A DNA stretch of 64,000 nucleotides from a virus (taxonomy: Duplodnaviria; Caudoviricetes), in the IMG/VR virus record IMGVR_UViG_3300011335_000457, positions 16,537 to 80,536 of that record, one strand, 5' to 3'. Positions 1 to 64,000 of this stretch are shown here, in pieces. Position 1 is the stretch's first letter, and each line of letters starts with the position of its first letter. Below the pieces are notes generated by a model. It was not told the origin of the DNA. It ran no database searches and saw only the letters and a program-made list of their open reading frames with translations. Both the position numbers and the translations under genes were made by a program.

Positions 1-394
1 TTTTATACGGAGACAATGGTAATACTCCACTTTTTTCATCATAGACATGTACATGGTTATTACAAGTGAATGTTACAACTAGTTCACTTCCTAATATTTT
101 CTTTACTGTTGTTGTTTTAACATCTTGATTTAAACAATGAGCATACTTATTTAAGTTATCAAATGTTGCTCCTGATTCAGTCATAATATAATTATGCTGA
201 GTAGTAACTAAAGCTAATACTCCAGTTGAATCTCCAGTAACAAAAGCAAAGATATTTTCATCATCCCTACCATTCATCTCTAAATATTCATTAAACTCTT
301 TTTCACTTTCCCTTGTTACTAAAGTGTAACCCTTTCCTAGGCTAATATTCATCTCATACTTGCCCTTTTTACTGATTTTTCTTAATGTATACAT
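1..394 (-). CDS. Hypothetical protein, runs off the window edge (MYTLRKISKKG...)
   Basis: Manual translation: ATG at 394, open frame to position 1; not in the ORF track because it has no stop in the window. Confidence 0.6.
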   Translation of the reverse strand, partial: MYTLRKISKKGKYEMNISLGKGYTLVTRESEKEFNEYLEMNGRDDENIFAFVTGDSTGVLALVTTQHNYIMTESGATFDNLNKYAHCLNQDVKTTTVKKILGSELVVTFTCNNHVHVYDEKSGVLPLSPYK

Positions 395-430
395 ATATAT
401 ATTTATTTATTTGTGTGATTAGATACAGAA

Positions 431-790
431 TCACACTGACTGTTTTTTCTTTAATTTAATTTTAATACATTCATTGTACAGATACTCAATTAGATAAGCA
501 AATGGTTCATGGTTTTTACTTGTAAACTCTACACCAAAATACTCTAATATTCTGTGTGTAGCATGAAACAACTCATGAACCAATATGCCTAATTTAGAAT
601 CTTGAAGATCAATACATAACCACCAATTTGCAGATTTACTTTCATGATTCCAAAATAAGCAGGCCTCTGAATCATCATCTTCATTGTAATCATCACCTTT
701 AATTTCCATTAGTGCTTCTTTGGTATCTTTACAGTCTACCAGATGAAGAGTACCATTGTATATTGGTATTGGTATTATGTACTTGGTCAT
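431..790 (-). CDS. Small HExxH zincin-like metallopeptidase-domain protein
   Basis: HELFH motif followed by HEPFAY (candidate third ligand). Confidence 0.55.
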   Translation of the reverse strand: MTKYIIPIPIYNGTLHLVDCKDTKEALMEIKGDDYNEDDDSEACLFWNHESKSANWWLCIDLQDSKLGILVHELFHATHRILEYFGVEFTSKNHEPFAYLIEYLYNECIKIKLKKKQSV

Positions 791-799
791 AGTTTTAAT

Positions 800-1015
800 T
801 TAATAATTATTATTCCTCATATCTCTTATTTTAGCTATGAGAGCTTCATTATAATGTGTAAAGAAGTTTGGGTCTAGTATTTTAGACACAATTTTACGCT
901 TTCTCTTTGGTTTAACACAACTTCTACAACCAGTTTTAATGATCTCATCATTTTGGTCCCTGATTTCAACATTAAAGTCAAAACCAAGGACTGATGTCAT
1001 TAGTTTAGAATCCAT
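800..1015 (-). CDS. Hypothetical protein
   Basis: ORF overlapping its neighbour in the co-oriented early cluster. Confidence 0.55.
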   Translation of the reverse strand: MDSKLMTSVLGFDFNVEIRDQNDEIIKTGCRSCVKPKRKRKIVSKILDPNFFTHYNEALIAKIRDMRNNNY

Positions 1016-1322
1016 ACTTAGTCAATTTTCTAAGTGTTTCTTCCAAACTATTTAATTCCCGGAGCTTGTTATAAATCTGCATAGATATCACAACTTCATT
1101 TATGTGATTACATTCTTGAAGTATATCATCCATAGCAGAAGTAAGCTTAGTATTCTTTTCATATGCTCTATCACATATTCTTCTAAGTTCATCCATTCTC
1201 TCTTCATTAATACCTAGTACCACATGAGTTGAGTCTGATGTCTCATCAACTATGCAAAGCTTGAACTTGTCTTGCTTTACATAAACTTTCTTTTTCTTGA
1301 ACATTTTTCCTAACCAGTTCAT
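1005..1322 (-). CDS. Hypothetical protein
   Basis: 105 aa ORF with AT-rich leader. Confidence 0.6.
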   Translation of the reverse strand: MNWLGKMFKKKKVYVKQDKFKLCIVDETSDSTHVVLGINEERMDELRRICDRAYEKNTKLTSAMDDILQECNHINEVVISMQIYNKLRELNSLEETLRKLTKYGF

Positions 1323-1434
1323 AATTATAAGTTTTAATTAATAAAAAATGCTTGTCTTTCCAAGCTGTCACCCACTTATAAGCCTCTAGGTTATTGTTCC
1401 TGTCAGGGTAAGGCAACTAGTTGCATTGCAACTG

Positions 1435-1520
1435 TAGTCAGGACAGGATTCGAACCTGTGACCTCTGAAAATCCTGATTGGTTACAGCATATCATGCTCT
1501 GACCTCTGAGCTACCTGACT
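1435..1520 (-). tRNA. tRNA-Tyr(GUA)-like gene, long variable arm, no encoded CCA
   Basis: Minus strand: acceptor AGTCAGG/CCTGACT plus discriminator A; D arm GCTC/GAGC; T arm ACAGG-TTCGAAT-CCTGT; loop CT-GTA-AC; anticodon stem pairs only with a bulged A. Confidence 0.7.
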
Positions 1521-1623
1521 ATGTTGAGGATGAGAAGTCCTCTGTGTTCTGTACAGGTATTACATGCATTACTGCAATCAGCTTAGTACATTCTTTATCC
1601 TTTCTCAAGGGAAAACACATGTT

Positions 1624-1899
1624 TTAATATTCTCTGCCTAATGCAACCCAGTCCGCGTCTTCTAAAATCCACATTTCATCTATATAGCCTAGATCATTAA
1701 GAGTATACATAGTATTGTAGAACTCTACTACTATGATACCATCTTTTCTTTTAACTACTTCTACCAATACATCATTGGTGAGTTCTATTACATTCTTCAC
1801 AAACTTTCTCTCACTCTTTGTGAGACTCTTTGGTAACTCAACTTGTGAGTAACTTGTTCCGGCAAATATTAATGCCACAATCATAAATAACTTTTTCAT
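1624..1899 (-). CDS. Exported protein with Sec-type signal peptide
   Basis: N-terminus MKKLFMIVALIFAGTSYSQ. Confidence 0.6.
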   Translation of the reverse strand: MKKLFMIVALIFAGTSYSQVELPKSLTKSERKFVKNVIELTNDVLVEVVKRKDGIIVVEFYNTMYTLNDLGYIDEMWILEDADWVALGREY

Positions 1900-1911
1900 A
1901 CTTTTAATTTT

Positions 1912-2157
1912 TTAATAAGGTTTAGCAACATATGCATACACAAACAATCCTAATGATACTACTACAAATGCAACAAGTGCTAAATGAAATGGTAACATTC
2001 TTGATTCAAAGTCTAGTTCATCTATAAGATTCACAATTTCAAACTCTAGTTCTGCTCTTCTCTTCTTGTAGTAAACCTCACTAGGTTCATCTAAATGCAA
2101 GTCATACAGCTCCTGCTGTGCTTCTTTTAGTTTTTTTCTTAATTTCTTTACTTTCAT
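1912..2157 (-). CDS. Coiled-coil protein with C-terminal transmembrane helix
   Basis: Charged helical N-terminus; hydrophobic LALVAFVVVSLGLFVYAYV. Confidence 0.6.
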   Translation of the reverse strand: MKVKKLRKKLKEAQQELYDLHLDEPSEVYYKKRRAELEFEIVNLIDELDFESRMLPFHLALVAFVVVSLGLFVYAYVAKPY

Positions 2158-2177
2158 ACACTTAATTTTTTGACAAT

Positions 2178-2207
2178 AAAAAAGGAGCCAAGTATAACTC
2201 AGCTCCT
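2178..2207 (-). terminator. Intrinsic terminator
   Basis: Minus strand AGGAGC...GCTCCT followed by a T-tract. Confidence 0.6.
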
Positions 2208-2229
2208 GTAACTTTGTAGTACTACTGTA

Positions 2230-2364
2230 CTAAATTCTTGATTCTGTCTCTACCTGACCGTAGGCTGGACATGTGGCTTTCTTAGTTGTACTACAACTAG
2301 CAAATAATATTGCTACTGTAGTAACTACTGTAAACCATAGAATAATAACTGCGGATGTTTTCAT
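2230..2364 (-). CDS. 44-aa predicted lipoprotein (MKTSAVIILWFTVVTTVAILFASC-STTKKATCPAYG...)
   Basis: Manual translation; hydrophobic helix, lipobox FASC, second Cys in CPAY. Confidence 0.6.
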   Translation of the reverse strand: MKTSAVIILWFTVVTTVAILFASCSTTKKATCPAYGQVETESRI

Positions 2365-2380
2365 ACTCTAATTTAGTTAA

Positions 2381-2611
2381 TTAGTAGATATTATCAAAAT
2401 CCGCAGGAGTATATTCTATCTCCTGTTTGTACTCTTTGAGTAACCATTGCTTATCACTTAACTCCATAGAGAATAAATGTAATTTTTGAGAATCTGTCAT
2501 TGGTATACCATAGTATAACTCTGCAGAAACTAATAGCTCTCTGTCAATTTGAGAACTAAAGTGGTTTAGAGTATCTGTATACTCTCTGTTGTTAATCATA
2601 GTTGCATTCAT
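2381..2611 (-). CDS. Hypothetical protein
   Basis: ORF in the early cluster. Confidence 0.55.
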   Translation of the reverse strand: MNATMINNREYTDTLNHFSSQIDRELLVSAELYYGIPMTDSQKLHLFSMELSDKQWLLKEYKQEIEYTPADFDNIY

Positions 2612-2643
2612 ATTTATTTGTTTTTAAAAGTTACTAATTAAAT

Positions 2644-2950
2644 AATGCACCAGTTATAAGATTACGTTCACTACCTCAATAGGTTTCCTCTTACAACTAG
2701 TGGTGCATTTACCCCTCTGCACTCAGTTGTAAGACTGTATTCTGCTACAGTAAACTTACATTACAACTGCTCACCCTTGGGAAGTGAGAATGGTGCATTA
2801 GTACCTAACAGATAGGTATCTTTTCTGTTAGGATTAGTACTTTGCTGATACAGCTCCCTCTTCAGGGTGAAAATAATTAGACTATACTGACCTCTGTATA
2901 GAATATAGAGCCTCACATGATGCGTCCATCACACTACAATCTCTACACAA
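2644..2950 (-). ncRNA. Candidate structured non-coding RNA(s)
   Basis: ORF-free; several inverted repeats (2644-2652/2701-2709, 2724-2732/2761-2769, 2804-2812/2824-2832). Confidence 0.4.
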
Positions 2951-2961
2951 ATTTTGTACTC

Positions 2962-3444
2962 TCACAAGTTAATGTGAGACCATTTTCTTTTATATTTAAT
3001 ATCACATATAACAGATTTAGAAATGTTGAATTTATCAGCAATTTCTTTATTCCTTATATTTTGTGATAATAATTCTTTTATTTGAATTACATCAGATTCA
3101 GTAAGTTTAGACCTACCATTTTTTGATCCTGAATAATCAGATAAACCAGTAAAAAAACTGTGTACAATATTAGTACTAGTATTAACCCATTCTAAGTTGG
3201 AAACACTATTGTTTAACTTATTACCATCAATATGGTTTACTTGTAACAACTTAGATGGATTAGGAATATATTGTTCTGCAACTAATCTATGAACAAGATA
3301 AGTTTTTCTAAATCCTTTGTGGCTTAATGTAATATGAGCATAACCCTTTTTACATATAGAATGTTTTCTGCAGTTACCTGTTGCATTATAAATTATTCCT
3401 TCTGGAGTAATTTTGTATGCTGTATTTATTTTAAGTGTTTCCAT
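2962..3444 (-). CDS. HNH homing endonuclease with C-terminal HTH (likely start 3444, METLKIN)
   Basis: HRLVAEQYIPN, VNHIDGNKLNNSVSNLEWV, C-terminal HTH (EIADKFNISKSVICDIK); the upstream extension to 3525 overlaps an RNA stem and terminator. Confidence 0.85.
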   Translation of the reverse strand: METLKINTAYKITPEGIIYNATGNCRKHSICKKGYAHITLSHKGFRKTYLVHRLVAEQYIPNPSKLLQVNHIDGNKLNNSVSNLEWVNTSTNIVHSFFTGLSDYSGSKNGRSKLTESDVIQIKELLSQNIRNKEIADKFNISKSVICDIKYKRKWSHINL

Positions 3445-3487
3445 ATGTAAAGATAGTAAAGTACTCTCACAGTTGCAACTATTTAAT

Positions 3488-3630
3488 AAAAAACTCTCAT
3501 CCAAATATTGGATACTCAAATTCATGAGTACAAGGTTGCAATCCTTAATTGCTCAGTGTTCCTCCTTCGTGCATATGACTAATGGTAGTATGATACTGAG
3601 GTTATATCTTTATCCTGCTTGGATGAGAGT
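3488..3630 (-). ncRNA. Candidate ~140-nt structured RNA closed by a 12-bp stem
   Basis: Perfect inverted repeat 3493-3504/3619-3630, internal hairpins, U-tract on the minus strand. Confidence 0.5.
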
Positions 3631-3636
3631 AATTGA

Positions 3637-4008
3637 TTATAGTAATGACATAAATGCATTAGCAGTCATTACTTTTGTTTTTGGTTGTAGTTTGTCAAAT
3701 AATCTTACAGTATGTACAGACCATTTGATACTTAAGTTTTTGTAGCACCATAGCATATAATCCGGATGCTTACTGATTGCTTCTTCTATAGTAAGAGATA
3801 TAATATGTGGCTTATTACTAAACCAACAGTTATCCCAAGGTCTAGATCTTCTTCTAGTACCGTACTCACCAGTGTCATGTGGCTTATCATAGACTTTTTT
3901 ATTTTCTGGTCTATGAGATTGTTTATATAAATATAACTGTCTTTCTTGTTGAGTCATACTCCATACATTACCTTCTTGGATGGCTTGGCTAATTGAATTC
4001 ATAATCAT
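3637..4008 (-). CDS. Hypothetical protein; the HPDYMLW segment resembles exonuclease X/DUF3820-like C-terminal domains
   Basis: ORF; motif recognised by eye only. Confidence 0.5.
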   Translation of the reverse strand: MIMNSISQAIQEGNVWSMTQQERQLYLYKQSHRPENKKVYDKPHDTGEYGTRRRSRPWDNCWFSNKPHIISLTIEEAISKHPDYMLWCYKNLSIKWSVHTVRLFDKLQPKTKVMTANAFMSLL

Positions 4009-4417
4009 AATTTTTAATTAGGTTAATAATCATATATAGTGGACGGAAACTAAATTCCGGAAGCAATTACTGTGCTACTCTATTTATTGTACTATATAGT
4101 ATATAAGAGTATAGTGTAAGGTATTGACTAAGGAGTGTACTAAGGCTGTGTTAGCTATATACATTATAATAATAAGTGCTAGCAAGGATTGTAGCACTAC
4201 ACGGTAGTCAATGGTTTAGTGGAGAGTTTAATACTTCCCACCACTTTATCACACACATTATTGTACACAATTTATGTTTCACTCCTAGGTTGAGTATGAA
4301 CATAGTGTAAACTTTAAGAGCAATACACCCCAACAGTCTAAAGCTGTACAAAAAAGAAGCCGAAGGCCTATTAAAAAATATAACCCACACATAATGTGCG
4401 GGCTATATCTCAGTGGC

Positions 4418-4732
4418 TTAGAACAATGGTTCTTCAGCTAGGGTGTTTTCTGCAACACCAAACATTGCACCAAGGTTTGCAACACTAGCAATGTTAGCAG
4501 ATGGTCCATTAAGTACGGTTAACCAGATGGTATCACCGTCAACTTGTCCATCAATAGTATATTCACTACCAAGCTCAACACCATATTGGTAACTCTTTTC
4601 CCAAATCTTGGCAATATAGTTATTACCGTCAGACATTCTTACCGTACAAGTGCGGTATTGAGTTCCATTGCTGTTAGCCTTAATGGTGTTGCTAACTGAT
4701 ACCAAAAATCCTTGAACTTTTTTGTTTTCCAT
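4418..4732 (-). CDS. Putative small OB-fold ssDNA-binding protein
   Basis: Beta-rich 104 aa with aromatic residues and acidic C-terminal tail EEPLF. Confidence 0.45.
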   Translation of the reverse strand: MENKKVQGFLVSVSNTIKANSNGTQYRTCTVRMSDGNNYIAKIWEKSYQYGVELGSEYTIDGQVDGDTIWLTVLNGPSANIASVANLGAMFGVAENTLAEEPLF

Positions 4733-4818
4733 TTTCTTTTGTTTTTAATGGGTTAATAATACAATCCCTAGAAGTATAAAGCTGTATAAAAAAAGAAGTG
4801 CGAAGCACTAAATAAAAA

Positions 4819-4834
4819 AGGGGATTACTCCCCT
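4819..4834 (-). terminator. Repeated terminator hairpin AGGGGAGTAATCCCCT plus T-tract (also 5335-5350, 5686-5705, 5953-5970)
   Basis: Near-identical GGGGA/TCCCC hairpins followed by T-runs on the minus strand. Confidence 0.8.
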
Positions 4835-5286
4835 CTGTTATTCCACCTGCCACCAGCATGGCATTTGTAGTCATTGTAGTCAGCATAACTGTCATCTATA
4901 GAGTCTCTAGTTCTATAGGCAAATGAATACTCAAAGGCTTTAGTTACTGTGTAGATACCTTGTTTAGAGTGCAAGTGAATTTTATCACCTACACTTAACA
5001 AAGGTTGTTTAGGAGTGTAAAGCTTAATCAGCTCTTGCTGTTCTCCCTTACAGTCTTCTTCATACATCCTAGTGAGTTCAAGTTGATACTCTTCTTCAGC
5101 TATTCTATCATAATGTTCATCATGAAGTCTTTGCAATTCATCCTGGTCATACTGTTCATTATAGTCATAATAATCATGCTCAGGACGGTTATAGTCTTCA
5201 TTATAATTATTATAAGCTTGGTTATAACCTTCAGTAATAATAGCTTGATAAGTTTTAGGGAATAAGAGTTTAATTAATTTTTTCAT
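4825..5286 (-). CDS. Hypothetical acidic, Tyr-rich protein
   Basis: ORF within a promoter/terminator cassette. Confidence 0.65.
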   Translation of the reverse strand: MKKLIKLLFPKTYQAIITEGYNQAYNNYNEDYNRPEHDYYDYNEQYDQDELQRLHDEHYDRIAEEEYQLELTRMYEEDCKGEQQELIKLYTPKQPLLSVGDKIHLHSKQGIYTVTKAFEYSFAYRTRDSIDDSYADYNDYKCHAGGRWNNRGE

Positions 5287-5340
5287 TGTATATAATTTTA
5301 AAGTTTAACATAAGTAAAAAGCTGTATAAAAAAAAGGGGA

Positions 5341-5637
5341 TTACTCCCCTCCTGACATATGAATATCATCAGCATAATAACCATTAGGTGTTTTAAGAAT
5401 CACCCAAAAGGTATAGTCTTGTTTAAGACAAGCCTCCTTGTAGTTATTCATTAACTTACTATCCCAATGGTTAATAAAGTAATCTGCTTGCTCATTTGTG
5501 GCAAACACTAATACTCTTTCTCTTTCAGCAAAGGGACTATGGTTTCTGTAATGGTCTGCTTTACCATTCTGAATACTTATCCAAATACCTCCTTTAGGTA
5601 ATTCATCAAAGTTACTAATTTGTTTTATGAAGTCCAT
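5341..5637 (-). CDS. Hypothetical protein
   Basis: ORF within a cassette. Confidence 0.65.
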   Translation of the reverse strand: MDFIKQISNFDELPKGGIWISIQNGKADHYRNHSPFAERERVLVFATNEQADYFINHWDSKLMNNYKEACLKQDYTFWVILKTPNGYYADDIHMSGGE

Positions 5638-5693
5638 AATATAAAGATTTAAAGTTAATACTAGTAATAAGCTGTATAATACACAAAGGGGAA

Positions 5694-5912
5694 TTACTCC
5701 CCCTTATCTGCATCTGTAACTTTGTCTTCCAAAGTCTCATCATACTCAAATGTTCCGGTCTCTATATACTCTATGATCTCTGCCTTATAGGCATAATCAA
5801 CTACTTTCCCATCTGGGAAGAATAGAGCATAAGTGTCTCTTCCATCAACATCCTGTTGGTATACTACTGTTCCAGTAATAAAGTACCAAATAAAAATAAT
5901 CTGTGCTATCAT
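5694..5912 (-). CDS. Hypothetical protein with hydrophobic N-terminus
   Basis: ORF within a cassette; MIAQIIFIWYFITG. Confidence 0.65.
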   Translation of the reverse strand: MIAQIIFIWYFITGTVVYQQDVDGRDTYALFFPDGKVVDYAYKAEIIEYIETGTFEYDETLEDKVTDADKGE

Positions 5913-5968
5913 ATATATAATTTAAAATTAGTACAAAGCTGTATTAAAGTAAAAGGGGATTTCTCCCC

Positions 5969-6253
5969 TTAATACTCTGGATTTTCATAAGCATCTAACA
6001 TGTTACTCAATGCAATTCTCATGAATTTGTCATTGTCTTGTTTAACCATATCTTTAAAATCCAAATGGTCAGCAAGTTGTTTTCTAAAATGCTTTAACCA
6101 TTTTCCATCACTCATTGTAGTATAAGCATGATTAGGAAGATTTATTCTCATATCCAGCATCCAGAGAATTCTGTGCACTGTGTCTGTATCTAATAGTCCA
6201 AACCTTTTTATTACATCCTGTGTGATTTCTGATTCATCAATTCTTGTTTCCAT
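5969..6253 (-). CDS. Hypothetical protein
   Basis: ORF within a cassette. Confidence 0.65.
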   Translation of the reverse strand: METRIDESEITQDVIKRFGLLDTDTVHRILWMLDMRINLPNHAYTTMSDGKWLKHFRKQLADHLDFKDMVKQDNDKFMRIALSNMLDAYENPEY

Positions 6254-6333
6254 AATATATAATTTAATTTAAGATTAGTAATAAGCTGTATATTAAATAG
6301 TTAAAGTGCCACACTTATAGTGACACTTTAATA

Positions 6334-6402
6334 TTAAGCATTTGGGTTTAATACCCATTCTTTAACAGTAACAATACCGTTAATAATAACATAACTGATC
6401 AT
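6334..6402 (-). CDS. 22-aa micro-ORF (MISYVIINGIVTVKEWVLNPNA)
   Basis: Manual translation; promoter motif at 6434 lies 32 nt upstream and a hairpin lies at 6302-6329. Confidence 0.5.
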   Translation of the reverse strand: MISYVIINGIVTVKEWVLNPNA

Positions 6403-6464
6403 GGCTTTAAGTTTTAAGATTAATAATAGTAAAGAGCTGTATAACTACAGAGAAAGAGAAGCCT

Positions 6465-6653
6465 TTATAGCTTCCCTTGTCTCCATTCATTGTGTAGAGT
6501 TCTTGCAATCATAAACATTGCAAATCCTGCTAAACCTAGTATGAATGCATTAGCATACTCATGGGAAAATGCAACATGATATACAACACTAACAACACTC
6601 ATGATAACACACATATAACATGCTACCATATTAAATAAGGCAAATACTTTCAT
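6465..6653 (-). CDS. Two-helix membrane protein (likely start 6653, MKVFALF)
   Basis: Promoter motif at 6685 lies 32 nt upstream of this ATG; two hydrophobic segments. Confidence 0.6.
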   Translation of the reverse strand: MKVFALFNMVACYMCVIMSVVSVVYHVAFSHEYANAFILGLAGFAMFMIARTLHNEWRQGKL

Positions 6654-7335
6654 AGTTTTAATTTTAATTATTATTATTAGTATAGAGCTGTATATATAGA
6701 TGATGTTGTTGTGTTGCTTGCTAGATATATAACATGTTGGTTGACACAGACACAGACATGATCCCATATACATATTACATATCATATCATAACAGTATGA
6801 ATCAGTATCCACACCATGCATGAGTATGATGATACTTATCCTGTAGATATATTATATATTATTATTCTGTATGGTTTTAGTGTCTTTAGATTTCATGGGG
6901 GGTACCACCTGTCTGGCTCGGGCCGGGGGTCAGTTGAGTAAGGACCCACCACCATCTCTAATACACAACATTTTTTTACTAAAAAAATTTTTATTTAAAA
7001 AAATTTATTACCTTAGCTCTGCTTTGTATTTTGATTACATTCTTTTTTGCAAGGAGCCCTGGATTAATAGTCCGGGGTTTTTTGTTTATCTTTGTGGTAA
7101 CAGTACCTGGGATGCATACCGTAAGATCTGCCTACTAGCCCTGGTCTTTTTGTTATTGGGAAAGCATGGTACCAACATGTATAACTAGTATCACGCCCAG
7201 ATAAGTTTCTCTGATCAAGAAGTACTGTCTGGGTTTTTTGTATCTTTACTTTGAGTTATATGTTACCTAGTCAACGGACTGGGGGAGGATCCCGGAATAA
7301 GTAACCGGGATTCTTTTATATATTAGTATAATAAT

Positions 7336-7536
7336 ATGTTTATGATACATGAAGTTAAACAAGTTATGTGGATCCAGACTCCACATGGTGTATGTCAAGT
7401 TTTGTTCTTGATAGATTATGGTCCACATCAGAATACTATATGGGTTGCTGCTGCAATATCAGATGGTATGATACGGCATTATGATAGTTCTCAAATTAAA
7501 CTAGATAAAAATTATACTCTTAGTATAAATGTTTAA
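7336..7536 (+). CDS. Hypothetical protein
   Basis: First ORF of the plus-strand arm. Confidence 0.55.
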   Translation: MFMIHEVKQVMWIQTPHGVCQVLFLIDYGPHQNTIWVAAAISDGMIRHYDSSQIKLDKNYTLSINV

Positions 7537-7602
7537 AAAAGTTTTTATATTTGTGTCACCAACAAACTATGAAAGCAACAACTTCCATTAAATCTTTATC
7601 TT

Positions 7603-7899
7603 ATGACACGCCAGCAAAGACTGTTGTGGGAAAAGCTAACTAAAGATGCTGCTGAACTTGGTATGGATAATCTCCAGGCTAGAGAGATGTATGATGAAAT
7701 AAATAAGATAATGGATAAACAGGAAAAAACAATTCTAAGCATCATTGAAAAAGGTGAGGGATTAGAGGTAAGAATGAGTGATGTTGTATATAATAATCTT
7801 GCTATAGTAGGATTGTTAGAAAAGATTAAATTAAATATCTTAGATCATTCAAAGGATATACCAGAGCCTTTGGATACAAATCAGAAGTATGATGCATAA
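7603..7899 (+). CDS. Hypothetical protein
   Basis: ORF downstream of a TATATTTG box (7546-7553). Confidence 0.55.
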   Translation: MTRQQRLLWEKLTKDAAELGMDNLQAREMYDEINKIMDKQEKTILSIIEKGEGLEVRMSDVVYNNLAIVGLLEKIKLNILDHSKDIPEPLDTNQKYDA

Positions 7900-7916
7900 T
7901 TTTTAAACTAAATATA

Positions 7917-8204
7917 ATGAGTGAAAAGAAACCGGTATATGCTATACCAGACAAAGCTCCTGAAATGGTTGAGCACAAGATCATTCCTTTTGGACATCAG
8001 TTAGTAGGATTAGATCCTGATAATCTAGATGATTCTGAGGTGACTAAAGTAAAGTTATTAGCAGCACAGATGGCTGAGATCTTGAAGACCAACTATGAGA
8101 ATGAAAGAGGGCCTTTAAAAAGTATGTTATTTGACCATGCACTAGGAGAACTAGTTAATGCTCAGATGGCAGTAGTAAAAGTAATCACGTTAAAAAATAA
8201 ATAA
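7917..8204 (+). CDS. Acb2/Tad1-like helical-hairpin protein (possible nucleotide-signal sponge)
   Basis: FGHQLVGL, two helices, ...GELVNAQMAVVKVIT; resembles this family from memory, not searched. Confidence 0.4.
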   Translation: MSEKKPVYAIPDKAPEMVEHKIIPFGHQLVGLDPDNLDDSEVTKVKLLAAQMAEILKTNYENERGPLKSMLFDHALGELVNAQMAVVKVITLKNK

Positions 8205-8581
8205 TGGAAGCAAAGTCATTACACAATACTACAGCCAACGGTGCCAAGAAGAATGTGAGAGATATTCAATTCTGGGGAGATGGTGATACATTCAGATTAA
8301 TATCCAAAGCTTCTTCTGAAGCAGAAGGTTGGATGAAATCTACTAAAGCAATGCCTGCTGGTAACTCAGTAGTAGTACAGGTTACTACTCAACAGAGAAA
8401 TCCAGATGGTAGTTACTCTGTGGCAGAAGCATTAACAACTGTTCCTAATGCAATCATAGCAGAGTTTATTGATGAAGATGATTTAGTAAAATACAGAACT
8501 ATCATTGAAAGAGTTTTAAATAAACATGCAGGCATGGTTACTTATATTGAAAGAAACATAAAAATTAAAACAGCAGAATAA
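8204..8581 (+). CDS. Conserved phage hypothetical protein
   Basis: SKASSEAEGWMKSTKAM and VQVTTQQRNPDGSYSVAEAL blocks look like a recurrent phage family. Confidence 0.6.
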   Translation: MEAKSLHNTTANGAKKNVRDIQFWGDGDTFRLISKASSEAEGWMKSTKAMPAGNSVVVQVTTQQRNPDGSYSVAEALTTVPNAIIAEFIDEDDLVKYRTIIERVLNKHAGMVTYIERNIKIKTAE

Positions 8582-8874
8582 TGGCACAATTTAAAAAATT
8601 AAGAGGTAGAACTATTTTATTAGATGTTCCTCAAAGAAAAGAATCCAGTATCCAGTTATCAGCTAAGGATGAAGATGCAATTATGGCTGATGCTGTAAAG
8701 ATGTGGAATAAACTTACAGTGTTTGCTATTGGAGATAAGGTAGAAGAAGTAGCAGTTGGTGATCAAGTATATGTTAGAACGGCTGCTCTTAATATGGAGC
8801 ATGTAGAAAGAATAGATATAGATGGTTCTGTTAAGTTAGTTCTTAATGAAGGTGACGTAGTTATTATCTGGTAG
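8581..8874 (+). CDS. GroES/Cpn10-like co-chaperonin
   Basis: 97 aa; mobile-loop region, VFAIGDKVEEVAVGDQVY, LVLNEGDVV. Confidence 0.7.
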   Translation: MAQFKKLRGRTILLDVPQRKESSIQLSAKDEDAIMADAVKMWNKLTVFAIGDKVEEVAVGDQVYVRTAALNMEHVERIDIDGSVKLVLNEGDVVIIW

Positions 8875-8876
8875 TC

Positions 8877-9146
8877 ATGAGTGATGCAAGAATAAAAGCT
8901 ACTCTTGTGGATGTAACTAAAAGAGTAATTAACTTAGAAGAAGGACCCCGGCCTGATTACTATGGTGGCAAAGATAGTACTTATGAAGTATTCAGAGTTC
9001 TAGAAGAATGGGAACTAGACAAAGACTTCTATTTAGGTAATGTAATTAAGTATGTAGCAAGGGCTGGTAAAAAAGATTCTTCTAAAACAAAAGAAGATTT
9101 ACAAAAAGCTTTAGTATATTTACAAAGAAGAATTGATTTATTATGA
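8877..9146 (+). CDS. DUF3310-family protein
   Basis: PDYYGG, FYLGNVIKYVARAGKK, EDLQKALVYL. Confidence 0.85.
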   Translation: MSDARIKATLVDVTKRVINLEEGPRPDYYGGKDSTYEVFRVLEEWELDKDFYLGNVIKYVARAGKKDSSKTKEDLQKALVYLQRRIDLL

Positions 9147-9337
9147 TAACAGGAATAATATTTATTGTAGGTATAATAGTTATTGGGTTTTTATTTTTAG
9201 TACAAAATGCTATGACTAAACCTATATATAACAAGATGCACAATATGTGGCATGATGATCCGGAAGGAAGAAAGATTGCCAATATAACTTTAGTAGTAAT
9301 GTTGTTTATAGCATTTTATTTAGGGACATTATTTTGA
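9143..9337 (+). CDS. Small two-TM membrane protein
   Basis: Two hydrophobic helices. Confidence 0.6.
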   Translation: MITGIIFIVGIIVIGFLFLVQNAMTKPIYNKMHNMWHDDPEGRKIANITLVVMLFIAFYLGTLF

Positions 9338-9357
9338 TATGCTTCTCTCAAACGGAA

Positions 9358-9390
9358 AGATCCTCAGTTTTTTAGCTGGGGATTTTTTTA
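9358..9390 (+). terminator. Intrinsic terminator
   Basis: ATCCTCAGT...GCTGGGGAT followed by a T-tract. Confidence 0.6.
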
Positions 9391-9441
9391 TGTGAATTAT
9401 TTTTTGTATATTATTATGTATATTTATTAAAACAAACAACC

Positions 9442-9912
9442 ATGGACATTTTAAATTTTATTTCTTGGATTAAAGCTGGTAATTATAGAACCACAATTCC
9501 AACCGATGTTAATACTCTAATTGCAGTAGGTGCACAAGATCCTTCTCGCGATGATAATTGGCTACCATTAGCTGTTAATGCAGAACCTTTACAGTCATTG
9601 TATAATACAGCAAATGTAATTCAAGGTTCAAGTATTACTACAGCAGTAACTGTAAATGCATTAAATGGTGTTATTACTACAGTATCTGCAACAGTAGCAG
9701 CAAATGCTAAATCTTTTTTTACTGTAAACAATAGTAATGTAGTTTCAACATCTAAGATTTTAGTTTCAGTTCAGTATGATGAAGCAGCAACAGGTATTGC
9801 AATTGCAAGTGTTTCTGATATTGCAACAGGCTCTTTTAAAGTAACTATATCAAATGGTGGAAATGCTGCATTAAATAATGTAGTTAAAGTACATTTTTTA
9901 ATTGTTGCTTAA
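9442..9912 (+). CDS. Putative virion structural protein (beta-rich)
   Basis: Thr/Val/Ala-rich beta-sandwich-like C-terminus. Confidence 0.55.
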   Translation: MDILNFISWIKAGNYRTTIPTDVNTLIAVGAQDPSRDDNWLPLAVNAEPLQSLYNTANVIQGSSITTAVTVNALNGVITTVSATVAANAKSFFTVNNSNVVSTSKILVSVQYDEAATGIAIASVSDIATGSFKVTISNGGNAALNNVVKVHFLIVA

Positions 9913-9963
9913 GTTATTAATTTACTGAGGTAGAAATACCTCAGTTATTTAAATTATAAAACT

Positions 9964-10503
9964 ATGTCAATAGGAAATTTAAAAGACACTGGAAACCAAG
10001 GTAATAACATGCCATGGCAATGGAGTGTACTAAGAGGACTACAAGGTATTCTCACTCAATTACAATCAGTATTAAGAGTTCAAATAGTTGATCCTTTAGG
10101 CCAACAAACAATGGATAACTCAGTAGCTGTAGTAATTGCTTCTGATCAGTCAATTTTACCTGTAGACATTCAAAAACCTTTAGGTAATAGTGGATCAAAT
10201 GATTCAGTTTCAGTAGTACTAACTAATGATCAGTTTAAACGAATTGTAACTCCTAATATAATTTTAGAAAATATCCACAATGATAGCCTTGGTGTAACTT
10301 GTTATTCTATCTCTTTTGCTAGTAATGGTACTGCTGATGCTTTAGTTTCATTTGATGGAGGAATTAATTATGTGACTTTACCTTCAGGAACAACAATTAA
10401 TATGGATGCTGGAGGATTAGACTGGTATTATGAAGCTGACAAGTTTTATTGGGATACTACTACTAATGCTGGTGCTTCTTTAATTATAACATATAATAAC
10501 TAA
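9964..10503 (+). CDS. Putative virion structural protein
   Basis: ORF; MSIGNLKDTGNQGNNMPWQ N-terminus. Confidence 0.55.
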   Translation: MSIGNLKDTGNQGNNMPWQWSVLRGLQGILTQLQSVLRVQIVDPLGQQTMDNSVAVVIASDQSILPVDIQKPLGNSGSNDSVSVVLTNDQFKRIVTPNIILENIHNDSLGVTCYSISFASNGTADALVSFDGGINYVTLPSGTTINMDAGGLDWYYEADKFYWDTTTNAGASLIITYNN

Positions 10504-10892
10504 TGAGTACACTAATACAAATACCAAATCAAATTCCTGTTTATATTCAAGCAGCTTGTTCTGATGAAACTACTGCTTTAACAGTAGGAACTTCTAAAGT
10601 AATATTTAGGATTCCTTGTGATATGATTATAACAGAGGTTAGAGCTTCATTAAGTACAGCTCAATCAAGTGGCAGTATATTTACTGTTGATATTCATAAG
10701 TCAGGAGTATCAATTTTAAGCACTAAATTAACCATTGATAATGCTGAAACTACATCCGTAACAGCTACAACTCCAGCTGTTATTAGTAATGCTATAACAG
10801 CTGATGATTCTAGGATAAATGTTCACATAGATCAAATAGGAAATGGTACTGCTAAAGGACTTAAAATAACTTTGATTGGTACTAGAATATGA
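10503..10892 (+). CDS. Putative structural protein (jelly-roll-like)
   Basis: Beta-rich, ITEVRASLSTA...GLKITLIG pattern. Confidence 0.55.
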   Translation: MSTLIQIPNQIPVYIQAACSDETTALTVGTSKVIFRIPCDMIITEVRASLSTAQSSGSIFTVDIHKSGVSILSTKLTIDNAETTSVTATTPAVISNAITADDSRINVHIDQIGNGTAKGLKITLIGTRI

Positions 10893-11698
10893 TAATTAAT
10901 CCTTATTTTTTTGGCTCAGCACCTTTATTAATTGATACATATCCAGGTGCATCAGTTGCTTTTTCATTGCGTAAACTTAGAACAGCTTATTCAGGTAGTT
11001 GTATTAGAGTAAGACGGTCAAGTGATAATACAGAGTTAAATATTGGTTTTGTTAATGATGTTTTAGATACAGCTTCTTTACTTACATTTTGTGGTGCTGG
11101 CAATGGCTTTGTAGCTACATGGTATGACCAAAGTGGTAATGCAAATAATGCAACACAATCAACAGCTTTTAACCAGCCTCAGATTGTTTCAAGTGGTGCA
11201 ATGATAACAACTAATGGTAAAAATTCAATATTATTTAATTCAACTAAACTAATGCTTTTAGGCTCTTCAATAACAGTAGGAGCATCAAGTTATACATCAT
11301 TGGTAGGTAAACGTCCTTCAAGTGGAGATAAGTTAATAGGTTTAGCAAGGTGGAGTACTCTTGGTTATGCATTATATTTATGGTCAGATAGTAAGTATTA
11401 TTTCTTAGGTAAGGCAAATGAATATTTTACAAGTTCAGCAACAGATACAACAACTGCTCAGTTATTATTGACAGGTCAAAATTCAGCAGGCACAATTTCA
11501 ATTTTTAAAAATGGCGGTGCAATAACATCAAGTTCAAATGTATTAATTTATTCAACATTAGTTGACTCTATTGGTGGAACTTCAGGAAGTTTAGCAAATT
11601 GTAACCTGCAAGAAACTATTTTATACAATTCAGATCAATCAACAAACAGAACAGGAATTGAAACAAACATTAATACATTCTATACAATATATCCATGA
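10889..11698 (+). CDS. Concanavalin/LamG-like protein resembling the arabinofuranosidase-B catalytic fold
   Basis: AFSLRKLRTAYSGSCIRVRRSSDN, WYDQSGN. Confidence 0.65.
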   Translation: MIINPYFFGSAPLLIDTYPGASVAFSLRKLRTAYSGSCIRVRRSSDNTELNIGFVNDVLDTASLLTFCGAGNGFVATWYDQSGNANNATQSTAFNQPQIVSSGAMITTNGKNSILFNSTKLMLLGSSITVGASSYTSLVGKRPSSGDKLIGLARWSTLGYALYLWSDSKYYFLGKANEYFTSSATDTTTAQLLLTGQNSAGTISIFKNGGAITSSSNVLIYSTLVDSIGGTSGSLANCNLQETILYNSDQSTNRTGIETNINTFYTIYP

Positions 11699-11931
11699 TA
11701 ATAACAGGTTATAAATACACAATAGAACAGGATGCAATAGATGCGAGAGAACAATGTGATACTTACTATGGTATCCCAGTTTCACCTGAAGATGTTACAC
11801 AAAATTGGTGTGACTATGAAACAGCAAATTTAGATACTCCTATATTTTACTACATTAGATTTGATGAGAGTTTAAGAGTTGTTTTAGGAGATCCAGGAAC
11901 TTTTGAAGTAACTGTACTTAATCCTTTTTAA
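11695..11931 (+). CDS. Hypothetical protein
   Basis: Overlapping ORF in the operon. Confidence 0.6.
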   Translation: MIITGYKYTIEQDAIDAREQCDTYYGIPVSPEDVTQNWCDYETANLDTPIFYYIRFDESLRVVLGDPGTFEVTVLNPF

Positions 11932-12003
11932 TAAGTAAAAATGCTTAATAAAATATTGCAATATAAATAATTTTTAGTATATTATTATATATATTTATAA
12001 CTT

Positions 12004-12279
12004 ATGACAATGGACACAATAACAATAACAATAACTTTGTTTATAGCAGGAACAATTTTTGCTATCTTTGGATACTTTTTAAAAATGATTCACGGAGATG
12101 TAAGAAAAAACACAGAAGAATTAGGCAAATTAAAAGGCAAAATAGAACTAGTACAACAAGAGACTCAGATAAAGTATCAAGCATTGCAAGAACTTACTCA
12201 GCTTGAGATAAAAAACCTAGCAAAGAATGTAGGTGAATTATCAGATGCAGTTAAGATGTTTGTGTTAAATAAAAACTAA
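12004..12279 (+). CDS. TM plus coiled-coil lysis-associated membrane protein
   Basis: N-terminal TM and heptad C-terminus, upstream of the endolysin. Confidence 0.55.
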   Translation: MTMDTITITITLFIAGTIFAIFGYFLKMIHGDVRKNTEELGKLKGKIELVQQETQIKYQALQELTQLEIKNLAKNVGELSDAVKMFVLNKN

Positions 12280-12521
12280 TGAAAGAATTGAAAGGAAGAT
12301 GGAAATCTAGAACACCTAGGTTCTGGAAGAAAGTACAGAAAGTAGCAATTGCACTAGGTGCAGCAGCTGCTATAGTTGTGGCAGCTCCAATAGCATTACC
12401 TGCAGCAGTGGTAACAGTAGCAGGATATGTAGTAACAGCAGGAACTGTTGCAGCAACCTTATCTCAACTAACAGTTGAGAACTATAAGGACATAACTAAA
12501 GTAACCAATAAAAACAAATAA
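12279..12521 (+). CDS. Holin-like membrane protein
   Basis: Basic N-terminus, Ala/Val-rich TM segments, lysis context. Confidence 0.55.
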   Translation: MKELKGRWKSRTPRFWKKVQKVAIALGAAAAIVVAAPIALPAAVVTVAGYVVTAGTVAATLSQLTVENYKDITKVTNKNK

Positions 12522-12522
12522 A

Positions 12523-12831
12523 ATGGCTAAGAAAGCAAAAAAAGTTCAGGATGTAGATTTTGAAGTAAAGACTAAGAAAGTAAGAGTTAAAGCTGTCAAA
12601 AAAGAAAAAGTAGTTGATGTAGTAGTAGACACACCAAATGTAGATGTTACAGTACATGCAGATGAAGAGAAAAAGAAATTTGTACTTGACTCAAGGAAAT
12701 TAGATGTTGAAGTTACTAAAACAGATGAAGGTACTACAGTTACAGTAGAAGCTCAAACTCCAATACTTAAGAAAGTAGGTTTATGGGTAGCTCATATGAT
12801 GAGTAAAAAATTCAACAAAGTTAAAAAATGA
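12523..12831 (+). CDS. Hypothetical Lys/Val-rich protein
   Basis: ORF in the lysis operon. Confidence 0.55.
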   Translation: MAKKAKKVQDVDFEVKTKKVRVKAVKKEKVVDVVVDTPNVDVTVHADEEKKKFVLDSRKLDVEVTKTDEGTTVTVEAQTPILKKVGLWVAHMMSKKFNKVKK

Positions 12832-13706
12832 CTGTCTTAAAAAAAGGAAGTAAAGGACCTTCAGTGGTTACACTTCAAGAATTTTTAAAGATAAAAGCTG
12901 ATGGAGACTTTGGACCTCAGACTGAAACTGCAGTTAAGACCTGGCAGAAAGCTAATGGTTTAATAAATGATGGCATAGTAGGTAAAAAAACATGGGCAGC
13001 CATGGGAATCCTTAATACTGATAATGCAGAAAATCTAGAAGTAGAATATGCATTAGAGATTAAGAAACATTATATGACGGAAGGTACATACTTTCCTGGT
13101 CCAGTTGCAAAAGACTGGATATTTTTACACCACACAGCAGGATGGGAAAACCCATATCAGGTTGCTGATATGTGGGCTAGAGATGATAGAGGTAATGTAG
13201 CTACTGAGTTTGTATTAGGAGGTCAGTCTGTAAAGAATGGAGATACTAAGTATGATGGTGAGCTGATCCAATGTTTTCCTGAAGGAGGATATGGATGGCA
13301 CACAGGTACAGGTAACTCTGTTATGCATAGAAACTCTGTAGCAATTGAAGTATGTTGTATGGGTCAAATAGTAAATGGTAAGACTTATGTAAGTACTCCT
13401 GCTGATCCTAATCAAATAGTTAAGTTAGCTAAACCATTCCGTGGATTTCAATACTGGCATAGATACTCTGATGCTCAGATAATAAACCTCAAGCGTTGGA
13501 TACTATTTATAGCAAAGAAATATAATATAGATCCTAGGATAGGCTTGGTGCAATACATTAAAGCTAAAGGAGCTGATGGATTTGATATCTGTGATGTTGC
13601 TAAAGCACAAGCTACACCGGGATTATATACTCATACTAATGTATTAAAAGGTAAAGTAGATATGTTTCCTCAGCAAGAATTAATAGATATGTTATTAAGC
13701 TTATAA
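12828..13706 (+). CDS. Endolysin: PG-binding domain plus N-acetylmuramoyl-L-alanine amidase (Amidase_2)
   Basis: LKKGSKGPSVVTLQ...DGDFGPQTETAVKTWQ; IFLHHTAG; SVAIEVC; YTHTNV...KVD. Confidence 0.9.
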   Translation: MTVLKKGSKGPSVVTLQEFLKIKADGDFGPQTETAVKTWQKANGLINDGIVGKKTWAAMGILNTDNAENLEVEYALEIKKHYMTEGTYFPGPVAKDWIFLHHTAGWENPYQVADMWARDDRGNVATEFVLGGQSVKNGDTKYDGELIQCFPEGGYGWHTGTGNSVMHRNSVAIEVCCMGQIVNGKTYVSTPADPNQIVKLAKPFRGFQYWHRYSDAQIINLKRWILFIAKKYNIDPRIGLVQYIKAKGADGFDICDVAKAQATPGLYTHTNVLKGKVDMFPQQELIDMLLSL

Positions 13707-13707
13707 T

Positions 13708-13866
13708 ATGAAATTTAGAAACAATTGGAAAGCTTCAAACAAGCAATGGGATAAGATAACTGTAAGGATCAGAATTTCAAGCTTAGATATTTTTAGTTTA
13801 GAGATAGATAAGTCAAGAGATTTTTACTTATTTACTATCCTAAATTTTACACTTAAAAATAGATAA
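13708..13866 (+). CDS. 52-aa hypothetical protein (MKFRNNWK...)
   Basis: Manual translation filling the gap between ORFs. Confidence 0.55.
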   Translation: MKFRNNWKASNKQWDKITVRIRISSLDIFSLEIDKSRDFYLFTILNFTLKNR

Positions 13867-13867
13867 T

Positions 13868-14134
13868 ATGAAAAATGGATTAAAAGGAGTTACAGATGCT
13901 ACTGTATTTTGTAAGTCAATGAAAAAAGGTGGTCCTGCTGCAATGATACAACCAATGTCAAAATACATAGCTGGTGGTACTGCGGGTTTACAGGTTGCTG
14001 AAACTGAATCAGCTGATAGTGCTAAACCACCAAGATGGTGGAAAAATCTTAAACGTAATATAAGTAATATGAAGTTAAGAAACAATCAAAAGTCAAATAG
14101 ACACAGATGTACAGGTGTTGGTTGTGTAGAATAA
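13868..14134 (+). CDS. Small basic protein carrying xxGG motifs
   Basis: MKKGG, YIAGG; followed by a terminator at 14154-14183. Confidence 0.55.
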   Translation: MKNGLKGVTDATVFCKSMKKGGPAAMIQPMSKYIAGGTAGLQVAETESADSAKPPRWWKNLKRNISNMKLRNNQKSNRHRCTGVGCVE

Positions 14135-14246
14135 AACACTAAACTTACTATAGTCCAGGTATATTGTATGCCTGGATTTTTTGTTTTTAAATATTTGGGG
14201 TTTAAACTTTTTTTGTATATTTGTCTAAACCTTAAAAATATAAAAC

Positions 14247-14534
14247 ATGGAAAATCAACAAAATGATGAGCATTTAACAGCAGATCAGTTAGCAGAAAAG
14301 AAAGCAGCAATGTTAGAATTTTACACAGATTCATTAACATATTTGGATGCTCAATTAGTTTATGAACAAAAGCTATTAGCTATTGATGAGGCAAGATTTA
14401 AAAGAATGAGTATGCAGATGCAATATGCTATTATGATGAATGAAGCTAAAGAAAATGGTGAAGGTAATGATCTTGACAATGGATTGAATGACCCACAAAA
14501 TCCAGCACCAGCAAGAAAGCTTAAGAAAGACTAA
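14247..14534 (+). CDS. Hypothetical coiled-coil protein
   Basis: ORF after a TATATTTG box (14216-14223). Confidence 0.65.
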   Translation: MENQQNDEHLTADQLAEKKAAMLEFYTDSLTYLDAQLVYEQKLLAIDEARFKRMSMQMQYAIMMNEAKENGEGNDLDNGLNDPQNPAPARKLKKD

Positions 14535-14536
14535 TC

Positions 14537-14896
14537 ATGGCTTTAGTTACACAAGTACAGAAAAGAGTAGTGATGTCCAAAAAAGACATTATTAAATATC
14601 AGATACTTACTCATTGTTATATTAATAGTATAATAATGAGTGAGTCTGACTTAGATTGTTTATCAATGCTATCTGTAATTGGTCCTATAGAATTATCACA
14701 TTTTTGTTATGAAGCTTCTGATGAGCATAAGATATTCAAATCAGAACAAACAGTAAGAAACTGTATCAACAAGTGTGAGAAGAACAACTTGGTAATCAAA
14801 GATCCTAATAATAAAAAAATAATCAGCATGCATCCTGACTTAAAGATTCAGACAGAAGGTGATATACTATTAGATTATAAATTTTTAGGTAAATGA
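14537..14896 (+). CDS. Putative winged-helix DNA-binding protein
   Basis: FKSEQTVRNCINKCEKNNLV helix-wing pattern. Confidence 0.5.
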   Translation: MALVTQVQKRVVMSKKDIIKYQILTHCYINSIIMSESDLDCLSMLSVIGPIELSHFCYEASDEHKIFKSEQTVRNCINKCEKNNLVIKDPNNKKIISMHPDLKIQTEGDILLDYKFLGK

Positions 14897-15321
14897 TTCC
14901 AAAAAAACCAAATGCATTATACAAAGAAGTAGCTGAGGAGTTAAATTTACCAGCCAACTTAATAGAAGATTTTATAGAATTTTATTATAAAGAAATAAAG
15001 TCTAACATTACAGGTTTAAAACACCCAAGAATAAATGTAGAATGTTTAGGTCAGTTTGTAGTAAGACCACTGGCAGTTAAAAAAGCAATACCAAAATATC
15101 AGAAAATATTAGAGATACATGATACCTCTACATTTAATGCCTATTTTAATAAGGTGATGCTTGAAAAGAAACTTATAGCTTTAGCACATATTGAAAAAGA
15201 GTTAGCTAAAGTTGAATTAAAAAGAGAATTAGTTAAATCCAAAAAACAAAAGTATAATGAAGAATACATTAAAACTAATCTGGAACAACAGGAAGCAGAT
15301 ACTGGAGGGGATAACCAATAG
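14893..15321 (+). CDS. HU/IHF-like DNA-binding protein
   Basis: LYKEVAEELNLP...RINVECLGQFVVR. Confidence 0.7.
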   Translation: MIPKKPNALYKEVAEELNLPANLIEDFIEFYYKEIKSNITGLKHPRINVECLGQFVVRPLAVKKAIPKYQKILEIHDTSTFNAYFNKVMLEKKLIALAHIEKELAKVELKRELVKSKKQKYNEEYIKTNLEQQEADTGGDNQ

Positions 15322-15556
15322 TGTAATCCGTGATGAGACAGTAGAAGAAATTGCAATGCTAAGATATTCTATCTGTGATGAATGTCCTAGCAAAGGTAAG
15401 AAGTGTGCTGTAAAGGGAACAGCTCCTTGTTGTAATGAGTGTGGGTGCTCATTAGGATTTAAAACAAGATCTCTATCTTCAGATTGCCCACTGGGTAAAT
15501 GGGAAGCTATTGCTACTGAAGAACAAGAGGATGCATTAGAAAACCTTAAAGATTAA
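15257..15556 (+). CDS. Cys-rich Zn-binding protein
   Basis: CDEC, CNECGC, CPLGKW. Confidence 0.65.
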   Translation: MKNTLKLIWNNRKQILEGITNSVIRDETVEEIAMLRYSICDECPSKGKKCAVKGTAPCCNECGCSLGFKTRSLSSDCPLGKWEAIATEEQEDALENLKD

Positions 15557-15560
15557 TAGT

Positions 15561-15887
15561 ATGTTTATAGACCCGAATAATATGCAAGGTGTATATGTTA
15601 GTGATCCTAATAAAGTAATTAATACTATACCTAGTAATACAACTTCCGGTAATGGTTTATTTAGTGCAATGGGTAATGGTCCCTTTAATGATCCATGGGA
15701 AAATCCTATGAAAGAAATAGAATTAAGAATCAAGAAGCTAGAAGTAGAGAATAAGTTCTTAAGGCTAAAGATGCTTTCAATAGAAGGTAAGTTTTCTCAG
15801 GAAGAAGTAACTAATATTAGAAAGATGTTAATCTCTGAAGATGAAGCATCAAGAACAGTAGCTGAATCAATAATAGACAATGCATGA
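15561..15887 (+). CDS. Hypothetical protein
   Basis: ORF in the operon. Confidence 0.65.
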   Translation: MFIDPNNMQGVYVSDPNKVINTIPSNTTSGNGLFSAMGNGPFNDPWENPMKEIELRIKKLEVENKFLRLKMLSIEGKFSQEEVTNIRKMLISEDEASRTVAESIIDNA

Positions 15888-16147
15888 ATTGGACAGAACT
15901 AGAATCTTTTCTAACAGATGGTATTGCTTCTCAAGGAAGGCAAATTAGTTTGTATACTGGACAAGCAGGAGCAGATTATCTTGCACATGCAATGGCTATT
16001 GAAAACTCTGTTGGGTTTGTAGAATGGATGCAAGAAAGAAAGAGAATAGATTCTGATACAGCAGAAAGTTTAATTAAAATGCTAAGGTCAGAAGATCAGG
16101 ATAATTTTAACATAGCAATACTTGCTATAGAACAATTAAAGAAATGA
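15884..16147 (+). CDS. Hypothetical protein
   Basis: ORF in the operon. Confidence 0.65.
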   Translation: MNWTELESFLTDGIASQGRQISLYTGQAGADYLAHAMAIENSVGFVEWMQERKRIDSDTAESLIKMLRSEDQDNFNIAILAIEQLKK

Positions 16148-16977
16148 GTATAATATTCAATGCTGAGGAGCATAGCTACAAGAGTTTAAACCCAGAAGAG
16201 AACATTAACTGGGTAAGTGTGACTACTGTAGTATCATCACTTAAGCAACCATTTGATGCTAAAGCAGTGGCTCAGAAAGTCACTAAAAAAAAGAACTCTA
16301 AATGGTATGGTCTAGATCCTATAATTGTTCAACAGATATGGACTAATGAAGCTGATAGATCTACTACAGATGGTACATGGTATCATAACCAAAGAGAAGA
16401 TGATATTTGCTCATTTGCATCAATAGAAAGAGAAGGAGTTACTGTACCTGTATTCAAGCCATCAGGTGAGAACAATGGTTTAAGAACAGCTCCATCACAG
16501 AAACTAGACCCAGGCGTGTATCCAGAACATATGGTTTATCTTAAGTCAGCAGGCTTATGTGGTCAATCAGATTTAGTTGAAGTAGTCAATGGTAAGGTAA
16601 ATATCATTGACTACAAGACTAATAAGGAAATTAAAATGAAAGGTTTTACTAACTGGGAAGGTATAACAGAAAAGATGTCATTACCAGTTAATAATTTAGA
16701 TGATTGTCATTTTAATCACTATGCACTACAGCTCAGTATTTATATGTATATTATATTAAAGCATAATCCTAAACTTAAACCAGGAAAGATATTTATACAT
16801 CATGTTAAGTTTGAGATAGAAAGAGAAGACAACTGGGGATATCCAATAGGCAAGAAAGATGAAAATGGAAACCCAATTGTAAAAGAAGTTATAGTAATTC
16901 CTATACCTTATCTTGTAGATGAGGTGCAAGCTGTTATACATTATATGAAAGACAATCCAATTAAAAAAAATAAATGA
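16144..16977 (+). CDS. PD-(D/E)XK exonuclease-family protein
   Basis: GQSDLV...IIDYKTN...HYALQLSIY. Confidence 0.85.
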   Translation: MSIIFNAEEHSYKSLNPEENINWVSVTTVVSSLKQPFDAKAVAQKVTKKKNSKWYGLDPIIVQQIWTNEADRSTTDGTWYHNQREDDICSFASIEREGVTVPVFKPSGENNGLRTAPSQKLDPGVYPEHMVYLKSAGLCGQSDLVEVVNGKVNIIDYKTNKEIKMKGFTNWEGITEKMSLPVNNLDDCHFNHYALQLSIYMYIILKHNPKLKPGKIFIHHVKFEIEREDNWGYPIGKKDENGNPIVKEVIVIPIPYLVDEVQAVIHYMKDNPIKKNK

Positions 16978-17489
16978 TTATAAAACTATTTGAAGTGCAA
17001 AATAATGTAGTAATTCCTACAGAGCACTGCCATACACTTAAGGCCCTTAAAGACATAATGGATGAGTATCCGGATGATTATCTTAAAATATATCAATATC
17101 TTTTCTATATGACATGTCCTAATCCGGATATGAATCCATTCTTCTATACACCTGATGTAGATAAAGAACATTTAATCATGACACAGATAGAAGGAGAGTT
17201 TTCAACAGAAGATGACAGTGTGTTTACAGCTCTTAAGTTCTGTGAAAGAATGTATGAAACTCCTACATCTAGAGCCTATGATGGTATGAGAACAGCTTTA
17301 GATAGAATTGCAAGATATCTTTCTACTACTCAGATTACAGATGGTAAAGATGGTAACATAGGTCAGATCAGAGCTCTTGCAAAAGACTTTGATTCTATAA
17401 GACAATCATTTAAGGGTGCCTATAAAGATCTTCAGGAAGAACAACAAAGTAAAGTCCGCGGAGGCCAAGGGTTGGCATATGACTCATAA
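16974..17489 (+). CDS. terS: Probable terminase small subunit
   Basis: Immediately precedes TerL; helical, ends KVRGG as in crAss-like small terminases. Confidence 0.55.
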   Translation: MIIKLFEVQNNVVIPTEHCHTLKALKDIMDEYPDDYLKIYQYLFYMTCPNPDMNPFFYTPDVDKEHLIMTQIEGEFSTEDDSVFTALKFCERMYETPTSRAYDGMRTALDRIARYLSTTQITDGKDGNIGQIRALAKDFDSIRQSFKGAYKDLQEEQQSKVRGGQGLAYDS

Positions 17490-17500
17490 TAAAAAACCAA

Positions 17501-19696
17501 ATGGAAATATTTGAAAATATACCCACATGGGATAATGGTATCTGGACAATAACTAATTTTAATTCTAGAGAAGAGTTATCAGATTTTGTATTTAGCATAT
17601 TTAAAGAACCAGGTAAATATAACTTTGATGAAACAAGTAAACTATTTAATGCTGAGTCAACAAGATTCAGAAAAGATAAAATATACACAGCCACAATACC
17701 CAGATCAAAAGACTTTGTCACATACTGGGATGAGCAAAAACTTAGATGCAGAAGAGGAGTTATTTTTAAGTCCGGAGAGAATGCATGGTACATTACCAGA
17801 GACTATTATATGTGGCTTAATTTCTTGCCCATATTTGATAAAGAACAACAAGTATTTGACTTTGCTAAGATCAGGGATGCACAGTACCACATGGCCTTAT
17901 ATGAACTACTCGCAGAGCTCAACTACAAACATGTAGCTATTCTTAAGAAACGGCAGATAGCTTCTTCATACTATCACATGGCCAAGTTATTAAACCAACA
18001 GTGGTTTGAACCTGGGGTAACATTAAAGATAGGAGCTAGTCTTAAAGATTATATCAATGAAAAAGGATCCTGGAAGTTCTTACAGGAATATGCTGCATTC
18101 TTAAATGAACATACTGCATGGTATAGACCTATGTCACCAGATAAGGTAATGATGTGGCAACAAAAGATTGAGGTTAGAAAAGGAGACAGAAAAGCAGAAG
18201 TAGGTCTCAAAGGTACTATACAAGGTATGTCATTTGAGAAAGATCCTACAAATGGTGTTGGGGGTCCAGTTAAATACTTCTTTCATGAGGAGGCTGGGAT
18301 TGCTCCTAAGATGGATAAGACATATGAGTACATGAGACCAGCAATGAGATCTGGTTTAATTACTACAGGGTTATTTATTGCTGCAGGATCTGTAGGGGAT
18401 TTATCCCAGTGTAATCCACTAAGAGATATGATCCTTAATCCTATGTCTAAAGATATATATGCTGTAGAAACCAATCTACTTGATGATAAAGGTACAGAAG
18501 GTATGTCAGGTTTGTTTATTCCAGAGCAATGGTCTATGCCACCGTATATAGATCAATTTGGTAATTCACTTGTAGAAGAATCATTAAAGGCCCTTGATGA
18601 TCAGTTTGAGAAATGGAAAAAAGAACTAGGACCTGAAGATTACCAGCTAAGGATATCTCAGCATCCTAGAAATATAAAAGAAGCATTTGATCATAGATCA
18701 GTATCTGTGTTTCCTTCTCACTTAGTGGCTGCACAAGAAAGAAGAATAGAAGAGAAAGAATATCCATATGAGTTTTTAGAAATTGCTACTGATGTAAATG
18801 GTAAACCTGTTGTTACTCAAACAAACAAGAGACCCATTATGGAGTTTCCAGTTCCTAAGAAAATGGAAGACAAGACAGGAGTATTAGTAGTATGGGAAAG
18901 ACCTATTAAAGATCCAACCTTTGGACAGTACTATGCTTCTATTGACCCCGTATCTGAGGGAAAGACAACTACCTCAGAATCACTATGTTCAATCTATATA
19001 ATGAAAGCTCCAGTTGAAGTAACTAAGGTTACTGGTATAGAGACTGAAACATATATAGAACCAGATAAGTTAGTAGCTGCATGGTGTGGTAGATTTGATG
19101 ATATAAACAAAACTCACCAGAAACTAGAGTTAATAATAGAATGGTATAATGCATGGACCTTAATAGAGAATAACATATCTCTCTTCATACAGTATATGAT
19201 ATCTAGAAAGAAACAAAGATACTTAGTACCTAAGAGTCAGATTATGTTCTTAAAAGATCTTGGCTCAAACAGTAATGTATTCCAGGAGTATGGATGGAAG
19301 AATACAGGAACACTCTTTAAGGCACATTTACTTAGTTATGCTATTGAATATACTAGAGAGGAATTAGATGTAGAAACAAAACCTGATGGTACTATTGTAC
19401 GGACAAAGTACGGCATTGAGAGAATACCTGATCCTATGCTTCTCAAAGAAATGAGAGAATATGCAGATGGAGTCAATGTGGATAGGTTAGTATCCTTCTG
19501 TGCGCTTGTAGCTTTCATGAGAATACAACAGGCAAATAGAGGATATTCAAAGAGAGTGATAATGGATGATGTGGCTAAAAACTTGCAAAAGTCAGAAAAT
19601 TTGTTTAAAAGATCAGTCCAAGCATTTAGACATATGGGTACAACCAATAAGATAGCTAATAAAGTATCAAGAAGTCCCTTTAAAAATTTAAAATAA
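17501..19696 (+). CDS. terL: Terminase large subunit
   Basis: LKKRQIASSY ATPase motif, FFHEEAG Walker B, SIDPVSEG nuclease motif, VDRLVS. Confidence 0.92.
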   Translation: MEIFENIPTWDNGIWTITNFNSREELSDFVFSIFKEPGKYNFDETSKLFNAESTRFRKDKIYTATIPRSKDFVTYWDEQKLRCRRGVIFKSGENAWYITRDYYMWLNFLPIFDKEQQVFDFAKIRDAQYHMALYELLAELNYKHVAILKKRQIASSYYHMAKLLNQQWFEPGVTLKIGASLKDYINEKGSWKFLQEYAAFLNEHTAWYRPMSPDKVMMWQQKIEVRKGDRKAEVGLKGTIQGMSFEKDPTNGVGGPVKYFFHEEAGIAPKMDKTYEYMRPAMRSGLITTGLFIAAGSVGDLSQCNPLRDMILNPMSKDIYAVETNLLDDKGTEGMSGLFIPEQWSMPPYIDQFGNSLVEESLKALDDQFEKWKKELGPEDYQLRISQHPRNIKEAFDHRSVSVFPSHLVAAQERRIEEKEYPYEFLEIATDVNGKPVVTQTNKRPIMEFPVPKKMEDKTGVLVVWERPIKDPTFGQYYASIDPVSEGKTTTSESLCSIYIMKAPVEVTKVTGIETETYIEPDKLVAAWCGRFDDINKTHQKLELIIEWYNAWTLIENNISLFIQYMISRKKQRYLVPKSQIMFLKDLGSNSNVFQEYGWKNTGTLFKAHLLSYAIEYTREELDVETKPDGTIVRTKYGIERIPDPMLLKEMREYADGVNVDRLVSFCALVAFMRIQQANRGYSKRVIMDDVAKNLQKSENLFKRSVQAFRHMGTTNKIANKVSRSPFKNLK

Positions 19697-20487
19697 TGGC
19701 GTGTGTGTATGAACATATAAGACCTGATACAAATACTATTTTTTATATAGGTATTGGTAAAAAAAATAGTAGGGCTTATAGTAAATGTGGTAGAAATAAG
19801 CATTGGAAAAATATTGTAAAAAAATGCAATAATTTATTTACTATTAATATTTTACATGATGACTTATCCTGGGAAGAAGTTTGTCAAAAAGAAAAGCAGT
19901 ACATTAAAAAATACGGAAGGATTAACAATGATACAGGTATATTATGTAATATGACAGATGGAGGAGAAGGTATTTTAAATTTGCAACACACGGATGAAGC
20001 AAAATTAAAAATTTCAATTGCTGCTAAAAAAAGATATAAATTAAAACCACAGTGTAGAAAAGGACAAAGGTTTGTTAATAAGAACAGTAGAAAACTTGTA
20101 ATTGTGGATTTAAAAACTTATATTATATATAATTATAATACATTAGTAGAGGCATCTTTATTTTTAAGTACAAGTCCATCAAGAGTAAGAAGAGCTTGTA
20201 TTGTAGGGAAATCTATAAATAATTGTTATTTAAAATTTGGAGAAGGAATTAGTAAAGAAGAAATTAAAGAGTTAAAAAATAAAAAAGTTTATGCCTTATC
20301 TGACTTATCTATTCTAAATGTAAATAAAGATTATTCATGTATTCAAAAAAAAGTTATTAATTGTGAAACAAAAAAAGTTTATAGTTCAATATCTGAAGTA
20401 TGTAGAAACTATAATATAAAATATTCTACTTTATCTAGACAGCTTAATGGGGTTTCCAAAAATAAAACAATATTTAAATTAATTTGA
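19696..20487 (+). CDS. GIY-YIG homing endonuclease with NUMOD3/NUMOD1-type DNA-binding repeats
   Basis: CVYEH...FYIGIG, NMTDGGEG, HTDEAKLKIS, VINCETKKVYSSISE. Confidence 0.85.
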   Translation: MACVYEHIRPDTNTIFYIGIGKKNSRAYSKCGRNKHWKNIVKKCNNLFTINILHDDLSWEEVCQKEKQYIKKYGRINNDTGILCNMTDGGEGILNLQHTDEAKLKISIAAKKRYKLKPQCRKGQRFVNKNSRKLVIVDLKTYIIYNYNTLVEASLFLSTSPSRVRRACIVGKSINNCYLKFGEGISKEEIKELKNKKVYALSDLSILNVNKDYSCIQKKVINCETKKVYSSISEVCRNYNIKYSTLSRQLNGVSKNKTIFKLI

Positions 20488-20488
20488 T

Positions 20489-23239
20489 ATGAAAATAATA
20501 AATGCTTTACAGGCAAAAGGAGGAGCTACTACTGAGAATAATAGAATGGGTAGTATCACCCAACCATTACAATTTATTCCTAAAAAAGAAAAAGATGAAA
20601 AATGGGCTGCCTGGAACTTAGACTGGTTAGAATGGCAAGGTCTTAAACAAATCCGTAGAAATGCCCGGAGACTTATGAAAAACTATAAACTTGCAAAAGG
20701 TATTATAGATAAGTCAGATTATATAGTTGAGGAAAACAATGACTACAGAGATATAGTTGAAACACTTACTAAAGAAGATGTATCAGCACTTGAACTTAAG
20801 TTCTATCCTATTATACCAAATGTTATCAATGTTCTAGTAGCTGAGTTTGCTAAGAGATCTACTAAACTAACATATAGAGCAATTGATGAGTTATCATACA
20901 ATGAGCTCTTAGAACAAAAAAGACAAATGGTTGAGGATGTATTAATGCAAGATGCAAGAATAAAAGTTACTTCAGCATTAATGGATAAAGGTCTTGATCC
21001 AGAGTCAGAAGAATTTCAACAAGAGAGTTCACCAGAAAAACTAAAAAGCCTACCTGAGATTGAAATGTATTTTAGAAAAGATTACAGATCAATGGTAGAG
21101 GAATGGGCTGATCACCAACATAAAGTTGATGTTGAAAGATTCAGAATGGATGAGCTGGAAGAAAGAGGTTTTAGAGACATGTTAATTACTGATAGAGAGT
21201 TCTGGCATTTCCGGATGATGGAAGATGACTATGAAGTAGAACTATGGAATCCAGCAATTACATTTTATCACAAGTCACCAGATTCAAGATATATATCTCA
21301 AGCTAACTGGGCTGGTAAAACAGATATGATGACACCATCTGATGTTATTGATAGATATGGTTATCTAATGGAAGAAGAGCAGTTAGCTGCACTAGAAGCA
21401 GTATATCCCATTAGATCTGCAGGATATACAATTGGTGGTGTGCAAAATGATGGTAGTTTCTATGATGGTACTAAATCTCATGACTGGAATACTAATATGC
21501 CATCACTGGCTTATAGACAGTATACAACTGCAATGGGTGGAACTGTATTAGAAGGCGGAGATATTATTACACAAATACTTTCTGAAGGAGAAGACTATTA
21601 TGATCAAGGTACTGCATACTTATTAAGGGTATCAACTATATACTGGAAGTCACAAAGAAAAGTAGGACACTTGATTAGTGTTAATGATAATGGTGAAGTT
21701 GAGATGGATATTGTAGATGAAGATTATACTATCACAAATAAACCAATATATGACACCAGGTTAATGAAAAATAAAACTAAGGAGAACTTAGTTTATGGTG
21801 AACATATAGATTGGATCTGGATAAATGAGGTATGGGGTGGTATCAAAATAGGGCCAAACATTCCTTCTTTCTGGGGTATGAATAATCCTGGAGGATTTAC
21901 ACCAATGTATTTAGGTGTAGATAGAGCTAAAATAGGACCATTAAGATTTCAGTTTAAAGGAGATAATACTCTTTATGGATGTAAGTTACCTGTAGAAGGA
22001 TCAGTATTCTCAGATAGAAATACTAAGTCTACTGCATTACTTGACTTAATGAAGCCATACCAGATAGGATATAACATTGTCAACAATCAGATAGCTGATA
22101 TCTTAGTAGATGAACTAGGTACTATTATCATGCTTGACCAGAATACTCTACCAAGACACTCATTAGGAGAAGACTGGGGGAAAGGAAACTATGCCAAAGC
22201 ATATGTTGCAATGAAGAATTTCCAGATGTTACCATTGGATACTAGTATAACTAATACAGAGAATGCATTAAACTTCCAACATTTCCAAAAACTAGATCTA
22301 TCTCAAACAGAAAGGTTAATGTCAAGGATACAGTTAGCCAATCACTTTAAGCAACAAGCTTATGAAGTAATTGGTGTAACACCACAAAGGATGGGACAAC
22401 AGATAGCACAGATGACTGCTACTGGTGTAGAACAAGCTGCTGCAGCTTCTTATGCACAAACAGAGATGTTCTTCATCCAACACTGTGATTACTTAATGCC
22501 TAGAGTACATCAGATGCGTACTGACTTAGCTCAATATTATCATTCTACTAAACCATCAACTAGATTAAGTTATATTACTACAGCTGATGAGAAAGTAAAT
22601 TTTGAAATAAATGGTACTGATCTTTTAATGAGAGATCTTAATATCTTCTGTAGCACAACAGCTAATCACAGGTCTATATTAGAACAACTTAAGCAAATGG
22701 CTATGCAGAATAATACTACTGGAGCATCTGTGTATGATCTAGGTAGAATAGTTCAGTCAGACTCTATTGCTCAACTTAATACAGTTCTTAAAGACTCTGA
22801 AGCTAAACAACAACAGTCTAAACAACAGGAGATGGAAGCTCAGCAAAAAATGCAAGAAGATAAACTTAAAGCAGATTCTGAAGAAGCTAAACTTAAAAGA
22901 GAGTATGAAGAAGTTCAGAAAGAAAAAGATAGACAAACTGAAATTCTTGTTGCAGAAATCAGAGCAGCTGGTTATGGATCTATGGCAGATGTTAATGCAA
23001 ATCAAGTATCTGATTACCAAGATGCAATGAGAGACATTAGACAGACTGAACAATATCAAACACAGAACCAATTGCAAAGAGATAAAGATGCAACTAGAAC
23101 TATGTTAGATAGAGACAAGAATGCTATTGAAAGAGAGAAGTTAAATGTGCAAAGAGAAATAGCAGATAAACAGTTACAAGTAGCAAAAGTGAACAAAAAC
23201 AAGTATGATAAAGGTGGTGAAGTAAAAAATAAAAAGTAG
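20489..23239 (+). CDS. Portal protein
   Basis: 916 aa between TerL and the scaffold/MCP genes; long C-terminal coiled coil. Confidence 0.85.
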   Translation: MKIINALQAKGGATTENNRMGSITQPLQFIPKKEKDEKWAAWNLDWLEWQGLKQIRRNARRLMKNYKLAKGIIDKSDYIVEENNDYRDIVETLTKEDVSALELKFYPIIPNVINVLVAEFAKRSTKLTYRAIDELSYNELLEQKRQMVEDVLMQDARIKVTSALMDKGLDPESEEFQQESSPEKLKSLPEIEMYFRKDYRSMVEEWADHQHKVDVERFRMDELEERGFRDMLITDREFWHFRMMEDDYEVELWNPAITFYHKSPDSRYISQANWAGKTDMMTPSDVIDRYGYLMEEEQLAALEAVYPIRSAGYTIGGVQNDGSFYDGTKSHDWNTNMPSLAYRQYTTAMGGTVLEGGDIITQILSEGEDYYDQGTAYLLRVSTIYWKSQRKVGHLISVNDNGEVEMDIVDEDYTITNKPIYDTRLMKNKTKENLVYGEHIDWIWINEVWGGIKIGPNIPSFWGMNNPGGFTPMYLGVDRAKIGPLRFQFKGDNTLYGCKLPVEGSVFSDRNTKSTALLDLMKPYQIGYNIVNNQIADILVDELGTIIMLDQNTLPRHSLGEDWGKGNYAKAYVAMKNFQMLPLDTSITNTENALNFQHFQKLDLSQTERLMSRIQLANHFKQQAYEVIGVTPQRMGQQIAQMTATGVEQAAAASYAQTEMFFIQHCDYLMPRVHQMRTDLAQYYHSTKPSTRLSYITTADEKVNFEINGTDLLMRDLNIFCSTTANHRSILEQLKQMAMQNNTTGASVYDLGRIVQSDSIAQLNTVLKDSEAKQQQSKQQEMEAQQKMQEDKLKADSEEAKLKREYEEVQKEKDRQTEILVAEIRAAGYGSMADVNANQVSDYQDAMRDIRQTEQYQTQNQLQRDKDATRTMLDRDKNAIEREKLNVQREIADKQLQVAKVNKNKYDKGGEVKNKK

Positions 23240-23330
23240 TATAGCCATATAGTGCACAAAAACTTTTTATACCTTTTAAATTTGTGAAGTTTATTTTGTA
23301 TATTGTATTATAACATAAAAACCAACACTT

Positions 23331-24599
23331 ATGGAAGACACAACAAAAACTGGGGAGACCCAGACATTAGACTCTACAACGGTAGGTCAAGTAGATGTAA
23401 ATATTGATGAGATCTTTGGAATGCCAGGTGCGGAAAGTGTAATGCTTCCTGAGTCTGGAAAAGAAGAAGAAAAAGCAAAGTCTATGTTCTCAAAAGAAAA
23501 TGTAGACACCACGTTCCTTGACAACTCACCTGCTACTACTTACAAAGAAAAAGAAGAAGCAGCTGAAAAGAAAGCAGAAGTTGAAGAAACTATTGCTGAG
23601 CTTGATGGATTAATTTCTCAAGAAGAAGAAGCTGGCAACAAAGGAAGACCAAAGATTGATAAGTCTGGTCTAGCTGAGTTAGCTTACAAGATGATTGAAG
23701 AAGGTGGTTTAATTCCTTTTGATGATGATAAGCCTTTAGAGGAATACACAACAAAAGATTTTAGAGAACTTTTTGAAGCCAACTTCCAAGAAAGAGAAGA
23801 TAAAGTTAGAAAAGATGTTCCAAAAGAATTCTTTAACTCATTACCAGAAGAGCTTCAGTATGCAGCTAAGTATGTAGCTGATGGAGGACAAGATCTTAAA
23901 GGATTGTTTAGAACACTTGCTCATGTAGAAGAAATGAGACAATTAGATCCTTCAGATGAATATGATCAAGCTGAGATAGCAAGACAATATTTACATGCAA
24001 CCAATTTTGGTTCAGCAGAGGAAATTGAGAATGAAATCCAAGACTGGCAAGATGTAGATAAGTTAGAACAAAAAGCTAACCAGTTCAAACCTAAGTTAGA
24101 TAGAATGCAAGAAGAAATTATTGCAAGACAGCTAGCTGAGCAAGAGTCTAGAAAAGAGCAACAGCAAGATGCAGCAAGAACATACACAAATAATGTATAT
24201 TCTACACTTGCAACAGGTGACATAGGTGGAATTAAACTTGATAAAAAAACACAAGGTTTATTATACTCAGGATTAGTTCAACCAAATTACCCTTCAATTT
24301 CTGGTAAGCCTACAAACTTACTTGGACACTTATTAGAGAAGTACCAGTTTGTAGAACCTAGACATGACTTAATTGCTAAAGCACTTTGGTTATTAGCTGA
24401 TGAAAAAGGATTTGAAGCTAAGATTAGAGAACAAGGCGGAAGACAGGCTGTAGAAAAAACAGTAAGACAATTAAAAACGGAAGAAGCTAGAAAGAATACT
24501 ACAAGTTCATCAATATATGAAGAACCTGAAAGAAGATCTACTCCTAGCAGAGCTCCACAAAAAACCATCTCAAGAGCTAATATGTTCAAGAGATTTTAA
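23331..24599 (+). CDS. Acidic scaffold-like head protein
   Basis: Acidic coiled-coil protein between portal and MCP. Confidence 0.6.
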   Translation: MEDTTKTGETQTLDSTTVGQVDVNIDEIFGMPGAESVMLPESGKEEEKAKSMFSKENVDTTFLDNSPATTYKEKEEAAEKKAEVEETIAELDGLISQEEEAGNKGRPKIDKSGLAELAYKMIEEGGLIPFDDDKPLEEYTTKDFRELFEANFQEREDKVRKDVPKEFFNSLPEELQYAAKYVADGGQDLKGLFRTLAHVEEMRQLDPSDEYDQAEIARQYLHATNFGSAEEIENEIQDWQDVDKLEQKANQFKPKLDRMQEEIIARQLAEQESRKEQQQDAARTYTNNVYSTLATGDIGGIKLDKKTQGLLYSGLVQPNYPSISGKPTNLLGHLLEKYQFVEPRHDLIAKALWLLADEKGFEAKIREQGGRQAVEKTVRQLKTEEARKNTTSSSIYEEPERRSTPSRAPQKTISRANMFKRF

Positions 24600-24625
24600 A
24601 TAGTAACAATTAAACAAATATAAAA

Positions 24626-26242
24626 ATGGCAACTCCAGTTTTAAACAATGGGATATTCCTCCGGGATACCGCCTATCAAGCTAGTTCCCATGTGGATTCT
24701 TACCACTTGGTAAACATGCTAAAAGATTCTGAACCTATGGATTTAGGTCCAGTAGACTTATGGGCTATGGCTCAGAAAGTTGAAATGCCACTTTACCAAA
24801 TGTCAAGTTTTGGTGGTAAAAATGTTATCATGGTTGATAATGCTCGTGGTGAGTACAAATGGCAGACTCCAGTTTCTACTGATCTACCTTACATCATTGA
24901 GGATATTGAACCAGACAACACATTCAAAGGACTTGAGGGATCAACATTCCGTATCAAGTTAAACAGAAGAGAATTTGGACATGGTGATATCATCACTTAT
25001 GACAAATACAATGGTGTTGAGATGTATATTACTGCAGAAGATATCCTTCCTTTAGGAGACGGATTTATCTATACTGTTCAGTTAGTAAACAATGATAACT
25101 ACAAATACATTGACAACAAGTACTTGGCTAATGGTACTAAAGTTTTCCGTAAAGGTTCTGCCCGTGGAGAATATGGTGAGAGATTCTCTGACATCACAAC
25201 AAGAACAGGATTCCGTGAATTCTATAACTTTGTTGGTGGTGCTGAAGCTCACGTACATTATTCTATCTCTAGCCGTGCTGACTTGATGATCAAAGGTGGA
25301 ATGAATGCAGATGGTACAGTTCCTGTAACTGAGATCTGGAGAACATTTGACAAATCTGTTGATCCATCAATCACTTCTTTGGAAGACATGGTTAAAGTAA
25401 TGGGTAAAGACAAAGTTAAAAAAGCATTTGACAATGGAGATTTGTCACGTACTTTCTTAACAACTATGGAGGCTGCTCACTTAACTAAAATTGCTTCTGA
25501 CATTGAGACTTACTTAATGTGGGGTCATGGAGGTAGAGTACGTCAAGATGGTCCAGATGATGTTAGATTATCTGTGGGTCTTTGGAAACAGTTGGATAAC
25601 TCATTCAAAAGAGTATACAACAAAAATAACTTTACACTTGATTTGTTCCGTGGAGAGATCTACAACTTCTTCAATGGTAAAGTTGAATTCCAAGGTCCAG
25701 ATCCTAAGCGTTCACTAGTTGTACAAACAGGTATGGGTGGAATGAGAATGGTTAATGAGGCTATCAAACGTGAGGCAGTATCTTCAGGTTTATTGATCCA
25801 AGCTGCTGACATTGGTGCTATCACTGGTAAAGGTATGGACTTAAACTTTGGATTTGCTTATACTTCATATGTGATTCCTTTCTTGGCAAATGTTAAGTTT
25901 GTACTTAACCCAGCATTTGACAATGTTCATACAAATGATATTGAGAACCCAATCATTGATGGTTTCCCATTATCTTCTTATTCATTCATTATCTTTGATA
26001 TCACAGATAACACAAATGACAACATCTTCTTGTTGAAATTATCTTGGGATAATCAATTGAAATGGTGGTATCAAAATGGTACTATGGACTACATGGGACG
26101 TAGCCAAGGATTCCAGTCTTCTGGTCAATTCAATGGATACCGTGTTATGATGTCTCAAACAATGCCAGCTATTTGGGTTAAAGATCCAACTAAAGTTTTG
26201 AAAATTGTTATGAGAAACCCAATCACTGGAGGTTCATTCTAA
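24626..26242 (+). CDS. Major capsid protein
   Basis: 538 aa, crAss-like gene order, highly biased codon usage, strong downstream terminator. Confidence 0.85.
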   Translation: MATPVLNNGIFLRDTAYQASSHVDSYHLVNMLKDSEPMDLGPVDLWAMAQKVEMPLYQMSSFGGKNVIMVDNARGEYKWQTPVSTDLPYIIEDIEPDNTFKGLEGSTFRIKLNRREFGHGDIITYDKYNGVEMYITAEDILPLGDGFIYTVQLVNNDNYKYIDNKYLANGTKVFRKGSARGEYGERFSDITTRTGFREFYNFVGGAEAHVHYSISSRADLMIKGGMNADGTVPVTEIWRTFDKSVDPSITSLEDMVKVMGKDKVKKAFDNGDLSRTFLTTMEAAHLTKIASDIETYLMWGHGGRVRQDGPDDVRLSVGLWKQLDNSFKRVYNKNNFTLDLFRGEIYNFFNGKVEFQGPDPKRSLVVQTGMGGMRMVNEAIKREAVSSGLLIQAADIGAITGKGMDLNFGFAYTSYVIPFLANVKFVLNPAFDNVHTNDIENPIIDGFPLSSYSFIIFDITDNTNDNIFLLKLSWDNQLKWWYQNGTMDYMGRSQGFQSSGQFNGYRVMMSQTMPAIWVKDPTKVLKIVMRNPITGGSF

Positions 26243-26258
26243 TCCAGTCTATATATAC

Positions 26259-26290
26259 AAGGGAGGGGATAACACCTCTCCCTTTTTTTT
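26259..26290 (+). terminator. Intrinsic terminator after MCP
   Basis: AAGGGAGGGG...CCTCTCCCTT followed by a T-tract. Confidence 0.8.
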
Positions 26291-26325
26291 AAGTATTAAA
26301 ACCAACAAAATAAAAACCAACAACA

Positions 26326-27348
26326 ATGGAAAATGTAAGCTTTACAATGGTAGAAACAGGAAAAGGGACAGTTAAAAACACCCCAATAGCTGTTAGACCT
26401 TTTTTTGATTCAAGTGCTTCTAACATGGGATTAGAAGATTATGGAATGTCACTATTTGATGGTGTAACTCATCATGAGCAATTGGCATGTTTAGAAAACA
26501 ATGGAGTAGTAAGATACTTAACAGGTCTTAATGAATTTGCTCCAGATATTAAAATGTTAAATCCTGAAGAGAGAGAAGCTAGATCTAGAGAGATCAGAAA
26601 AACAGTAGCAGATCTAGAACAAGAATTAGCAGCAAATATATTAGATATTGAGGATCCAAAGTTTTGGAATAATGTAAAATTACTTAGACCAGACAATGCT
26701 GAGTTTTGGAATAGAATAAGTGTTGCATGTGGTAATGAGCCATTATTCTTAGATCCAAAAGATCCATATGATAGAATTAAACTTTATGCTATTGAGGCTG
26801 GAGGATTTTCTATTGTAGCAAAAAGTTTTGATGATGCAAGATCAAGAGCTGTATCACCTAAGTTTTACTTAGATAAAACAGAAGAAACTGTAATGGCTAG
26901 AACTGAGTATAAAAAACTTAGAAATAAATCATTATCAGAATTGCAAAAATTATTTGATAAAAATAGTACTAAGTTATTCTACATTGCAAAAGTAGTAGAT
27001 ATCAATAGTACACAATATAGAAAATCAACACCAAATGATGTTATCTATGAGAACATGGATAGATATATTAATGGTGATGGTGGAGAAACCAACAAAGAAA
27101 GAGCTGCAAAATCCTTCATGGAAACAGCAAATATGGATATGGAAACATTAAAAATTAAATCAATTGTGCGTGATTCCGTATTTTTTAAGTATATTATAAA
27201 TAAGGCAGATGGATATATATACCATGTTAAGACAAATTCTATGCTTGGTAGAAATGTATCTGATGTTATAGAGCACTTAAGAAATCCTTTACATGAGGAT
27301 ATTTTAAAGGATCTAAACATAGCCTGTGAAAAGTATTGGAACTCTTAA
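26326..27348 (+). CDS. Conserved crAss-like head-module protein
   Basis: 340 aa directly after MCP. Confidence 0.65.
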   Translation: MENVSFTMVETGKGTVKNTPIAVRPFFDSSASNMGLEDYGMSLFDGVTHHEQLACLENNGVVRYLTGLNEFAPDIKMLNPEEREARSREIRKTVADLEQELAANILDIEDPKFWNNVKLLRPDNAEFWNRISVACGNEPLFLDPKDPYDRIKLYAIEAGGFSIVAKSFDDARSRAVSPKFYLDKTEETVMARTEYKKLRNKSLSELQKLFDKNSTKLFYIAKVVDINSTQYRKSTPNDVIYENMDRYINGDGGETNKERAAKSFMETANMDMETLKIKSIVRDSVFFKYIINKADGYIYHVKTNSMLGRNVSDVIEHLRNPLHEDILKDLNIACEKYWNS

Positions 27349-27360
27349 AAATAAAATAAA

Positions 27361-27672
27361 ATGGCAACAGAACCTAAATGTCCAATGGGAATGTCTTGGG
27401 ATCCTTCATCAAAAAAATGTGTGAAACCTGGAACTCCTGATACACCATTAGACAAATTAAAAAAAGAAAAAGCAAGGATGCTTAAAACTAAATTCAAAAC
27501 TGGTGGTATGGTAAATGCTAATGCTAACCTAAAAGCAACAGCAACTGCTGGTAGCAAAGGTGTTAAAGCTGGGGTTAATCCTAAAGCTGCTGCTTCTAAT
27601 GTAGCTAAGAAACCTTCTAAGCCAAGAAGTAAAGCTCCTAAGAAAGCTAAACCAGTAAAAACTAATGGCTAA
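27361..27672 (+). CDS. Small Lys-rich protein
   Basis: FKTGGMV motif, N-terminal CP...C pair. Confidence 0.65.
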   Translation: MATEPKCPMGMSWDPSSKKCVKPGTPDTPLDKLKKEKARMLKTKFKTGGMVNANANLKATATAGSKGVKAGVNPKAAASNVAKKPSKPRSKAPKKAKPVKTNG

Positions 27673-27820
27673 AGAATTGATAAAAAGAAAAGACGGTAGT
27701 TATTCCCAGAGAGGTCTCTGGGATAACATCCGTGCTGCTAAGGGTTCTGGTAAGAAACCTACTAAAGAAATGCTTAAGCAGGAAAAAAAGATTAAAGCAA
27801 CTACTAAAAAGAAAAAGTAA
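27665..27820 (+). CDS. 51-aa Lys-rich protein (MAKELIKRKDGSYSQRGLWDNIRA...)
   Basis: Manual translation; TAATG coupling to the next ORF. Confidence 0.6.
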   Translation: MAKELIKRKDGSYSQRGLWDNIRAAKGSGKKPTKEMLKQEKKIKATTKKKK

Positions 27821-28059
27821 TGGCAATTAAAAAAACAACAACTAAATCAACACCAGCTAAGAAAAGTTCTTCAGTTGGTATTTCCATTTTAAGCAGTAGC
27901 AAGAATGAAATGAGAAAATGGGAAATTGAATCTGCTGTATCTACATTACAAAGAGCTGCTGAGATTCAGAAGAATGCAAAACTAATGGCAGATGTAAAAA
28001 AGATGGCTGCAGAGAAAGCAAAAGAATTTACTAGTATAGCATCAGGTAAAAAGATTTAA
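27820..28059 (+). CDS. Small Lys-rich protein
   Basis: ORF in the cluster. Confidence 0.65.
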   Translation: MAIKKTTTKSTPAKKSSSVGISILSSSKNEMRKWEIESAVSTLQRAAEIQKNAKLMADVKKMAAEKAKEFTSIASGKKI

Positions 28060-28061
28060 TC

Positions 28062-28346
28062 ATGGCACAGGCAAAAACTAAAAAAGTAAAAGTAACTGCC
28101 GGTGGTGAAAAACATGTAGTTTATAAAAAGACTACAAAAAAAGGTGAAGGAAAGGTTGGTCACATAATGGTCAACCATCCTACCAAAGATAAAGGACAAT
28201 GGGATACTATAGACTTAACAGCAAAAGGAAGAGCTAAGACAGTTAAGCAAGGAGTAGCAGCTACAAAAAAATGGCACAAAGATAACCCGGACTATAAATA
28301 TAAAGGTAATGGCAAAGACAGCAGCATGGCAAAGAAAAGAAGGTAA
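28062..28346 (+). CDS. Small Lys-rich protein
   Basis: ORF in the cluster. Confidence 0.65.
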   Translation: MAQAKTKKVKVTAGGEKHVVYKKTTKKGEGKVGHIMVNHPTKDKGQWDTIDLTAKGRAKTVKQGVAATKKWHKDNPDYKYKGNGKDSSMAKKRR

Positions 28347-28584
28347 GAATCCAACAGGAGGTCTTAATGCTAAAGGAGTGGCTTCTTATAGAGCAGCTAA
28401 CCCCGGTAGTAAATTACAAACTGCTGTAACTACTAAACCTTCTAAACTTAAAGCTGGAAGTAAAGATGCTAAGAGAAGAAAAAGCTTCTGTGCTAGATCT
28501 GCTGGGCAAATGGCTAATTTTCCAAAAGCTGCAAAAGATCCAAATAGTAGATTAAGATTAGCAAGAAAAAAATGGAACTGTTGA
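28309..28584 (+). CDS. Small basic phage protein (DUF6321-like)
   Basis: AWQRKEGKNPTGGLNAKG, RRKSFCARS, ARKKWNC. Confidence 0.7.
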   Translation: MAKTAAWQRKEGKNPTGGLNAKGVASYRAANPGSKLQTAVTTKPSKLKAGSKDAKRRKSFCARSAGQMANFPKAAKDPNSRLRLARKKWNC

Positions 28585-28585
28585 T

Positions 28586-29158
28586 ATGCCATCAAAGAAG
28601 ATTGAATATAATTGTACACATTGTAATGCTTTTTTTATAAGAGGTAAATCTGATATTGAAAAAACTTTAAAAAAGAACAATACTGTTTTTTGTAGTATTT
28701 CATGTTCAAAAGAGTATAATAATAAAACACAATTAGAAAAAGGTTTTTCAGAAAACAAAATATGTAAAAAATGTAATATAGAAAAACCTAGAACAAATGA
28801 ATATTATACAGCACATAAAAGAACCTTAGATGGTTTTGATAGTTGGTGTAAAACATGTAGAGGCAATTATAGAAGTGAGATAAGAAGAGGTCAATATAGG
28901 TCAATGATAAGTGATGAAGAATTAAAAAACTTATTAAAAACTGAAGGTTGTATTATATGTGGATCTGAAGATAAACTTGTAGTTGATCATTGTCATACTA
29001 CAAATATAGTAAGAGGAATGCTTTGTAATAACTGTAATATGGGATTAGGTCATTTTAAAGATGATCCATTTTTATTAGAGTTTGCACGGATTTATTTACT
29101 ATATTATAATAAAGAGTCTTCTGAAGCAGAAGAGTATTTGGAAAAATGGAATTGTTAA
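28586..29158 (+). CDS. Endonuclease VII-like (His-Me) homing endonuclease
   Basis: CIICG...LVVDHCHTTNIVRGMLCNNCNMGLGHFKDD with N-terminal Zn-ribbons. Confidence 0.85.
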   Translation: MPSKKIEYNCTHCNAFFIRGKSDIEKTLKKNNTVFCSISCSKEYNNKTQLEKGFSENKICKKCNIEKPRTNEYYTAHKRTLDGFDSWCKTCRGNYRSEIRRGQYRSMISDEELKNLLKTEGCIICGSEDKLVVDHCHTTNIVRGMLCNNCNMGLGHFKDDPFLLEFARIYLLYYNKESSEAEEYLEKWNC

Positions 29159-29170
29159 AAATTATATATT

Positions 29171-29845
29171 ATGAAAACTTGTAAAGAAGGTTGTGGTGGT
29201 AAAATGAAAAATGTTGGTAAAGTTGCCACTATGAAAAAAATGAAAGTTGGCGGTAATACAGCAGACCCATGTTTTCCACTATGTTTAAAAGCTGGAGAAT
29301 GTAAACCTTGTTTAAGTACAAGACTTGGTGATGCTTTAGTTAAAGCTGGTACAGTTTTATTTGGAAAAAAAGTATTAAAAGATGCTAAGAAAAATGCAGG
29401 AAATAAAAAAAAGACACCTGCTAAAACTGAAGCTGCTCAAGAAACAGTACAAGAAAAAAGAATAGGTGGAGTAACTAAGAAAAAATATGCTATGGGTGGT
29501 AACACTGGTGGATATGCTCCAGCTCAAAAAGGTGGAGATAACACTAAGAATGGTATCTATGGTATTCCTAATGCTGGTAGAACAGATTCATTAGGGTTTA
29601 AAAAAGGTGGTATAACAAAAGCTAAATTTGGAACATCTGTAAATGTGCAAAGAGGTTATCCTGGAAAAATCAGATCCTCAGAAGCACAAGGATATACAGC
29701 AGTTGGTAAAAGAGAACCCTCAAGAACTAAATTTGCAAAAGGTGGTTTTCCAGATTTAAACAAAGATGGTAAACTTACTAAAGCTGATATTCTTAAAGGA
29801 AGAGGTGTTATTAAACGAGTAGGTGGAACAGTTAAAAAGAAATAG
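29171..29845 (+). CDS. Basic protein with eight xxGG motifs and a DxNxDG loop
   Basis: MKVGG, KRIGG, YAMGG, AQKGG, FKKGG, FAKGG, KRVGG; FPDLNKDGKLTKAD. Confidence 0.65.
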   Translation: MKTCKEGCGGKMKNVGKVATMKKMKVGGNTADPCFPLCLKAGECKPCLSTRLGDALVKAGTVLFGKKVLKDAKKNAGNKKKTPAKTEAAQETVQEKRIGGVTKKKYAMGGNTGGYAPAQKGGDNTKNGIYGIPNAGRTDSLGFKKGGITKAKFGTSVNVQRGYPGKIRSSEAQGYTAVGKREPSRTKFAKGGFPDLNKDGKLTKADILKGRGVIKRVGGTVKKK

Positions 29846-29847
29846 TC

Positions 29848-30033
29848 ATGGCTGATAAGAAATGGATACAAGGAGCTATTAAAAAACCTGGTGCTTTAAG
29901 AAAATCTCTTGGAGTTAAAGAAGGTGAAAAAATTCCTAAATCAAAATTACAAGCTGCTGCTAAAAAAGGTGGTAAGCTTGGTCAAAGAGCAAGACTTGCT
30001 ATTACACTTAGCAAAATGAATAAAAAGAAATAA
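29848..30033 (+). CDS. Small basic phage protein
   Basis: WIQGAIKKPGALRKSLG...GQRARLA, a recurrent phage peptide. Confidence 0.7.
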   Translation: MADKKWIQGAIKKPGALRKSLGVKEGEKIPKSKLQAAAKKGGKLGQRARLAITLSKMNKKK

Positions 30034-30035
30034 CT

Positions 30036-30344
30036 ATGGGAAAAAGTAGAAAAGTTTCATCAATATCTAAAGAGTTTGATGGAAAAGAAGTTCAAGGAAA
30101 ACTTATTGAGAGAGCTGGTTTATTTGGTAGTAATGTGTCTAAAGAGGTTTTCAAAATGCCTGGAGGTGGAAAACACATTGAAAAAACCAGAACCAATAAA
30201 AAAGGAGATGTAGTTTCTAGATCAACAAAAGATACAAAAGTAAACCCTCTTGTATTCTTTAATAAGAATAAAACTGAAGCTTATAAAAAAGCTGGTGGAG
30301 CAATGACTGCATTTAAAAAATCTTTGAAGAAAGGAGATCAATAA
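30036..30344 (+). CDS. Small Lys-rich protein
   Basis: ORF; YKKAGGAM. Confidence 0.6.
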   Translation: MGKSRKVSSISKEFDGKEVQGKLIERAGLFGSNVSKEVFKMPGGGKHIEKTRTNKKGDVVSRSTKDTKVNPLVFFNKNKTEAYKKAGGAMTAFKKSLKKGDQ

Positions 30345-30355
30345 AAAAATAAATC

Positions 30356-31054
30356 ATGCTTAATAGTACTATTACCATAAAGATAAAACAAAGAATCAAT
30401 AAGCTTGATTCCCAGGACTATGATAACATAGAGTGCTGGCAAATTGTGGAGGCTTTTAATAAAGCTCAGGTAGAGTGGATTAGAAGACAACTTCATGGTA
30501 TTAATATGGTTAAGGAAGGTGATGAGCAATCAACTAGAAGAAAGGATGACTTACAAGTATTATTATCAACAGATAGTCTTGCTATAACAGATAAAGATAT
30601 TTATTATGAGGGTGATATACCAACAGAATATCTTCAGTGGAAAAGAGTAGATGTTTGGGCAAATAAAGAATGTTGTGATAAAAGAAGAATGACAGTATAT
30701 CTTGCTGAAGAAGGTAATCTTAATCAACTCTTAAGAGATGATGCTAAGAAGCCTAGTTTTGAATGGGCAGAGACTTTTGCTACACTAAAAGGCAATAAAG
30801 TAAATGTGTATACTAATAATACATTTGAAATTGAAAGAGCAGATTTAGTATATTACAGACAACCAATTAAAATACAAATTCAAGGTTGTGTAGATCCATA
30901 TACTAATGTAGCTTCTACAGCTAATGTACTTTGTGAATTTAAAGATGATATAATAGAATTAATAATAGATGAGGCAGTGAGTATACTTGCTGGAGATATT
31001 GAGTCAACAAATCAATTCTCTAGAGGTACTGAAGGTGCTGAACGTAACAACTAA
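30356..31054 (+). CDS. Head-tail adaptor/ring protein
   Basis: 232 aa; VEAFNKAQVEWI, YYRQP, ELIIDEAV; position in the module. Confidence 0.65.
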   Translation: MLNSTITIKIKQRINKLDSQDYDNIECWQIVEAFNKAQVEWIRRQLHGINMVKEGDEQSTRRKDDLQVLLSTDSLAITDKDIYYEGDIPTEYLQWKRVDVWANKECCDKRRMTVYLAEEGNLNQLLRDDAKKPSFEWAETFATLKGNKVNVYTNNTFEIERADLVYYRQPIKIQIQGCVDPYTNVASTANVLCEFKDDIIELIIDEAVSILAGDIESTNQFSRGTEGAERNN

Positions 31055-31059
31055 AAACA

Positions 31060-31515
31060 ATGGCAACTAGAATGTTGAAAAGACCAGATGCAAGTACAAG
31101 TACAGCATCATACTCAAGTGCTCCTGCGGGAGGTAACTGTGATACAATGACTGCAGCTTGTGTATCTGAACTAATGAATGGAGCTACAAGCTTCCACAAG
31201 TTACATTTAAAAGTAACTGGTGCAGGTTCATTTGCAGCTCATAAAGCTCTTAATGAATTGTATGATGCTTTACCTGGACATGCTGATGACTTAGCAGAAG
31301 GATACCAGGGAGCAGCAAGTAAACTACTTTCTTATGCTGAGACAAGTCCAAGAAAATTAGATACAGTTGCTGATGCTATTTCTTATTTAAATGACATGAC
31401 TACAATGGTAAATGGATTACAAGCTAAAATGCCTTACTCAGAGTTAGTAAATGACTTAGATACAATCAAGTCAACAATTAATTCTGCAAGATATAAATTA
31501 ACTTTCTTGAAATAA
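31060..31515 (+). CDS. Ferritin/Dps-like four-helix protein (DUF5856-like)
   Basis: HKLHLKVTG...SFAAHKALNELYDALPGHADDLAEGYQG. Confidence 0.75.
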   Translation: MATRMLKRPDASTSTASYSSAPAGGNCDTMTAACVSELMNGATSFHKLHLKVTGAGSFAAHKALNELYDALPGHADDLAEGYQGAASKLLSYAETSPRKLDTVADAISYLNDMTTMVNGLQAKMPYSELVNDLDTIKSTINSARYKLTFLK

Positions 31516-31578
31516 ATTTTGTTATTTCAAAAAGATTTCTTATATTATATTATATATTTATAAACTAAAACAAACAAA

Positions 31579-33381
31579 ATGAGTTATTTTAATCATGCCT
31601 TTAGAAAAACCTTTGTTGGTACTACCTTAGCTGGTGGTGGAGGTTACACAGATTTAGCAGAGGGCCGTTTAGGTACTACAGGAAATATTTTCCCTGGAGG
31701 ATCTTTTGGTTTTGTTAATCCAAAAACTTGGAATATAGTTCCAACAACTTATAATGCAACAACTATTGGATGTTGTAATCTTATCCTTGCTGCTGGTTCA
31801 ATTTATCAAAATGATAAAATTGGTCCTTTCCATGGGGGATATGCAGAGTCTAACAAATCTAAGGAAATCAATCCTAGATATGTAAACAAGTTCTACCGTG
31901 TAGATCCTTGTACTCCACAAAATAATATTATCCATATTGGTAATACAGCTTACACAGATGATGTAGCTTTATCTTTAGCTATCACAGCAACTGGTGCTAA
32001 CATAGCAAATGGTGTATATACTAATGTTCCATTATATGATTTAACTAGTGCAACTGGATCTGGATTATTAGCAGACATTACTGTAGTAGGTAATATAGTT
32101 ACATTTGTAGAAATTGCTAATGGTGGTACAGGATGGATTACTGGTGATGTTGTTCAACCTGGAACAGGTATATCATCAGCTGGTAGTAGCATTGCTGGAA
32201 CTACAATGACAATTGCTGCAATGGCTGCAAATGGTGGTGCTTTCACTGTTGGAATGACTATTCAAGGTACTGGTGTTACAGGTGGTACAACTATACTTTC
32301 ACAATTATCAGGAACTCCTGGTGGTGCTGGTACTTATGAAGTTAGTGTTTCACAAACTGTTGCTGGTCCTATTACAATTACAGGTTTTTACTTACCTTGG
32401 GATGGAGCTGGTTCAATCACTTCTCCTACATTTACAGTAAATGCTGGTATTGGTGCTAACTGTTGTAAAGACTTCTATTGTGGTGAAACTTATACATTAC
32501 GTGTTGATGTTAAAGGGTCTCCTGCAATGAGGTTGTTAAATCACAACTCTTATATCATTGCTTCTGCATATGGTGGATGTTGTCCTGATGGTGCTATTGC
32601 TCCAGTAGTGATTGATGAAACTTTAATTTATATTCAATGGGCTGAGGCTATTACAAGATATCCTGTTATCTCTCCATTCATGCAAATAATTGTTACCACT
32701 CAAACTGGTGTTCCGTTATATGCACCAGGAACAGATCCTGCTTTCTTAGCAACAGTACCAGGTGCATTAACTTGGGATCAATATGTATCTCCAGGAGCTT
32801 TACCTAGTCCTAACTGTGCTGGTATGGTTCTTAATGGAGCTTATGTAGATACTAAATTTCAAAACTGTACATTCCAAATCTCTGACTTCTATGAATTAGA
32901 GCCAGTAAGATTGTATGCTTCTGAAGTAGACTTAAATGGTGATCCTTGTGCTTTTGACGGAGTATGTGTTATCACAGAATGTCAAGGAAGACAAGCAATG
33001 GGTTATGGTGAGTCAGTTGCACGGGATATTATTTTATCTGAGCAATACAGACAAAACTTCTTCTCTAGTGATTTCAGGATCCGGGAAATTACTCAAGGGT
33101 ATAGTGTATTTGATTATATCAACAGAAATGCATTGTATACAAGATATTTCTTACAACACAATGTTCCACGTTTCAATAACCCAACTAGTACATTTGATAA
33201 TGATCAGTACTTGTTAGAAGTTATTACTTGTGGTACAGAGCCTACATTTGAAACATTTGTTAACGCTTGGTTAGCTGATTGTTCTCAATGTATTGGTTTA
33301 GAAGTTGAAAACTGTGTTACAAGTTGTACTCCTCTTTACCAATTCCCAGCTACAAACCCTGGTGGACCAGTAGCTTGTTAA
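31579..33381 (+). CDS. Virion structural protein with inserted Gly/Thr-rich modules
   Basis: 600 aa; conserved-looking flanks and two internal beta modules; followed by a terminator. Confidence 0.65.
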   Translation: MSYFNHAFRKTFVGTTLAGGGGYTDLAEGRLGTTGNIFPGGSFGFVNPKTWNIVPTTYNATTIGCCNLILAAGSIYQNDKIGPFHGGYAESNKSKEINPRYVNKFYRVDPCTPQNNIIHIGNTAYTDDVALSLAITATGANIANGVYTNVPLYDLTSATGSGLLADITVVGNIVTFVEIANGGTGWITGDVVQPGTGISSAGSSIAGTTMTIAAMAANGGAFTVGMTIQGTGVTGGTTILSQLSGTPGGAGTYEVSVSQTVAGPITITGFYLPWDGAGSITSPTFTVNAGIGANCCKDFYCGETYTLRVDVKGSPAMRLLNHNSYIIASAYGGCCPDGAIAPVVIDETLIYIQWAEAITRYPVISPFMQIIVTTQTGVPLYAPGTDPAFLATVPGALTWDQYVSPGALPSPNCAGMVLNGAYVDTKFQNCTFQISDFYELEPVRLYASEVDLNGDPCAFDGVCVITECQGRQAMGYGESVARDIILSEQYRQNFFSSDFRIREITQGYSVFDYINRNALYTRYFLQHNVPRFNNPTSTFDNDQYLLEVITCGTEPTFETFVNAWLADCSQCIGLEVENCVTSCTPLYQFPATNPGGPVAC

Positions 33382-33407
33382 GAAGATAGTCTTAAACTAT
33401 AAACAAT

Positions 33408-33447
33408 AAGGGGAGAAGAGTTTCAAACTCCTCCCCTTTTTTATTTT
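33408..33447 (+). terminator. Intrinsic terminator
   Basis: AAGGGAG...CTCCCCTT followed by a T-tract. Confidence 0.7.
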
Positions 33448-33454
33448 AAATCCT

Positions 33455-33997
33455 ATGGCAAATCATGTATTAAGTTTAGAAGTACCTACAGTAATGAATT
33501 CCTGTGTCTTAAAGATATTTGATACAAGTGTTTATACTACATTACTTCCTGTAACTTGTCCAACATTAAATATTACTGTACCAGGATTTGGATATTCTGT
33601 ACAACTAGATGTTACTGAAAACTTTGCGGAGACAATAACTGCATGTGACCTTCAGTTACAGACTACAGACTGTGGAACTAGATACTATGATATACCAGAT
33701 GGAATATACATTATTAAATACAGTGTATCTCCAAATGATCAAGTATATGTGGAGTATAACCATATGAGAATTACACAAGCTTTAATTAAGTACAATAAAG
33801 TATTGTGTGATGTTGATGCTGCGGCATGTGATCCGCCAGCACAAATAAAAAAGAAATTAGAAGCTTTAAGATTAATTAATATGTATCTTCAAGCTGCAAA
33901 AGCAAAAGTTGAGTATTGTCATGAGCCTCAGAAAGGAATGAGTCTTTATAACTATGCTCTTAAACTTTTAAATAAAATGACCTGTACTAATTGTTAA
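33455..33997 (+). CDS. Putative tail structural protein
   Basis: DIPDGIYIIKYSV Ig-like pattern, helical C-terminus ending CTNC. Confidence 0.6.
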   Translation: MANHVLSLEVPTVMNSCVLKIFDTSVYTTLLPVTCPTLNITVPGFGYSVQLDVTENFAETITACDLQLQTTDCGTRYYDIPDGIYIIKYSVSPNDQVYVEYNHMRITQALIKYNKVLCDVDAAACDPPAQIKKKLEALRLINMYLQAAKAKVEYCHEPQKGMSLYNYALKLLNKMTCTNC

Positions 33998-34227
33998 ACA
34001 TTTTAAAACCAACAGATATGTCAACATGCGGAAACTGTGGAGCTAAGTTAAGTTGTAGCTGCCAGAAAAGAACATTAGCAGATGGAAAACAAGGTTGTAG
34101 TAGTTGTGCAACTAAAACAGTAGCAAAAGCTAAACCAACTGTAGCTAAGGCAAATGATGCAAATACAGTAAACACAAATACTTGGGGACCAAATAGATAT
34201 TTAAACTTGAAAAAATTTACTAAGTAA
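33991..34227 (+). CDS. Small Cys-rich protein (probable start 34018)
   Basis: MSTCGNCGAKLSCSCQ...CSSC. Confidence 0.55.
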   Translation: MLNILKPTDMSTCGNCGAKLSCSCQKRTLADGKQGCSSCATKTVAKAKPTVAKANDANTVNTNTWGPNRYLNLKKFTK

Positions 34228-36551
34228 TGGTACTACTACCAAATGCATACACTGTTTATAACTGCTGTGATTCAGATGTTACAGTAACAATCAATATTGC
34301 TGGTTTTGCATCAACATCAGATTATGTGTATACTTATACTGGTAGTACTGTCCTTATTGGAGGTGTTTTATTTAAGACAGGTAATTGTTATTTTATAAAA
34401 TCTGTTGGAAACTCTATTGCATTTACTGGTCCACCATCAACAGCTTTTACTTCAACTAATGTCAAAGCTTGTAATCTTACTCCTGCAGATGTTTGTCCTG
34501 AATGTTCAACTGTTCAACAATACTTAAAATTTGAGTCTTGTTGTGGTGAGGATCCTTTATATTTTCAAATACCAGTTGATGGATTCTATGAAGGTTTGTA
34601 TGAATATCTTGGAACACCAGTTTCAGGTCTAAAAAATATTTGTTATTCAGTCACATTAAATGATGTTGGTGTAGCACCAATACTGGATTTAACAGACTAT
34701 AGTTTATTACCAGCAGCTCCAATATTTACGGATGGTGTAACATACAGTGTATTATCTTTTGATAATTTAGATTGTGCTGATTATGTTTTAAAATGTCCAA
34801 CATGTGTTGTTCCTTGTTATACACTATATAACTGTGATGGTGAGTATTTTAATACTACAGTAGATTTATCTGCATATGTAGGAACACTTGACCCAATTCA
34901 AATATATGATGTAGATGGTACTATCCCAGGATCATGGTATGTTTTTCTTAATACAGGTAAATGCAATGGTGCAAATAATGGAATTGCAGTAAATGATGTT
35001 CGCCCTGCACCATGTGATTGTAAATGTTTTACAGTAGTTACTGATAGTGGAGTTAAAGGAAGATACATAGATTGTGATGGTAATATTCAAAAAATCATTG
35101 CTAATACTAGTTTTTGTTCTCTTGTTTATCCACTTGTTGAAAGTTCTGCTGGACCATATGAAGTAGCTGAAGGTGGTGCTTGTGTTGATGGAATATGTCC
35201 TATTCTATGTTATGAACTTACTGAATGTACTACAGGTCAAGTAATCACATCTCAGTCTCAAGGTTTAGCTCAGTACTTTATATCAGGAGAAGTGATAGAA
35301 CTTGTTGGTCATCCAGGATGCTGGCAAGTAACAAGTGATGAACCTGCAGACTGTAGTTGTCCAATAGATCTTACTATAACAATAGTACATGCTGATTGCC
35401 CAACTTGTATAGGTATTATAGCATACAAACTTACAAATTGTGAGAATGTACTTGATATCAAATATACTTATGATAATTTATCTGAGTATGTTGGTCAAAG
35501 TTTAAGAACAGACTGTGGATGTTATCTAGTAGAGTTAATTGACTTTCAACCTACAAGTACATCTCCTATAGTTATTATATCTTCATTTAATAATTGTGTT
35601 GAGTGTTTAAGAATATACTATGAACTTACAGATTGTAATGAAGTAGAGCCTTCTGTTTATACTTATACAAATTTATCAGGGTATTTAGGTCAGGTTATAA
35701 ATATCAAAGGATGTGACACTTGTTGGCAAATACAAGAAACAGATGCACCTATTAATCCTGGTATAGTTACAGTAACAGCATCTTTTCCTGATTGCCTAGC
35801 TTGTACTCCTCCATTACCTTGTTTGTGTAACAGGTTAACTAACTATGGTACTACTTCTAATTATTATGAGTATATTGATTGTGATGATAACAGTGTAACA
35901 TTAACTTTAGCAGTAGGAGAGACTACTGGAAAAGTATGTCTTAAAAGATGGTTAATAAATTATCCTGAAACAGACAATCTAGAAGTATTTGGTGATTGTG
36001 TTTTGGGTGGTGATTTTTGTTATGAATATGATATTACTATTGGTAGTGGATCAGGTGGAACACTTTATTATAAAAATTGCAGTGGTAATGTTGAGTCTAG
36101 ACTAGTTGCATCACAAAAATTTCCATACATAGAAACAATTTGTGGTGTTAATAATCAAACATCAAGTGATATATATATTGTAGGAGAGGGAACTATACGT
36201 TTTGAAAAAACTACAATATGTTATACACCAACACTTGTATGTCCAGAGACTAGACCTAAAAGAAAAATCACACCTGGATACTCTGTACCTACATGTGATA
36301 TAGACAAGTATGAAAAGATAACATGTAGATCATCTGAGATTCTTTACAAAGAAGTAATGAGACTTAGATATGGTATGAGTAACTGTTGCCCAGAGGATGA
36401 TGAGAAGTGGTTAATTAAAAAAGAATTAATTGATCTTGCAGCTTTAGTAGATCCAAATTATATATGTACACCAGTACAAACATGTGGTTGTGCACCAAGT
36501 TCATGTGGATGCGGATGCAGTTCTACACTTAAGACTTGCAATTCTCAATAA
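34227..36551 (+). CDS. Cys-rich repeat tail-fibre-like protein
   Basis: Repeated Y-x-L-x-x-C modules; Cys-rich C-terminus. Confidence 0.65.
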   Translation: MVLLPNAYTVYNCCDSDVTVTINIAGFASTSDYVYTYTGSTVLIGGVLFKTGNCYFIKSVGNSIAFTGPPSTAFTSTNVKACNLTPADVCPECSTVQQYLKFESCCGEDPLYFQIPVDGFYEGLYEYLGTPVSGLKNICYSVTLNDVGVAPILDLTDYSLLPAAPIFTDGVTYSVLSFDNLDCADYVLKCPTCVVPCYTLYNCDGEYFNTTVDLSAYVGTLDPIQIYDVDGTIPGSWYVFLNTGKCNGANNGIAVNDVRPAPCDCKCFTVVTDSGVKGRYIDCDGNIQKIIANTSFCSLVYPLVESSAGPYEVAEGGACVDGICPILCYELTECTTGQVITSQSQGLAQYFISGEVIELVGHPGCWQVTSDEPADCSCPIDLTITIVHADCPTCIGIIAYKLTNCENVLDIKYTYDNLSEYVGQSLRTDCGCYLVELIDFQPTSTSPIVIISSFNNCVECLRIYYELTDCNEVEPSVYTYTNLSGYLGQVINIKGCDTCWQIQETDAPINPGIVTVTASFPDCLACTPPLPCLCNRLTNYGTTSNYYEYIDCDDNSVTLTLAVGETTGKVCLKRWLINYPETDNLEVFGDCVLGGDFCYEYDITIGSGSGGTLYYKNCSGNVESRLVASQKFPYIETICGVNNQTSSDIYIVGEGTIRFEKTTICYTPTLVCPETRPKRKITPGYSVPTCDIDKYEKITCRSSEILYKEVMRLRYGMSNCCPEDDEKWLIKKELIDLAALVDPNYICTPVQTCGCAPSSCGCGCSSTLKTCNSQ

Positions 36552-36569
36552 TAATTAGTATATTATAAT

Positions 36570-38279
36570 ATGAAACCTTTAAACTTAGATAATAGACCAT
36601 GTAGCCCAATATCAAGTAACTGTGTTATTTGGCAGGGTCCAGATATTCCTTGCATTAAATTATGTACAGGAGATTCAGTATCTGATGTAATATTCAAACT
36701 GGCTACTGAGTTGTGTACTATAATGGACACACTAGATATTAAGAACTATGACTTGTCATGTTTTAATTTAGCAGCATGTCCTCCAGCTGATTTCCAAGCT
36801 TTGATACAATTTTTAATTGAACAGATTTGTGCTTCTCAAGGTATTGATACTACTAAAGTAGTAACAGCATCAGCCTGTCCAGATTGTGTTGTAACTGTTG
36901 CACCTTGTTTTGTAGTAAACGGTCAAACAACTATGCAGTTAGTTGACTATGTTACTGCTATTGGTAATAGAATCTGTAATATCATTGATCAAATAACATT
37001 AATCAATACACAGTTAACAAGTATACTGATTAGAGTTGAAGCATTAGAAAATGCACCAGCACCAGTTACACCTACACCTACTATTATAATTAACTGTGAT
37101 ATAGGTTCATTATCTGCAGGTGGTAGTTATGCTATTGACACTGTTTTAAATTCTTTATTAAACAATACAGCAAATGGCTATTGTACTTTATTAGATATAT
37201 TAGGTACACCTGCTGAAATTGGTGATGCATTAGTTCCAGCTTGTACTTTTGGTACAGATGTTACTACAGATCCTAATTGGACAGGAACTCCAACAACACT
37301 TGCAGAAAGTTTAACAAATGCATGGATAGTTCTTTGTGATGTTTATGCAGCTGTATCAACTGGTTTAGTAAACACAGATAATACAAACAGTGTAAGTTTA
37401 GATTTAACAGGTGGTGTACTAACTGCAAATATTCAAGATACAGGTTGGGTAGATTTAGCAGGTTTTGCTTGGTATGGTACATATAATAATACAAACAGAA
37501 GAGTACCACAATGCAGAAGAATTGGTAATGCTGTTCATTTTAGAGGAGTTGTAATGATACCATTACAAGATCCTGCAAATGGTCTTCAACCTTTAATCTG
37601 GGATTATAACGGAACAGCTCCTTTAACAGATACATATTTTACCAATACAACTATTACACCTTCTACAGCTGGAACAGGATCTGTTGTTTTGAATAATGGT
37701 GGTTCAATTACTTTTAATCAAGGAATTTCTGTTATACCAACTACAATACTTGATTCTGGAACTAAGTTTGATAATAATTATACATTAAGTCATAAGTTAG
37801 CATTTAGATTCATAAGGATAGATAGTTCTCCTACATATAGTGGAACTTTAACAACATTGTTAAAACCTGTCATTACTACTGATAAAAAATTAGCCCTAGC
37901 ACTAATAAAAGATTTTGAAGAAACTGCTGGAACAAATGGAACACCAAGTAATCCTTATAGCACATCTGTTGCTAATAATGTTATCTCTCATGTTAGAGCA
38001 GGAGAGTTTGTACCAAGATTTCAGAATTCAGGAAGTGTGATGGCAAGTTCTCCAAATAGTGGAACTTTAGATACAATTGCTTTACCAGCACCATTAGCAC
38101 CAGATACACAATATGTAAGTAATACAAAATTAGATTATGATTCTACATTAACATATCCATTTAGTTGTGATGGTAATGATGAAACAAATCTTGGTGGTTT
38201 TGGTTGGGTAGATCTAGATGGCTTAATAGCTTATGTAGATCCATGTACAACAGATATTAAAAATTATTCTTGTCCTTAA
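36570..38279 (+). CDS. Tail fibre/spike-like protein with Cys-rich N-terminus and coiled coil
   Basis: CSPISSNCVIWQGPDIPC; heptad stretch; beta-rich C-terminus. Confidence 0.65.
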   Translation: MKPLNLDNRPCSPISSNCVIWQGPDIPCIKLCTGDSVSDVIFKLATELCTIMDTLDIKNYDLSCFNLAACPPADFQALIQFLIEQICASQGIDTTKVVTASACPDCVVTVAPCFVVNGQTTMQLVDYVTAIGNRICNIIDQITLINTQLTSILIRVEALENAPAPVTPTPTIIINCDIGSLSAGGSYAIDTVLNSLLNNTANGYCTLLDILGTPAEIGDALVPACTFGTDVTTDPNWTGTPTTLAESLTNAWIVLCDVYAAVSTGLVNTDNTNSVSLDLTGGVLTANIQDTGWVDLAGFAWYGTYNNTNRRVPQCRRIGNAVHFRGVVMIPLQDPANGLQPLIWDYNGTAPLTDTYFTNTTITPSTAGTGSVVLNNGGSITFNQGISVIPTTILDSGTKFDNNYTLSHKLAFRFIRIDSSPTYSGTLTTLLKPVITTDKKLALALIKDFEETAGTNGTPSNPYSTSVANNVISHVRAGEFVPRFQNSGSVMASSPNSGTLDTIALPAPLAPDTQYVSNTKLDYDSTLTYPFSCDGNDETNLGGFGWVDLDGLIAYVDPCTTDIKNYSCP

Positions 38280-38289
38280 ACTTTAAATA

Positions 38290-38532
38290 ATGACAACAAC
38301 AAATACATGTAAGAAATGCGGATGTGAGGATAGCTTTATGCCAAGTCCTGCTCCATGTCCGACTCCACAAGGATGTCCTAACCCAGAACCATGTTCTGAA
38401 GTTATGGATGCTCAGTGTGTTATATACACTGGTCCAAACATTATGTGTGGTCCAAATATATTAATAGCTACAAATACAAATTTAGCTGATGCTTTACAAG
38501 CAATAGCAAATACCTTTTGTGCACAACCTTAA
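38290..38532 (+). CDS. Small Cys-rich protein sharing the CVI(W/Y)xGP module with the preceding gene
   Basis: CSEVMDAQCVIYTGPNIMC versus CSPISSNCVIWQGPDIPC. Confidence 0.6.
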   Translation: MTTTNTCKKCGCEDSFMPSPAPCPTPQGCPNPEPCSEVMDAQCVIYTGPNIMCGPNILIATNTNLADALQAIANTFCAQP

Positions 38533-38574
38533 AAAGAAGTTGCAGGTTTGTTGGTTTCTGTAACAAACAAGACA

Positions 38575-38604
38575 AGCCCTCACACTAGTGGGGGTTTTGT
38601 TTTT
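38575..38604 (+). terminator. Intrinsic terminator
   Basis: GCCCTCAC-ACTA-GTGGGGGT followed by a T-rich tract. Confidence 0.65.
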
Positions 38605-38654
38605 ATAGCTATATTTGCTAAAGTCATTAATTTTTAGTATATTAATATTATAGC

Positions 38655-39236
38655 ATGAAGGAATTTAAAAAACCAGATGTAAAAGCTCCTAGATTTAGAC
38701 CTGAAGTATACAATGTTCTAAATAAAGAGTTCTTTGAAATGTTTAAGGAAAAATATCCCAAGTATAAAACTGTGGATAACACTGTATTAAAAGGAATTGT
38801 AAAGAAGTTTAATACAACTGTTTATCAAACAGTAATAGATAAAAGAGATGGTGTACAATTACCAGAGACAATTGGTTGGTTGTTTATAGGAACATGTGAG
38901 CAGAGTAAAAAAAATAATATTGATTTTGCTAAGTCTGTAAAATATGGAGTTACTGTTTCAAATAAAAATTGGGATACAGATGGAAAATTAGCTAAGATAT
39001 TTTTTACATCACATGCACCAAGACACAAAATGAGAAATAAAGAATTCTGGAGTTTTGTAGCATGTAGAGAGTTTAAAAGATCTGTAGCTAAATCTTATCC
39101 TGAAAACTGGAATATGTATGTAGCTGTAGATGCTACTACTAAACTTAGACTTACATATCAAAAAGCTATTAAAAAACAAATGGCAATTAAACAGCAAAAT
39201 GCTGATTTGAAAACTTATAATGAATTTGACATATGA
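38655..39236 (+). CDS. Basic protein, possibly IHF/HU-like as in crAss tail modules
   Basis: Two helices then GVQLPETIGWLFIG; position before the ring proteins. Confidence 0.45.
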   Translation: MKEFKKPDVKAPRFRPEVYNVLNKEFFEMFKEKYPKYKTVDNTVLKGIVKKFNTTVYQTVIDKRDGVQLPETIGWLFIGTCEQSKKNNIDFAKSVKYGVTVSNKNWDTDGKLAKIFFTSHAPRHKMRNKEFWSFVACREFKRSVAKSYPENWNMYVAVDATTKLRLTYQKAIKKQMAIKQQNADLKTYNEFDI

Positions 39237-39895
39237 CAACTGTAGGTGAAGCTGTATCAAGAATAAGAAATGCTCTAAAGGCTGTTAAAGAAGATGCTTT
39301 TTTAACTGATAGAACTATTTATTTTTCTCTTAGTAAATATGCAAAAACTTTAATTAAAAGAGAAGACAATCAATTCAGGTTAATGAAGATGAGTCAGATC
39401 TTTCAAGTTTTACCATATGTAGAACTAATAGATGTTGATAGAGTTGAAGCAGGTTGTGTTGGTGTATACTCAGAATGTTATTTTAAAAGATCTAAAGACA
39501 AACTGCCTAGTATACTAGATGGTATGTTTGGTCCTATTATCCGTACTACATCTTCTATAGATGGATCTATAGAAATGTTCAGAACAGATCCTGGTACTTG
39601 GGTATCCATTACTAAGTCAAGTACATTTAGATATAATAAGAGACCATACTTTTGGTATCTTAATGGATATATCTACTGTCCTAATATAGATTGGGATGCA
39701 ATAAGAATAGAAGCTATATTTGAGAATCAGGCAGAGACTTGTGATACAGATGACTGTCTTATAAAACAAGACCAACCATTAGCTATACCAGATTATTTAT
39801 TTGCGGAAGCAGAACAATTTGTAATGAAAGAATTAACTACTGCTATGTCTGTACCAACTGATGGTGCTGATGATAGTCAAAACTCACTTAGATAA
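39233..39895 (+). CDS. Tail tubular/ring protein
   Basis: 220 aa; YFWYLNGYIY, IRIEAIFEN, LAIPDYL. Confidence 0.6.
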   Translation: MTTVGEAVSRIRNALKAVKEDAFLTDRTIYFSLSKYAKTLIKREDNQFRLMKMSQIFQVLPYVELIDVDRVEAGCVGVYSECYFKRSKDKLPSILDGMFGPIIRTTSSIDGSIEMFRTDPGTWVSITKSSTFRYNKRPYFWYLNGYIYCPNIDWDAIRIEAIFENQAETCDTDDCLIKQDQPLAIPDYLFAEAEQFVMKELTTAMSVPTDGADDSQNSLR

Positions 39896-40941
39896 TGGAT
39901 TATAATTACACTCTCCGCTATAGACCCTTTGATCAACTTTTAGAAGATGTATCAATAGACATGAACACTCTTGCTTTGGAAAATATGATAGAGCCTCAAC
40001 AGCTTATCAAAATTGCAAAGAAGATAAACTATGATCTTGGTCTTAGAATAAATCAAACTAAAGAAGTTATACTTGAAGTATGTCATGGTAAAGTAAAATT
40101 ACCTGATGACTTTTATACATTTAATTTTGCATTTATTTGTGGAGAGTATGAAGAACATGTAGGGTATGGTGGACTATCTGGTGGTACTAATATACAAGAA
40201 GTGCCGTATAAAGAAGTTCCCTCTACAGTAAATCAATGTGCTGTACCTACAGTTAACTGTTCAACATGTAATCATAACCCATGTAATAATACAGCAGCTT
40301 GTGAAGGTAGTGTGCGTCCTGTACAAAACTACATTCCAGGTGAGTATGATCCAAACAATCCTTATGGTGATACATGTATAAGACCAAGAGTCTTTATGAA
40401 TTGTAAAGGTGAAAAATGGGAACTTATACAAATAATCAATACTGGAGCAACAAGAAAATATTCTAGACTTGTACCACTAAGAATGAAACAAAGTCAAGAG
40501 ATAGAATGTGATTGCCCAAACCTTTATTATGACACAGCTAATCAAGGTTGGATAAAAGGAGGTTTTCTTTTTACTACATTTGATACTGGTAAAGTCTATG
40601 TGAATTATCAAGGAGCTATGGAAGATGAGGCTGGTAACTTACTTGTTCCAGATCATGACTTACTTAATGATTATTATGAGTATGCACTCAAACAAAGGTT
40701 ACTTGAAAACTTATTCATGAATGGAGAAGATGTTTCAGCAAGGTTACAACTTATTGAGCAAAGATTAAAAGCTGCAAGAAATCAAGCATTAAGTTTAGTT
40801 AACACACCAAACTTTAGAGAACTTGAACAGATGTGGTGGACTAACAGAAGAGCTCAGTATAGTAAGTATTATGATATGTTTAAAAGCTATTCTCCTAATA
40901 GAGCTTTTTATGGAATTAATGGCACATCTAGAGTAGTATAA
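39895..40941 (+). CDS. Tail ring protein with Cys-rich insertion
   Basis: 348 aa upstream of the muzzle gene. Confidence 0.6.
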   Translation: MDYNYTLRYRPFDQLLEDVSIDMNTLALENMIEPQQLIKIAKKINYDLGLRINQTKEVILEVCHGKVKLPDDFYTFNFAFICGEYEEHVGYGGLSGGTNIQEVPYKEVPSTVNQCAVPTVNCSTCNHNPCNNTAACEGSVRPVQNYIPGEYDPNNPYGDTCIRPRVFMNCKGEKWELIQIINTGATRKYSRLVPLRMKQSQEIECDCPNLYYDTANQGWIKGGFLFTTFDTGKVYVNYQGAMEDEAGNLLVPDHDLLNDYYEYALKQRLLENLFMNGEDVSARLQLIEQRLKAARNQALSLVNTPNFRELEQMWWTNRRAQYSKYYDMFKSYSPNRAFYGINGTSRVV

Positions 40942-40943
40942 TT

Positions 40944-43900
40944 ATGGCAGCGGAAAAAGGAAGTTTAAATAGTAATAACACTAATACCTTTATAAAAGGT
41001 TTACATAAAGATAGTGATCCAGCTTTCATTCAAGAAGGAATGTGGACATATGCTAGAAATGCTGTAAACAATACAATTGAAGGTGATGTAGGTACATTAT
41101 CTAATGAGGTATCAAATGCTCTTTGTTCTTCAGCTGGTTCTACAATTTCATTTCCATATAAATATATTATTGGAATGATCCACATGTATTCAGATAAATG
41201 GATTGTGTTTACAGCTTCTCATTCAACAGCAGTTGATATTACATCAAGAATGTCTGAGATAGGTTTATTTGAAGAAGCTTCATGTACATATAGACCAATA
41301 GTACAAGATAAATGTTTGGGTTTTAGAAAGACTAATTTAATTACAGGATCATCTAGAGAAAAAGAAGATTGTTCTTGGCAAGTATATTGGGCTGATGGAT
41401 TAAATCCAGATAGATACTTAAATGTTGGTGATCCAAAGACTTGGCCAGATTCAAGTTATTCATGGTTAGGTGGTGGTGCAAGTTCTATTAACTTTTATTC
41501 CAATGGAATAGCTCCTAATATTCTTTGGCCTGGTGTACAATGGGAACAAAAGTGTACTCCAATTAGTAGTAATACACCTTGTGAAACTTGTGTAGATGTT
41601 AATGTTTTAAATTGTAATAGAATAAGGCTTGCAAGATTAATGGATACACCATGCTTAAACTTGCGTGTAGGAGAAGGAGCTGGAGCATTACAAAATGGAA
41701 GTTATTATGCAACTATTGCATATACTATTAAAGGTGAGAAGATATCTGATTATTTTGCAGCTAGTAATGTACAACCTGTTTATACACTTGACAGTGCTCA
41801 AGGTTCATTAACATTAGAAATTGAAGCTGACACAGAAAACTTTGATGAGTTTCAGCTAGTTTTGGTTGGAAACATTAATGAAAATACAATAGCAAGGATT
41901 ATAGGTTACTATTCTACAGATACAATTAGAGTTAGTATAGATCAATTTAAACAGAGTCAAGAAGGTGTTGATATAACATTGCTTCCATTAATGACTCCTA
42001 TATTTGAAAAGTCAGATCAAATGGTTCAGCTTAATTCTTATTTATTAAGAGTAGGACCAACTACTAAGTTTGACTTTAACTATCAGCCTTTAGCTAATTT
42101 AATAAAGACTGAATGGGTGTCAGTAGAATATCCTGCAGATTATTATTTTAAAGGAGGTTCAAGAACAAATTATATGAGGGATGAGAACTATCCATTCTTC
42201 ATCCGTTGGGTATATGACACTGGAGATAAGTCTGCATCATATCACATTCCAGGAAGGGCTCCTAAACAATGGGGGCCTAATGGTATTTATGAAAATCAAA
42301 CATTCTCTAATGGAGATAGTTTTCCTGGTGATACTAAATTGTTTCAAACCATAAATACAGCTAGACAAGGTTCAGTAGTTCCTTACACACTTCCTGATGG
42401 TGGTGTTGTTATAGCTTCAGGTGAAATGGGTTATTGGGAATCTACAGAGATATATCCAAATAATAGACCTGACCTTTGGAACTCAAGTTATTATACATGG
42501 TCTCAAATAGAAGGCCTACCTCCATATGTAAATACAAATATATCAGACTATGATTTATGTGGTAAAAATATAAGACATCATAAGTTTCCTGAGAATGTAA
42601 TTTATAATGAAAACACAGGTCAGTTGTCTTCATCTACTAATGCACATCACTTCAGAAAAGATCCTGTGACAGGTGCTTTATTTATCAGGGTAATGGCAGT
42701 TAGATTTGATAACATAATTTTTCCAAAAGATAATGAGGGCAATGATCTTCCAGGTATTGTAGGTTATGAAGTATTAAGAGGATCTAGAGATGGTAATAAA
42801 ACTATTATTGCTAAAGGTATGTTAAATAACTTTAGAACATATAATAGAGTTGGTGTTCCTGCAAATACTAGAAAAGGTATGTACGCCAATTATCCGTACA
42901 ATACTATCATACCAGTAGGAAATACAACATCAGGACATAACCAGTATTACAATGATCCATTTATTAAAAGTGTAGATAACCAAGATAATGTATTAAATCA
43001 AGAAGTACCTTATAATATTATAAGTTTTCATTCACCGGATACAAGTTTTAGAAATCCATACTTGGCTACACCAGAATTAAAATTATACGGTCACTTAGCT
43101 GGTACAGCAACACAAAGATTCATAGAGCCACAAGGTCATCCTAAGTTTAAACTTATGACTAATGATGCTTTATGGATGATTATAATATCTGGTATAGCAG
43201 ATGCATTACTTAGATCATTAGGTAAGAAACAAATAAATTATCCACAAGGTGGTTTTACTGGACAGTTTGATTCATTGTGGGCTGTGACAGGTGGTGTAGG
43301 TGCTAACTTTTTACCTCCTAATTTACCAATATGGCCTACAGGTGCCGCATTGCCAAATAACACTGGTCCTCAAATTGCGGCTGCAGCAGCAAATATAACA
43401 TTTACAACTAACTTTGGTGTATATAATAATTTAGGTGGAATCTTAGCAGATCTTTTTGCAGGAACAGATTTATTACAAACACCATTTAATGTGCATAATA
43501 ATCAGATGTTGGCAGCGGGTGGTAATTATAATCCAATTACATATACATCAGATCCATCAGGTTATGCACTATTACCACAATGGGCACAAGTTTTGGCTGG
43601 TACAGTAGGTGGTGTTTCTCAAATTGCATTTTTCTTTTTAGATGGTGCATCAAGTACAGCTGATCTAATGTATGCTTTTGCTCCATATAGACAATATGCT
43701 TTACAACTTATTGGTCATGGTCTTTATGATAAGTTTGTTCCTTTTAATGTTAATGACACTAAGAGGTTTAAAATACAAGAGTCATTCTATATGAGTACTA
43801 ATGTATCTCAAGAGATTAATGATTACTTAAATACCAATACCAATACTATAGATAGCTTTACAATAAATAACTACAAGAGACCTAAGTTAGTTGTATTAAG

Positions 43901-46427
43901 AACAGATAGAGCTGATACACCAACCACTGAAGGTCCTAAATTACTTATCAATGGTATAGTAGGTGAAGATCAATCCCTTGGTAGTCTTGGTATGTTTGAT
44001 GATTACTTTGAGGCTTTATCAACTACTAACAATCAGATTGGACCTAGAATAAATGAAAAGAAAAAAAGCTATGAGTTTGATACTAATATAGCAAGTCATT
44101 ATTCTGCACTTAAAGTTGATATAGATGATCAGTACGGTCAGCTAAGAAGTATAATACAACAAACTGTTACACAGTGTGAACAAAAGTTTGTATACAATAA
44201 TTTAGCATCAACAACTTATACTATTCAGGTTTCTGCCCCTGGTGTATTACCTGTTGTATATAAATCTATAACACAAACTTTAGTTGGTCAGTCTCCAGTA
44301 ATTTTTGGTGGTGATACATACATCACAAGATTTACTGAGAAGAACCCAATGTTCTTTTTTTACAACTGGTTATATACAGAACCAAATGGATATGAGTATA
44401 ATTACTTTAATAGCCAAATGATTCCAGAACCAAGATATTGGGCTAATAGTGAAAAGTATGATGTAACACAATTACAAGTAACAAGTTTAGCAGCATGGGC
44501 AGCACTATTTCAAAATCAAACTACAGGTACTGGCTTTTTTCCAAATGACTATTTTAACTTAGATAATGAAAACTATGATAGGCCTACTGATTCAGCAGCA
44601 CCCTATCCTGGATTTCTTTTTGCTAAAAATTCATATTTTTATTTATCTGCTTCTGGTGTAAGAGACTTCTTTGTTGAGTCAGAAGTAATAACTGATTTCA
44701 GAGGTCTTGGTTCATTTGATTATGAGAAATGTTATAACCCATACAGATATACAGATTTAGAAACCTTATTCAGAATGGATCAGTTGACAGCAACTGAGGG
44801 TAACTTTTATATTTATGATTATTCATTAAGTATAACTAGACTAACAAACAGATCTACTTCATTTGGATTCTTACAAAGTGTTTACTATAATCCTGATGTA
44901 GCTGATTTATGTTATACCTATTATCCAAATACACTTACTTATTCATTACCTGTTGGGCAAACATCATCAAGTGATGGATGGTTTATATACTTACCTCTTA
45001 ACAGAAAAGACTTTGTAAGTCAAATAAGTGGAGTTAAGAACTTTGCTAAGACAGGTGCTTTTGTAACATTCAAGAATGATAGTCCAATTGTATTCCAGGG
45101 TGTGGACACACTTGAGATGGATGGTTCAGGTACTAAAGTAATTATAGGTGACGCAGGTGTGTTTTCTAAAGAACCACAGAATATTGTTGTTGCAGATAAT
45201 CCATACATGTATGGTTCATCACAAGGTAGGTTATCAGTAATATCTACTCCAGCTGGTCTATACTATATTTCTCAAGATCAAGGTAAAATATTTACCTATG
45301 GTGAAGGATTAGTAGAAGTATCACAAGCAGGTATGAAATGGTGGTTTGATTATTTCTTACCAAGTAAATTACTTGAAGATTTTCCTGATTACCCATATCA
45401 AGATAATCCAGTAGCAGGTATTGGTACACAAGCTGTATATGATAACTATAACTCAGTTCTTTACTTCTGTAAGAAAGACTGGAAACTAAAAGAATTTGAT
45501 TCTGCAGGTAATCCACTGGCAGGAACTGTTGTTTATGTAAATACAGGTAAGGAGAGTTATTTTAATTATTTTCCTTTTGAAGAGGGTAAGCCATCAGGTA
45601 CTCCAGTAAAACTAGCATTAGGTGATCCATTAATATTTGAAGATGCATCATTTACTGTAAGCTATGACCCTAAGAGTAAATTCTGGATTAGTTTCCATGA
45701 CTGGCATCCTGACTTAGTATTACCAACTAAAGATAGTTTTGTTACAACAAAAATGAATGGCTTATATAAGCATGGTATAAACTGTAATGACTATTGTAAT
45801 TTTTATGGTGTTCAGTATCCATTTGAAATTGAATTTCCTGTTACTACTGGTCAAACAGTTACTACTTTAAAAAGTGTTGAGTATGTACTTGAATGCTATA
45901 AAAGAGAAAAAAGATTTTGTGCTGATCAGTTCCATGTACTTGACTATAACTTTGACAGACTAGTTATACATAACACAGAACAAATTTCTGGATACTTAAA
46001 CTTAAACATATTCCCTAAGAATAACATAGCTTTATCTTTAGACTATCCTAAGCTTAATCCAAATAATAATTCATTTGATATTTTATTCTCAAAAGAAGAA
46101 AACAAGTATAGAATAAATCAGTTCTGGGATATAACTAGAAACCGTGGAGAATTTCCTGTAGGTTCAGGTTATCCACCACAAGGACCACTTATTCCAGGCA
46201 CTACAGAGTTATTAGGTAATTATACTGAAGAATTGCTATGGGCTACAGAAGCTAATGGTTATATAAAAGCTATTAGACCACAAGCTGTTAATTATGCTAA
46301 AGATAGTCTGCAAAGAAAAAAATTCAGACATATGGTTAACTACTTGTATCTTAGCAAAGCAGATTCAAGAGATGTGAATATGATACTTAAAATATTTAAT
46401 AGTAAGAACCAATATTCTTTAAGATAA
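40944..46427 (+). CDS. Tail stabilisation/muzzle protein
   Basis: 1827 aa; N-terminal FIKGLHKD...ARNAVN, propeller-like DNYNSVLYF and WISFHDW blocks. Confidence 0.75.
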   Translation: MAAEKGSLNSNNTNTFIKGLHKDSDPAFIQEGMWTYARNAVNNTIEGDVGTLSNEVSNALCSSAGSTISFPYKYIIGMIHMYSDKWIVFTASHSTAVDITSRMSEIGLFEEASCTYRPIVQDKCLGFRKTNLITGSSREKEDCSWQVYWADGLNPDRYLNVGDPKTWPDSSYSWLGGGASSINFYSNGIAPNILWPGVQWEQKCTPISSNTPCETCVDVNVLNCNRIRLARLMDTPCLNLRVGEGAGALQNGSYYATIAYTIKGEKISDYFAASNVQPVYTLDSAQGSLTLEIEADTENFDEFQLVLVGNINENTIARIIGYYSTDTIRVSIDQFKQSQEGVDITLLPLMTPIFEKSDQMVQLNSYLLRVGPTTKFDFNYQPLANLIKTEWVSVEYPADYYFKGGSRTNYMRDENYPFFIRWVYDTGDKSASYHIPGRAPKQWGPNGIYENQTFSNGDSFPGDTKLFQTINTARQGSVVPYTLPDGGVVIASGEMGYWESTEIYPNNRPDLWNSSYYTWSQIEGLPPYVNTNISDYDLCGKNIRHHKFPENVIYNENTGQLSSSTNAHHFRKDPVTGALFIRVMAVRFDNIIFPKDNEGNDLPGIVGYEVLRGSRDGNKTIIAKGMLNNFRTYNRVGVPANTRKGMYANYPYNTIIPVGNTTSGHNQYYNDPFIKSVDNQDNVLNQEVPYNIISFHSPDTSFRNPYLATPELKLYGHLAGTATQRFIEPQGHPKFKLMTNDALWMIIISGIADALLRSLGKKQINYPQGGFTGQFDSLWAVTGGVGANFLPPNLPIWPTGAALPNNTGPQIAAAAANITFTTNFGVYNNLGGILADLFAGTDLLQTPFNVHNNQMLAAGGNYNPITYTSDPSGYALLPQWAQVLAGTVGGVSQIAFFFLDGASSTADLMYAFAPYRQYALQLIGHGLYDKFVPFNVNDTKRFKIQESFYMSTNVSQEINDYLNTNTNTIDSFTINNYKRPKLVVLRTDRADTPTTEGPKLLINGIVGEDQSLGSLGMFDDYFEALSTTNNQIGPRINEKKKSYEFDTNIASHYSALKVDIDDQYGQLRSIIQQTVTQCEQKFVYNNLASTTYTIQVSAPGVLPVVYKSITQTLVGQSPVIFGGDTYITRFTEKNPMFFFYNWLYTEPNGYEYNYFNSQMIPEPRYWANSEKYDVTQLQVTSLAAWAALFQNQTTGTGFFPNDYFNLDNENYDRPTDSAAPYPGFLFAKNSYFYLSASGVRDFFVESEVITDFRGLGSFDYEKCYNPYRYTDLETLFRMDQLTATEGNFYIYDYSLSITRLTNRSTSFGFLQSVYYNPDVADLCYTYYPNTLTYSLPVGQTSSSDGWFIYLPLNRKDFVSQISGVKNFAKTGAFVTFKNDSPIVFQGVDTLEMDGSGTKVIIGDAGVFSKEPQNIVVADNPYMYGSSQGRLSVISTPAGLYYISQDQGKIFTYGEGLVEVSQAGMKWWFDYFLPSKLLEDFPDYPYQDNPVAGIGTQAVYDNYNSVLYFCKKDWKLKEFDSAGNPLAGTVVYVNTGKESYFNYFPFEEGKPSGTPVKLALGDPLIFEDASFTVSYDPKSKFWISFHDWHPDLVLPTKDSFVTTKMNGLYKHGINCNDYCNFYGVQYPFEIEFPVTTGQTVTTLKSVEYVLECYKREKRFCADQFHVLDYNFDRLVIHNTEQISGYLNLNIFPKNNIALSLDYPKLNPNNNSFDILFSKEENKYRINQFWDITRNRGEFPVGSGYPPQGPLIPGTTELLGNYTEELLWATEANGYIKAIRPQAVNYAKDSLQRKKFRHMVNYLYLSKADSRDVNMILKIFNSKNQYSLR

Positions 46428-47350
46428 TGGCTGAATATAAAAAAGGTGGTTTAACTGGTAACAGCAATCTTTATGCTACTAATAGACTGTTTGTAAAAAA
46501 TCCACTATTCAAAAAAAGAAAAAAGAAAGCACCTGGGGTTTATGATCCTACTGCTAAGTTTAGATATAAAGAAGGTGGAGTTTCCAAAGATCCTTCTATT
46601 GCTACATTAAACCAAATGGCTAAAGGTGGTGATCCAGGTGATCCATTTTTAAAAAAGTTAATGTCTCAAATAAAAAAAGGTAATGAGAGTAAAAAACCTG
46701 TACCATCATTAACTAGAAAAGAACCTAAACAACCAACATCTAATTCTTTTAGTAATAAATCTTTATTAAATAAAGAGATCCAAAAACAAAGAAATAGAAA
46801 TAAAGCTTTAAAACAAACACTCCCTGAAATAGAAATTATTGGTAAAAGATCTAAAAATAATCTTGAAAACAAAGTACCAAAAAAACTCATTACTCCAAGT
46901 AATGCTAAATACATAAATCAGGATTGGAAAAAAGAAGCAATGGTGCCTGATTCTTTTACAGAAAATATTGGTGAATTTATTGATCCAACTGGACATACTT
47001 CTTGGGATGATGCATATAGAGCTTATACAGGATGGGATGAAAGTGGTAAAAAATTACCAAGTTTAAGTCAGGCAGCTGATATGTTTGGTGCTGTACCTGT
47101 TTTAGGAAAGCTTGGAAAACTAAAGTACTTAGTTGAAGGAGAGGGTTTAACCAAATCAGCTTATCATTACTTACCTTGGCAGCAAATAGTTAATACTTTT
47201 GATACTGTAGATGATGTTGAGACTGATAATGTTAATGAAAAAAAGAATGGCGGAGCAATTCAAGATTTATCTAAAGAAGAAATACAATGGTATATAGATA
47301 ATGGTTACATTGTAGAACCAGTAACTAAACTTAAAAAGTTTATTGATTAA
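46427..47350 (+). CDS. Putative internal cargo protein
   Basis: Four xxGG motifs, low-complexity composition. Confidence 0.55.
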   Translation: MAEYKKGGLTGNSNLYATNRLFVKNPLFKKRKKKAPGVYDPTAKFRYKEGGVSKDPSIATLNQMAKGGDPGDPFLKKLMSQIKKGNESKKPVPSLTRKEPKQPTSNSFSNKSLLNKEIQKQRNRNKALKQTLPEIEIIGKRSKNNLENKVPKKLITPSNAKYINQDWKKEAMVPDSFTENIGEFIDPTGHTSWDDAYRAYTGWDESGKKLPSLSQAADMFGAVPVLGKLGKLKYLVEGEGLTKSAYHYLPWQQIVNTFDTVDDVETDNVNEKKNGGAIQDLSKEEIQWYIDNGYIVEPVTKLKKFID

Positions 47351-47385
47351 TTTAAAATTTAGTATATTTAATTATAAGAAATACT

Positions 47386-50300
47386 ATGAAAGTAAGAATA
47401 TATAAAGCCCCTAATGGTAAGGGTATGTTTAAATCATCAATGCCTAAAGCAAGAGAAGGTGCTGCTGTAGACATGGACATGGATAGTTACATTGATCAAC
47501 AACTTGAAGAAGGTTTAGATCCAGAAGTAATTATAATGGGTTTAAATGAAAGCTATGGTAAATCTAGAGGTGAAGTAAAAGACTTAGTTTATGAAAAGTT
47601 TTTTAATAATGACTTTGCTTATCAAGATGATGATGAAGAAGAAGTAGCTGCTCCATATGATACCCCTGTAGAAGATACAGAAGTACAACCTGAAGAGGAA
47701 GAACAAGATAATGCTGCTGCTTATGGGTACAATGATGATAATATACAAGCTAGAGATTTAGTTCAAGAAGGTGTAGATGATAATGAAGAAGATGAAGGTA
47801 TGGCAAGATATGGTGGACAGTATGCTGATGGCGGGCAATTTGCTCCAGGTAGTATTATACCGCAGCCAAAGAAACCATATTATATTGGAATGGATGCAGA
47901 ACCTTTTGATAATGCATACAAACAGGGTGGTATGACTAAAGGTCAGTATGTAAAACAAAGAATTAAAGAACTTAGAAAAGCTGCACAAGGTGAAGAGGTT
48001 AAAAACAATGAGACTAACATTTCACCTAGAGGGACAATAGATAGTCCTTCAGGCTTTACAACACCTGAAAAAAATATAGCTTCCATAATTAAACAAACTG
48101 GAAATGAAGCTAAGTTAAAGGAAACAGCAGAAAATGAATATCAACAATATCAAGAATCTACAATGGGTGATAATTTCAATGGTAAATTTCTATTTGGTGG
48201 AAGAAATAGAAAAATAAAAAGAGCTAACAAAGCTATGTTTGGAACTCCAATGGCAATACCAGGAGTTGATGTAAATTATGAGTTTGGTCCACTAGGTGGA
48301 TTAAGAAAAGCTACTGCTGATTGGGACTTAGATGCCATTGGTGGACTAGCTAAATTCCTACCAGGAATGGCCGGAATGATGCCTGGAATGGGTGGTAACT
48401 ATAAAGCTACTTCTTACCCAGCACAAGTTAGAAAGAAAACAGTTAGCACTATTAATAATGCTGCACTAGATGATGTTGCAAAACAAAATCCTAATTCTAC
48501 TGCTGCACAAAACAATAGATCTGATAAAAAGAATGAGATTAGTTGTCCTCCAGGATCTGTATATGATCCAAGTTTAGGACACTGTGTTGACCAAGAAGGT
48601 AACATGGTAAGATCAATTGTTGATTTACCAGATCCAGAAGAGTTATTGGGTAATCCTTTTGAGAATCCAAATGCTAGAATGCTAAATGGTAAAAAAACTA
48701 TGAAAGCTACAGGACCTTCATCCAGTGTTAGTTCTACCGCAGCTTCTCAATCTACACAAGTTCCTGCTGCAGGAGGTGCTCCTTTACAAAGCCAACAAGG
48801 TATTGACTATGAAGCTTGGAAATATTCAGGTGCCCAAAATCCATTTACTACCAGAATAGAAAGAGAATGGGGTGAAGATTTTGGTAAAAATATTAAACAG
48901 TCTGGTGCTAAAGATAATCCTAATACAAGTTCTAATGAAAGTCAAGTGTGGAGTTCACCTGTAGATCAAGATAAATATAATGAGCTTATGCATTTATATA
49001 GTACTATTGGTCCAGAAGCTTTAACACCTGAACAATTAAATTTAATTGAACAAGATAGTTATATAACTACAGATAATCAAGGAAATGAATATAGTTCAAA
49101 TAATGAGTACATCCCTAATCCAGATTTTGATGCAAAGATGAACTTAATGAATACAATGAATGAAGTGTATGGTAAATCAGATTGGGATTATCTTAAAAAA
49201 AATAAAAAGTTATTTCAAAAAGAACATGGTGGTTTTGTAGATGCCGCTAACATGGATCCAAATATGCTTGCTAAGTTTATCTATGGTGGTAATGATTATG
49301 AATATGGTGGAGATGTTTTACCTCAAGCTTATGATGGGTTTGCTGGTAACTTTCAAAAACAAATGTTAGATACTAAGAATAGAATAAATCAAATGGGTAG
49401 AAAAAATCCTGCTGATTTTAATGTATTCAAAGGAAATGCATTTGGTAAAGCTACAACTGGTGTACAACCTTCTGGAACTGTAGGTAATAGATTCCAACCA
49501 ACTAGTCAACCTAATCCTGCTGCAAGTACTACTCAAAACCAACAAGGAGCAGGTGCACCTAAACAAACAACTACAACTACTACAGGTCAACCACAGATGG
49601 ATGCAAATACAATGGCTCAGTTTCAGAAGTATATGCAAATGATGCAGGGTCAACAAGGAGCTGGTCAAGGTCAATTCTGGTCAGGTAAACCACAAAGATT
49701 AGGTTTTGGTCTTACTAGAGATTTTAACTATGGATCATCTTACTCTCCTGTTAACTGGAAAGTACCTGAAGGAACTAAACATCTTAGACAAGAAAGTTAT
49801 AAAGATAGAGGTAAATGGTATAATCCATTTGATACTAAAAGAATTACTGATTACTATGCAGATCCTGAAGAAAAAGCTAAAGCAGAAGCTGAAGCTGGTA
49901 GTGATGATTTAATAAACAAACAAGGTTCTGGTAAAAATATTAAAACAGGAACATCCTTTAATCCAAGTGAATCTGAAACTGCAAAAGAAAGATTGCAAAA
50001 TAAAAGGTATGATAAGTTTATGGCTGAAGGATGGAAAATGGGAGATGATGAAACTCAAGAGCCACCAACTAGCATGAAGACTTTATCTACTGCACCTAAT
50101 TTGCCAGATCAACTGGAATCAGGAGCACCAGGTAGAATGCAACCTTTACCAGCATCACAAATACCTTTACAAGGAACACAAAATACTGAGCTTGACTTGC
50201 CAGAAAATCAAGGTGAAACTGAATTGCAAAATAATCCTTTTCAAGGAAATGCCTTTGAAGGTAATCAATTTGGTACTGCAGCTGGGGTAACTCCATCTGA

Positions 50301-51057
50301 AAACATGAGATTCACTCAAGGTCCAAATAACTTTAGTCCTTCTGCTGATACTTCAAATAAACTTGCTGGAAATGCTTTTGGAACTTCAAGTACTGGGATT
50401 ACTGGAAATGCTAACATGAGTAGACCAGCAAATACTCAAGAACCAATAGATGAAAGCGGTGTTCCATATAATACAGCAGGACCTCTTAATGAAGATATGA
50501 ATCAAGGTATGGCATACGGTGGCTATATGGCAGACGGTGGTTACATACCTGAGTATATGGCTTATGGTGGTTATATGCCACATGCTAAAGCTGGTATTAC
50601 TGTAGAGAATCCTGAGTTTAGTGATCCTAACTTTATTGGTAGAGAAATTGAAAATTCTGCTTATACATTCCATGGTCCTGAATTTGATGCAAATTTACGT
50701 TTAGGTAAAAAGGTAGCTACCAATGTTGGAAATGCATGGAATGAAGCAATACAAAGTAATGTTATGGCCAAACAAAACCGTTCATCTGATGCTGCTAAAG
50801 CTGACACAGGTCAATCAGGTTTTGGTAGTGCTGAAGTAACAGGTACAGATGCTGATGCAGGACAAATGGGATCTAAAGGTCACTATGATCAGTATGGTGT
50901 AAATGTAGGAAGCACAGGTTATAGTGGTAATAATCTTATTACTAAAAAAGGTGGAAGCATTAATTCACAATATTCTAAAGGTAAAGTATACAGTTTAACT
51001 AGCCAACAGATAAAAGCTATTGAAGCTGCTGGAGGTAAAGTAGAATATATAAAATAA
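47386..51057 (+). CDS. Low-complexity cargo/ejection protein
   Basis: 1223 aa, Q/N/G/acidic, many xxGG motifs. Confidence 0.6.
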   Translation: MKVRIYKAPNGKGMFKSSMPKAREGAAVDMDMDSYIDQQLEEGLDPEVIIMGLNESYGKSRGEVKDLVYEKFFNNDFAYQDDDEEEVAAPYDTPVEDTEVQPEEEEQDNAAAYGYNDDNIQARDLVQEGVDDNEEDEGMARYGGQYADGGQFAPGSIIPQPKKPYYIGMDAEPFDNAYKQGGMTKGQYVKQRIKELRKAAQGEEVKNNETNISPRGTIDSPSGFTTPEKNIASIIKQTGNEAKLKETAENEYQQYQESTMGDNFNGKFLFGGRNRKIKRANKAMFGTPMAIPGVDVNYEFGPLGGLRKATADWDLDAIGGLAKFLPGMAGMMPGMGGNYKATSYPAQVRKKTVSTINNAALDDVAKQNPNSTAAQNNRSDKKNEISCPPGSVYDPSLGHCVDQEGNMVRSIVDLPDPEELLGNPFENPNARMLNGKKTMKATGPSSSVSSTAASQSTQVPAAGGAPLQSQQGIDYEAWKYSGAQNPFTTRIEREWGEDFGKNIKQSGAKDNPNTSSNESQVWSSPVDQDKYNELMHLYSTIGPEALTPEQLNLIEQDSYITTDNQGNEYSSNNEYIPNPDFDAKMNLMNTMNEVYGKSDWDYLKKNKKLFQKEHGGFVDAANMDPNMLAKFIYGGNDYEYGGDVLPQAYDGFAGNFQKQMLDTKNRINQMGRKNPADFNVFKGNAFGKATTGVQPSGTVGNRFQPTSQPNPAASTTQNQQGAGAPKQTTTTTTGQPQMDANTMAQFQKYMQMMQGQQGAGQGQFWSGKPQRLGFGLTRDFNYGSSYSPVNWKVPEGTKHLRQESYKDRGKWYNPFDTKRITDYYADPEEKAKAEAEAGSDDLINKQGSGKNIKTGTSFNPSESETAKERLQNKRYDKFMAEGWKMGDDETQEPPTSMKTLSTAPNLPDQLESGAPGRMQPLPASQIPLQGTQNTELDLPENQGETELQNNPFQGNAFEGNQFGTAAGVTPSENMRFTQGPNNFSPSADTSNKLAGNAFGTSSTGITGNANMSRPANTQEPIDESGVPYNTAGPLNEDMNQGMAYGGYMADGGYIPEYMAYGGYMPHAKAGITVENPEFSDPNFIGREIENSAYTFHGPEFDANLRLGKKVATNVGNAWNEAIQSNVMAKQNRSSDAAKADTGQSGFGSAEVTGTDADAGQMGSKGHYDQYGVNVGSTGYSGNNLITKKGGSINSQYSKGKVYSLTSQQIKAIEAAGGKVEYIK

Positions 51058-51062
51058 TCAAC

Positions 51063-53711
51063 ATGAGATATAAAGTTAAAATAACAGAAGCTCCTGAAAT
51101 ATTTAAAGTAAGAGTTACACAACCTCCTAAAGCAAAAACAGGTTATCAAGTTGAAGGATCATTAGCAAATGATCTTTCAGCATTTGGTGGAGGTAACTTA
51201 AAACTTACAGAACCTAAAGCTGTATCTAGAACTACTATAACTAAAGTACCAAGAGAAGAAGCTAATCTAGAAGCTGAAGGTGGAGAGACTGTATTAACAT
51301 TTGATCCTTCTGGTTATCCATTGTTTTATGATATCAAAGGCCCTAGACATAGTTCTAATGGTGTACCATTAAATCTTCCGGATGATAGTTTTATCTTCAG
51401 TGACACTAAGTCTATGATTATAAAAGATCCTACTATACTTAAGATGTTTAATAAAGCACCTAACAAAGGAGGATACACACCGGCTGATTTATCTAAACAG
51501 TTTATATCACTTAACAAGTACAGGATGACAATGCAAAATCCTGATGCTGATAAGATACAAATTAAAACAGCTGAGCTAATGATTAAGAAAGCACTAATTA
51601 AATTAGGAGCTTTAGCATTAGCACAAGAAGCTAAGAAAGGATTCCCTCAAGGTATTCCTGCAGTAGCAAAACAATATATGGAAGCTAATGAACTTAGTGA
51701 ACAAGATATATTACCAGATGCTCCAGAACAAGAATCACCTGCTCAAGCTGGTCAAGCAATTGATATGGGACAAGCAATGGCAGAAGGAGCACCACAACAA
51801 GCTATGGAAGCTAATCAAGAAGCTCCAACAATGCCTGATGGTTCTCCTGTAGCTATGCCAGAAGAAATGCCACAAGAAGGTATGGAACAAGGTATGCCTC
51901 CACAACCAGGTATGAGATTTGGTGGTAGATTATTAAGAAGAGCTCAAGAAGGTTTACAAGCTGCATTAGGAAAAATAACTGAGAGAGTTCAAGCTGCCTT
52001 AGAAGCTGGTCAACAACTAGAAGAGATCTTAGTTGGTTTATTAAAAAATGATGTGACTCCTGAAGACATGATGGGCATTCTTGCCAATCTTGCTATTCCA
52101 GAACCTAAAGCTAAACAATTAATAAATCAAGCTTTAACAGATTATCAAACACAAGCTGCACAACAGCAACAGGCTGCACAGCAACAACAAGGACCTCCAA
52201 TGGGTCAACCAGGAATGCAAGCTCCTCCACAAGGACAACCTTCTCCTGAGCAGATGATGGCTATGGCACAACAAATGCCACAAGAACAAATGCAACAAGC
52301 TCCTATGGCTATGTATGGAATGGAGATGGGTGGTTATGGAATGCCGTTTTATAATGATCCTAATGAGATGGCTTATGGTGGTGTTCCTTTACGGCAAGCT
52401 GGTAATGGGGAAGTTGTTAAAGGTAAAAAAGGAGATGTGTCTGCAAATAAAGCAACTGACAAAAAAACTTTTGAATCCCATAAAGGAACTGCTACTAAAA
52501 CAGCTAGTGGTAAACAAGCTAAGTACTTGTATACACCTGGTGCTGCAAGAACATATAAAGGAGAAGCTATTTATACAGGTCCTGTAAGTTCTAAAGGTTA
52601 TGATAAAGCTGGGGTACAATCATTATGTGATAGGTTAATGAAAGGTGCTACTATTGAACAGTTAGCAGCTGAAAAGAAAGGAACTGTAGAAGGTCTTACT
52701 GCTTTACTTGCTCATTGTATTCCACAAGCTGAGGAAATGTTCAAAGAAAAAGAAGAAGCAATTTATTTAGATGAAGCAGGTACACCAACTACAACTACAA
52801 ATACAACAGCAGAAACAACAGAAGAAGAGTGTGTATGTACTGATCCTATGACTAAGCAAGAAACAGTATTTCCTAAAAATGCTGATGGTACATGTGAACC
52901 ATGTACATCTTATCAGATGGAAGAATCACTACAACCAATGGAAACACTTGGTATGCAATATCTTCCTGAAGATGATTTTACATTAGCTACAGCATTAGCT
53001 GCTAAAACTGCTAATACACAACCTATCAAGGGTAAATCTCCAGGGGTTAGAGAAAATGCATGGGGAACTGATTACATGGCTCAAGCTGAATTAATGAAAG
53101 GTATGACACAAGGTACCATAAATGCAATTCAAAAAACTGCGGCTAATAATCCTGCGGGAGCTATAGCTGCAATGATGGCTGCCGGAAGAGGTGCTCAAGG
53201 TAACATCATAGATCTAGCTTCTCAGACAAATGCTGATAATGCAACAAGAGCTACAGCTTTAAATAAAGCTAATACACAACATCAATGGAATCAGTTACTA
53301 CTTGAGAAAGACAACTCTGATGTTTATAATCAAAGAAAGGCTACAAGAGATAGTAATGTAGCTCAAGACTTTAATAATAAATGGGCTAATGTTGCTGCTA
53401 AAAATGCACAAAGAGAAGGTAATGCAAGAATGGCTGCTGTAGCAAATGAAGCTACTGGTATGAAATGGGATTATAAAACTGGTAGAAGAATAAATACTAA
53501 TAATAAAAAGATAACCCCAGAAGCACCAGCAGCAGACATTAAACAACAGGTTGCTGATTATGCTAAACTAGGTTATGATAAAGGTGAAGCTCTTAAAGCT
53601 ATTGGCTTAGACATGCAAGCTAAGAGATTAAATTCTAGCAAGTTTGGTGGAGCAGCATATAAGAAAGGTGGTTTTGTGTATGCGGATATGATGTATCCAT
53701 TTATACTCTAA
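51063..53711 (+). CDS. Cargo/ejection protein
   Basis: EAEGGE...GPRHSSNGV...FIFSD N-terminal block typical of crAss-like cargo; Q/M/P-rich linker; xxGG motifs. Confidence 0.65.
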   Translation: MRYKVKITEAPEIFKVRVTQPPKAKTGYQVEGSLANDLSAFGGGNLKLTEPKAVSRTTITKVPREEANLEAEGGETVLTFDPSGYPLFYDIKGPRHSSNGVPLNLPDDSFIFSDTKSMIIKDPTILKMFNKAPNKGGYTPADLSKQFISLNKYRMTMQNPDADKIQIKTAELMIKKALIKLGALALAQEAKKGFPQGIPAVAKQYMEANELSEQDILPDAPEQESPAQAGQAIDMGQAMAEGAPQQAMEANQEAPTMPDGSPVAMPEEMPQEGMEQGMPPQPGMRFGGRLLRRAQEGLQAALGKITERVQAALEAGQQLEEILVGLLKNDVTPEDMMGILANLAIPEPKAKQLINQALTDYQTQAAQQQQAAQQQQGPPMGQPGMQAPPQGQPSPEQMMAMAQQMPQEQMQQAPMAMYGMEMGGYGMPFYNDPNEMAYGGVPLRQAGNGEVVKGKKGDVSANKATDKKTFESHKGTATKTASGKQAKYLYTPGAARTYKGEAIYTGPVSSKGYDKAGVQSLCDRLMKGATIEQLAAEKKGTVEGLTALLAHCIPQAEEMFKEKEEAIYLDEAGTPTTTTNTTAETTEEECVCTDPMTKQETVFPKNADGTCEPCTSYQMEESLQPMETLGMQYLPEDDFTLATALAAKTANTQPIKGKSPGVRENAWGTDYMAQAELMKGMTQGTINAIQKTAANNPAGAIAAMMAAGRGAQGNIIDLASQTNADNATRATALNKANTQHQWNQLLLEKDNSDVYNQRKATRDSNVAQDFNNKWANVAAKNAQREGNARMAAVANEATGMKWDYKTGRRINTNNKKITPEAPAADIKQQVADYAKLGYDKGEALKAIGLDMQAKRLNSSKFGGAAYKKGGFVYADMMYPFIL

Positions 53712-53773
53712 ACCTAACAAGTTTAGTAAACTTATAAAATTTTAATAGTTTTACAATATAGAATTATAAACAT

Positions 53774-56700
53774 ATGGGAACCTATTTACAAGGCGTTCAG
53801 TCAATCATACCATCAATACAGCCACATGATCCAGGGATCAACATGGTTGCTAACTTGCTACAGCTTAAGCAAAATCAATATGATACAAACTATAAGTCAT
53901 TAAACAAGATGTATGGTCAGTTTTATTATGCTGATCTAACAAGAGATGACAATATCCAAAAGAGAGATAATACAGTTCAGCAAATTGATTTTGACTTAAA
54001 AAGAATTTCAGGTCTAGATTTGTCTTCTGAACAAAATGTACAACAAGCTTCTCAAATATTTAAGCCTTTCTATGAAGATGGTTCTTTGATGAAAGATATG
54101 GCTTGGACTAAAAACTTTAACAACACACTTGGTGCAGCGGAAGGCTTAACAAAAAGTGATGATGAAAAAGTTAGAGCACAAGCTTGGGATGATGGTATAA
54201 AAGAACTACAGTATAAAAGAGAAGAGTTTAAAAATGCATCAGCTGATGAAGCTATGAGGATGGCATCTCCAGAGTATACACCCTATGTAAATGTACAAGA
54301 GAAAATGTTGAAGCTAAAGAAAGATGCAAATCTATCTTTTGAAAAAACTAGCATGAGTCAAAATGGTAAATGGATACTTAAAAATAAAAACGGTCAGTTA
54401 TTAGTTGAGCCTCTTGCTAATTTATTTGAAGCTCAGCTTGGTGCAGACCCTGCAGTTAAAAAAGTATATGATACTCAAGCTTATGTAAACCGTAAAGACT
54501 TTGCTTATGGTGAAGCTGAAAAATATGGTGGAGTAAAAGAAGCTGAGATGTTTTATTTAGAAGATGCTTATGGTAAGATGAAAAAACTTACTGAGACCAG
54601 ACATGCAGATAAACAAGCTAATGCTAAAGTATATGATGCTAAAATTGCAGATTTAGAAGATCAGATTAAAAAAGAAGGTTCTGATCCTTTATTAGAAAAA
54701 CAATTAGCTGAATTTAAATCAGGTAAAGAAACAAATGATGTTATATTAGGTAAACTAGATCAGCAACTAACACAGTTTAATGGAGCTTATTCAAGTAGTG
54801 GTAATACTAGTACTGGACAATTTCAAAACCCATATAAAGATATTGATCAACTAAGAAGAGTTATAGATGGTAATATGGCTGATACATTGATGAATGAAGA
54901 TATCATGGATGCAGCTAGTCATTTAGCATACACAGATGCAAAAGAAGATTTCAAAGAAAATCCTTATGCAGTCTTGGATGTTAAACATGCTCATCAAATG
55001 TCTGAGATAAATCAAGCTGGTTCTTGGAGATACAAAACTGAAACATTAAAAGGTCAGAATGCTTTAAATAATATTAAAGCTAAAGCTTACTATGATGAGT
55101 ATACTTATAGTGGAGATAAGAAAGCACCTAAGTCTGGTTCTGGTAGTGGTTCAGGCAGTGGAAAAAAAGTAACTGATGAACAAGTTGCAAATGCACAAGC
55201 AGTACTTGCTAATCCTTTTCAAAGTGAAGAAACTAAAACAGCAGCTAAAGCTGTTATTAAAAAAAGTGAAGAACAGAAAGAACAACTTGACGGTGGTTTT
55301 AAAAGAGTTCCTGTAAAAAGTGCTAATTTAGATAAACAAAATACTGCAAATATTGAAAACCAGACTATTTCTACTTTGTTTGATCAAAAAGGAAAGATGG
55401 GTGTTTTAAGTTTACTTAAGCTTTATGACCAACAAATGAATGGTGCTGGCGGTGGACCAAAAATGACACAACAAGAGTTTTATGATCTTACAAAACCTCC
55501 AGGAGCTCCTACATTAATACCCCGTGCAGGTAGTCTTGACTATATGAAATATTCTGACTTCAGTGATCCTAAAGCTTTAATGAAAAAAGTTGAAACTGAA
55601 GGTGCTAATTTTATGCTTAAGCATACCAATCAAGAAGCAATGGATGTTAAGATTAAAACTAGTGCAGGAAAAACAGTTCATGATCCAATGGATATTGCTA
55701 GAAAACAAGCACAAGGACTTCCATATGGTTCTGCTAAATGGTCAACTAAAAAAGAAGATAATTATTTAGCATCCTTTCTTGCTAAAGGTACAGACTATGT
55801 TATTACTAATGCTAATCTTACAAATGTTAAAGCAGCTAATGCACAAGGGTTAGATACACAGTTATCTATTGCAAGCACAATAAGTAATAACATGCAAGAC
55901 TCAAGAAAGTGGAGACATGAAACAAAGAAAATAGTTACCAATGATGTTTATAATAAGTTTAAGAATGATCCTCAAATGATGAGAGACTTTGGAGAAGCTA
56001 AGTTTGATAAAAATGGTAAATATCTAAATACAGATATGTCAAGATTTAAAACTGAACTTAACAATATGTATGATGAGTCTGGTAATTTAAATCCTAACCA
56101 TAAGCTTAAAACTAATTTTGAATTAAATGTTGAAAGAGAAAAACTAGCAAGTGGTAGAAATCAAAAAGGAACTTTTAGTATGGGTACTCCTGATTTTACA
56201 TCACAAAATTTATACCGTGAAGACAGAGAGAGTTCAAATAAAGTTATAGGAGCTCCTATGTATGCACAAGATTCAAAAGCAACTGACTTTTTCAAGGAGT
56301 CAACTTCTATTAAAGATTATATATCTAGCATTAATGAAAAAGTGATGAAACAATTTGTAGAAAGTGCTAGTGATGTGTATTCTGATAAATATGATAAAGA
56401 TTTAATAAAAGAAGTTCCTGGATATAAAAAAGTTAATACCGATGGTGGTACTGGTTTTGGTTCAGAAGGATTACAGAGTAGAGTTGATTTAAGCAAACCA
56501 TTTTCATTAGGAGCAATAACATTTTGGGAATTCACTAAAGATTGGGCTAACATGCGTAATTCTATTGATGGTCTTGATAGAGTAATTACTTTTGAGGGAC
56601 CAAGTGTTACAGGTCTTAAGTCTGGAAAAGTTGAACCAGGTATGTTTTCTTTTACTACAACTTCATTGGATGAAACTACATCTGCTACAGGTAAAAGATT

Positions 56701-57283
56701 GCTTGATGATTATATGGAATGGACTAAAAAACATGGTACTAAAGCCAATGCATTTGATATGACAGCTCAAAGAATTGCTGCAGAAGATATGTCAAAAGGA
56801 GCTATGACTATTAATTTACCAGACAAGTTCTTAAAAGAAATGCTACAAGAGGACAAAAATCCAGGTGGTTATTTAACTCAAGATAACTATGATAATCTTA
56901 CAAAGTATGGTTTAAGTATAGTAGCTCCAAACAAAGATTTTAATAATGCACTACATAACTCAACCATGACTCCTCTACAGTCAACTGTAGAATATAATGA
57001 TGAGTTTGTATGGGATCATCCAAGTGGTCTTGGTTCATTTAAAATTAAAAAGGGTGGTCCAAATGATCCTGATTATGTTACTGAAAAAGTGCTTAAAGAT
57101 TATAATGGAGAAATAGTTGATTCAGCAGTTAATAGTACTACATCATTTGGTGGAAATTTAGAAGGTGCCTTAGGTACTGCAATTGATGATTTGAATGATT
57201 GGGTTTATAAAGATTTAAAAATGTTTAGCCAACAACAACAAAATATTCAAATGCAAACACCTGCAAATAAACAGAATCAATAA
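53774..57283 (+). CDS. Large cargo/ejection protein
   Basis: 1169 aa helical protein in the cargo block. Confidence 0.6.
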   Translation: MGTYLQGVQSIIPSIQPHDPGINMVANLLQLKQNQYDTNYKSLNKMYGQFYYADLTRDDNIQKRDNTVQQIDFDLKRISGLDLSSEQNVQQASQIFKPFYEDGSLMKDMAWTKNFNNTLGAAEGLTKSDDEKVRAQAWDDGIKELQYKREEFKNASADEAMRMASPEYTPYVNVQEKMLKLKKDANLSFEKTSMSQNGKWILKNKNGQLLVEPLANLFEAQLGADPAVKKVYDTQAYVNRKDFAYGEAEKYGGVKEAEMFYLEDAYGKMKKLTETRHADKQANAKVYDAKIADLEDQIKKEGSDPLLEKQLAEFKSGKETNDVILGKLDQQLTQFNGAYSSSGNTSTGQFQNPYKDIDQLRRVIDGNMADTLMNEDIMDAASHLAYTDAKEDFKENPYAVLDVKHAHQMSEINQAGSWRYKTETLKGQNALNNIKAKAYYDEYTYSGDKKAPKSGSGSGSGSGKKVTDEQVANAQAVLANPFQSEETKTAAKAVIKKSEEQKEQLDGGFKRVPVKSANLDKQNTANIENQTISTLFDQKGKMGVLSLLKLYDQQMNGAGGGPKMTQQEFYDLTKPPGAPTLIPRAGSLDYMKYSDFSDPKALMKKVETEGANFMLKHTNQEAMDVKIKTSAGKTVHDPMDIARKQAQGLPYGSAKWSTKKEDNYLASFLAKGTDYVITNANLTNVKAANAQGLDTQLSIASTISNNMQDSRKWRHETKKIVTNDVYNKFKNDPQMMRDFGEAKFDKNGKYLNTDMSRFKTELNNMYDESGNLNPNHKLKTNFELNVEREKLASGRNQKGTFSMGTPDFTSQNLYREDRESSNKVIGAPMYAQDSKATDFFKESTSIKDYISSINEKVMKQFVESASDVYSDKYDKDLIKEVPGYKKVNTDGGTGFGSEGLQSRVDLSKPFSLGAITFWEFTKDWANMRNSIDGLDRVITFEGPSVTGLKSGKVEPGMFSFTTTSLDETTSATGKRLLDDYMEWTKKHGTKANAFDMTAQRIAAEDMSKGAMTINLPDKFLKEMLQEDKNPGGYLTQDNYDNLTKYGLSIVAPNKDFNNALHNSTMTPLQSTVEYNDEFVWDHPSGLGSFKIKKGGPNDPDYVTEKVLKDYNGEIVDSAVNSTTSFGGNLEGALGTAIDDLNDWVYKDLKMFSQQQQNIQMQTPANKQNQ

Positions 57284-57299
57284 TAATTAATGTTTAGTT

Positions 57300-60200
57300 A
57301 TGCCATTTAGTAATGAGTTATTAGCTTCTGCTGGAATAATACCACAGAGTGATAAAGCTACACCGCCTCCATTTTTACAAAATGATCTTGATAAGCAATT
57401 AAATCAAAATCAAAAACAACCTGCTACATTAAAAGAAGCAGCTCAAAACAGACTTTTAAAAGGTTTGGAAAAAGAGATGCAATTTCAAACAACTAATGAT
57501 CAAATAACTCCTTATACATATAATGCTGGTAAAAACAGTAATGCTTTCTATAAAAGATATCATGCTTTTGGTCAAGAGACTTTTGATGAAATAGGTTTTA
57601 GCCCATTTAAAGATAATGATGCAGCATTTAATGCTCAGACTAGTTGGTTAGATAGAACAGAAAGAAGTGTGGTTCATGGATTTGCACCTTTGTTTGCTAC
57701 AGGTTTTGTGTCTGGACCTAAGAGTTTAGGCAGAATGTTAAAGGGAGATTTTAGTGATGATCCAGAAGATGCGGCTAAATATGCTGAGGCAGCTGCAATA
57801 TCACAAGATACATCAGGTGGAGCAGGAGCCTTTTTTAATAACACATTGATGAACTTTGGTTATTCTGCTGGTATTATGGTAGAAGCAATAGCTGAAGAGT
57901 TAGCTATTTCCGCTGCTACTGGTGGTGTTGGTGGTGCTCTTAATCTTGGAAGATTTGCATCTCAACTAGGTAGAGGCATGAGAGGTATTAAAGGTGTTAA
58001 TACTGTTCTTGATGCAGCATCTGGTATAAACAAATCTCTTAAATCACTCACTAATATAAATAAAGCTAGAGAGTTTTTTAATGCAGCAAAGATTGGTGCA
58101 GCATTAGAAACTAGAGTAGGTAAAGCTGCTACTAGTATTGCAAAGTTTGCAAATCCTGCAGAAAATTTATTAGAGACAGGTTTTGATATTGCAAAAAATG
58201 CAAAACAATTACAAGGCTGGAATAGATTTCAAAATGCTACATTCAAAACAGCTGGTGCATTATACAGAGATGTCCGTAATATAAACATGGCCTTATCTGA
58301 AGCTAGGTTAGAAGGTGGTTTTCAAAGAAATGATCTTTACACTCAGTTACGTAATGACTATAAGTCTAAGAATAAAGGTGCAGAGCCATCTGAAGCTTTA
58401 GATGATGCATTTAAAAGAGAAGCTGGAGAAGCTAGTAAAGACTCTATGTTAGCTAATACTCTTTTAATTTTTGCAAGTAATAAAGTTACTTTTGGAAACA
58501 TCATGAATCCTAAAACTGGTTTAGCCAGAATGATGACTAAAAAAGTAGCTGATGTTAAAAAAATGGCTGCTGGTAGAACAGTTAGGGAATTTACAACAGA
58601 CACATTAAAGTCAACAGGAAAGAAATTACTTACTCCAAAGATATCTTATATAAAACCAGGATGGAAAGGGGTTAAAGAAACATATGCTGCTGTTAAAAAA
58701 CAAGGCTTACAAAAAACAGTAAAGGCAACTATTGGCTATACTAAAGCAAATTTAATGGAGGGTGTTCAAGAGTCACTTCAAGAGGTGATAGCTGAAACTA
58801 CTAAAAATGCTCATTTACAATCTTTTTATTCTCAACCGGTTGGTCAGTACATGTATACTGAGGCTCAACGGAAAGTAATGAAAGAAAAAAGTGTATTAGA
58901 ATTAACAGGTGAAGCTTTAGGTAAACAAGTTAGTGGACAAGGTCTTGAAACATTTGCATCAGGTTTTGTAATGGGAGCGTTTGCTTCACCCTTAAATGCT
59001 GCAATACCAACAGTTCAACAGGGTTACATGAAAGTCTTTCAAAAAGAAAAATATGCAGCTTTTAAAGACCAAATAAAAAATCAAGTTGATAGACAAGTTA
59101 AATCAGTAAATGATACACTTAAAAATGATCCACTTAAATTATATAATACTAATCTTTTTGGTTTAGGTACTCAAACAGAACTTGCTAAAGTTATTGAAGG
59201 AGGAGACACTAAACAACAACGGGATGCTTCTAATGAAGCTGCTGTAAGAAGTATTACTGATGTGATTGAAATGGATTCTATGGATATATGGACAGACCAT
59301 ATGGAATCTTTAAAAGAATTAACTACTGAAGAATATGCAGAAGCTCATGGTCTAACACTTGAACAAGCTGAAGGTCATGTTGAAAAACTTGACAAAATAA
59401 TTAATAAAGCTAAAGAGATAGAGAAGCTATATAAAAATGTTAATGAAAGACTTCCTAATCCTATAGATCTTAATGATTATGAAAAAGGAACTAAAGAATA
59501 TGAAAAGGCTGCAGTTTATCATAAAGCTTGGGAAGAAGGTAAGAAAGGAATAATTTTTTATAATGAGACCTATAAAGACACTATGACAAGAATGCAGAGT
59601 GTTTTTCAAGATGTTGCTAGTGATGAGTTGCTTGGTAAGATTGATCCTAATAGAGTTCAGGCTTTGTTTAAAGCTGATAGAATGAATGGAGAAATACAAG
59701 TTCTTGAAAGTGAGATAGCTGGTTTAGAAGGAATGACAGATCCTGATTCTAAAAAAAATCTTAGACAGTCTAAAGAAACATTAGCTTCACTAAAAGAATT
59801 TAAAGCAGACTATGATAACTTTATGAGTCACTTCTTTGAAGGTGATCAAGTTAGAGATACTGGTGAAGCTGAGTTTGTACAAAAAGAAATATCAACTCTT
59901 GAGACACAATTAAGCAATACTAAAAATAAATCTGACAGAGGTTTAATACAGACTAAGTTAGATAATCTTAGAAAAAGATCTGAAGGCTTAAAAACATCTG
60001 AAGAAAAAGATGAGACTAAACAAGCTATTGCATCTAAGAAAGCTCAATTAAGTGATGTTGATTCTAAGATAGATGAGCTCAATGATAGAAAAGAAAAACT
60101 ATCTAACCCAGAATACTATGAGGCTTATGCAAAAGATAAAGCATATGCTGAAAAAGAAAGTGCACTTATAGACAGACAGTTAGCTAAGTTAAATAAAGAA

Positions 60201-63200
60201 CGTGCTGAAATTGAGGATAGTATTTCTGGAGATGCCTCTTTTGCTGATGATAAAATAATGACCAAGCTAGAGTCTTCATTTAAAAAGTATATGTTGAGAC
60301 TAGCAAAACAAAGTGATGATGTAATATTAAATGATAAGATTGATGATGCTTTTGAAAAACTAGTTGATTACTACAGGTTAGGTAAAGAGTCAGGAAAACT
60401 AGCAGATGCAATTAACATGCTTAATGATCCAGAAGGTTTCATGGACCATGTTGATAGAACATATGACTGGATGTATGACATGTGGACTAATAGAGAAGAC
60501 TATATCAGACAAAACATAAACAATCAGTTAGAAAGACTTAAGTTTAATGAGTTATTAAACAACATGGCTGCTCAAGGTATTTATGTTGACTTAGATGATT
60601 TTGCTGTATTCAAACAAACAGGAGTTATACCTACAGAGTTCTTTGATGCTACAAATAAAAGAGTAATTAAATCTGGTAGTCCTATCTATGATAATGTAGC
60701 TAATGAGTTTATGAAATTGTCTTTCTTTCAAGACATGCTTGAAAACCAAAGGACTGAAAGTCAAAAGCTTGATAATGAGCTTGAGAGACTTAACATGGAA
60801 GAACAGGATGAAATAAAAAGACTTCCAAGAGTACCTACTAAAGTAACTGTAAGACAGATAGATAATACCAATGAGTTTTCAGTAAAGGTTGTTAATGATC
60901 AATTAAGCAATGGTCAATCTGCTGAAACAAAATATACTGATGAAGGTGTACAGAAAACACAGGTTTTCTTTAAAGATGCTGATGGTATACTAAGATATGA
61001 TGATGCTTCAGGAGAGATAATTGATTTGAAAATGGACTTGAAGTTTAATTCAGGTGAGATATTTGAAATCATTGATAGACCAACTGATGCTGATGTTAAA
61101 GCTGTAAATGAAAAATATGCTGAGCTTAGAGCTGAGTTAGCAGAAAGATCTGTTGAAGAATCAGCACAAGCTTTTGTTCCTACAGAACAGGTTGAGATTG
61201 AAGAAATCACACCTGATACACCAATAGAAGCTATGCCAGAAGAATTAAGGCTAGCACTTATTGATGGGTATGATGCATATAGAGCTAGACCGGAAAATAA
61301 AAACTTGTTTCCTGATACTTTAAGTGAAGAAGATCTACAAGATAAATTTAAGTTATATATAAAATCTGAGTCAGAGGCTTTTGAGATAATAGAAACTTAT
61401 GTAAAAAACCAAAAGCTAAAAGGAGTTACAACAGCAGCAGGTGAAGCTGTAGTGCCTACACTTACATTACCATCTGGTGATAAAATATCTGCTGATGATG
61501 CAACTGATGCTATGCTTGAGGCTGCATTACAGAGTTATAGATTTGCTATACAAGAACTAAGTGCTAAGACTCCTACTACATTAACCACTGAAGAAAGAGA
61601 ACTCCTTGCTAAATACAAAGCTAAAGCTAATGTCTTGTCTGCTTATATAGAAAATAAAAGAGTTGGTGAATTAAGTCCTGAGTTAAGATTAGCTAAGGCT
61701 AGAATTGACTTGCTTATTAAAGAGCAGGATAGAATCACACCAATGAAAACTGGTTATAAAGTTGATGAGGATATTCTTAGAAGGGTTAGTAATGTTGTAG
61801 AAGGACTTAAGGATAAGAAGTATGAGTATCTTCTTATAGAAGAAATTAGAGCCATGTTTAATACAACATTAGGTTCTGGTGGAAATCTAAATGACTTTAT
61901 GGCTATGTTGAGATCAGCTAAGCTTCCAGGGTTTAGTGAGAAATCATATACTGCAATAGAAGAACAGTTAAAGGAAATATTAAATGTTACTACTGTAGAC
62001 CAGCAAATGCTTTATTCATTAAGAGAGGATCTTAAAGTAGAAGAAGGTGAGTTTGGTAATCCAGAAAGAGCTGAGGAAATAAGAAATCAAATAGCTACAC
62101 TTGAGAAACAAGTTAAACAAGAAGCTCCTGCTGAAGCTGTTGAAGCCACTCTAAGTTATGAAGATCTAGTAGCTAAGTCAAGAAATGAGATGGGTGTTCT
62201 TGGAGCTAACCTCTCTTTTACATTCTTTGGTAATTTACAGAATGCTATTAAAAATGGCCAGATAAAATCTAAAGAAGACTTAAATGTAATTATAAACAAT
62301 TGGAATGAGTCTGCAGGATACCAAGGATATCCAAATGAGATGAGTGATGCTCAGTCTAATATGTTGTTACAACTATCTGCCGGACTACCTGATGTTACTC
62401 CTGTTGCAGCTAAGAAAGCTGCTCAACCACAAGATACTTTATTAGATAAGGTTGAGAGATTGGTAAAAGAAGAAACATACAATGAAGAGACAGAAGCTGG
62501 TAATTATGTAGATGCTCAATCTAAAGAATTATTTGCTGGTGGTAAACCTGTATTTGATGAGACTAAAATTACTAAAGAAGCCTTTGATAACTTATTTGGA
62601 GAGAACGGATTGTTTCAAATTATGAAACAATGGATGGATACAAATAAATTAGTAATTGTTTCCAAAGGTCTTGTTGTATATGATAAGAGTGCAAATGTTG
62701 CTGGTGAGATTGACTTCTTACTGACTGATGGGAAAAACTTTTATATAGTGGATCTTAAAACAGGAAGTGAAGGTAAATGGGATGGTTATAATGATCCAAA
62801 CAGTAGAGAGTATGAAAAGAAGGTATCTAATATGTTCCAACAGGCTGCATATATTAACTTGTTACATAATATGCTTGGCATTAAAGCCACTGCTAAAATA
62901 TTACCGGTTCAATTAGTAGTACAAAAAGAAACAGGTAAAATACTCAAGGCTTCAAAACCTACTTCACCTAATGCTCTTAAAGCAGGTAAGATACTTATTG
63001 ACCTACCAATAACTGAAGACATACAAGCTAAAGTTAATGAAGCTATACCATTGAATAGTGCACCAACAATAAGCACTGTGCCTCTATCTAATAGTGTGTC
63101 TAACCTTGTTACTGACCCAATAGCTGATGATGTTGAAGGAACTGACTATGAAGAAGGCGGTGATGTACCTACTGGACCTACTGCTAATATGTCTGAGAAA

Positions 63201-63797
63201 GTAAAACAATATGAAACTAAGATAGATCAAGCTAAAGACTATGATGCATTAGAGAGAATTGAGCTTGAAGTAGGAATGGATTCATTGAATATGACAGCAG
63301 AAGATTTGGAAAAAGTGCAAATGTTGTTAGATATAAAAAGGAATACACTTCTTTCAGGTGGAACCAGCACTAAGTCTGAAAAAACTTGGGATAAAGGAAA
63401 CCACATTTATACTGAAAATACTATATTTGTAGAGAAAGGTAAGAATAAAGGGGAAGTATTCTTGAGTCCATTTGACACAGCTGTTATTAGTGATGTTAAT
63501 ATGGAGAAAGGTACAGTAACTATAAAACCTTATGGTAAGACAAATCAAATGACAATTTCCATTGATATGTTAAATAAAATGTTTAAATTAAAGAGTGACA
63601 TATTCACTGAAGAAGATGGTCCTGAAGTTGGTCCAGCTGATGAAAATCTTCAGAATACTTCTAAAGAGTCTACAGATGTTGTATCTACATTGCTTGGAGA
63701 TAAAACAACACAGGCTCAATTAGAAGCTGAAGTTAGCGGTGAGAATGTATCAGTGGATACCACAATTAATGATTTGTTAGATGACCTAGATTGTTAA
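57300..63797 (+). CDS. Giant ejection protein with hydrophobic N-terminal region and PD-(D/E)XK nuclease domain
   Basis: 2165 aa; Gly/Ala TM-like segments, coiled coils, AGEIDFLL...IVDLKTG...FQQAAY. Confidence 0.65.
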   Translation: MPFSNELLASAGIIPQSDKATPPPFLQNDLDKQLNQNQKQPATLKEAAQNRLLKGLEKEMQFQTTNDQITPYTYNAGKNSNAFYKRYHAFGQETFDEIGFSPFKDNDAAFNAQTSWLDRTERSVVHGFAPLFATGFVSGPKSLGRMLKGDFSDDPEDAAKYAEAAAISQDTSGGAGAFFNNTLMNFGYSAGIMVEAIAEELAISAATGGVGGALNLGRFASQLGRGMRGIKGVNTVLDAASGINKSLKSLTNINKAREFFNAAKIGAALETRVGKAATSIAKFANPAENLLETGFDIAKNAKQLQGWNRFQNATFKTAGALYRDVRNINMALSEARLEGGFQRNDLYTQLRNDYKSKNKGAEPSEALDDAFKREAGEASKDSMLANTLLIFASNKVTFGNIMNPKTGLARMMTKKVADVKKMAAGRTVREFTTDTLKSTGKKLLTPKISYIKPGWKGVKETYAAVKKQGLQKTVKATIGYTKANLMEGVQESLQEVIAETTKNAHLQSFYSQPVGQYMYTEAQRKVMKEKSVLELTGEALGKQVSGQGLETFASGFVMGAFASPLNAAIPTVQQGYMKVFQKEKYAAFKDQIKNQVDRQVKSVNDTLKNDPLKLYNTNLFGLGTQTELAKVIEGGDTKQQRDASNEAAVRSITDVIEMDSMDIWTDHMESLKELTTEEYAEAHGLTLEQAEGHVEKLDKIINKAKEIEKLYKNVNERLPNPIDLNDYEKGTKEYEKAAVYHKAWEEGKKGIIFYNETYKDTMTRMQSVFQDVASDELLGKIDPNRVQALFKADRMNGEIQVLESEIAGLEGMTDPDSKKNLRQSKETLASLKEFKADYDNFMSHFFEGDQVRDTGEAEFVQKEISTLETQLSNTKNKSDRGLIQTKLDNLRKRSEGLKTSEEKDETKQAIASKKAQLSDVDSKIDELNDRKEKLSNPEYYEAYAKDKAYAEKESALIDRQLAKLNKERAEIEDSISGDASFADDKIMTKLESSFKKYMLRLAKQSDDVILNDKIDDAFEKLVDYYRLGKESGKLADAINMLNDPEGFMDHVDRTYDWMYDMWTNREDYIRQNINNQLERLKFNELLNNMAAQGIYVDLDDFAVFKQTGVIPTEFFDATNKRVIKSGSPIYDNVANEFMKLSFFQDMLENQRTESQKLDNELERLNMEEQDEIKRLPRVPTKVTVRQIDNTNEFSVKVVNDQLSNGQSAETKYTDEGVQKTQVFFKDADGILRYDDASGEIIDLKMDLKFNSGEIFEIIDRPTDADVKAVNEKYAELRAELAERSVEESAQAFVPTEQVEIEEITPDTPIEAMPEELRLALIDGYDAYRARPENKNLFPDTLSEEDLQDKFKLYIKSESEAFEIIETYVKNQKLKGVTTAAGEAVVPTLTLPSGDKISADDATDAMLEAALQSYRFAIQELSAKTPTTLTTEERELLAKYKAKANVLSAYIENKRVGELSPELRLAKARIDLLIKEQDRITPMKTGYKVDEDILRRVSNVVEGLKDKKYEYLLIEEIRAMFNTTLGSGGNLNDFMAMLRSAKLPGFSEKSYTAIEEQLKEILNVTTVDQQMLYSLREDLKVEEGEFGNPERAEEIRNQIATLEKQVKQEAPAEAVEATLSYEDLVAKSRNEMGVLGANLSFTFFGNLQNAIKNGQIKSKEDLNVIINNWNESAGYQGYPNEMSDAQSNMLLQLSAGLPDVTPVAAKKAAQPQDTLLDKVERLVKEETYNEETEAGNYVDAQSKELFAGGKPVFDETKITKEAFDNLFGENGLFQIMKQWMDTNKLVIVSKGLVVYDKSANVAGEIDFLLTDGKNFYIVDLKTGSEGKWDGYNDPNSREYEKKVSNMFQQAAYINLLHNMLGIKATAKILPVQLVVQKETGKILKASKPTSPNALKAGKILIDLPITEDIQAKVNEAIPLNSAPTISTVPLSNSVSNLVTDPIADDVEGTDYEEGGDVPTGPTANMSEKVKQYETKIDQAKDYDALERIELEVGMDSLNMTAEDLEKVQMLLDIKRNTLLSGGTSTKSEKTWDKGNHIYTENTIFVEKGKNKGEVFLSPFDTAVISDVNMEKGTVTIKPYGKTNQMTISIDMLNKMFKLKSDIFTEEDGPEVGPADENLQNTSKESTDVVSTLLGDKTTQAQLEAEVSGENVSVDTTINDLLDDLDC

Positions 63798-63800
63798 AAG

Positions 63801-64000
63801 ATGAAAATAACATGTGCCTTAAGTGAGACTCAATCTCAAAAATTATATAAAACAATATATAAATCTTTAACAGAAGCAGTAAAATCAGGAGAATTTGATT
63901 CTGAAGCATACATGGCGGACCTGTTTGATAAGATAGCAGATAAGAAAGATGAGGATACTGCAGTTAAGTTCTTACAACAAGTACCATCTATAATTAGAGC
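63801..64000 (+). CDS. Start of another large ORF, runs off the window edge (MKITCALSETQ...)
   Basis: ATG at 63801, open to the end of the window. Confidence 0.65.
   Translation, partial: MKITCALSETQSQKLYKTIYKSLTEAVKSGEFDSEAYMADLFDKIADKKDEDTAVKFLQQVPSIIR

Follow-up and report, generated by a model that had tools for sequence, protein, structure and literature searches.

Unrelated open reading frames (ORFs) in a 64,000-nt stretch of virus DNA, here called the window, carry the same short peptide motif ending in Gly-Gly, and the question is whether this motif marks proteins held inside the virion and whether it is cut during maturation or serves to dock them. A preliminary description of the sequence had offered both readings for pentapeptides beginning with Met, Tyr, Phe, Ala or Lys. 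The window comes from a divergent crAss-like phage, with Pfam matches to the crassvirus capsid, ring 1, ring 2 and muzzle proteins. Its own contig (G000) is 67% complete, and the relatives G001 to G003 are 90–99% complete. We found no paper describing the motif in the literature on crassviruses.

We compared motif counts with those obtained by shuffling residues within each ORF (ORFs are named by start position). Every pentapeptide listed in the preliminary description was present in the ORF given for it, and [MFY]-x-x-G-G was observed 22 times in the flagged ORFs, compared to about 3 expected, while the other ORFs remained at background level. The flagged ORFs include:

13868–14134, plus strand: 88-residue ORF with two motif copies, residues 18–22 and 33–37 (2 observed, 0.07 expected, P = 0.0012).
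27361–27672, plus strand: 103-residue basic protein with one copy before a C-terminal module that is conserved in comparison with relatives.
29171–29845, plus strand: 224-residue Gly-rich protein of strongly basic character (pI 10.2), carrying four [MFY]-x-x-G-G copies plus K-initial copies (4 observed, 0.44 expected, P = 0.0007).
30036–30344, plus strand: 102-residue basic protein with Gly-Gly and a basic tail near the C-terminus.
46427–47350, plus strand: 307-residue basic cargo protein whose modules are joined at the motif (3 observed, 0.14 expected, P = 0.0003).
47386–51057, plus strand: 1223-residue acidic, low-complexity cargo protein with eight clustered [MFY]-x-x-G-G copies (8 observed, 1.65 expected, P about 0.0001).
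51063–53711, plus strand: 882-residue cargo protein, C1-like, with 974 homologues and five conserved motif sites that vary little or not at all in position in alignments A4 and A6 (4 observed, 0.65 expected, P = 0.004).

Enrichment is individually significant in ORFs 13868, 29171, 46427, 47386 and 51063, but not in 27361, 29848 and 30036. The shuffled controls place the signal in a Met, Phe or Tyr at position −3 rather than in Gly or Lys content. The Gly-Gly dipeptide alone is not enriched, the combined Met, Phe and Tyr content is equal (10% in flagged ORFs versus 11% in others), and a hydrophobic residue three positions before the first Gly is enriched 5-fold. Met, Phe or Tyr occupies this position in 22 of 43 Gly-Gly pairs in flagged ORFs, compared to 11 of 85 in all others (Fisher P = 9 × 10−6). 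The broader first position originally proposed holds for Met, Phe and Tyr; Ala and Lys add noise. As had been claimed, early genes and terminase are at background, and so are the capsid protein, the tail proteins and two giant ORFs after position 53774. The accompanying A-x-x-G variant exceeds chance in ORF 47386 (22 versus 11, P = 0.001) but not elsewhere, and the two portal copies (residues 8–12 and 906–910) survive in the close relative L012 but not in L011; both are weak candidates for membership of the motif.

23204–23236, plus strand: C-terminal tail of the portal, basic at its end and carrying a motif copy.

This portal tail is of the same Gly-Gly-plus-basic-tail type as that of ORF 29171 and the C1 family. 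The portal gene spans 20489–23239, and a putative scaffold gene lies at 23331–24599. Across relatives, motif positions are held in homologues down to 38% identity while their flanks drift, and the surrounding segments, earlier described as disordered, could not be folded by AlphaFold. A nucleotide-level cause, slippery A-rich runs at Lys-Lys-Gly-Gly, was considered and rejected because motifs of the M-A-Y-G-G type lack such runs and conservation operates at the protein level across divergent codons.

The location of the motif-rich ORFs indicates what kind of protein they encode, as they occupy the cargo position 3′ of the muzzle gene.

40944–46427, plus strand: muzzle protein gene, which places the cargo genes (Pfam crAss_MUZ, E = 2.3 × 10−26).

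It is followed by ORFs 46427, 47386 and 51063 and then by the two giant ORFs, an order similar to that of crAss001 gp44 to gp50; ORF 51063, downstream of the muzzle gene, is a member of this cargo block. Searches of the flagged ORFs against Pfam and PHROGs returned no informative family. The proposal that the motif marks internal virion proteins is borne out by this position and by a match between ORF 51063 and the crAss001 cargo protein C1 (gp45; PF25725, crAss_CARG1). The features of ORF 51063 are:

51177–51194, plus strand: motif copy S-A-F-G-G-G, residues 39–44, directly before the C1-like domain, with G42 and G43 invariant in A4.
51222–51725, plus strand: predicted folded domain, residues 54–221 (AF2 pLDDT 80), similar in VIA-align, hhalign and ESM Atlas comparisons to the crAss001 C1 domain that sits on the portal.
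51912–51926, plus strand: motif copy M-R-F-G-G, residues 284–288, after the domain and a linker; full-length A4 relatives keep the copy, and shorter forms are without the segment.
52302–52382, plus strand: best-conserved block, residues 414–440, with two or three motif copies.
53637–53672, plus strand: C-terminal double Gly-Gly, residues 859–870, copies 7 residues apart, with G862, G863, G869 and G870 conserved.

The copy at residues 39–44 lies in the same place as W-A-x-G-G in the C1 family, and that at residues 284–288 lies in a segment with pLDDT below 50, immediately before a helix at 288–314. Within the best-conserved block, P414, M415, G419, G423 and G439 do not vary among 62 sequences, and pLDDT is still below 50. 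The AF2 models leave the motif unstructured, and invariant motif residues at such low pLDDT form the pattern expected for a motif that needs a partner. Three residues conserved in ORF 51063 (H96, D107 and S113) were considered as a hidden protease triad and rejected, as they are spaced too closely and the domain matches the non-enzymatic portal-binding domain of C1.

We found the same arrangement in C1 itself, using 150 representatives, no two of which exceed 50% identity. Two near-invariant Gly-Gly copies flank the Pfam domain (residues 424–555). The copy at 427/428 is kept in 139 of 141 and 136 of 141 representatives with Trp, Phe or Tyr three residues before, and the copy at 562/563 in 150 of 150 and 142 of 147 with Phe or Tyr before. 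Near the C-terminus, crAss001 gp45 carries G821/822 and G828/829 with the same spacing as in ORF 51063; of 131 representatives, 104 retain G828 and 117 retain G829. Pro follows Gly-Gly at 13% of 488 C1-family sites; it occupies position 429 in 32 of 131 sequences and position 564 in 17 of 138. In crAss001 gp45 itself, a protein of 90.8 kDa when uncut, P211, W429, D564 and K830 are residues that come directly after Gly-Gly. The gp45 virion model (7QOG chain M, residues 425–552) starts inside the first copy and retains its A-F-G-G (PMC10172136); as A425 to G428 are present, this first copy was not cut off. The paper on the 7QOG structure (Bayfield et al. 2023) does not mention the motif (PMC10172136).

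Several signals from structure and profile comparisons, each of them weak, suggest that ORF 51063 is probably the counterpart of C1; as such it would be expected on the portal wing of the virion in twelve copies. In an exhaustive VIA-align search with its N-terminal domain, 7QOG chain M ranks first among 48,161 chains and is the sole chain with Z of at least 5, although its Z of 5.3 is below the level that is safe alone (rmsd 5.3, 100 of 126 residues aligned, 19% identity). A Foldseek search of the PDB with the whole model and with the N-terminal domain yielded nothing at E ≤ 0.001 and missed this chain. The ESM Atlas provided the lead from ORF 51063 to PF25725; PF25725 itself did not match ORF 51063 at E up to 10, compared to 2.3 × 10−66 for gp45 in the same scan. 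Direct comparisons with gp45 were negative by BLASTP, by hhalign of the 51063 family against the single gp45 sequence, and by a single-sequence HMM test, in which an HMM of the N-terminal domain was run on gp45 and 2000 shuffled controls. The matches listed in a homologue search with the gp45 region were all 98–100% identical and were unusable as a profile. Homology became weakly visible only once the 150 diverse C1 sequences were used, when hhalign aligned the domain (P = 0.011, 30% identity over 64 columns) and the C-terminal part of the 51063 family (P = 0.0018). A PDB sequence search with the 51063 family profile gave one weak match in a coiled region (26fb_F, E = 0.014), which was not used.

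The two proteins are alike in their position after the muzzle gene, in a domain of probably similar fold with the motif both before and after it, in the 7-residue double Gly-Gly near the C-terminus and in a weakly alignable, helical C-terminal part. They differ in that the domain is N-terminal in ORF 51063 and mid-protein in C1. The N-terminal 420 residues of gp45 (a Gly-zipper, a transmembrane helix and a tail-barrel helix) have no counterpart in ORF 51063; instead, ORFs 46427 and 47386 lie upstream of it.

In ORF 47386, the following clusters are invariant in relatives L001 and L002 (alignment A1), while their flanks diverge:

47800–47835, plus strand: motif cluster, residues 139–150.
49276–49311, plus strand: motif cluster, residues 631–642.
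50509–50571, plus strand: triple cluster, residues 1042–1062, copies 6–10 residues apart.

The 16 relatives of ORF 46427 have modules replaced, duplicated or inserted directly after Gly-Gly, and the protein begins with a recurrent tag.

46436–46450, plus strand: N-terminal tag Y-K-K-G-G, residues 4–8, found as [YF]-K-[KA]-G-G in 11 of the 16 relatives.

Pro follows this tag in five relatives. The short ORF 13868 and both of its copies are kept in G001 and G003, with Pro after the first copy in all three genomes. Homologues of ORF 27361 with 126 and 387 residues carry extra copies before the same C-terminal module, about 10 in the 387-residue protein of L011. Copies spaced 6–10 residues apart within clusters, and variable copy number in small basic proteins, would suit a cohesive or repeated-site role no less than a joint.

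The small basic proteins connect this phage to marine phages outside its order. ORF 29171 keeps its motifs in L011 and L012 with module length and order altered, and it ends in the following module, which recurs in IMG/VR relatives.

29732–29842, plus strand: residues 188–224, comprising a motif copy, a module with an EF-hand-like loop and a basic tail at the C-terminus.

Relatives of the ORF 29171 protein were found at 117 IMG/VR loci, many on contigs of 5–50 kb, and most match solely within its last 40–100 residues. A tblastn search of isolated phages with the whole protein found nothing, and a search with its last 45 residues matched three Pelagibacter phages. ORF 29848 is related to gp44 of pelagiphage HTVC027P, so its motif copy may simply belong to a shared family. 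Modules of the motif-bearing small basic proteins are shared with Pelagibacter phages and recur on marine phage contigs that are not crass-like; we found no prior mention of module sharing between crassvirus basic proteins and pelagiphages.

We assign a probability of about 0.5 to the reading that Phi-x-x-G-G, where Phi is Met, Phe or Tyr (and also Trp in gut crassviruses), is a selected, uncut joint or docking motif of stored and ejected crassvirus proteins. The motif would be placed at the ends and module joints of otherwise disordered chains and would remain uncut, its hydrophobic residue acting as a small anchor and its Gly-Gly as a tight turn or hinge. Each module would seat on its holder, whether the portal wing, the tail-barrel rings or neighbouring cargo, and the chain would meanwhile be a flexible string that could be threaded out via the portal. 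The basis in hand comprises enrichment, positional conservation, predicted disorder, copies flanking the portal-binding domain and one copy retained in the crAss001 virion model, and module insertion or swapping directly after Gly-Gly was counted in favour of a joint. We infer that the motif itself makes contacts, and which partner it contacts.

The preliminary interpretation survives in its cargo marking and its lack of a recognisable protease, and of its two readings docking is the better supported. Under the cleavage reading, a maturation protease, either an unrecognised phage enzyme or one from the host, would process the basic core proteins and the cargo polyproteins, cutting after Gly-Gly as in adenovirus and African swine fever virus (ASFV). 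The copies at module borders and near protein ends resemble polyprotein sites, the very basic, small, multi-copy proteins are reminiscent of adenovirus core proteins, and the ordered gp45 helix 214–245 starts four residues past a copy (PMC10172136). Retention is known for one copy only, and others could be cut. None of the 94 ORFs scanned against Pfam is a recognisable protease gene, and the C5, C48, C39, S78, S77 and ClpP families are absent from the 67% complete contig and from its 90–99% complete relatives, but a new protease could hide among the roughly two-thirds of ORFs without a family match, such as a small HExxH ORF at 431–790 in the window. The enriched hydrophobic residue is at P5, however, and not at P4 (Phi-x-G-G), where adenain, ubiquitin-like and double-glycine-leader (bacteriocin) sites have theirs. 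Pro, a poor P1′ residue for Ulp1, deubiquitinases and other proteases specific for Gly-Gly, is enriched there in the C1 family and conserved at sites in this phage. Cutting the triple cluster of ORF 47386 would yield peptides of only 6–10 residues. Because of the retained gp45 copy, the Pro after Gly-Gly, the spacing of the hydrophobic residue and the six absent protease families, we favour docking over cleavage at the motif, which is, in our estimate, quite improbable.

A less improbable, though still unlikely, alternative is that the motifs are cohesive 'stickers', whereby aromatic or Met residues beside flexible Gly-Gly in disordered Lys-rich or Gln/Asn-rich chains cause cargo and small basic proteins to cohere with one another and with DNA, forming a dense cargo zone near the portal as RGG or FG repeats work in eukaryotes. 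Chains with many copies whose number shifts fast (1 in ORF 27361 versus about 10 in its L011 homologue), the tight clusters in low-complexity ORF 47386 and the presence of the motif in very basic and acidic partners alike agree with it. A discrete cargo zone adjoins the portal in crAss001 (PMC10172136), and the portal-tail copy could seed such a cargo mass. The same motif and modules in unrelated marine phages also argue for a generic partner. However, the C1-like copies are few and position-fixed at domain borders, which suits a structural joint better, and cohesion overlaps with the joint or docking explanation without excluding it. A neutral flexible linker, that is, an evolutionary seam that tolerates insertions and at which the motif has no job, or else a chance or compositional effect, is very unlikely. 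Module swaps do occur at the motif and Gly-rich linkers are frequent between domains, but a neutral linker would not hold a hydrophobic residue at −3, nor would it stay invariant in the 150 C1 representatives and the 62 relatives of ORF 51063. These conservation data largely refute the neutral seam, and the shuffles exclude composition as its origin.

Several known systems resemble an uncut joint or docking motif in part. The adenovirus (M/I/L)-x-G-G|x core-protein sites and the ASFV G-G|x polyprotein sites likewise place a hydrophobic residue before Gly-Gly, repeated in basic DNA-packed proteins; one residue separates the two there and two do so here, where Pro is common next, no clan CE protease was found and one copy is uncut in the virion. 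The T4 capsid targeting sequence and the phiKZ and SPN3US propeptides are also short signals shared by unrelated head-internal proteins, but they sit at the N-terminus alone, interact with the scaffold core and are cut away at x-x-Glu by the prohead protease, whereas here the motif occurs internally as well as at both protein ends, and a search for a prohead protease (S77) found none. Encapsulin cargo-loading peptides are similarly short, Gly-containing and located in disordered linkers or tails, and they dock uncut inside an HK97-fold shell. They usually occur once per cargo with the shell protein as receptor, while here the portal, which binds a neighbouring domain, is the one partner located; published loading peptides have a consensus other than Phi-x-x-G-G. 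Eukaryotic RGG and FG repeats likewise place aromatic or basic residues beside Gly-Gly, many times over along low-complexity chains, and differ in that Lys replaces Arg here, the hydrophobic position is fixed and the C1-family sites are few and positionally conserved.

A wider reading, which we hold only tentatively, is that tailed phages use Phi-x-x-G-G as a common address and joint code for the proteins inside their particles, read by a conserved procapsid partner (the portal wing, scaffold or cargo mass). The whole of the Crassvirales would share it and, by way of small basic proteins, so would unrelated marine phages, SAR11 phages among them. The overlap with the small basic proteins of Pelagibacter phages suggests that the principle extends beyond a single phage order. 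Among human-gut phages crassviruses rank first in abundance, and they are common in the sea. Having a conserved tag at the ends and joints of their cargo provides a handle, testable in the cultivable crAss001, on how several megadaltons of cargo protein, including the RNA polymerase, are selected, stored and ejected, and the motif helps to find cargo genes in divergent genomes where family models fail, as with ORFs 46427, 47386 and 51063 here. If the address code is true, a protein's sequence would suffice to predict that it is internal or ejected, and such particles could be made to carry foreign proteins.

By sequence, the window belongs to a distant crAss-like phage, an assignment made because Pfam finds the crassvirus capsid, ring 1, ring 2 and muzzle proteins in it. 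The capsid protein is 29% identical to that of the nearest isolated phage in GenBank, the window is G+C-poor (32–36%), and its source is a viral contig of 80.5 kb rated 67% complete. Three uncultured relatives of 107–118 kb are 90–99% complete. The ORFs in the cargo position, downstream of the muzzle gene, are named by their start coordinates and listed here with the structural genes:

24626–26242: crassvirus major capsid protein (Pfam, E 6e-32)
39233–39895: tail ring protein 2 (Pfam)
39895–40941: ring protein 1 (Pfam)
40944–46427: muzzle protein (Pfam)
46427: cargo position, 307 aa
47386: cargo position, 1223 aa
51063: cargo position, 882 aa
53774: cargo position, 1169 aa
57300: cargo position, 2165 aa

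The 2165-aa ORF (57300–63797) occupies the crassvirus place for a virion RNA polymerase subunit, and its sole match is a weak exonuclease PHROG (residues 1768–1863, E 2.4e-5). Also on the contig are two unidentified ORFs with matches to the PD-(D/E)XK nuclease family. An endonuclease VII domain protein (28586–29158, E 1.3e-14) sits amid the small basic genes, and a GIY-YIG signal, weak at E 0.2, occurs in ORF 19696–20487 between terminase and portal; the two resemble homing-endonuclease-type insertions into the structural module.

The preliminary description held that a [M/Y/F/A/K]-x-x-G-G pattern marks the presumed internal virion proteins (ORFs 13868, 27361, 29171, 29848, 30036, 46427, 47386 and 51063), and all of its listed pentapeptides were found in the sequence. 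When residues were shuffled within each ORF, the Gly-Gly dipeptide by itself was not enriched; the enriched feature was Met, Phe or Tyr at position −3 from Gly-Gly, while the Ala and Lys alternatives contributed little and the proposed A-x-x-G variant exceeded chance in 47386 only. The [MFY]-x-x-G-G motif occurs twice in 13868 (0.07 expected), four times in 29171 (0.44), three times in 46427 (0.14), eight times in 47386 (1.65) and four times in 51063 (0.65), with shuffle p values from 0.004 to about 0.0001. The flagged ORFs contain 43 Gly-Gly sites, 22 of them with Met, Phe or Tyr at −3, against 11 of 85 sites in all others (Fisher p 9e-6), the content of these residues being equal in both groups. 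The early genes and terminase, described as motif-poor, were indeed at background level in the shuffles, as were the capsid, the tail proteins and two giant ORFs.

An absence of positional conservation in homologues, named beforehand as a possible objection, is ruled out. The two closest relatives preserve the motif clusters of 47386, 46427 and 51063 without change, while the intervening sequence drifts or is replaced. ORF 13868 is a real gene, retained by two relatives together with its two copies of the motif. The portal copies are retained in a close relative but missing in a more distant one. At a cut-off of E 0.001, 974 sequences belong to the 51063 family; a comparison of 62 of them, the most distant at 37% identity, shows P414, M415, G419, G423, G439 and G870 among the invariant residues, and Y418, G424, G440, G862, G863 and G869 as near-invariant. 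AlphaFold2 with the family alignment folded several 51063 domains and gave a pLDDT below 50 to residues 220–289, 404–448 and 856–882, the very segments that carry the motif copies and invariant residues. In these models, conserved yet apparently unfolded segments form the pattern expected of a short linear motif that would act with a partner.

The protein encoded by 51063 is probably a C1-type cargo protein, since signals that are weak one by one concur with one another and with gene order. The ESM Atlas led from its residues 55–220 to clusters annotated with PF25725, the domain of cargo protein C1 (gp45) of Bacteroides phage crAss001; the similarity escaped Pfam and BLASTP, as well as hhalign with gp45 as the single target and an HMM test controlled by shuffled sequences. 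We folded residues 30–225 alone (pLDDT 80) and searched 48,161 representative PDB chains with this model by structural alignment. Only one chain reached a Z of 5, and it was also the top match: 7qog_M, the portal-bound domain of gp45 (residues 425–552; Z 5.3 over 100 aligned residues at 19% identity). Against 150 diverse C1 sequences, hhalign gave P values of 0.011 for the 51063 domain and 0.0018 for the helical C-terminal part of the protein, and the same domain core is fused downstream in two relatives of 46427.

Related modules extend beyond crassviruses. Relatives of the very basic ORF 29171 (pI 10.2) are encoded at 117 IMG/VR loci, many on 5–50 kb contigs where the proteins are small, Lys-rich and motif-packed, and the match mostly falls within its C-terminal part, where a motif copy precedes an EF-hand-like loop and a basic tail. 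Across 278 Gly-Gly sites in 46 non-redundant proteins, Met and Tyr are enriched 5.6- and 5.4-fold at −3. The loop (residues 188–214; 29732–29812) resembles a canonical EF-hand calcium-binding loop, D-x-N-x-D-G-x-hydrophobic-x-x-x-D, and no family in Pfam or PHROGs covers it. The loop module is also present in Pelagibacter phages HTVC027P, HTVC103P and HTVC104P, and in the two examined (HTVC027P and HTVC103P) its genes adjoin portal and capsid genes. HTVC103P gp74 is related to ORF 28309 (28309–28584; DUF6321, E 6.7e-17), and in HTVC027P gp44 the loop module is joined to a C-terminal half related to ORF 29848 (29848–30033). Both window ORFs encode small basic proteins, and these clear Pelagibacter phage relatives neighbour capsid or portal genes. 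From these relationships, the small basic head-module genes seem to form a pool common to crass-like and SAR11 phages.

Some loop-module proteins of other marine phages share a conserved end, Pro-Ala-x-Leu-Ser-x-Gly-Glu-Phe-Val, carried at the related loci L050 (3158–4351), L058, L047 and L088 (6136–7431). In the two scanned, L050 and L047, PHROGs places this segment in the families of tape-measure and internal endolysin proteins, which are ejected. In HTVC103P, the corresponding gene lies immediately 3′ of the portal gene.

Among 150 C1 representatives (pairwise identity at most 50%), the motif was observed 488 times versus 129 expected. At gp45 positions 427/428, 139/141 and 136/141 representatives retain the two glycines, preceded by Trp, Phe or Tyr at −3 and Ala at −2; for the Gly-Gly at 562/563 the figures are 150/150 and 142/147, with Phe or Tyr at −3. 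These copies lie on either side of the Pfam domain (424–555). A third conserved Gly-Gly (828/829) lies within the basic C-terminal tail. An ending of Gly-Gly, two residues and a Lys/Arg run is common to cargo and small basic proteins (97 of 150 C1 representatives; 17 of 46 loop-module proteins; examples outside the C1 family at loci L012, 10817–11329, and L011, 11343–11816). Three ORFs of the window, including the portal, have it (0.5 expected), and such an ending could constitute a separate signal of C-terminal tails.

These observations bear on the two roles first proposed for the motif, cleavage by a maturation protease or docking of cargo; uncut docking is favoured, and a cutting site, whether for a new or a host protease, is unlikely. 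The published gp45 virion model starts at residue 425 (PMC10172136); therefore, one motif copy is retained in the solved virion, and in the mature particle A-F-G-G stays joined to the portal-bound domain. That study treats gp45 as a single chain spanning tail barrel and capsid, and none of its mass-spectrometry peptides spans a Gly-Gly site (PMC10172136). Pro is enriched directly after Gly-Gly (13% of the 488 C1-family sites; 32 of 131 at position 429). Conserved Pro residues also follow the first 13868 copy and occur in the N-terminal tag of 46427 relatives. Gly-Gly-specific proteases are not known to tolerate Pro well directly after Gly-Gly. Unlike the phage motif, adenovirus, ubiquitin-like and bacteriocin-leader sites have their hydrophobic residue one position nearer Gly-Gly. 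The preliminary description recognised no obvious protease gene in the window, and no protease family appears among 94 ORFs of the contig. Neither the contig, at its 67% completeness, nor the three 90–99% complete relatives contain any of the peptidase families C5, C48, C39, S78, S77 and ClpP, in searches that exceeded the family cut-off on control genomes for C48, C39, S78 and ClpP but not for C5 and S77. A new or host protease would nevertheless be compatible with these observations; roughly two thirds of the ORFs have no family match. One of these, a 119-aa early-region ORF (431–790, minus strand), contains H-E-x-x-H with a further His three residues later. No other zincin-like signature occurs in the window, and by sequence this ORF could encode a small metallopeptidase.

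The best-supported reading, to which we give a probability of about one half, is that the motif would act as an uncut junction and docking element. Of 16 sequences in the 46427 family, 11 keep the N-terminal tag (residues 4–8), and immediately after Gly-Gly whole modules are inserted, duplicated or exchanged, among them a 30-residue acidic one, a Cys-Pro-x-Gly mini-module and larger domains. In gp45, the ordered tail-barrel helix (214–245) starts four residues past the copy at 205–210. A cohesive 'sticker', which overlaps with a junction and docking role and does not exclude it, is a tentative suggestion that draws on the tight clusters in 47386 and the quickly changing copy number in small basic proteins; a neutral seam or chance effect is very improbable. 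The mini-module itself (Cys-Pro-x-Gly, about nine residues, Cys-Val) is common to 27361 (27379–27423) and 47386 (48529–48573), recurs in numerous small basic proteins encoded on other phage contigs and weakly matches chitin-binding CBM_14 (E 0.04–0.08). No description of the motif in crassviruses was found in the literature searched. Because it is widespread and conserved among the C1 representatives, we infer that the motif is ancient and common to the entire order, including its gut lineages.
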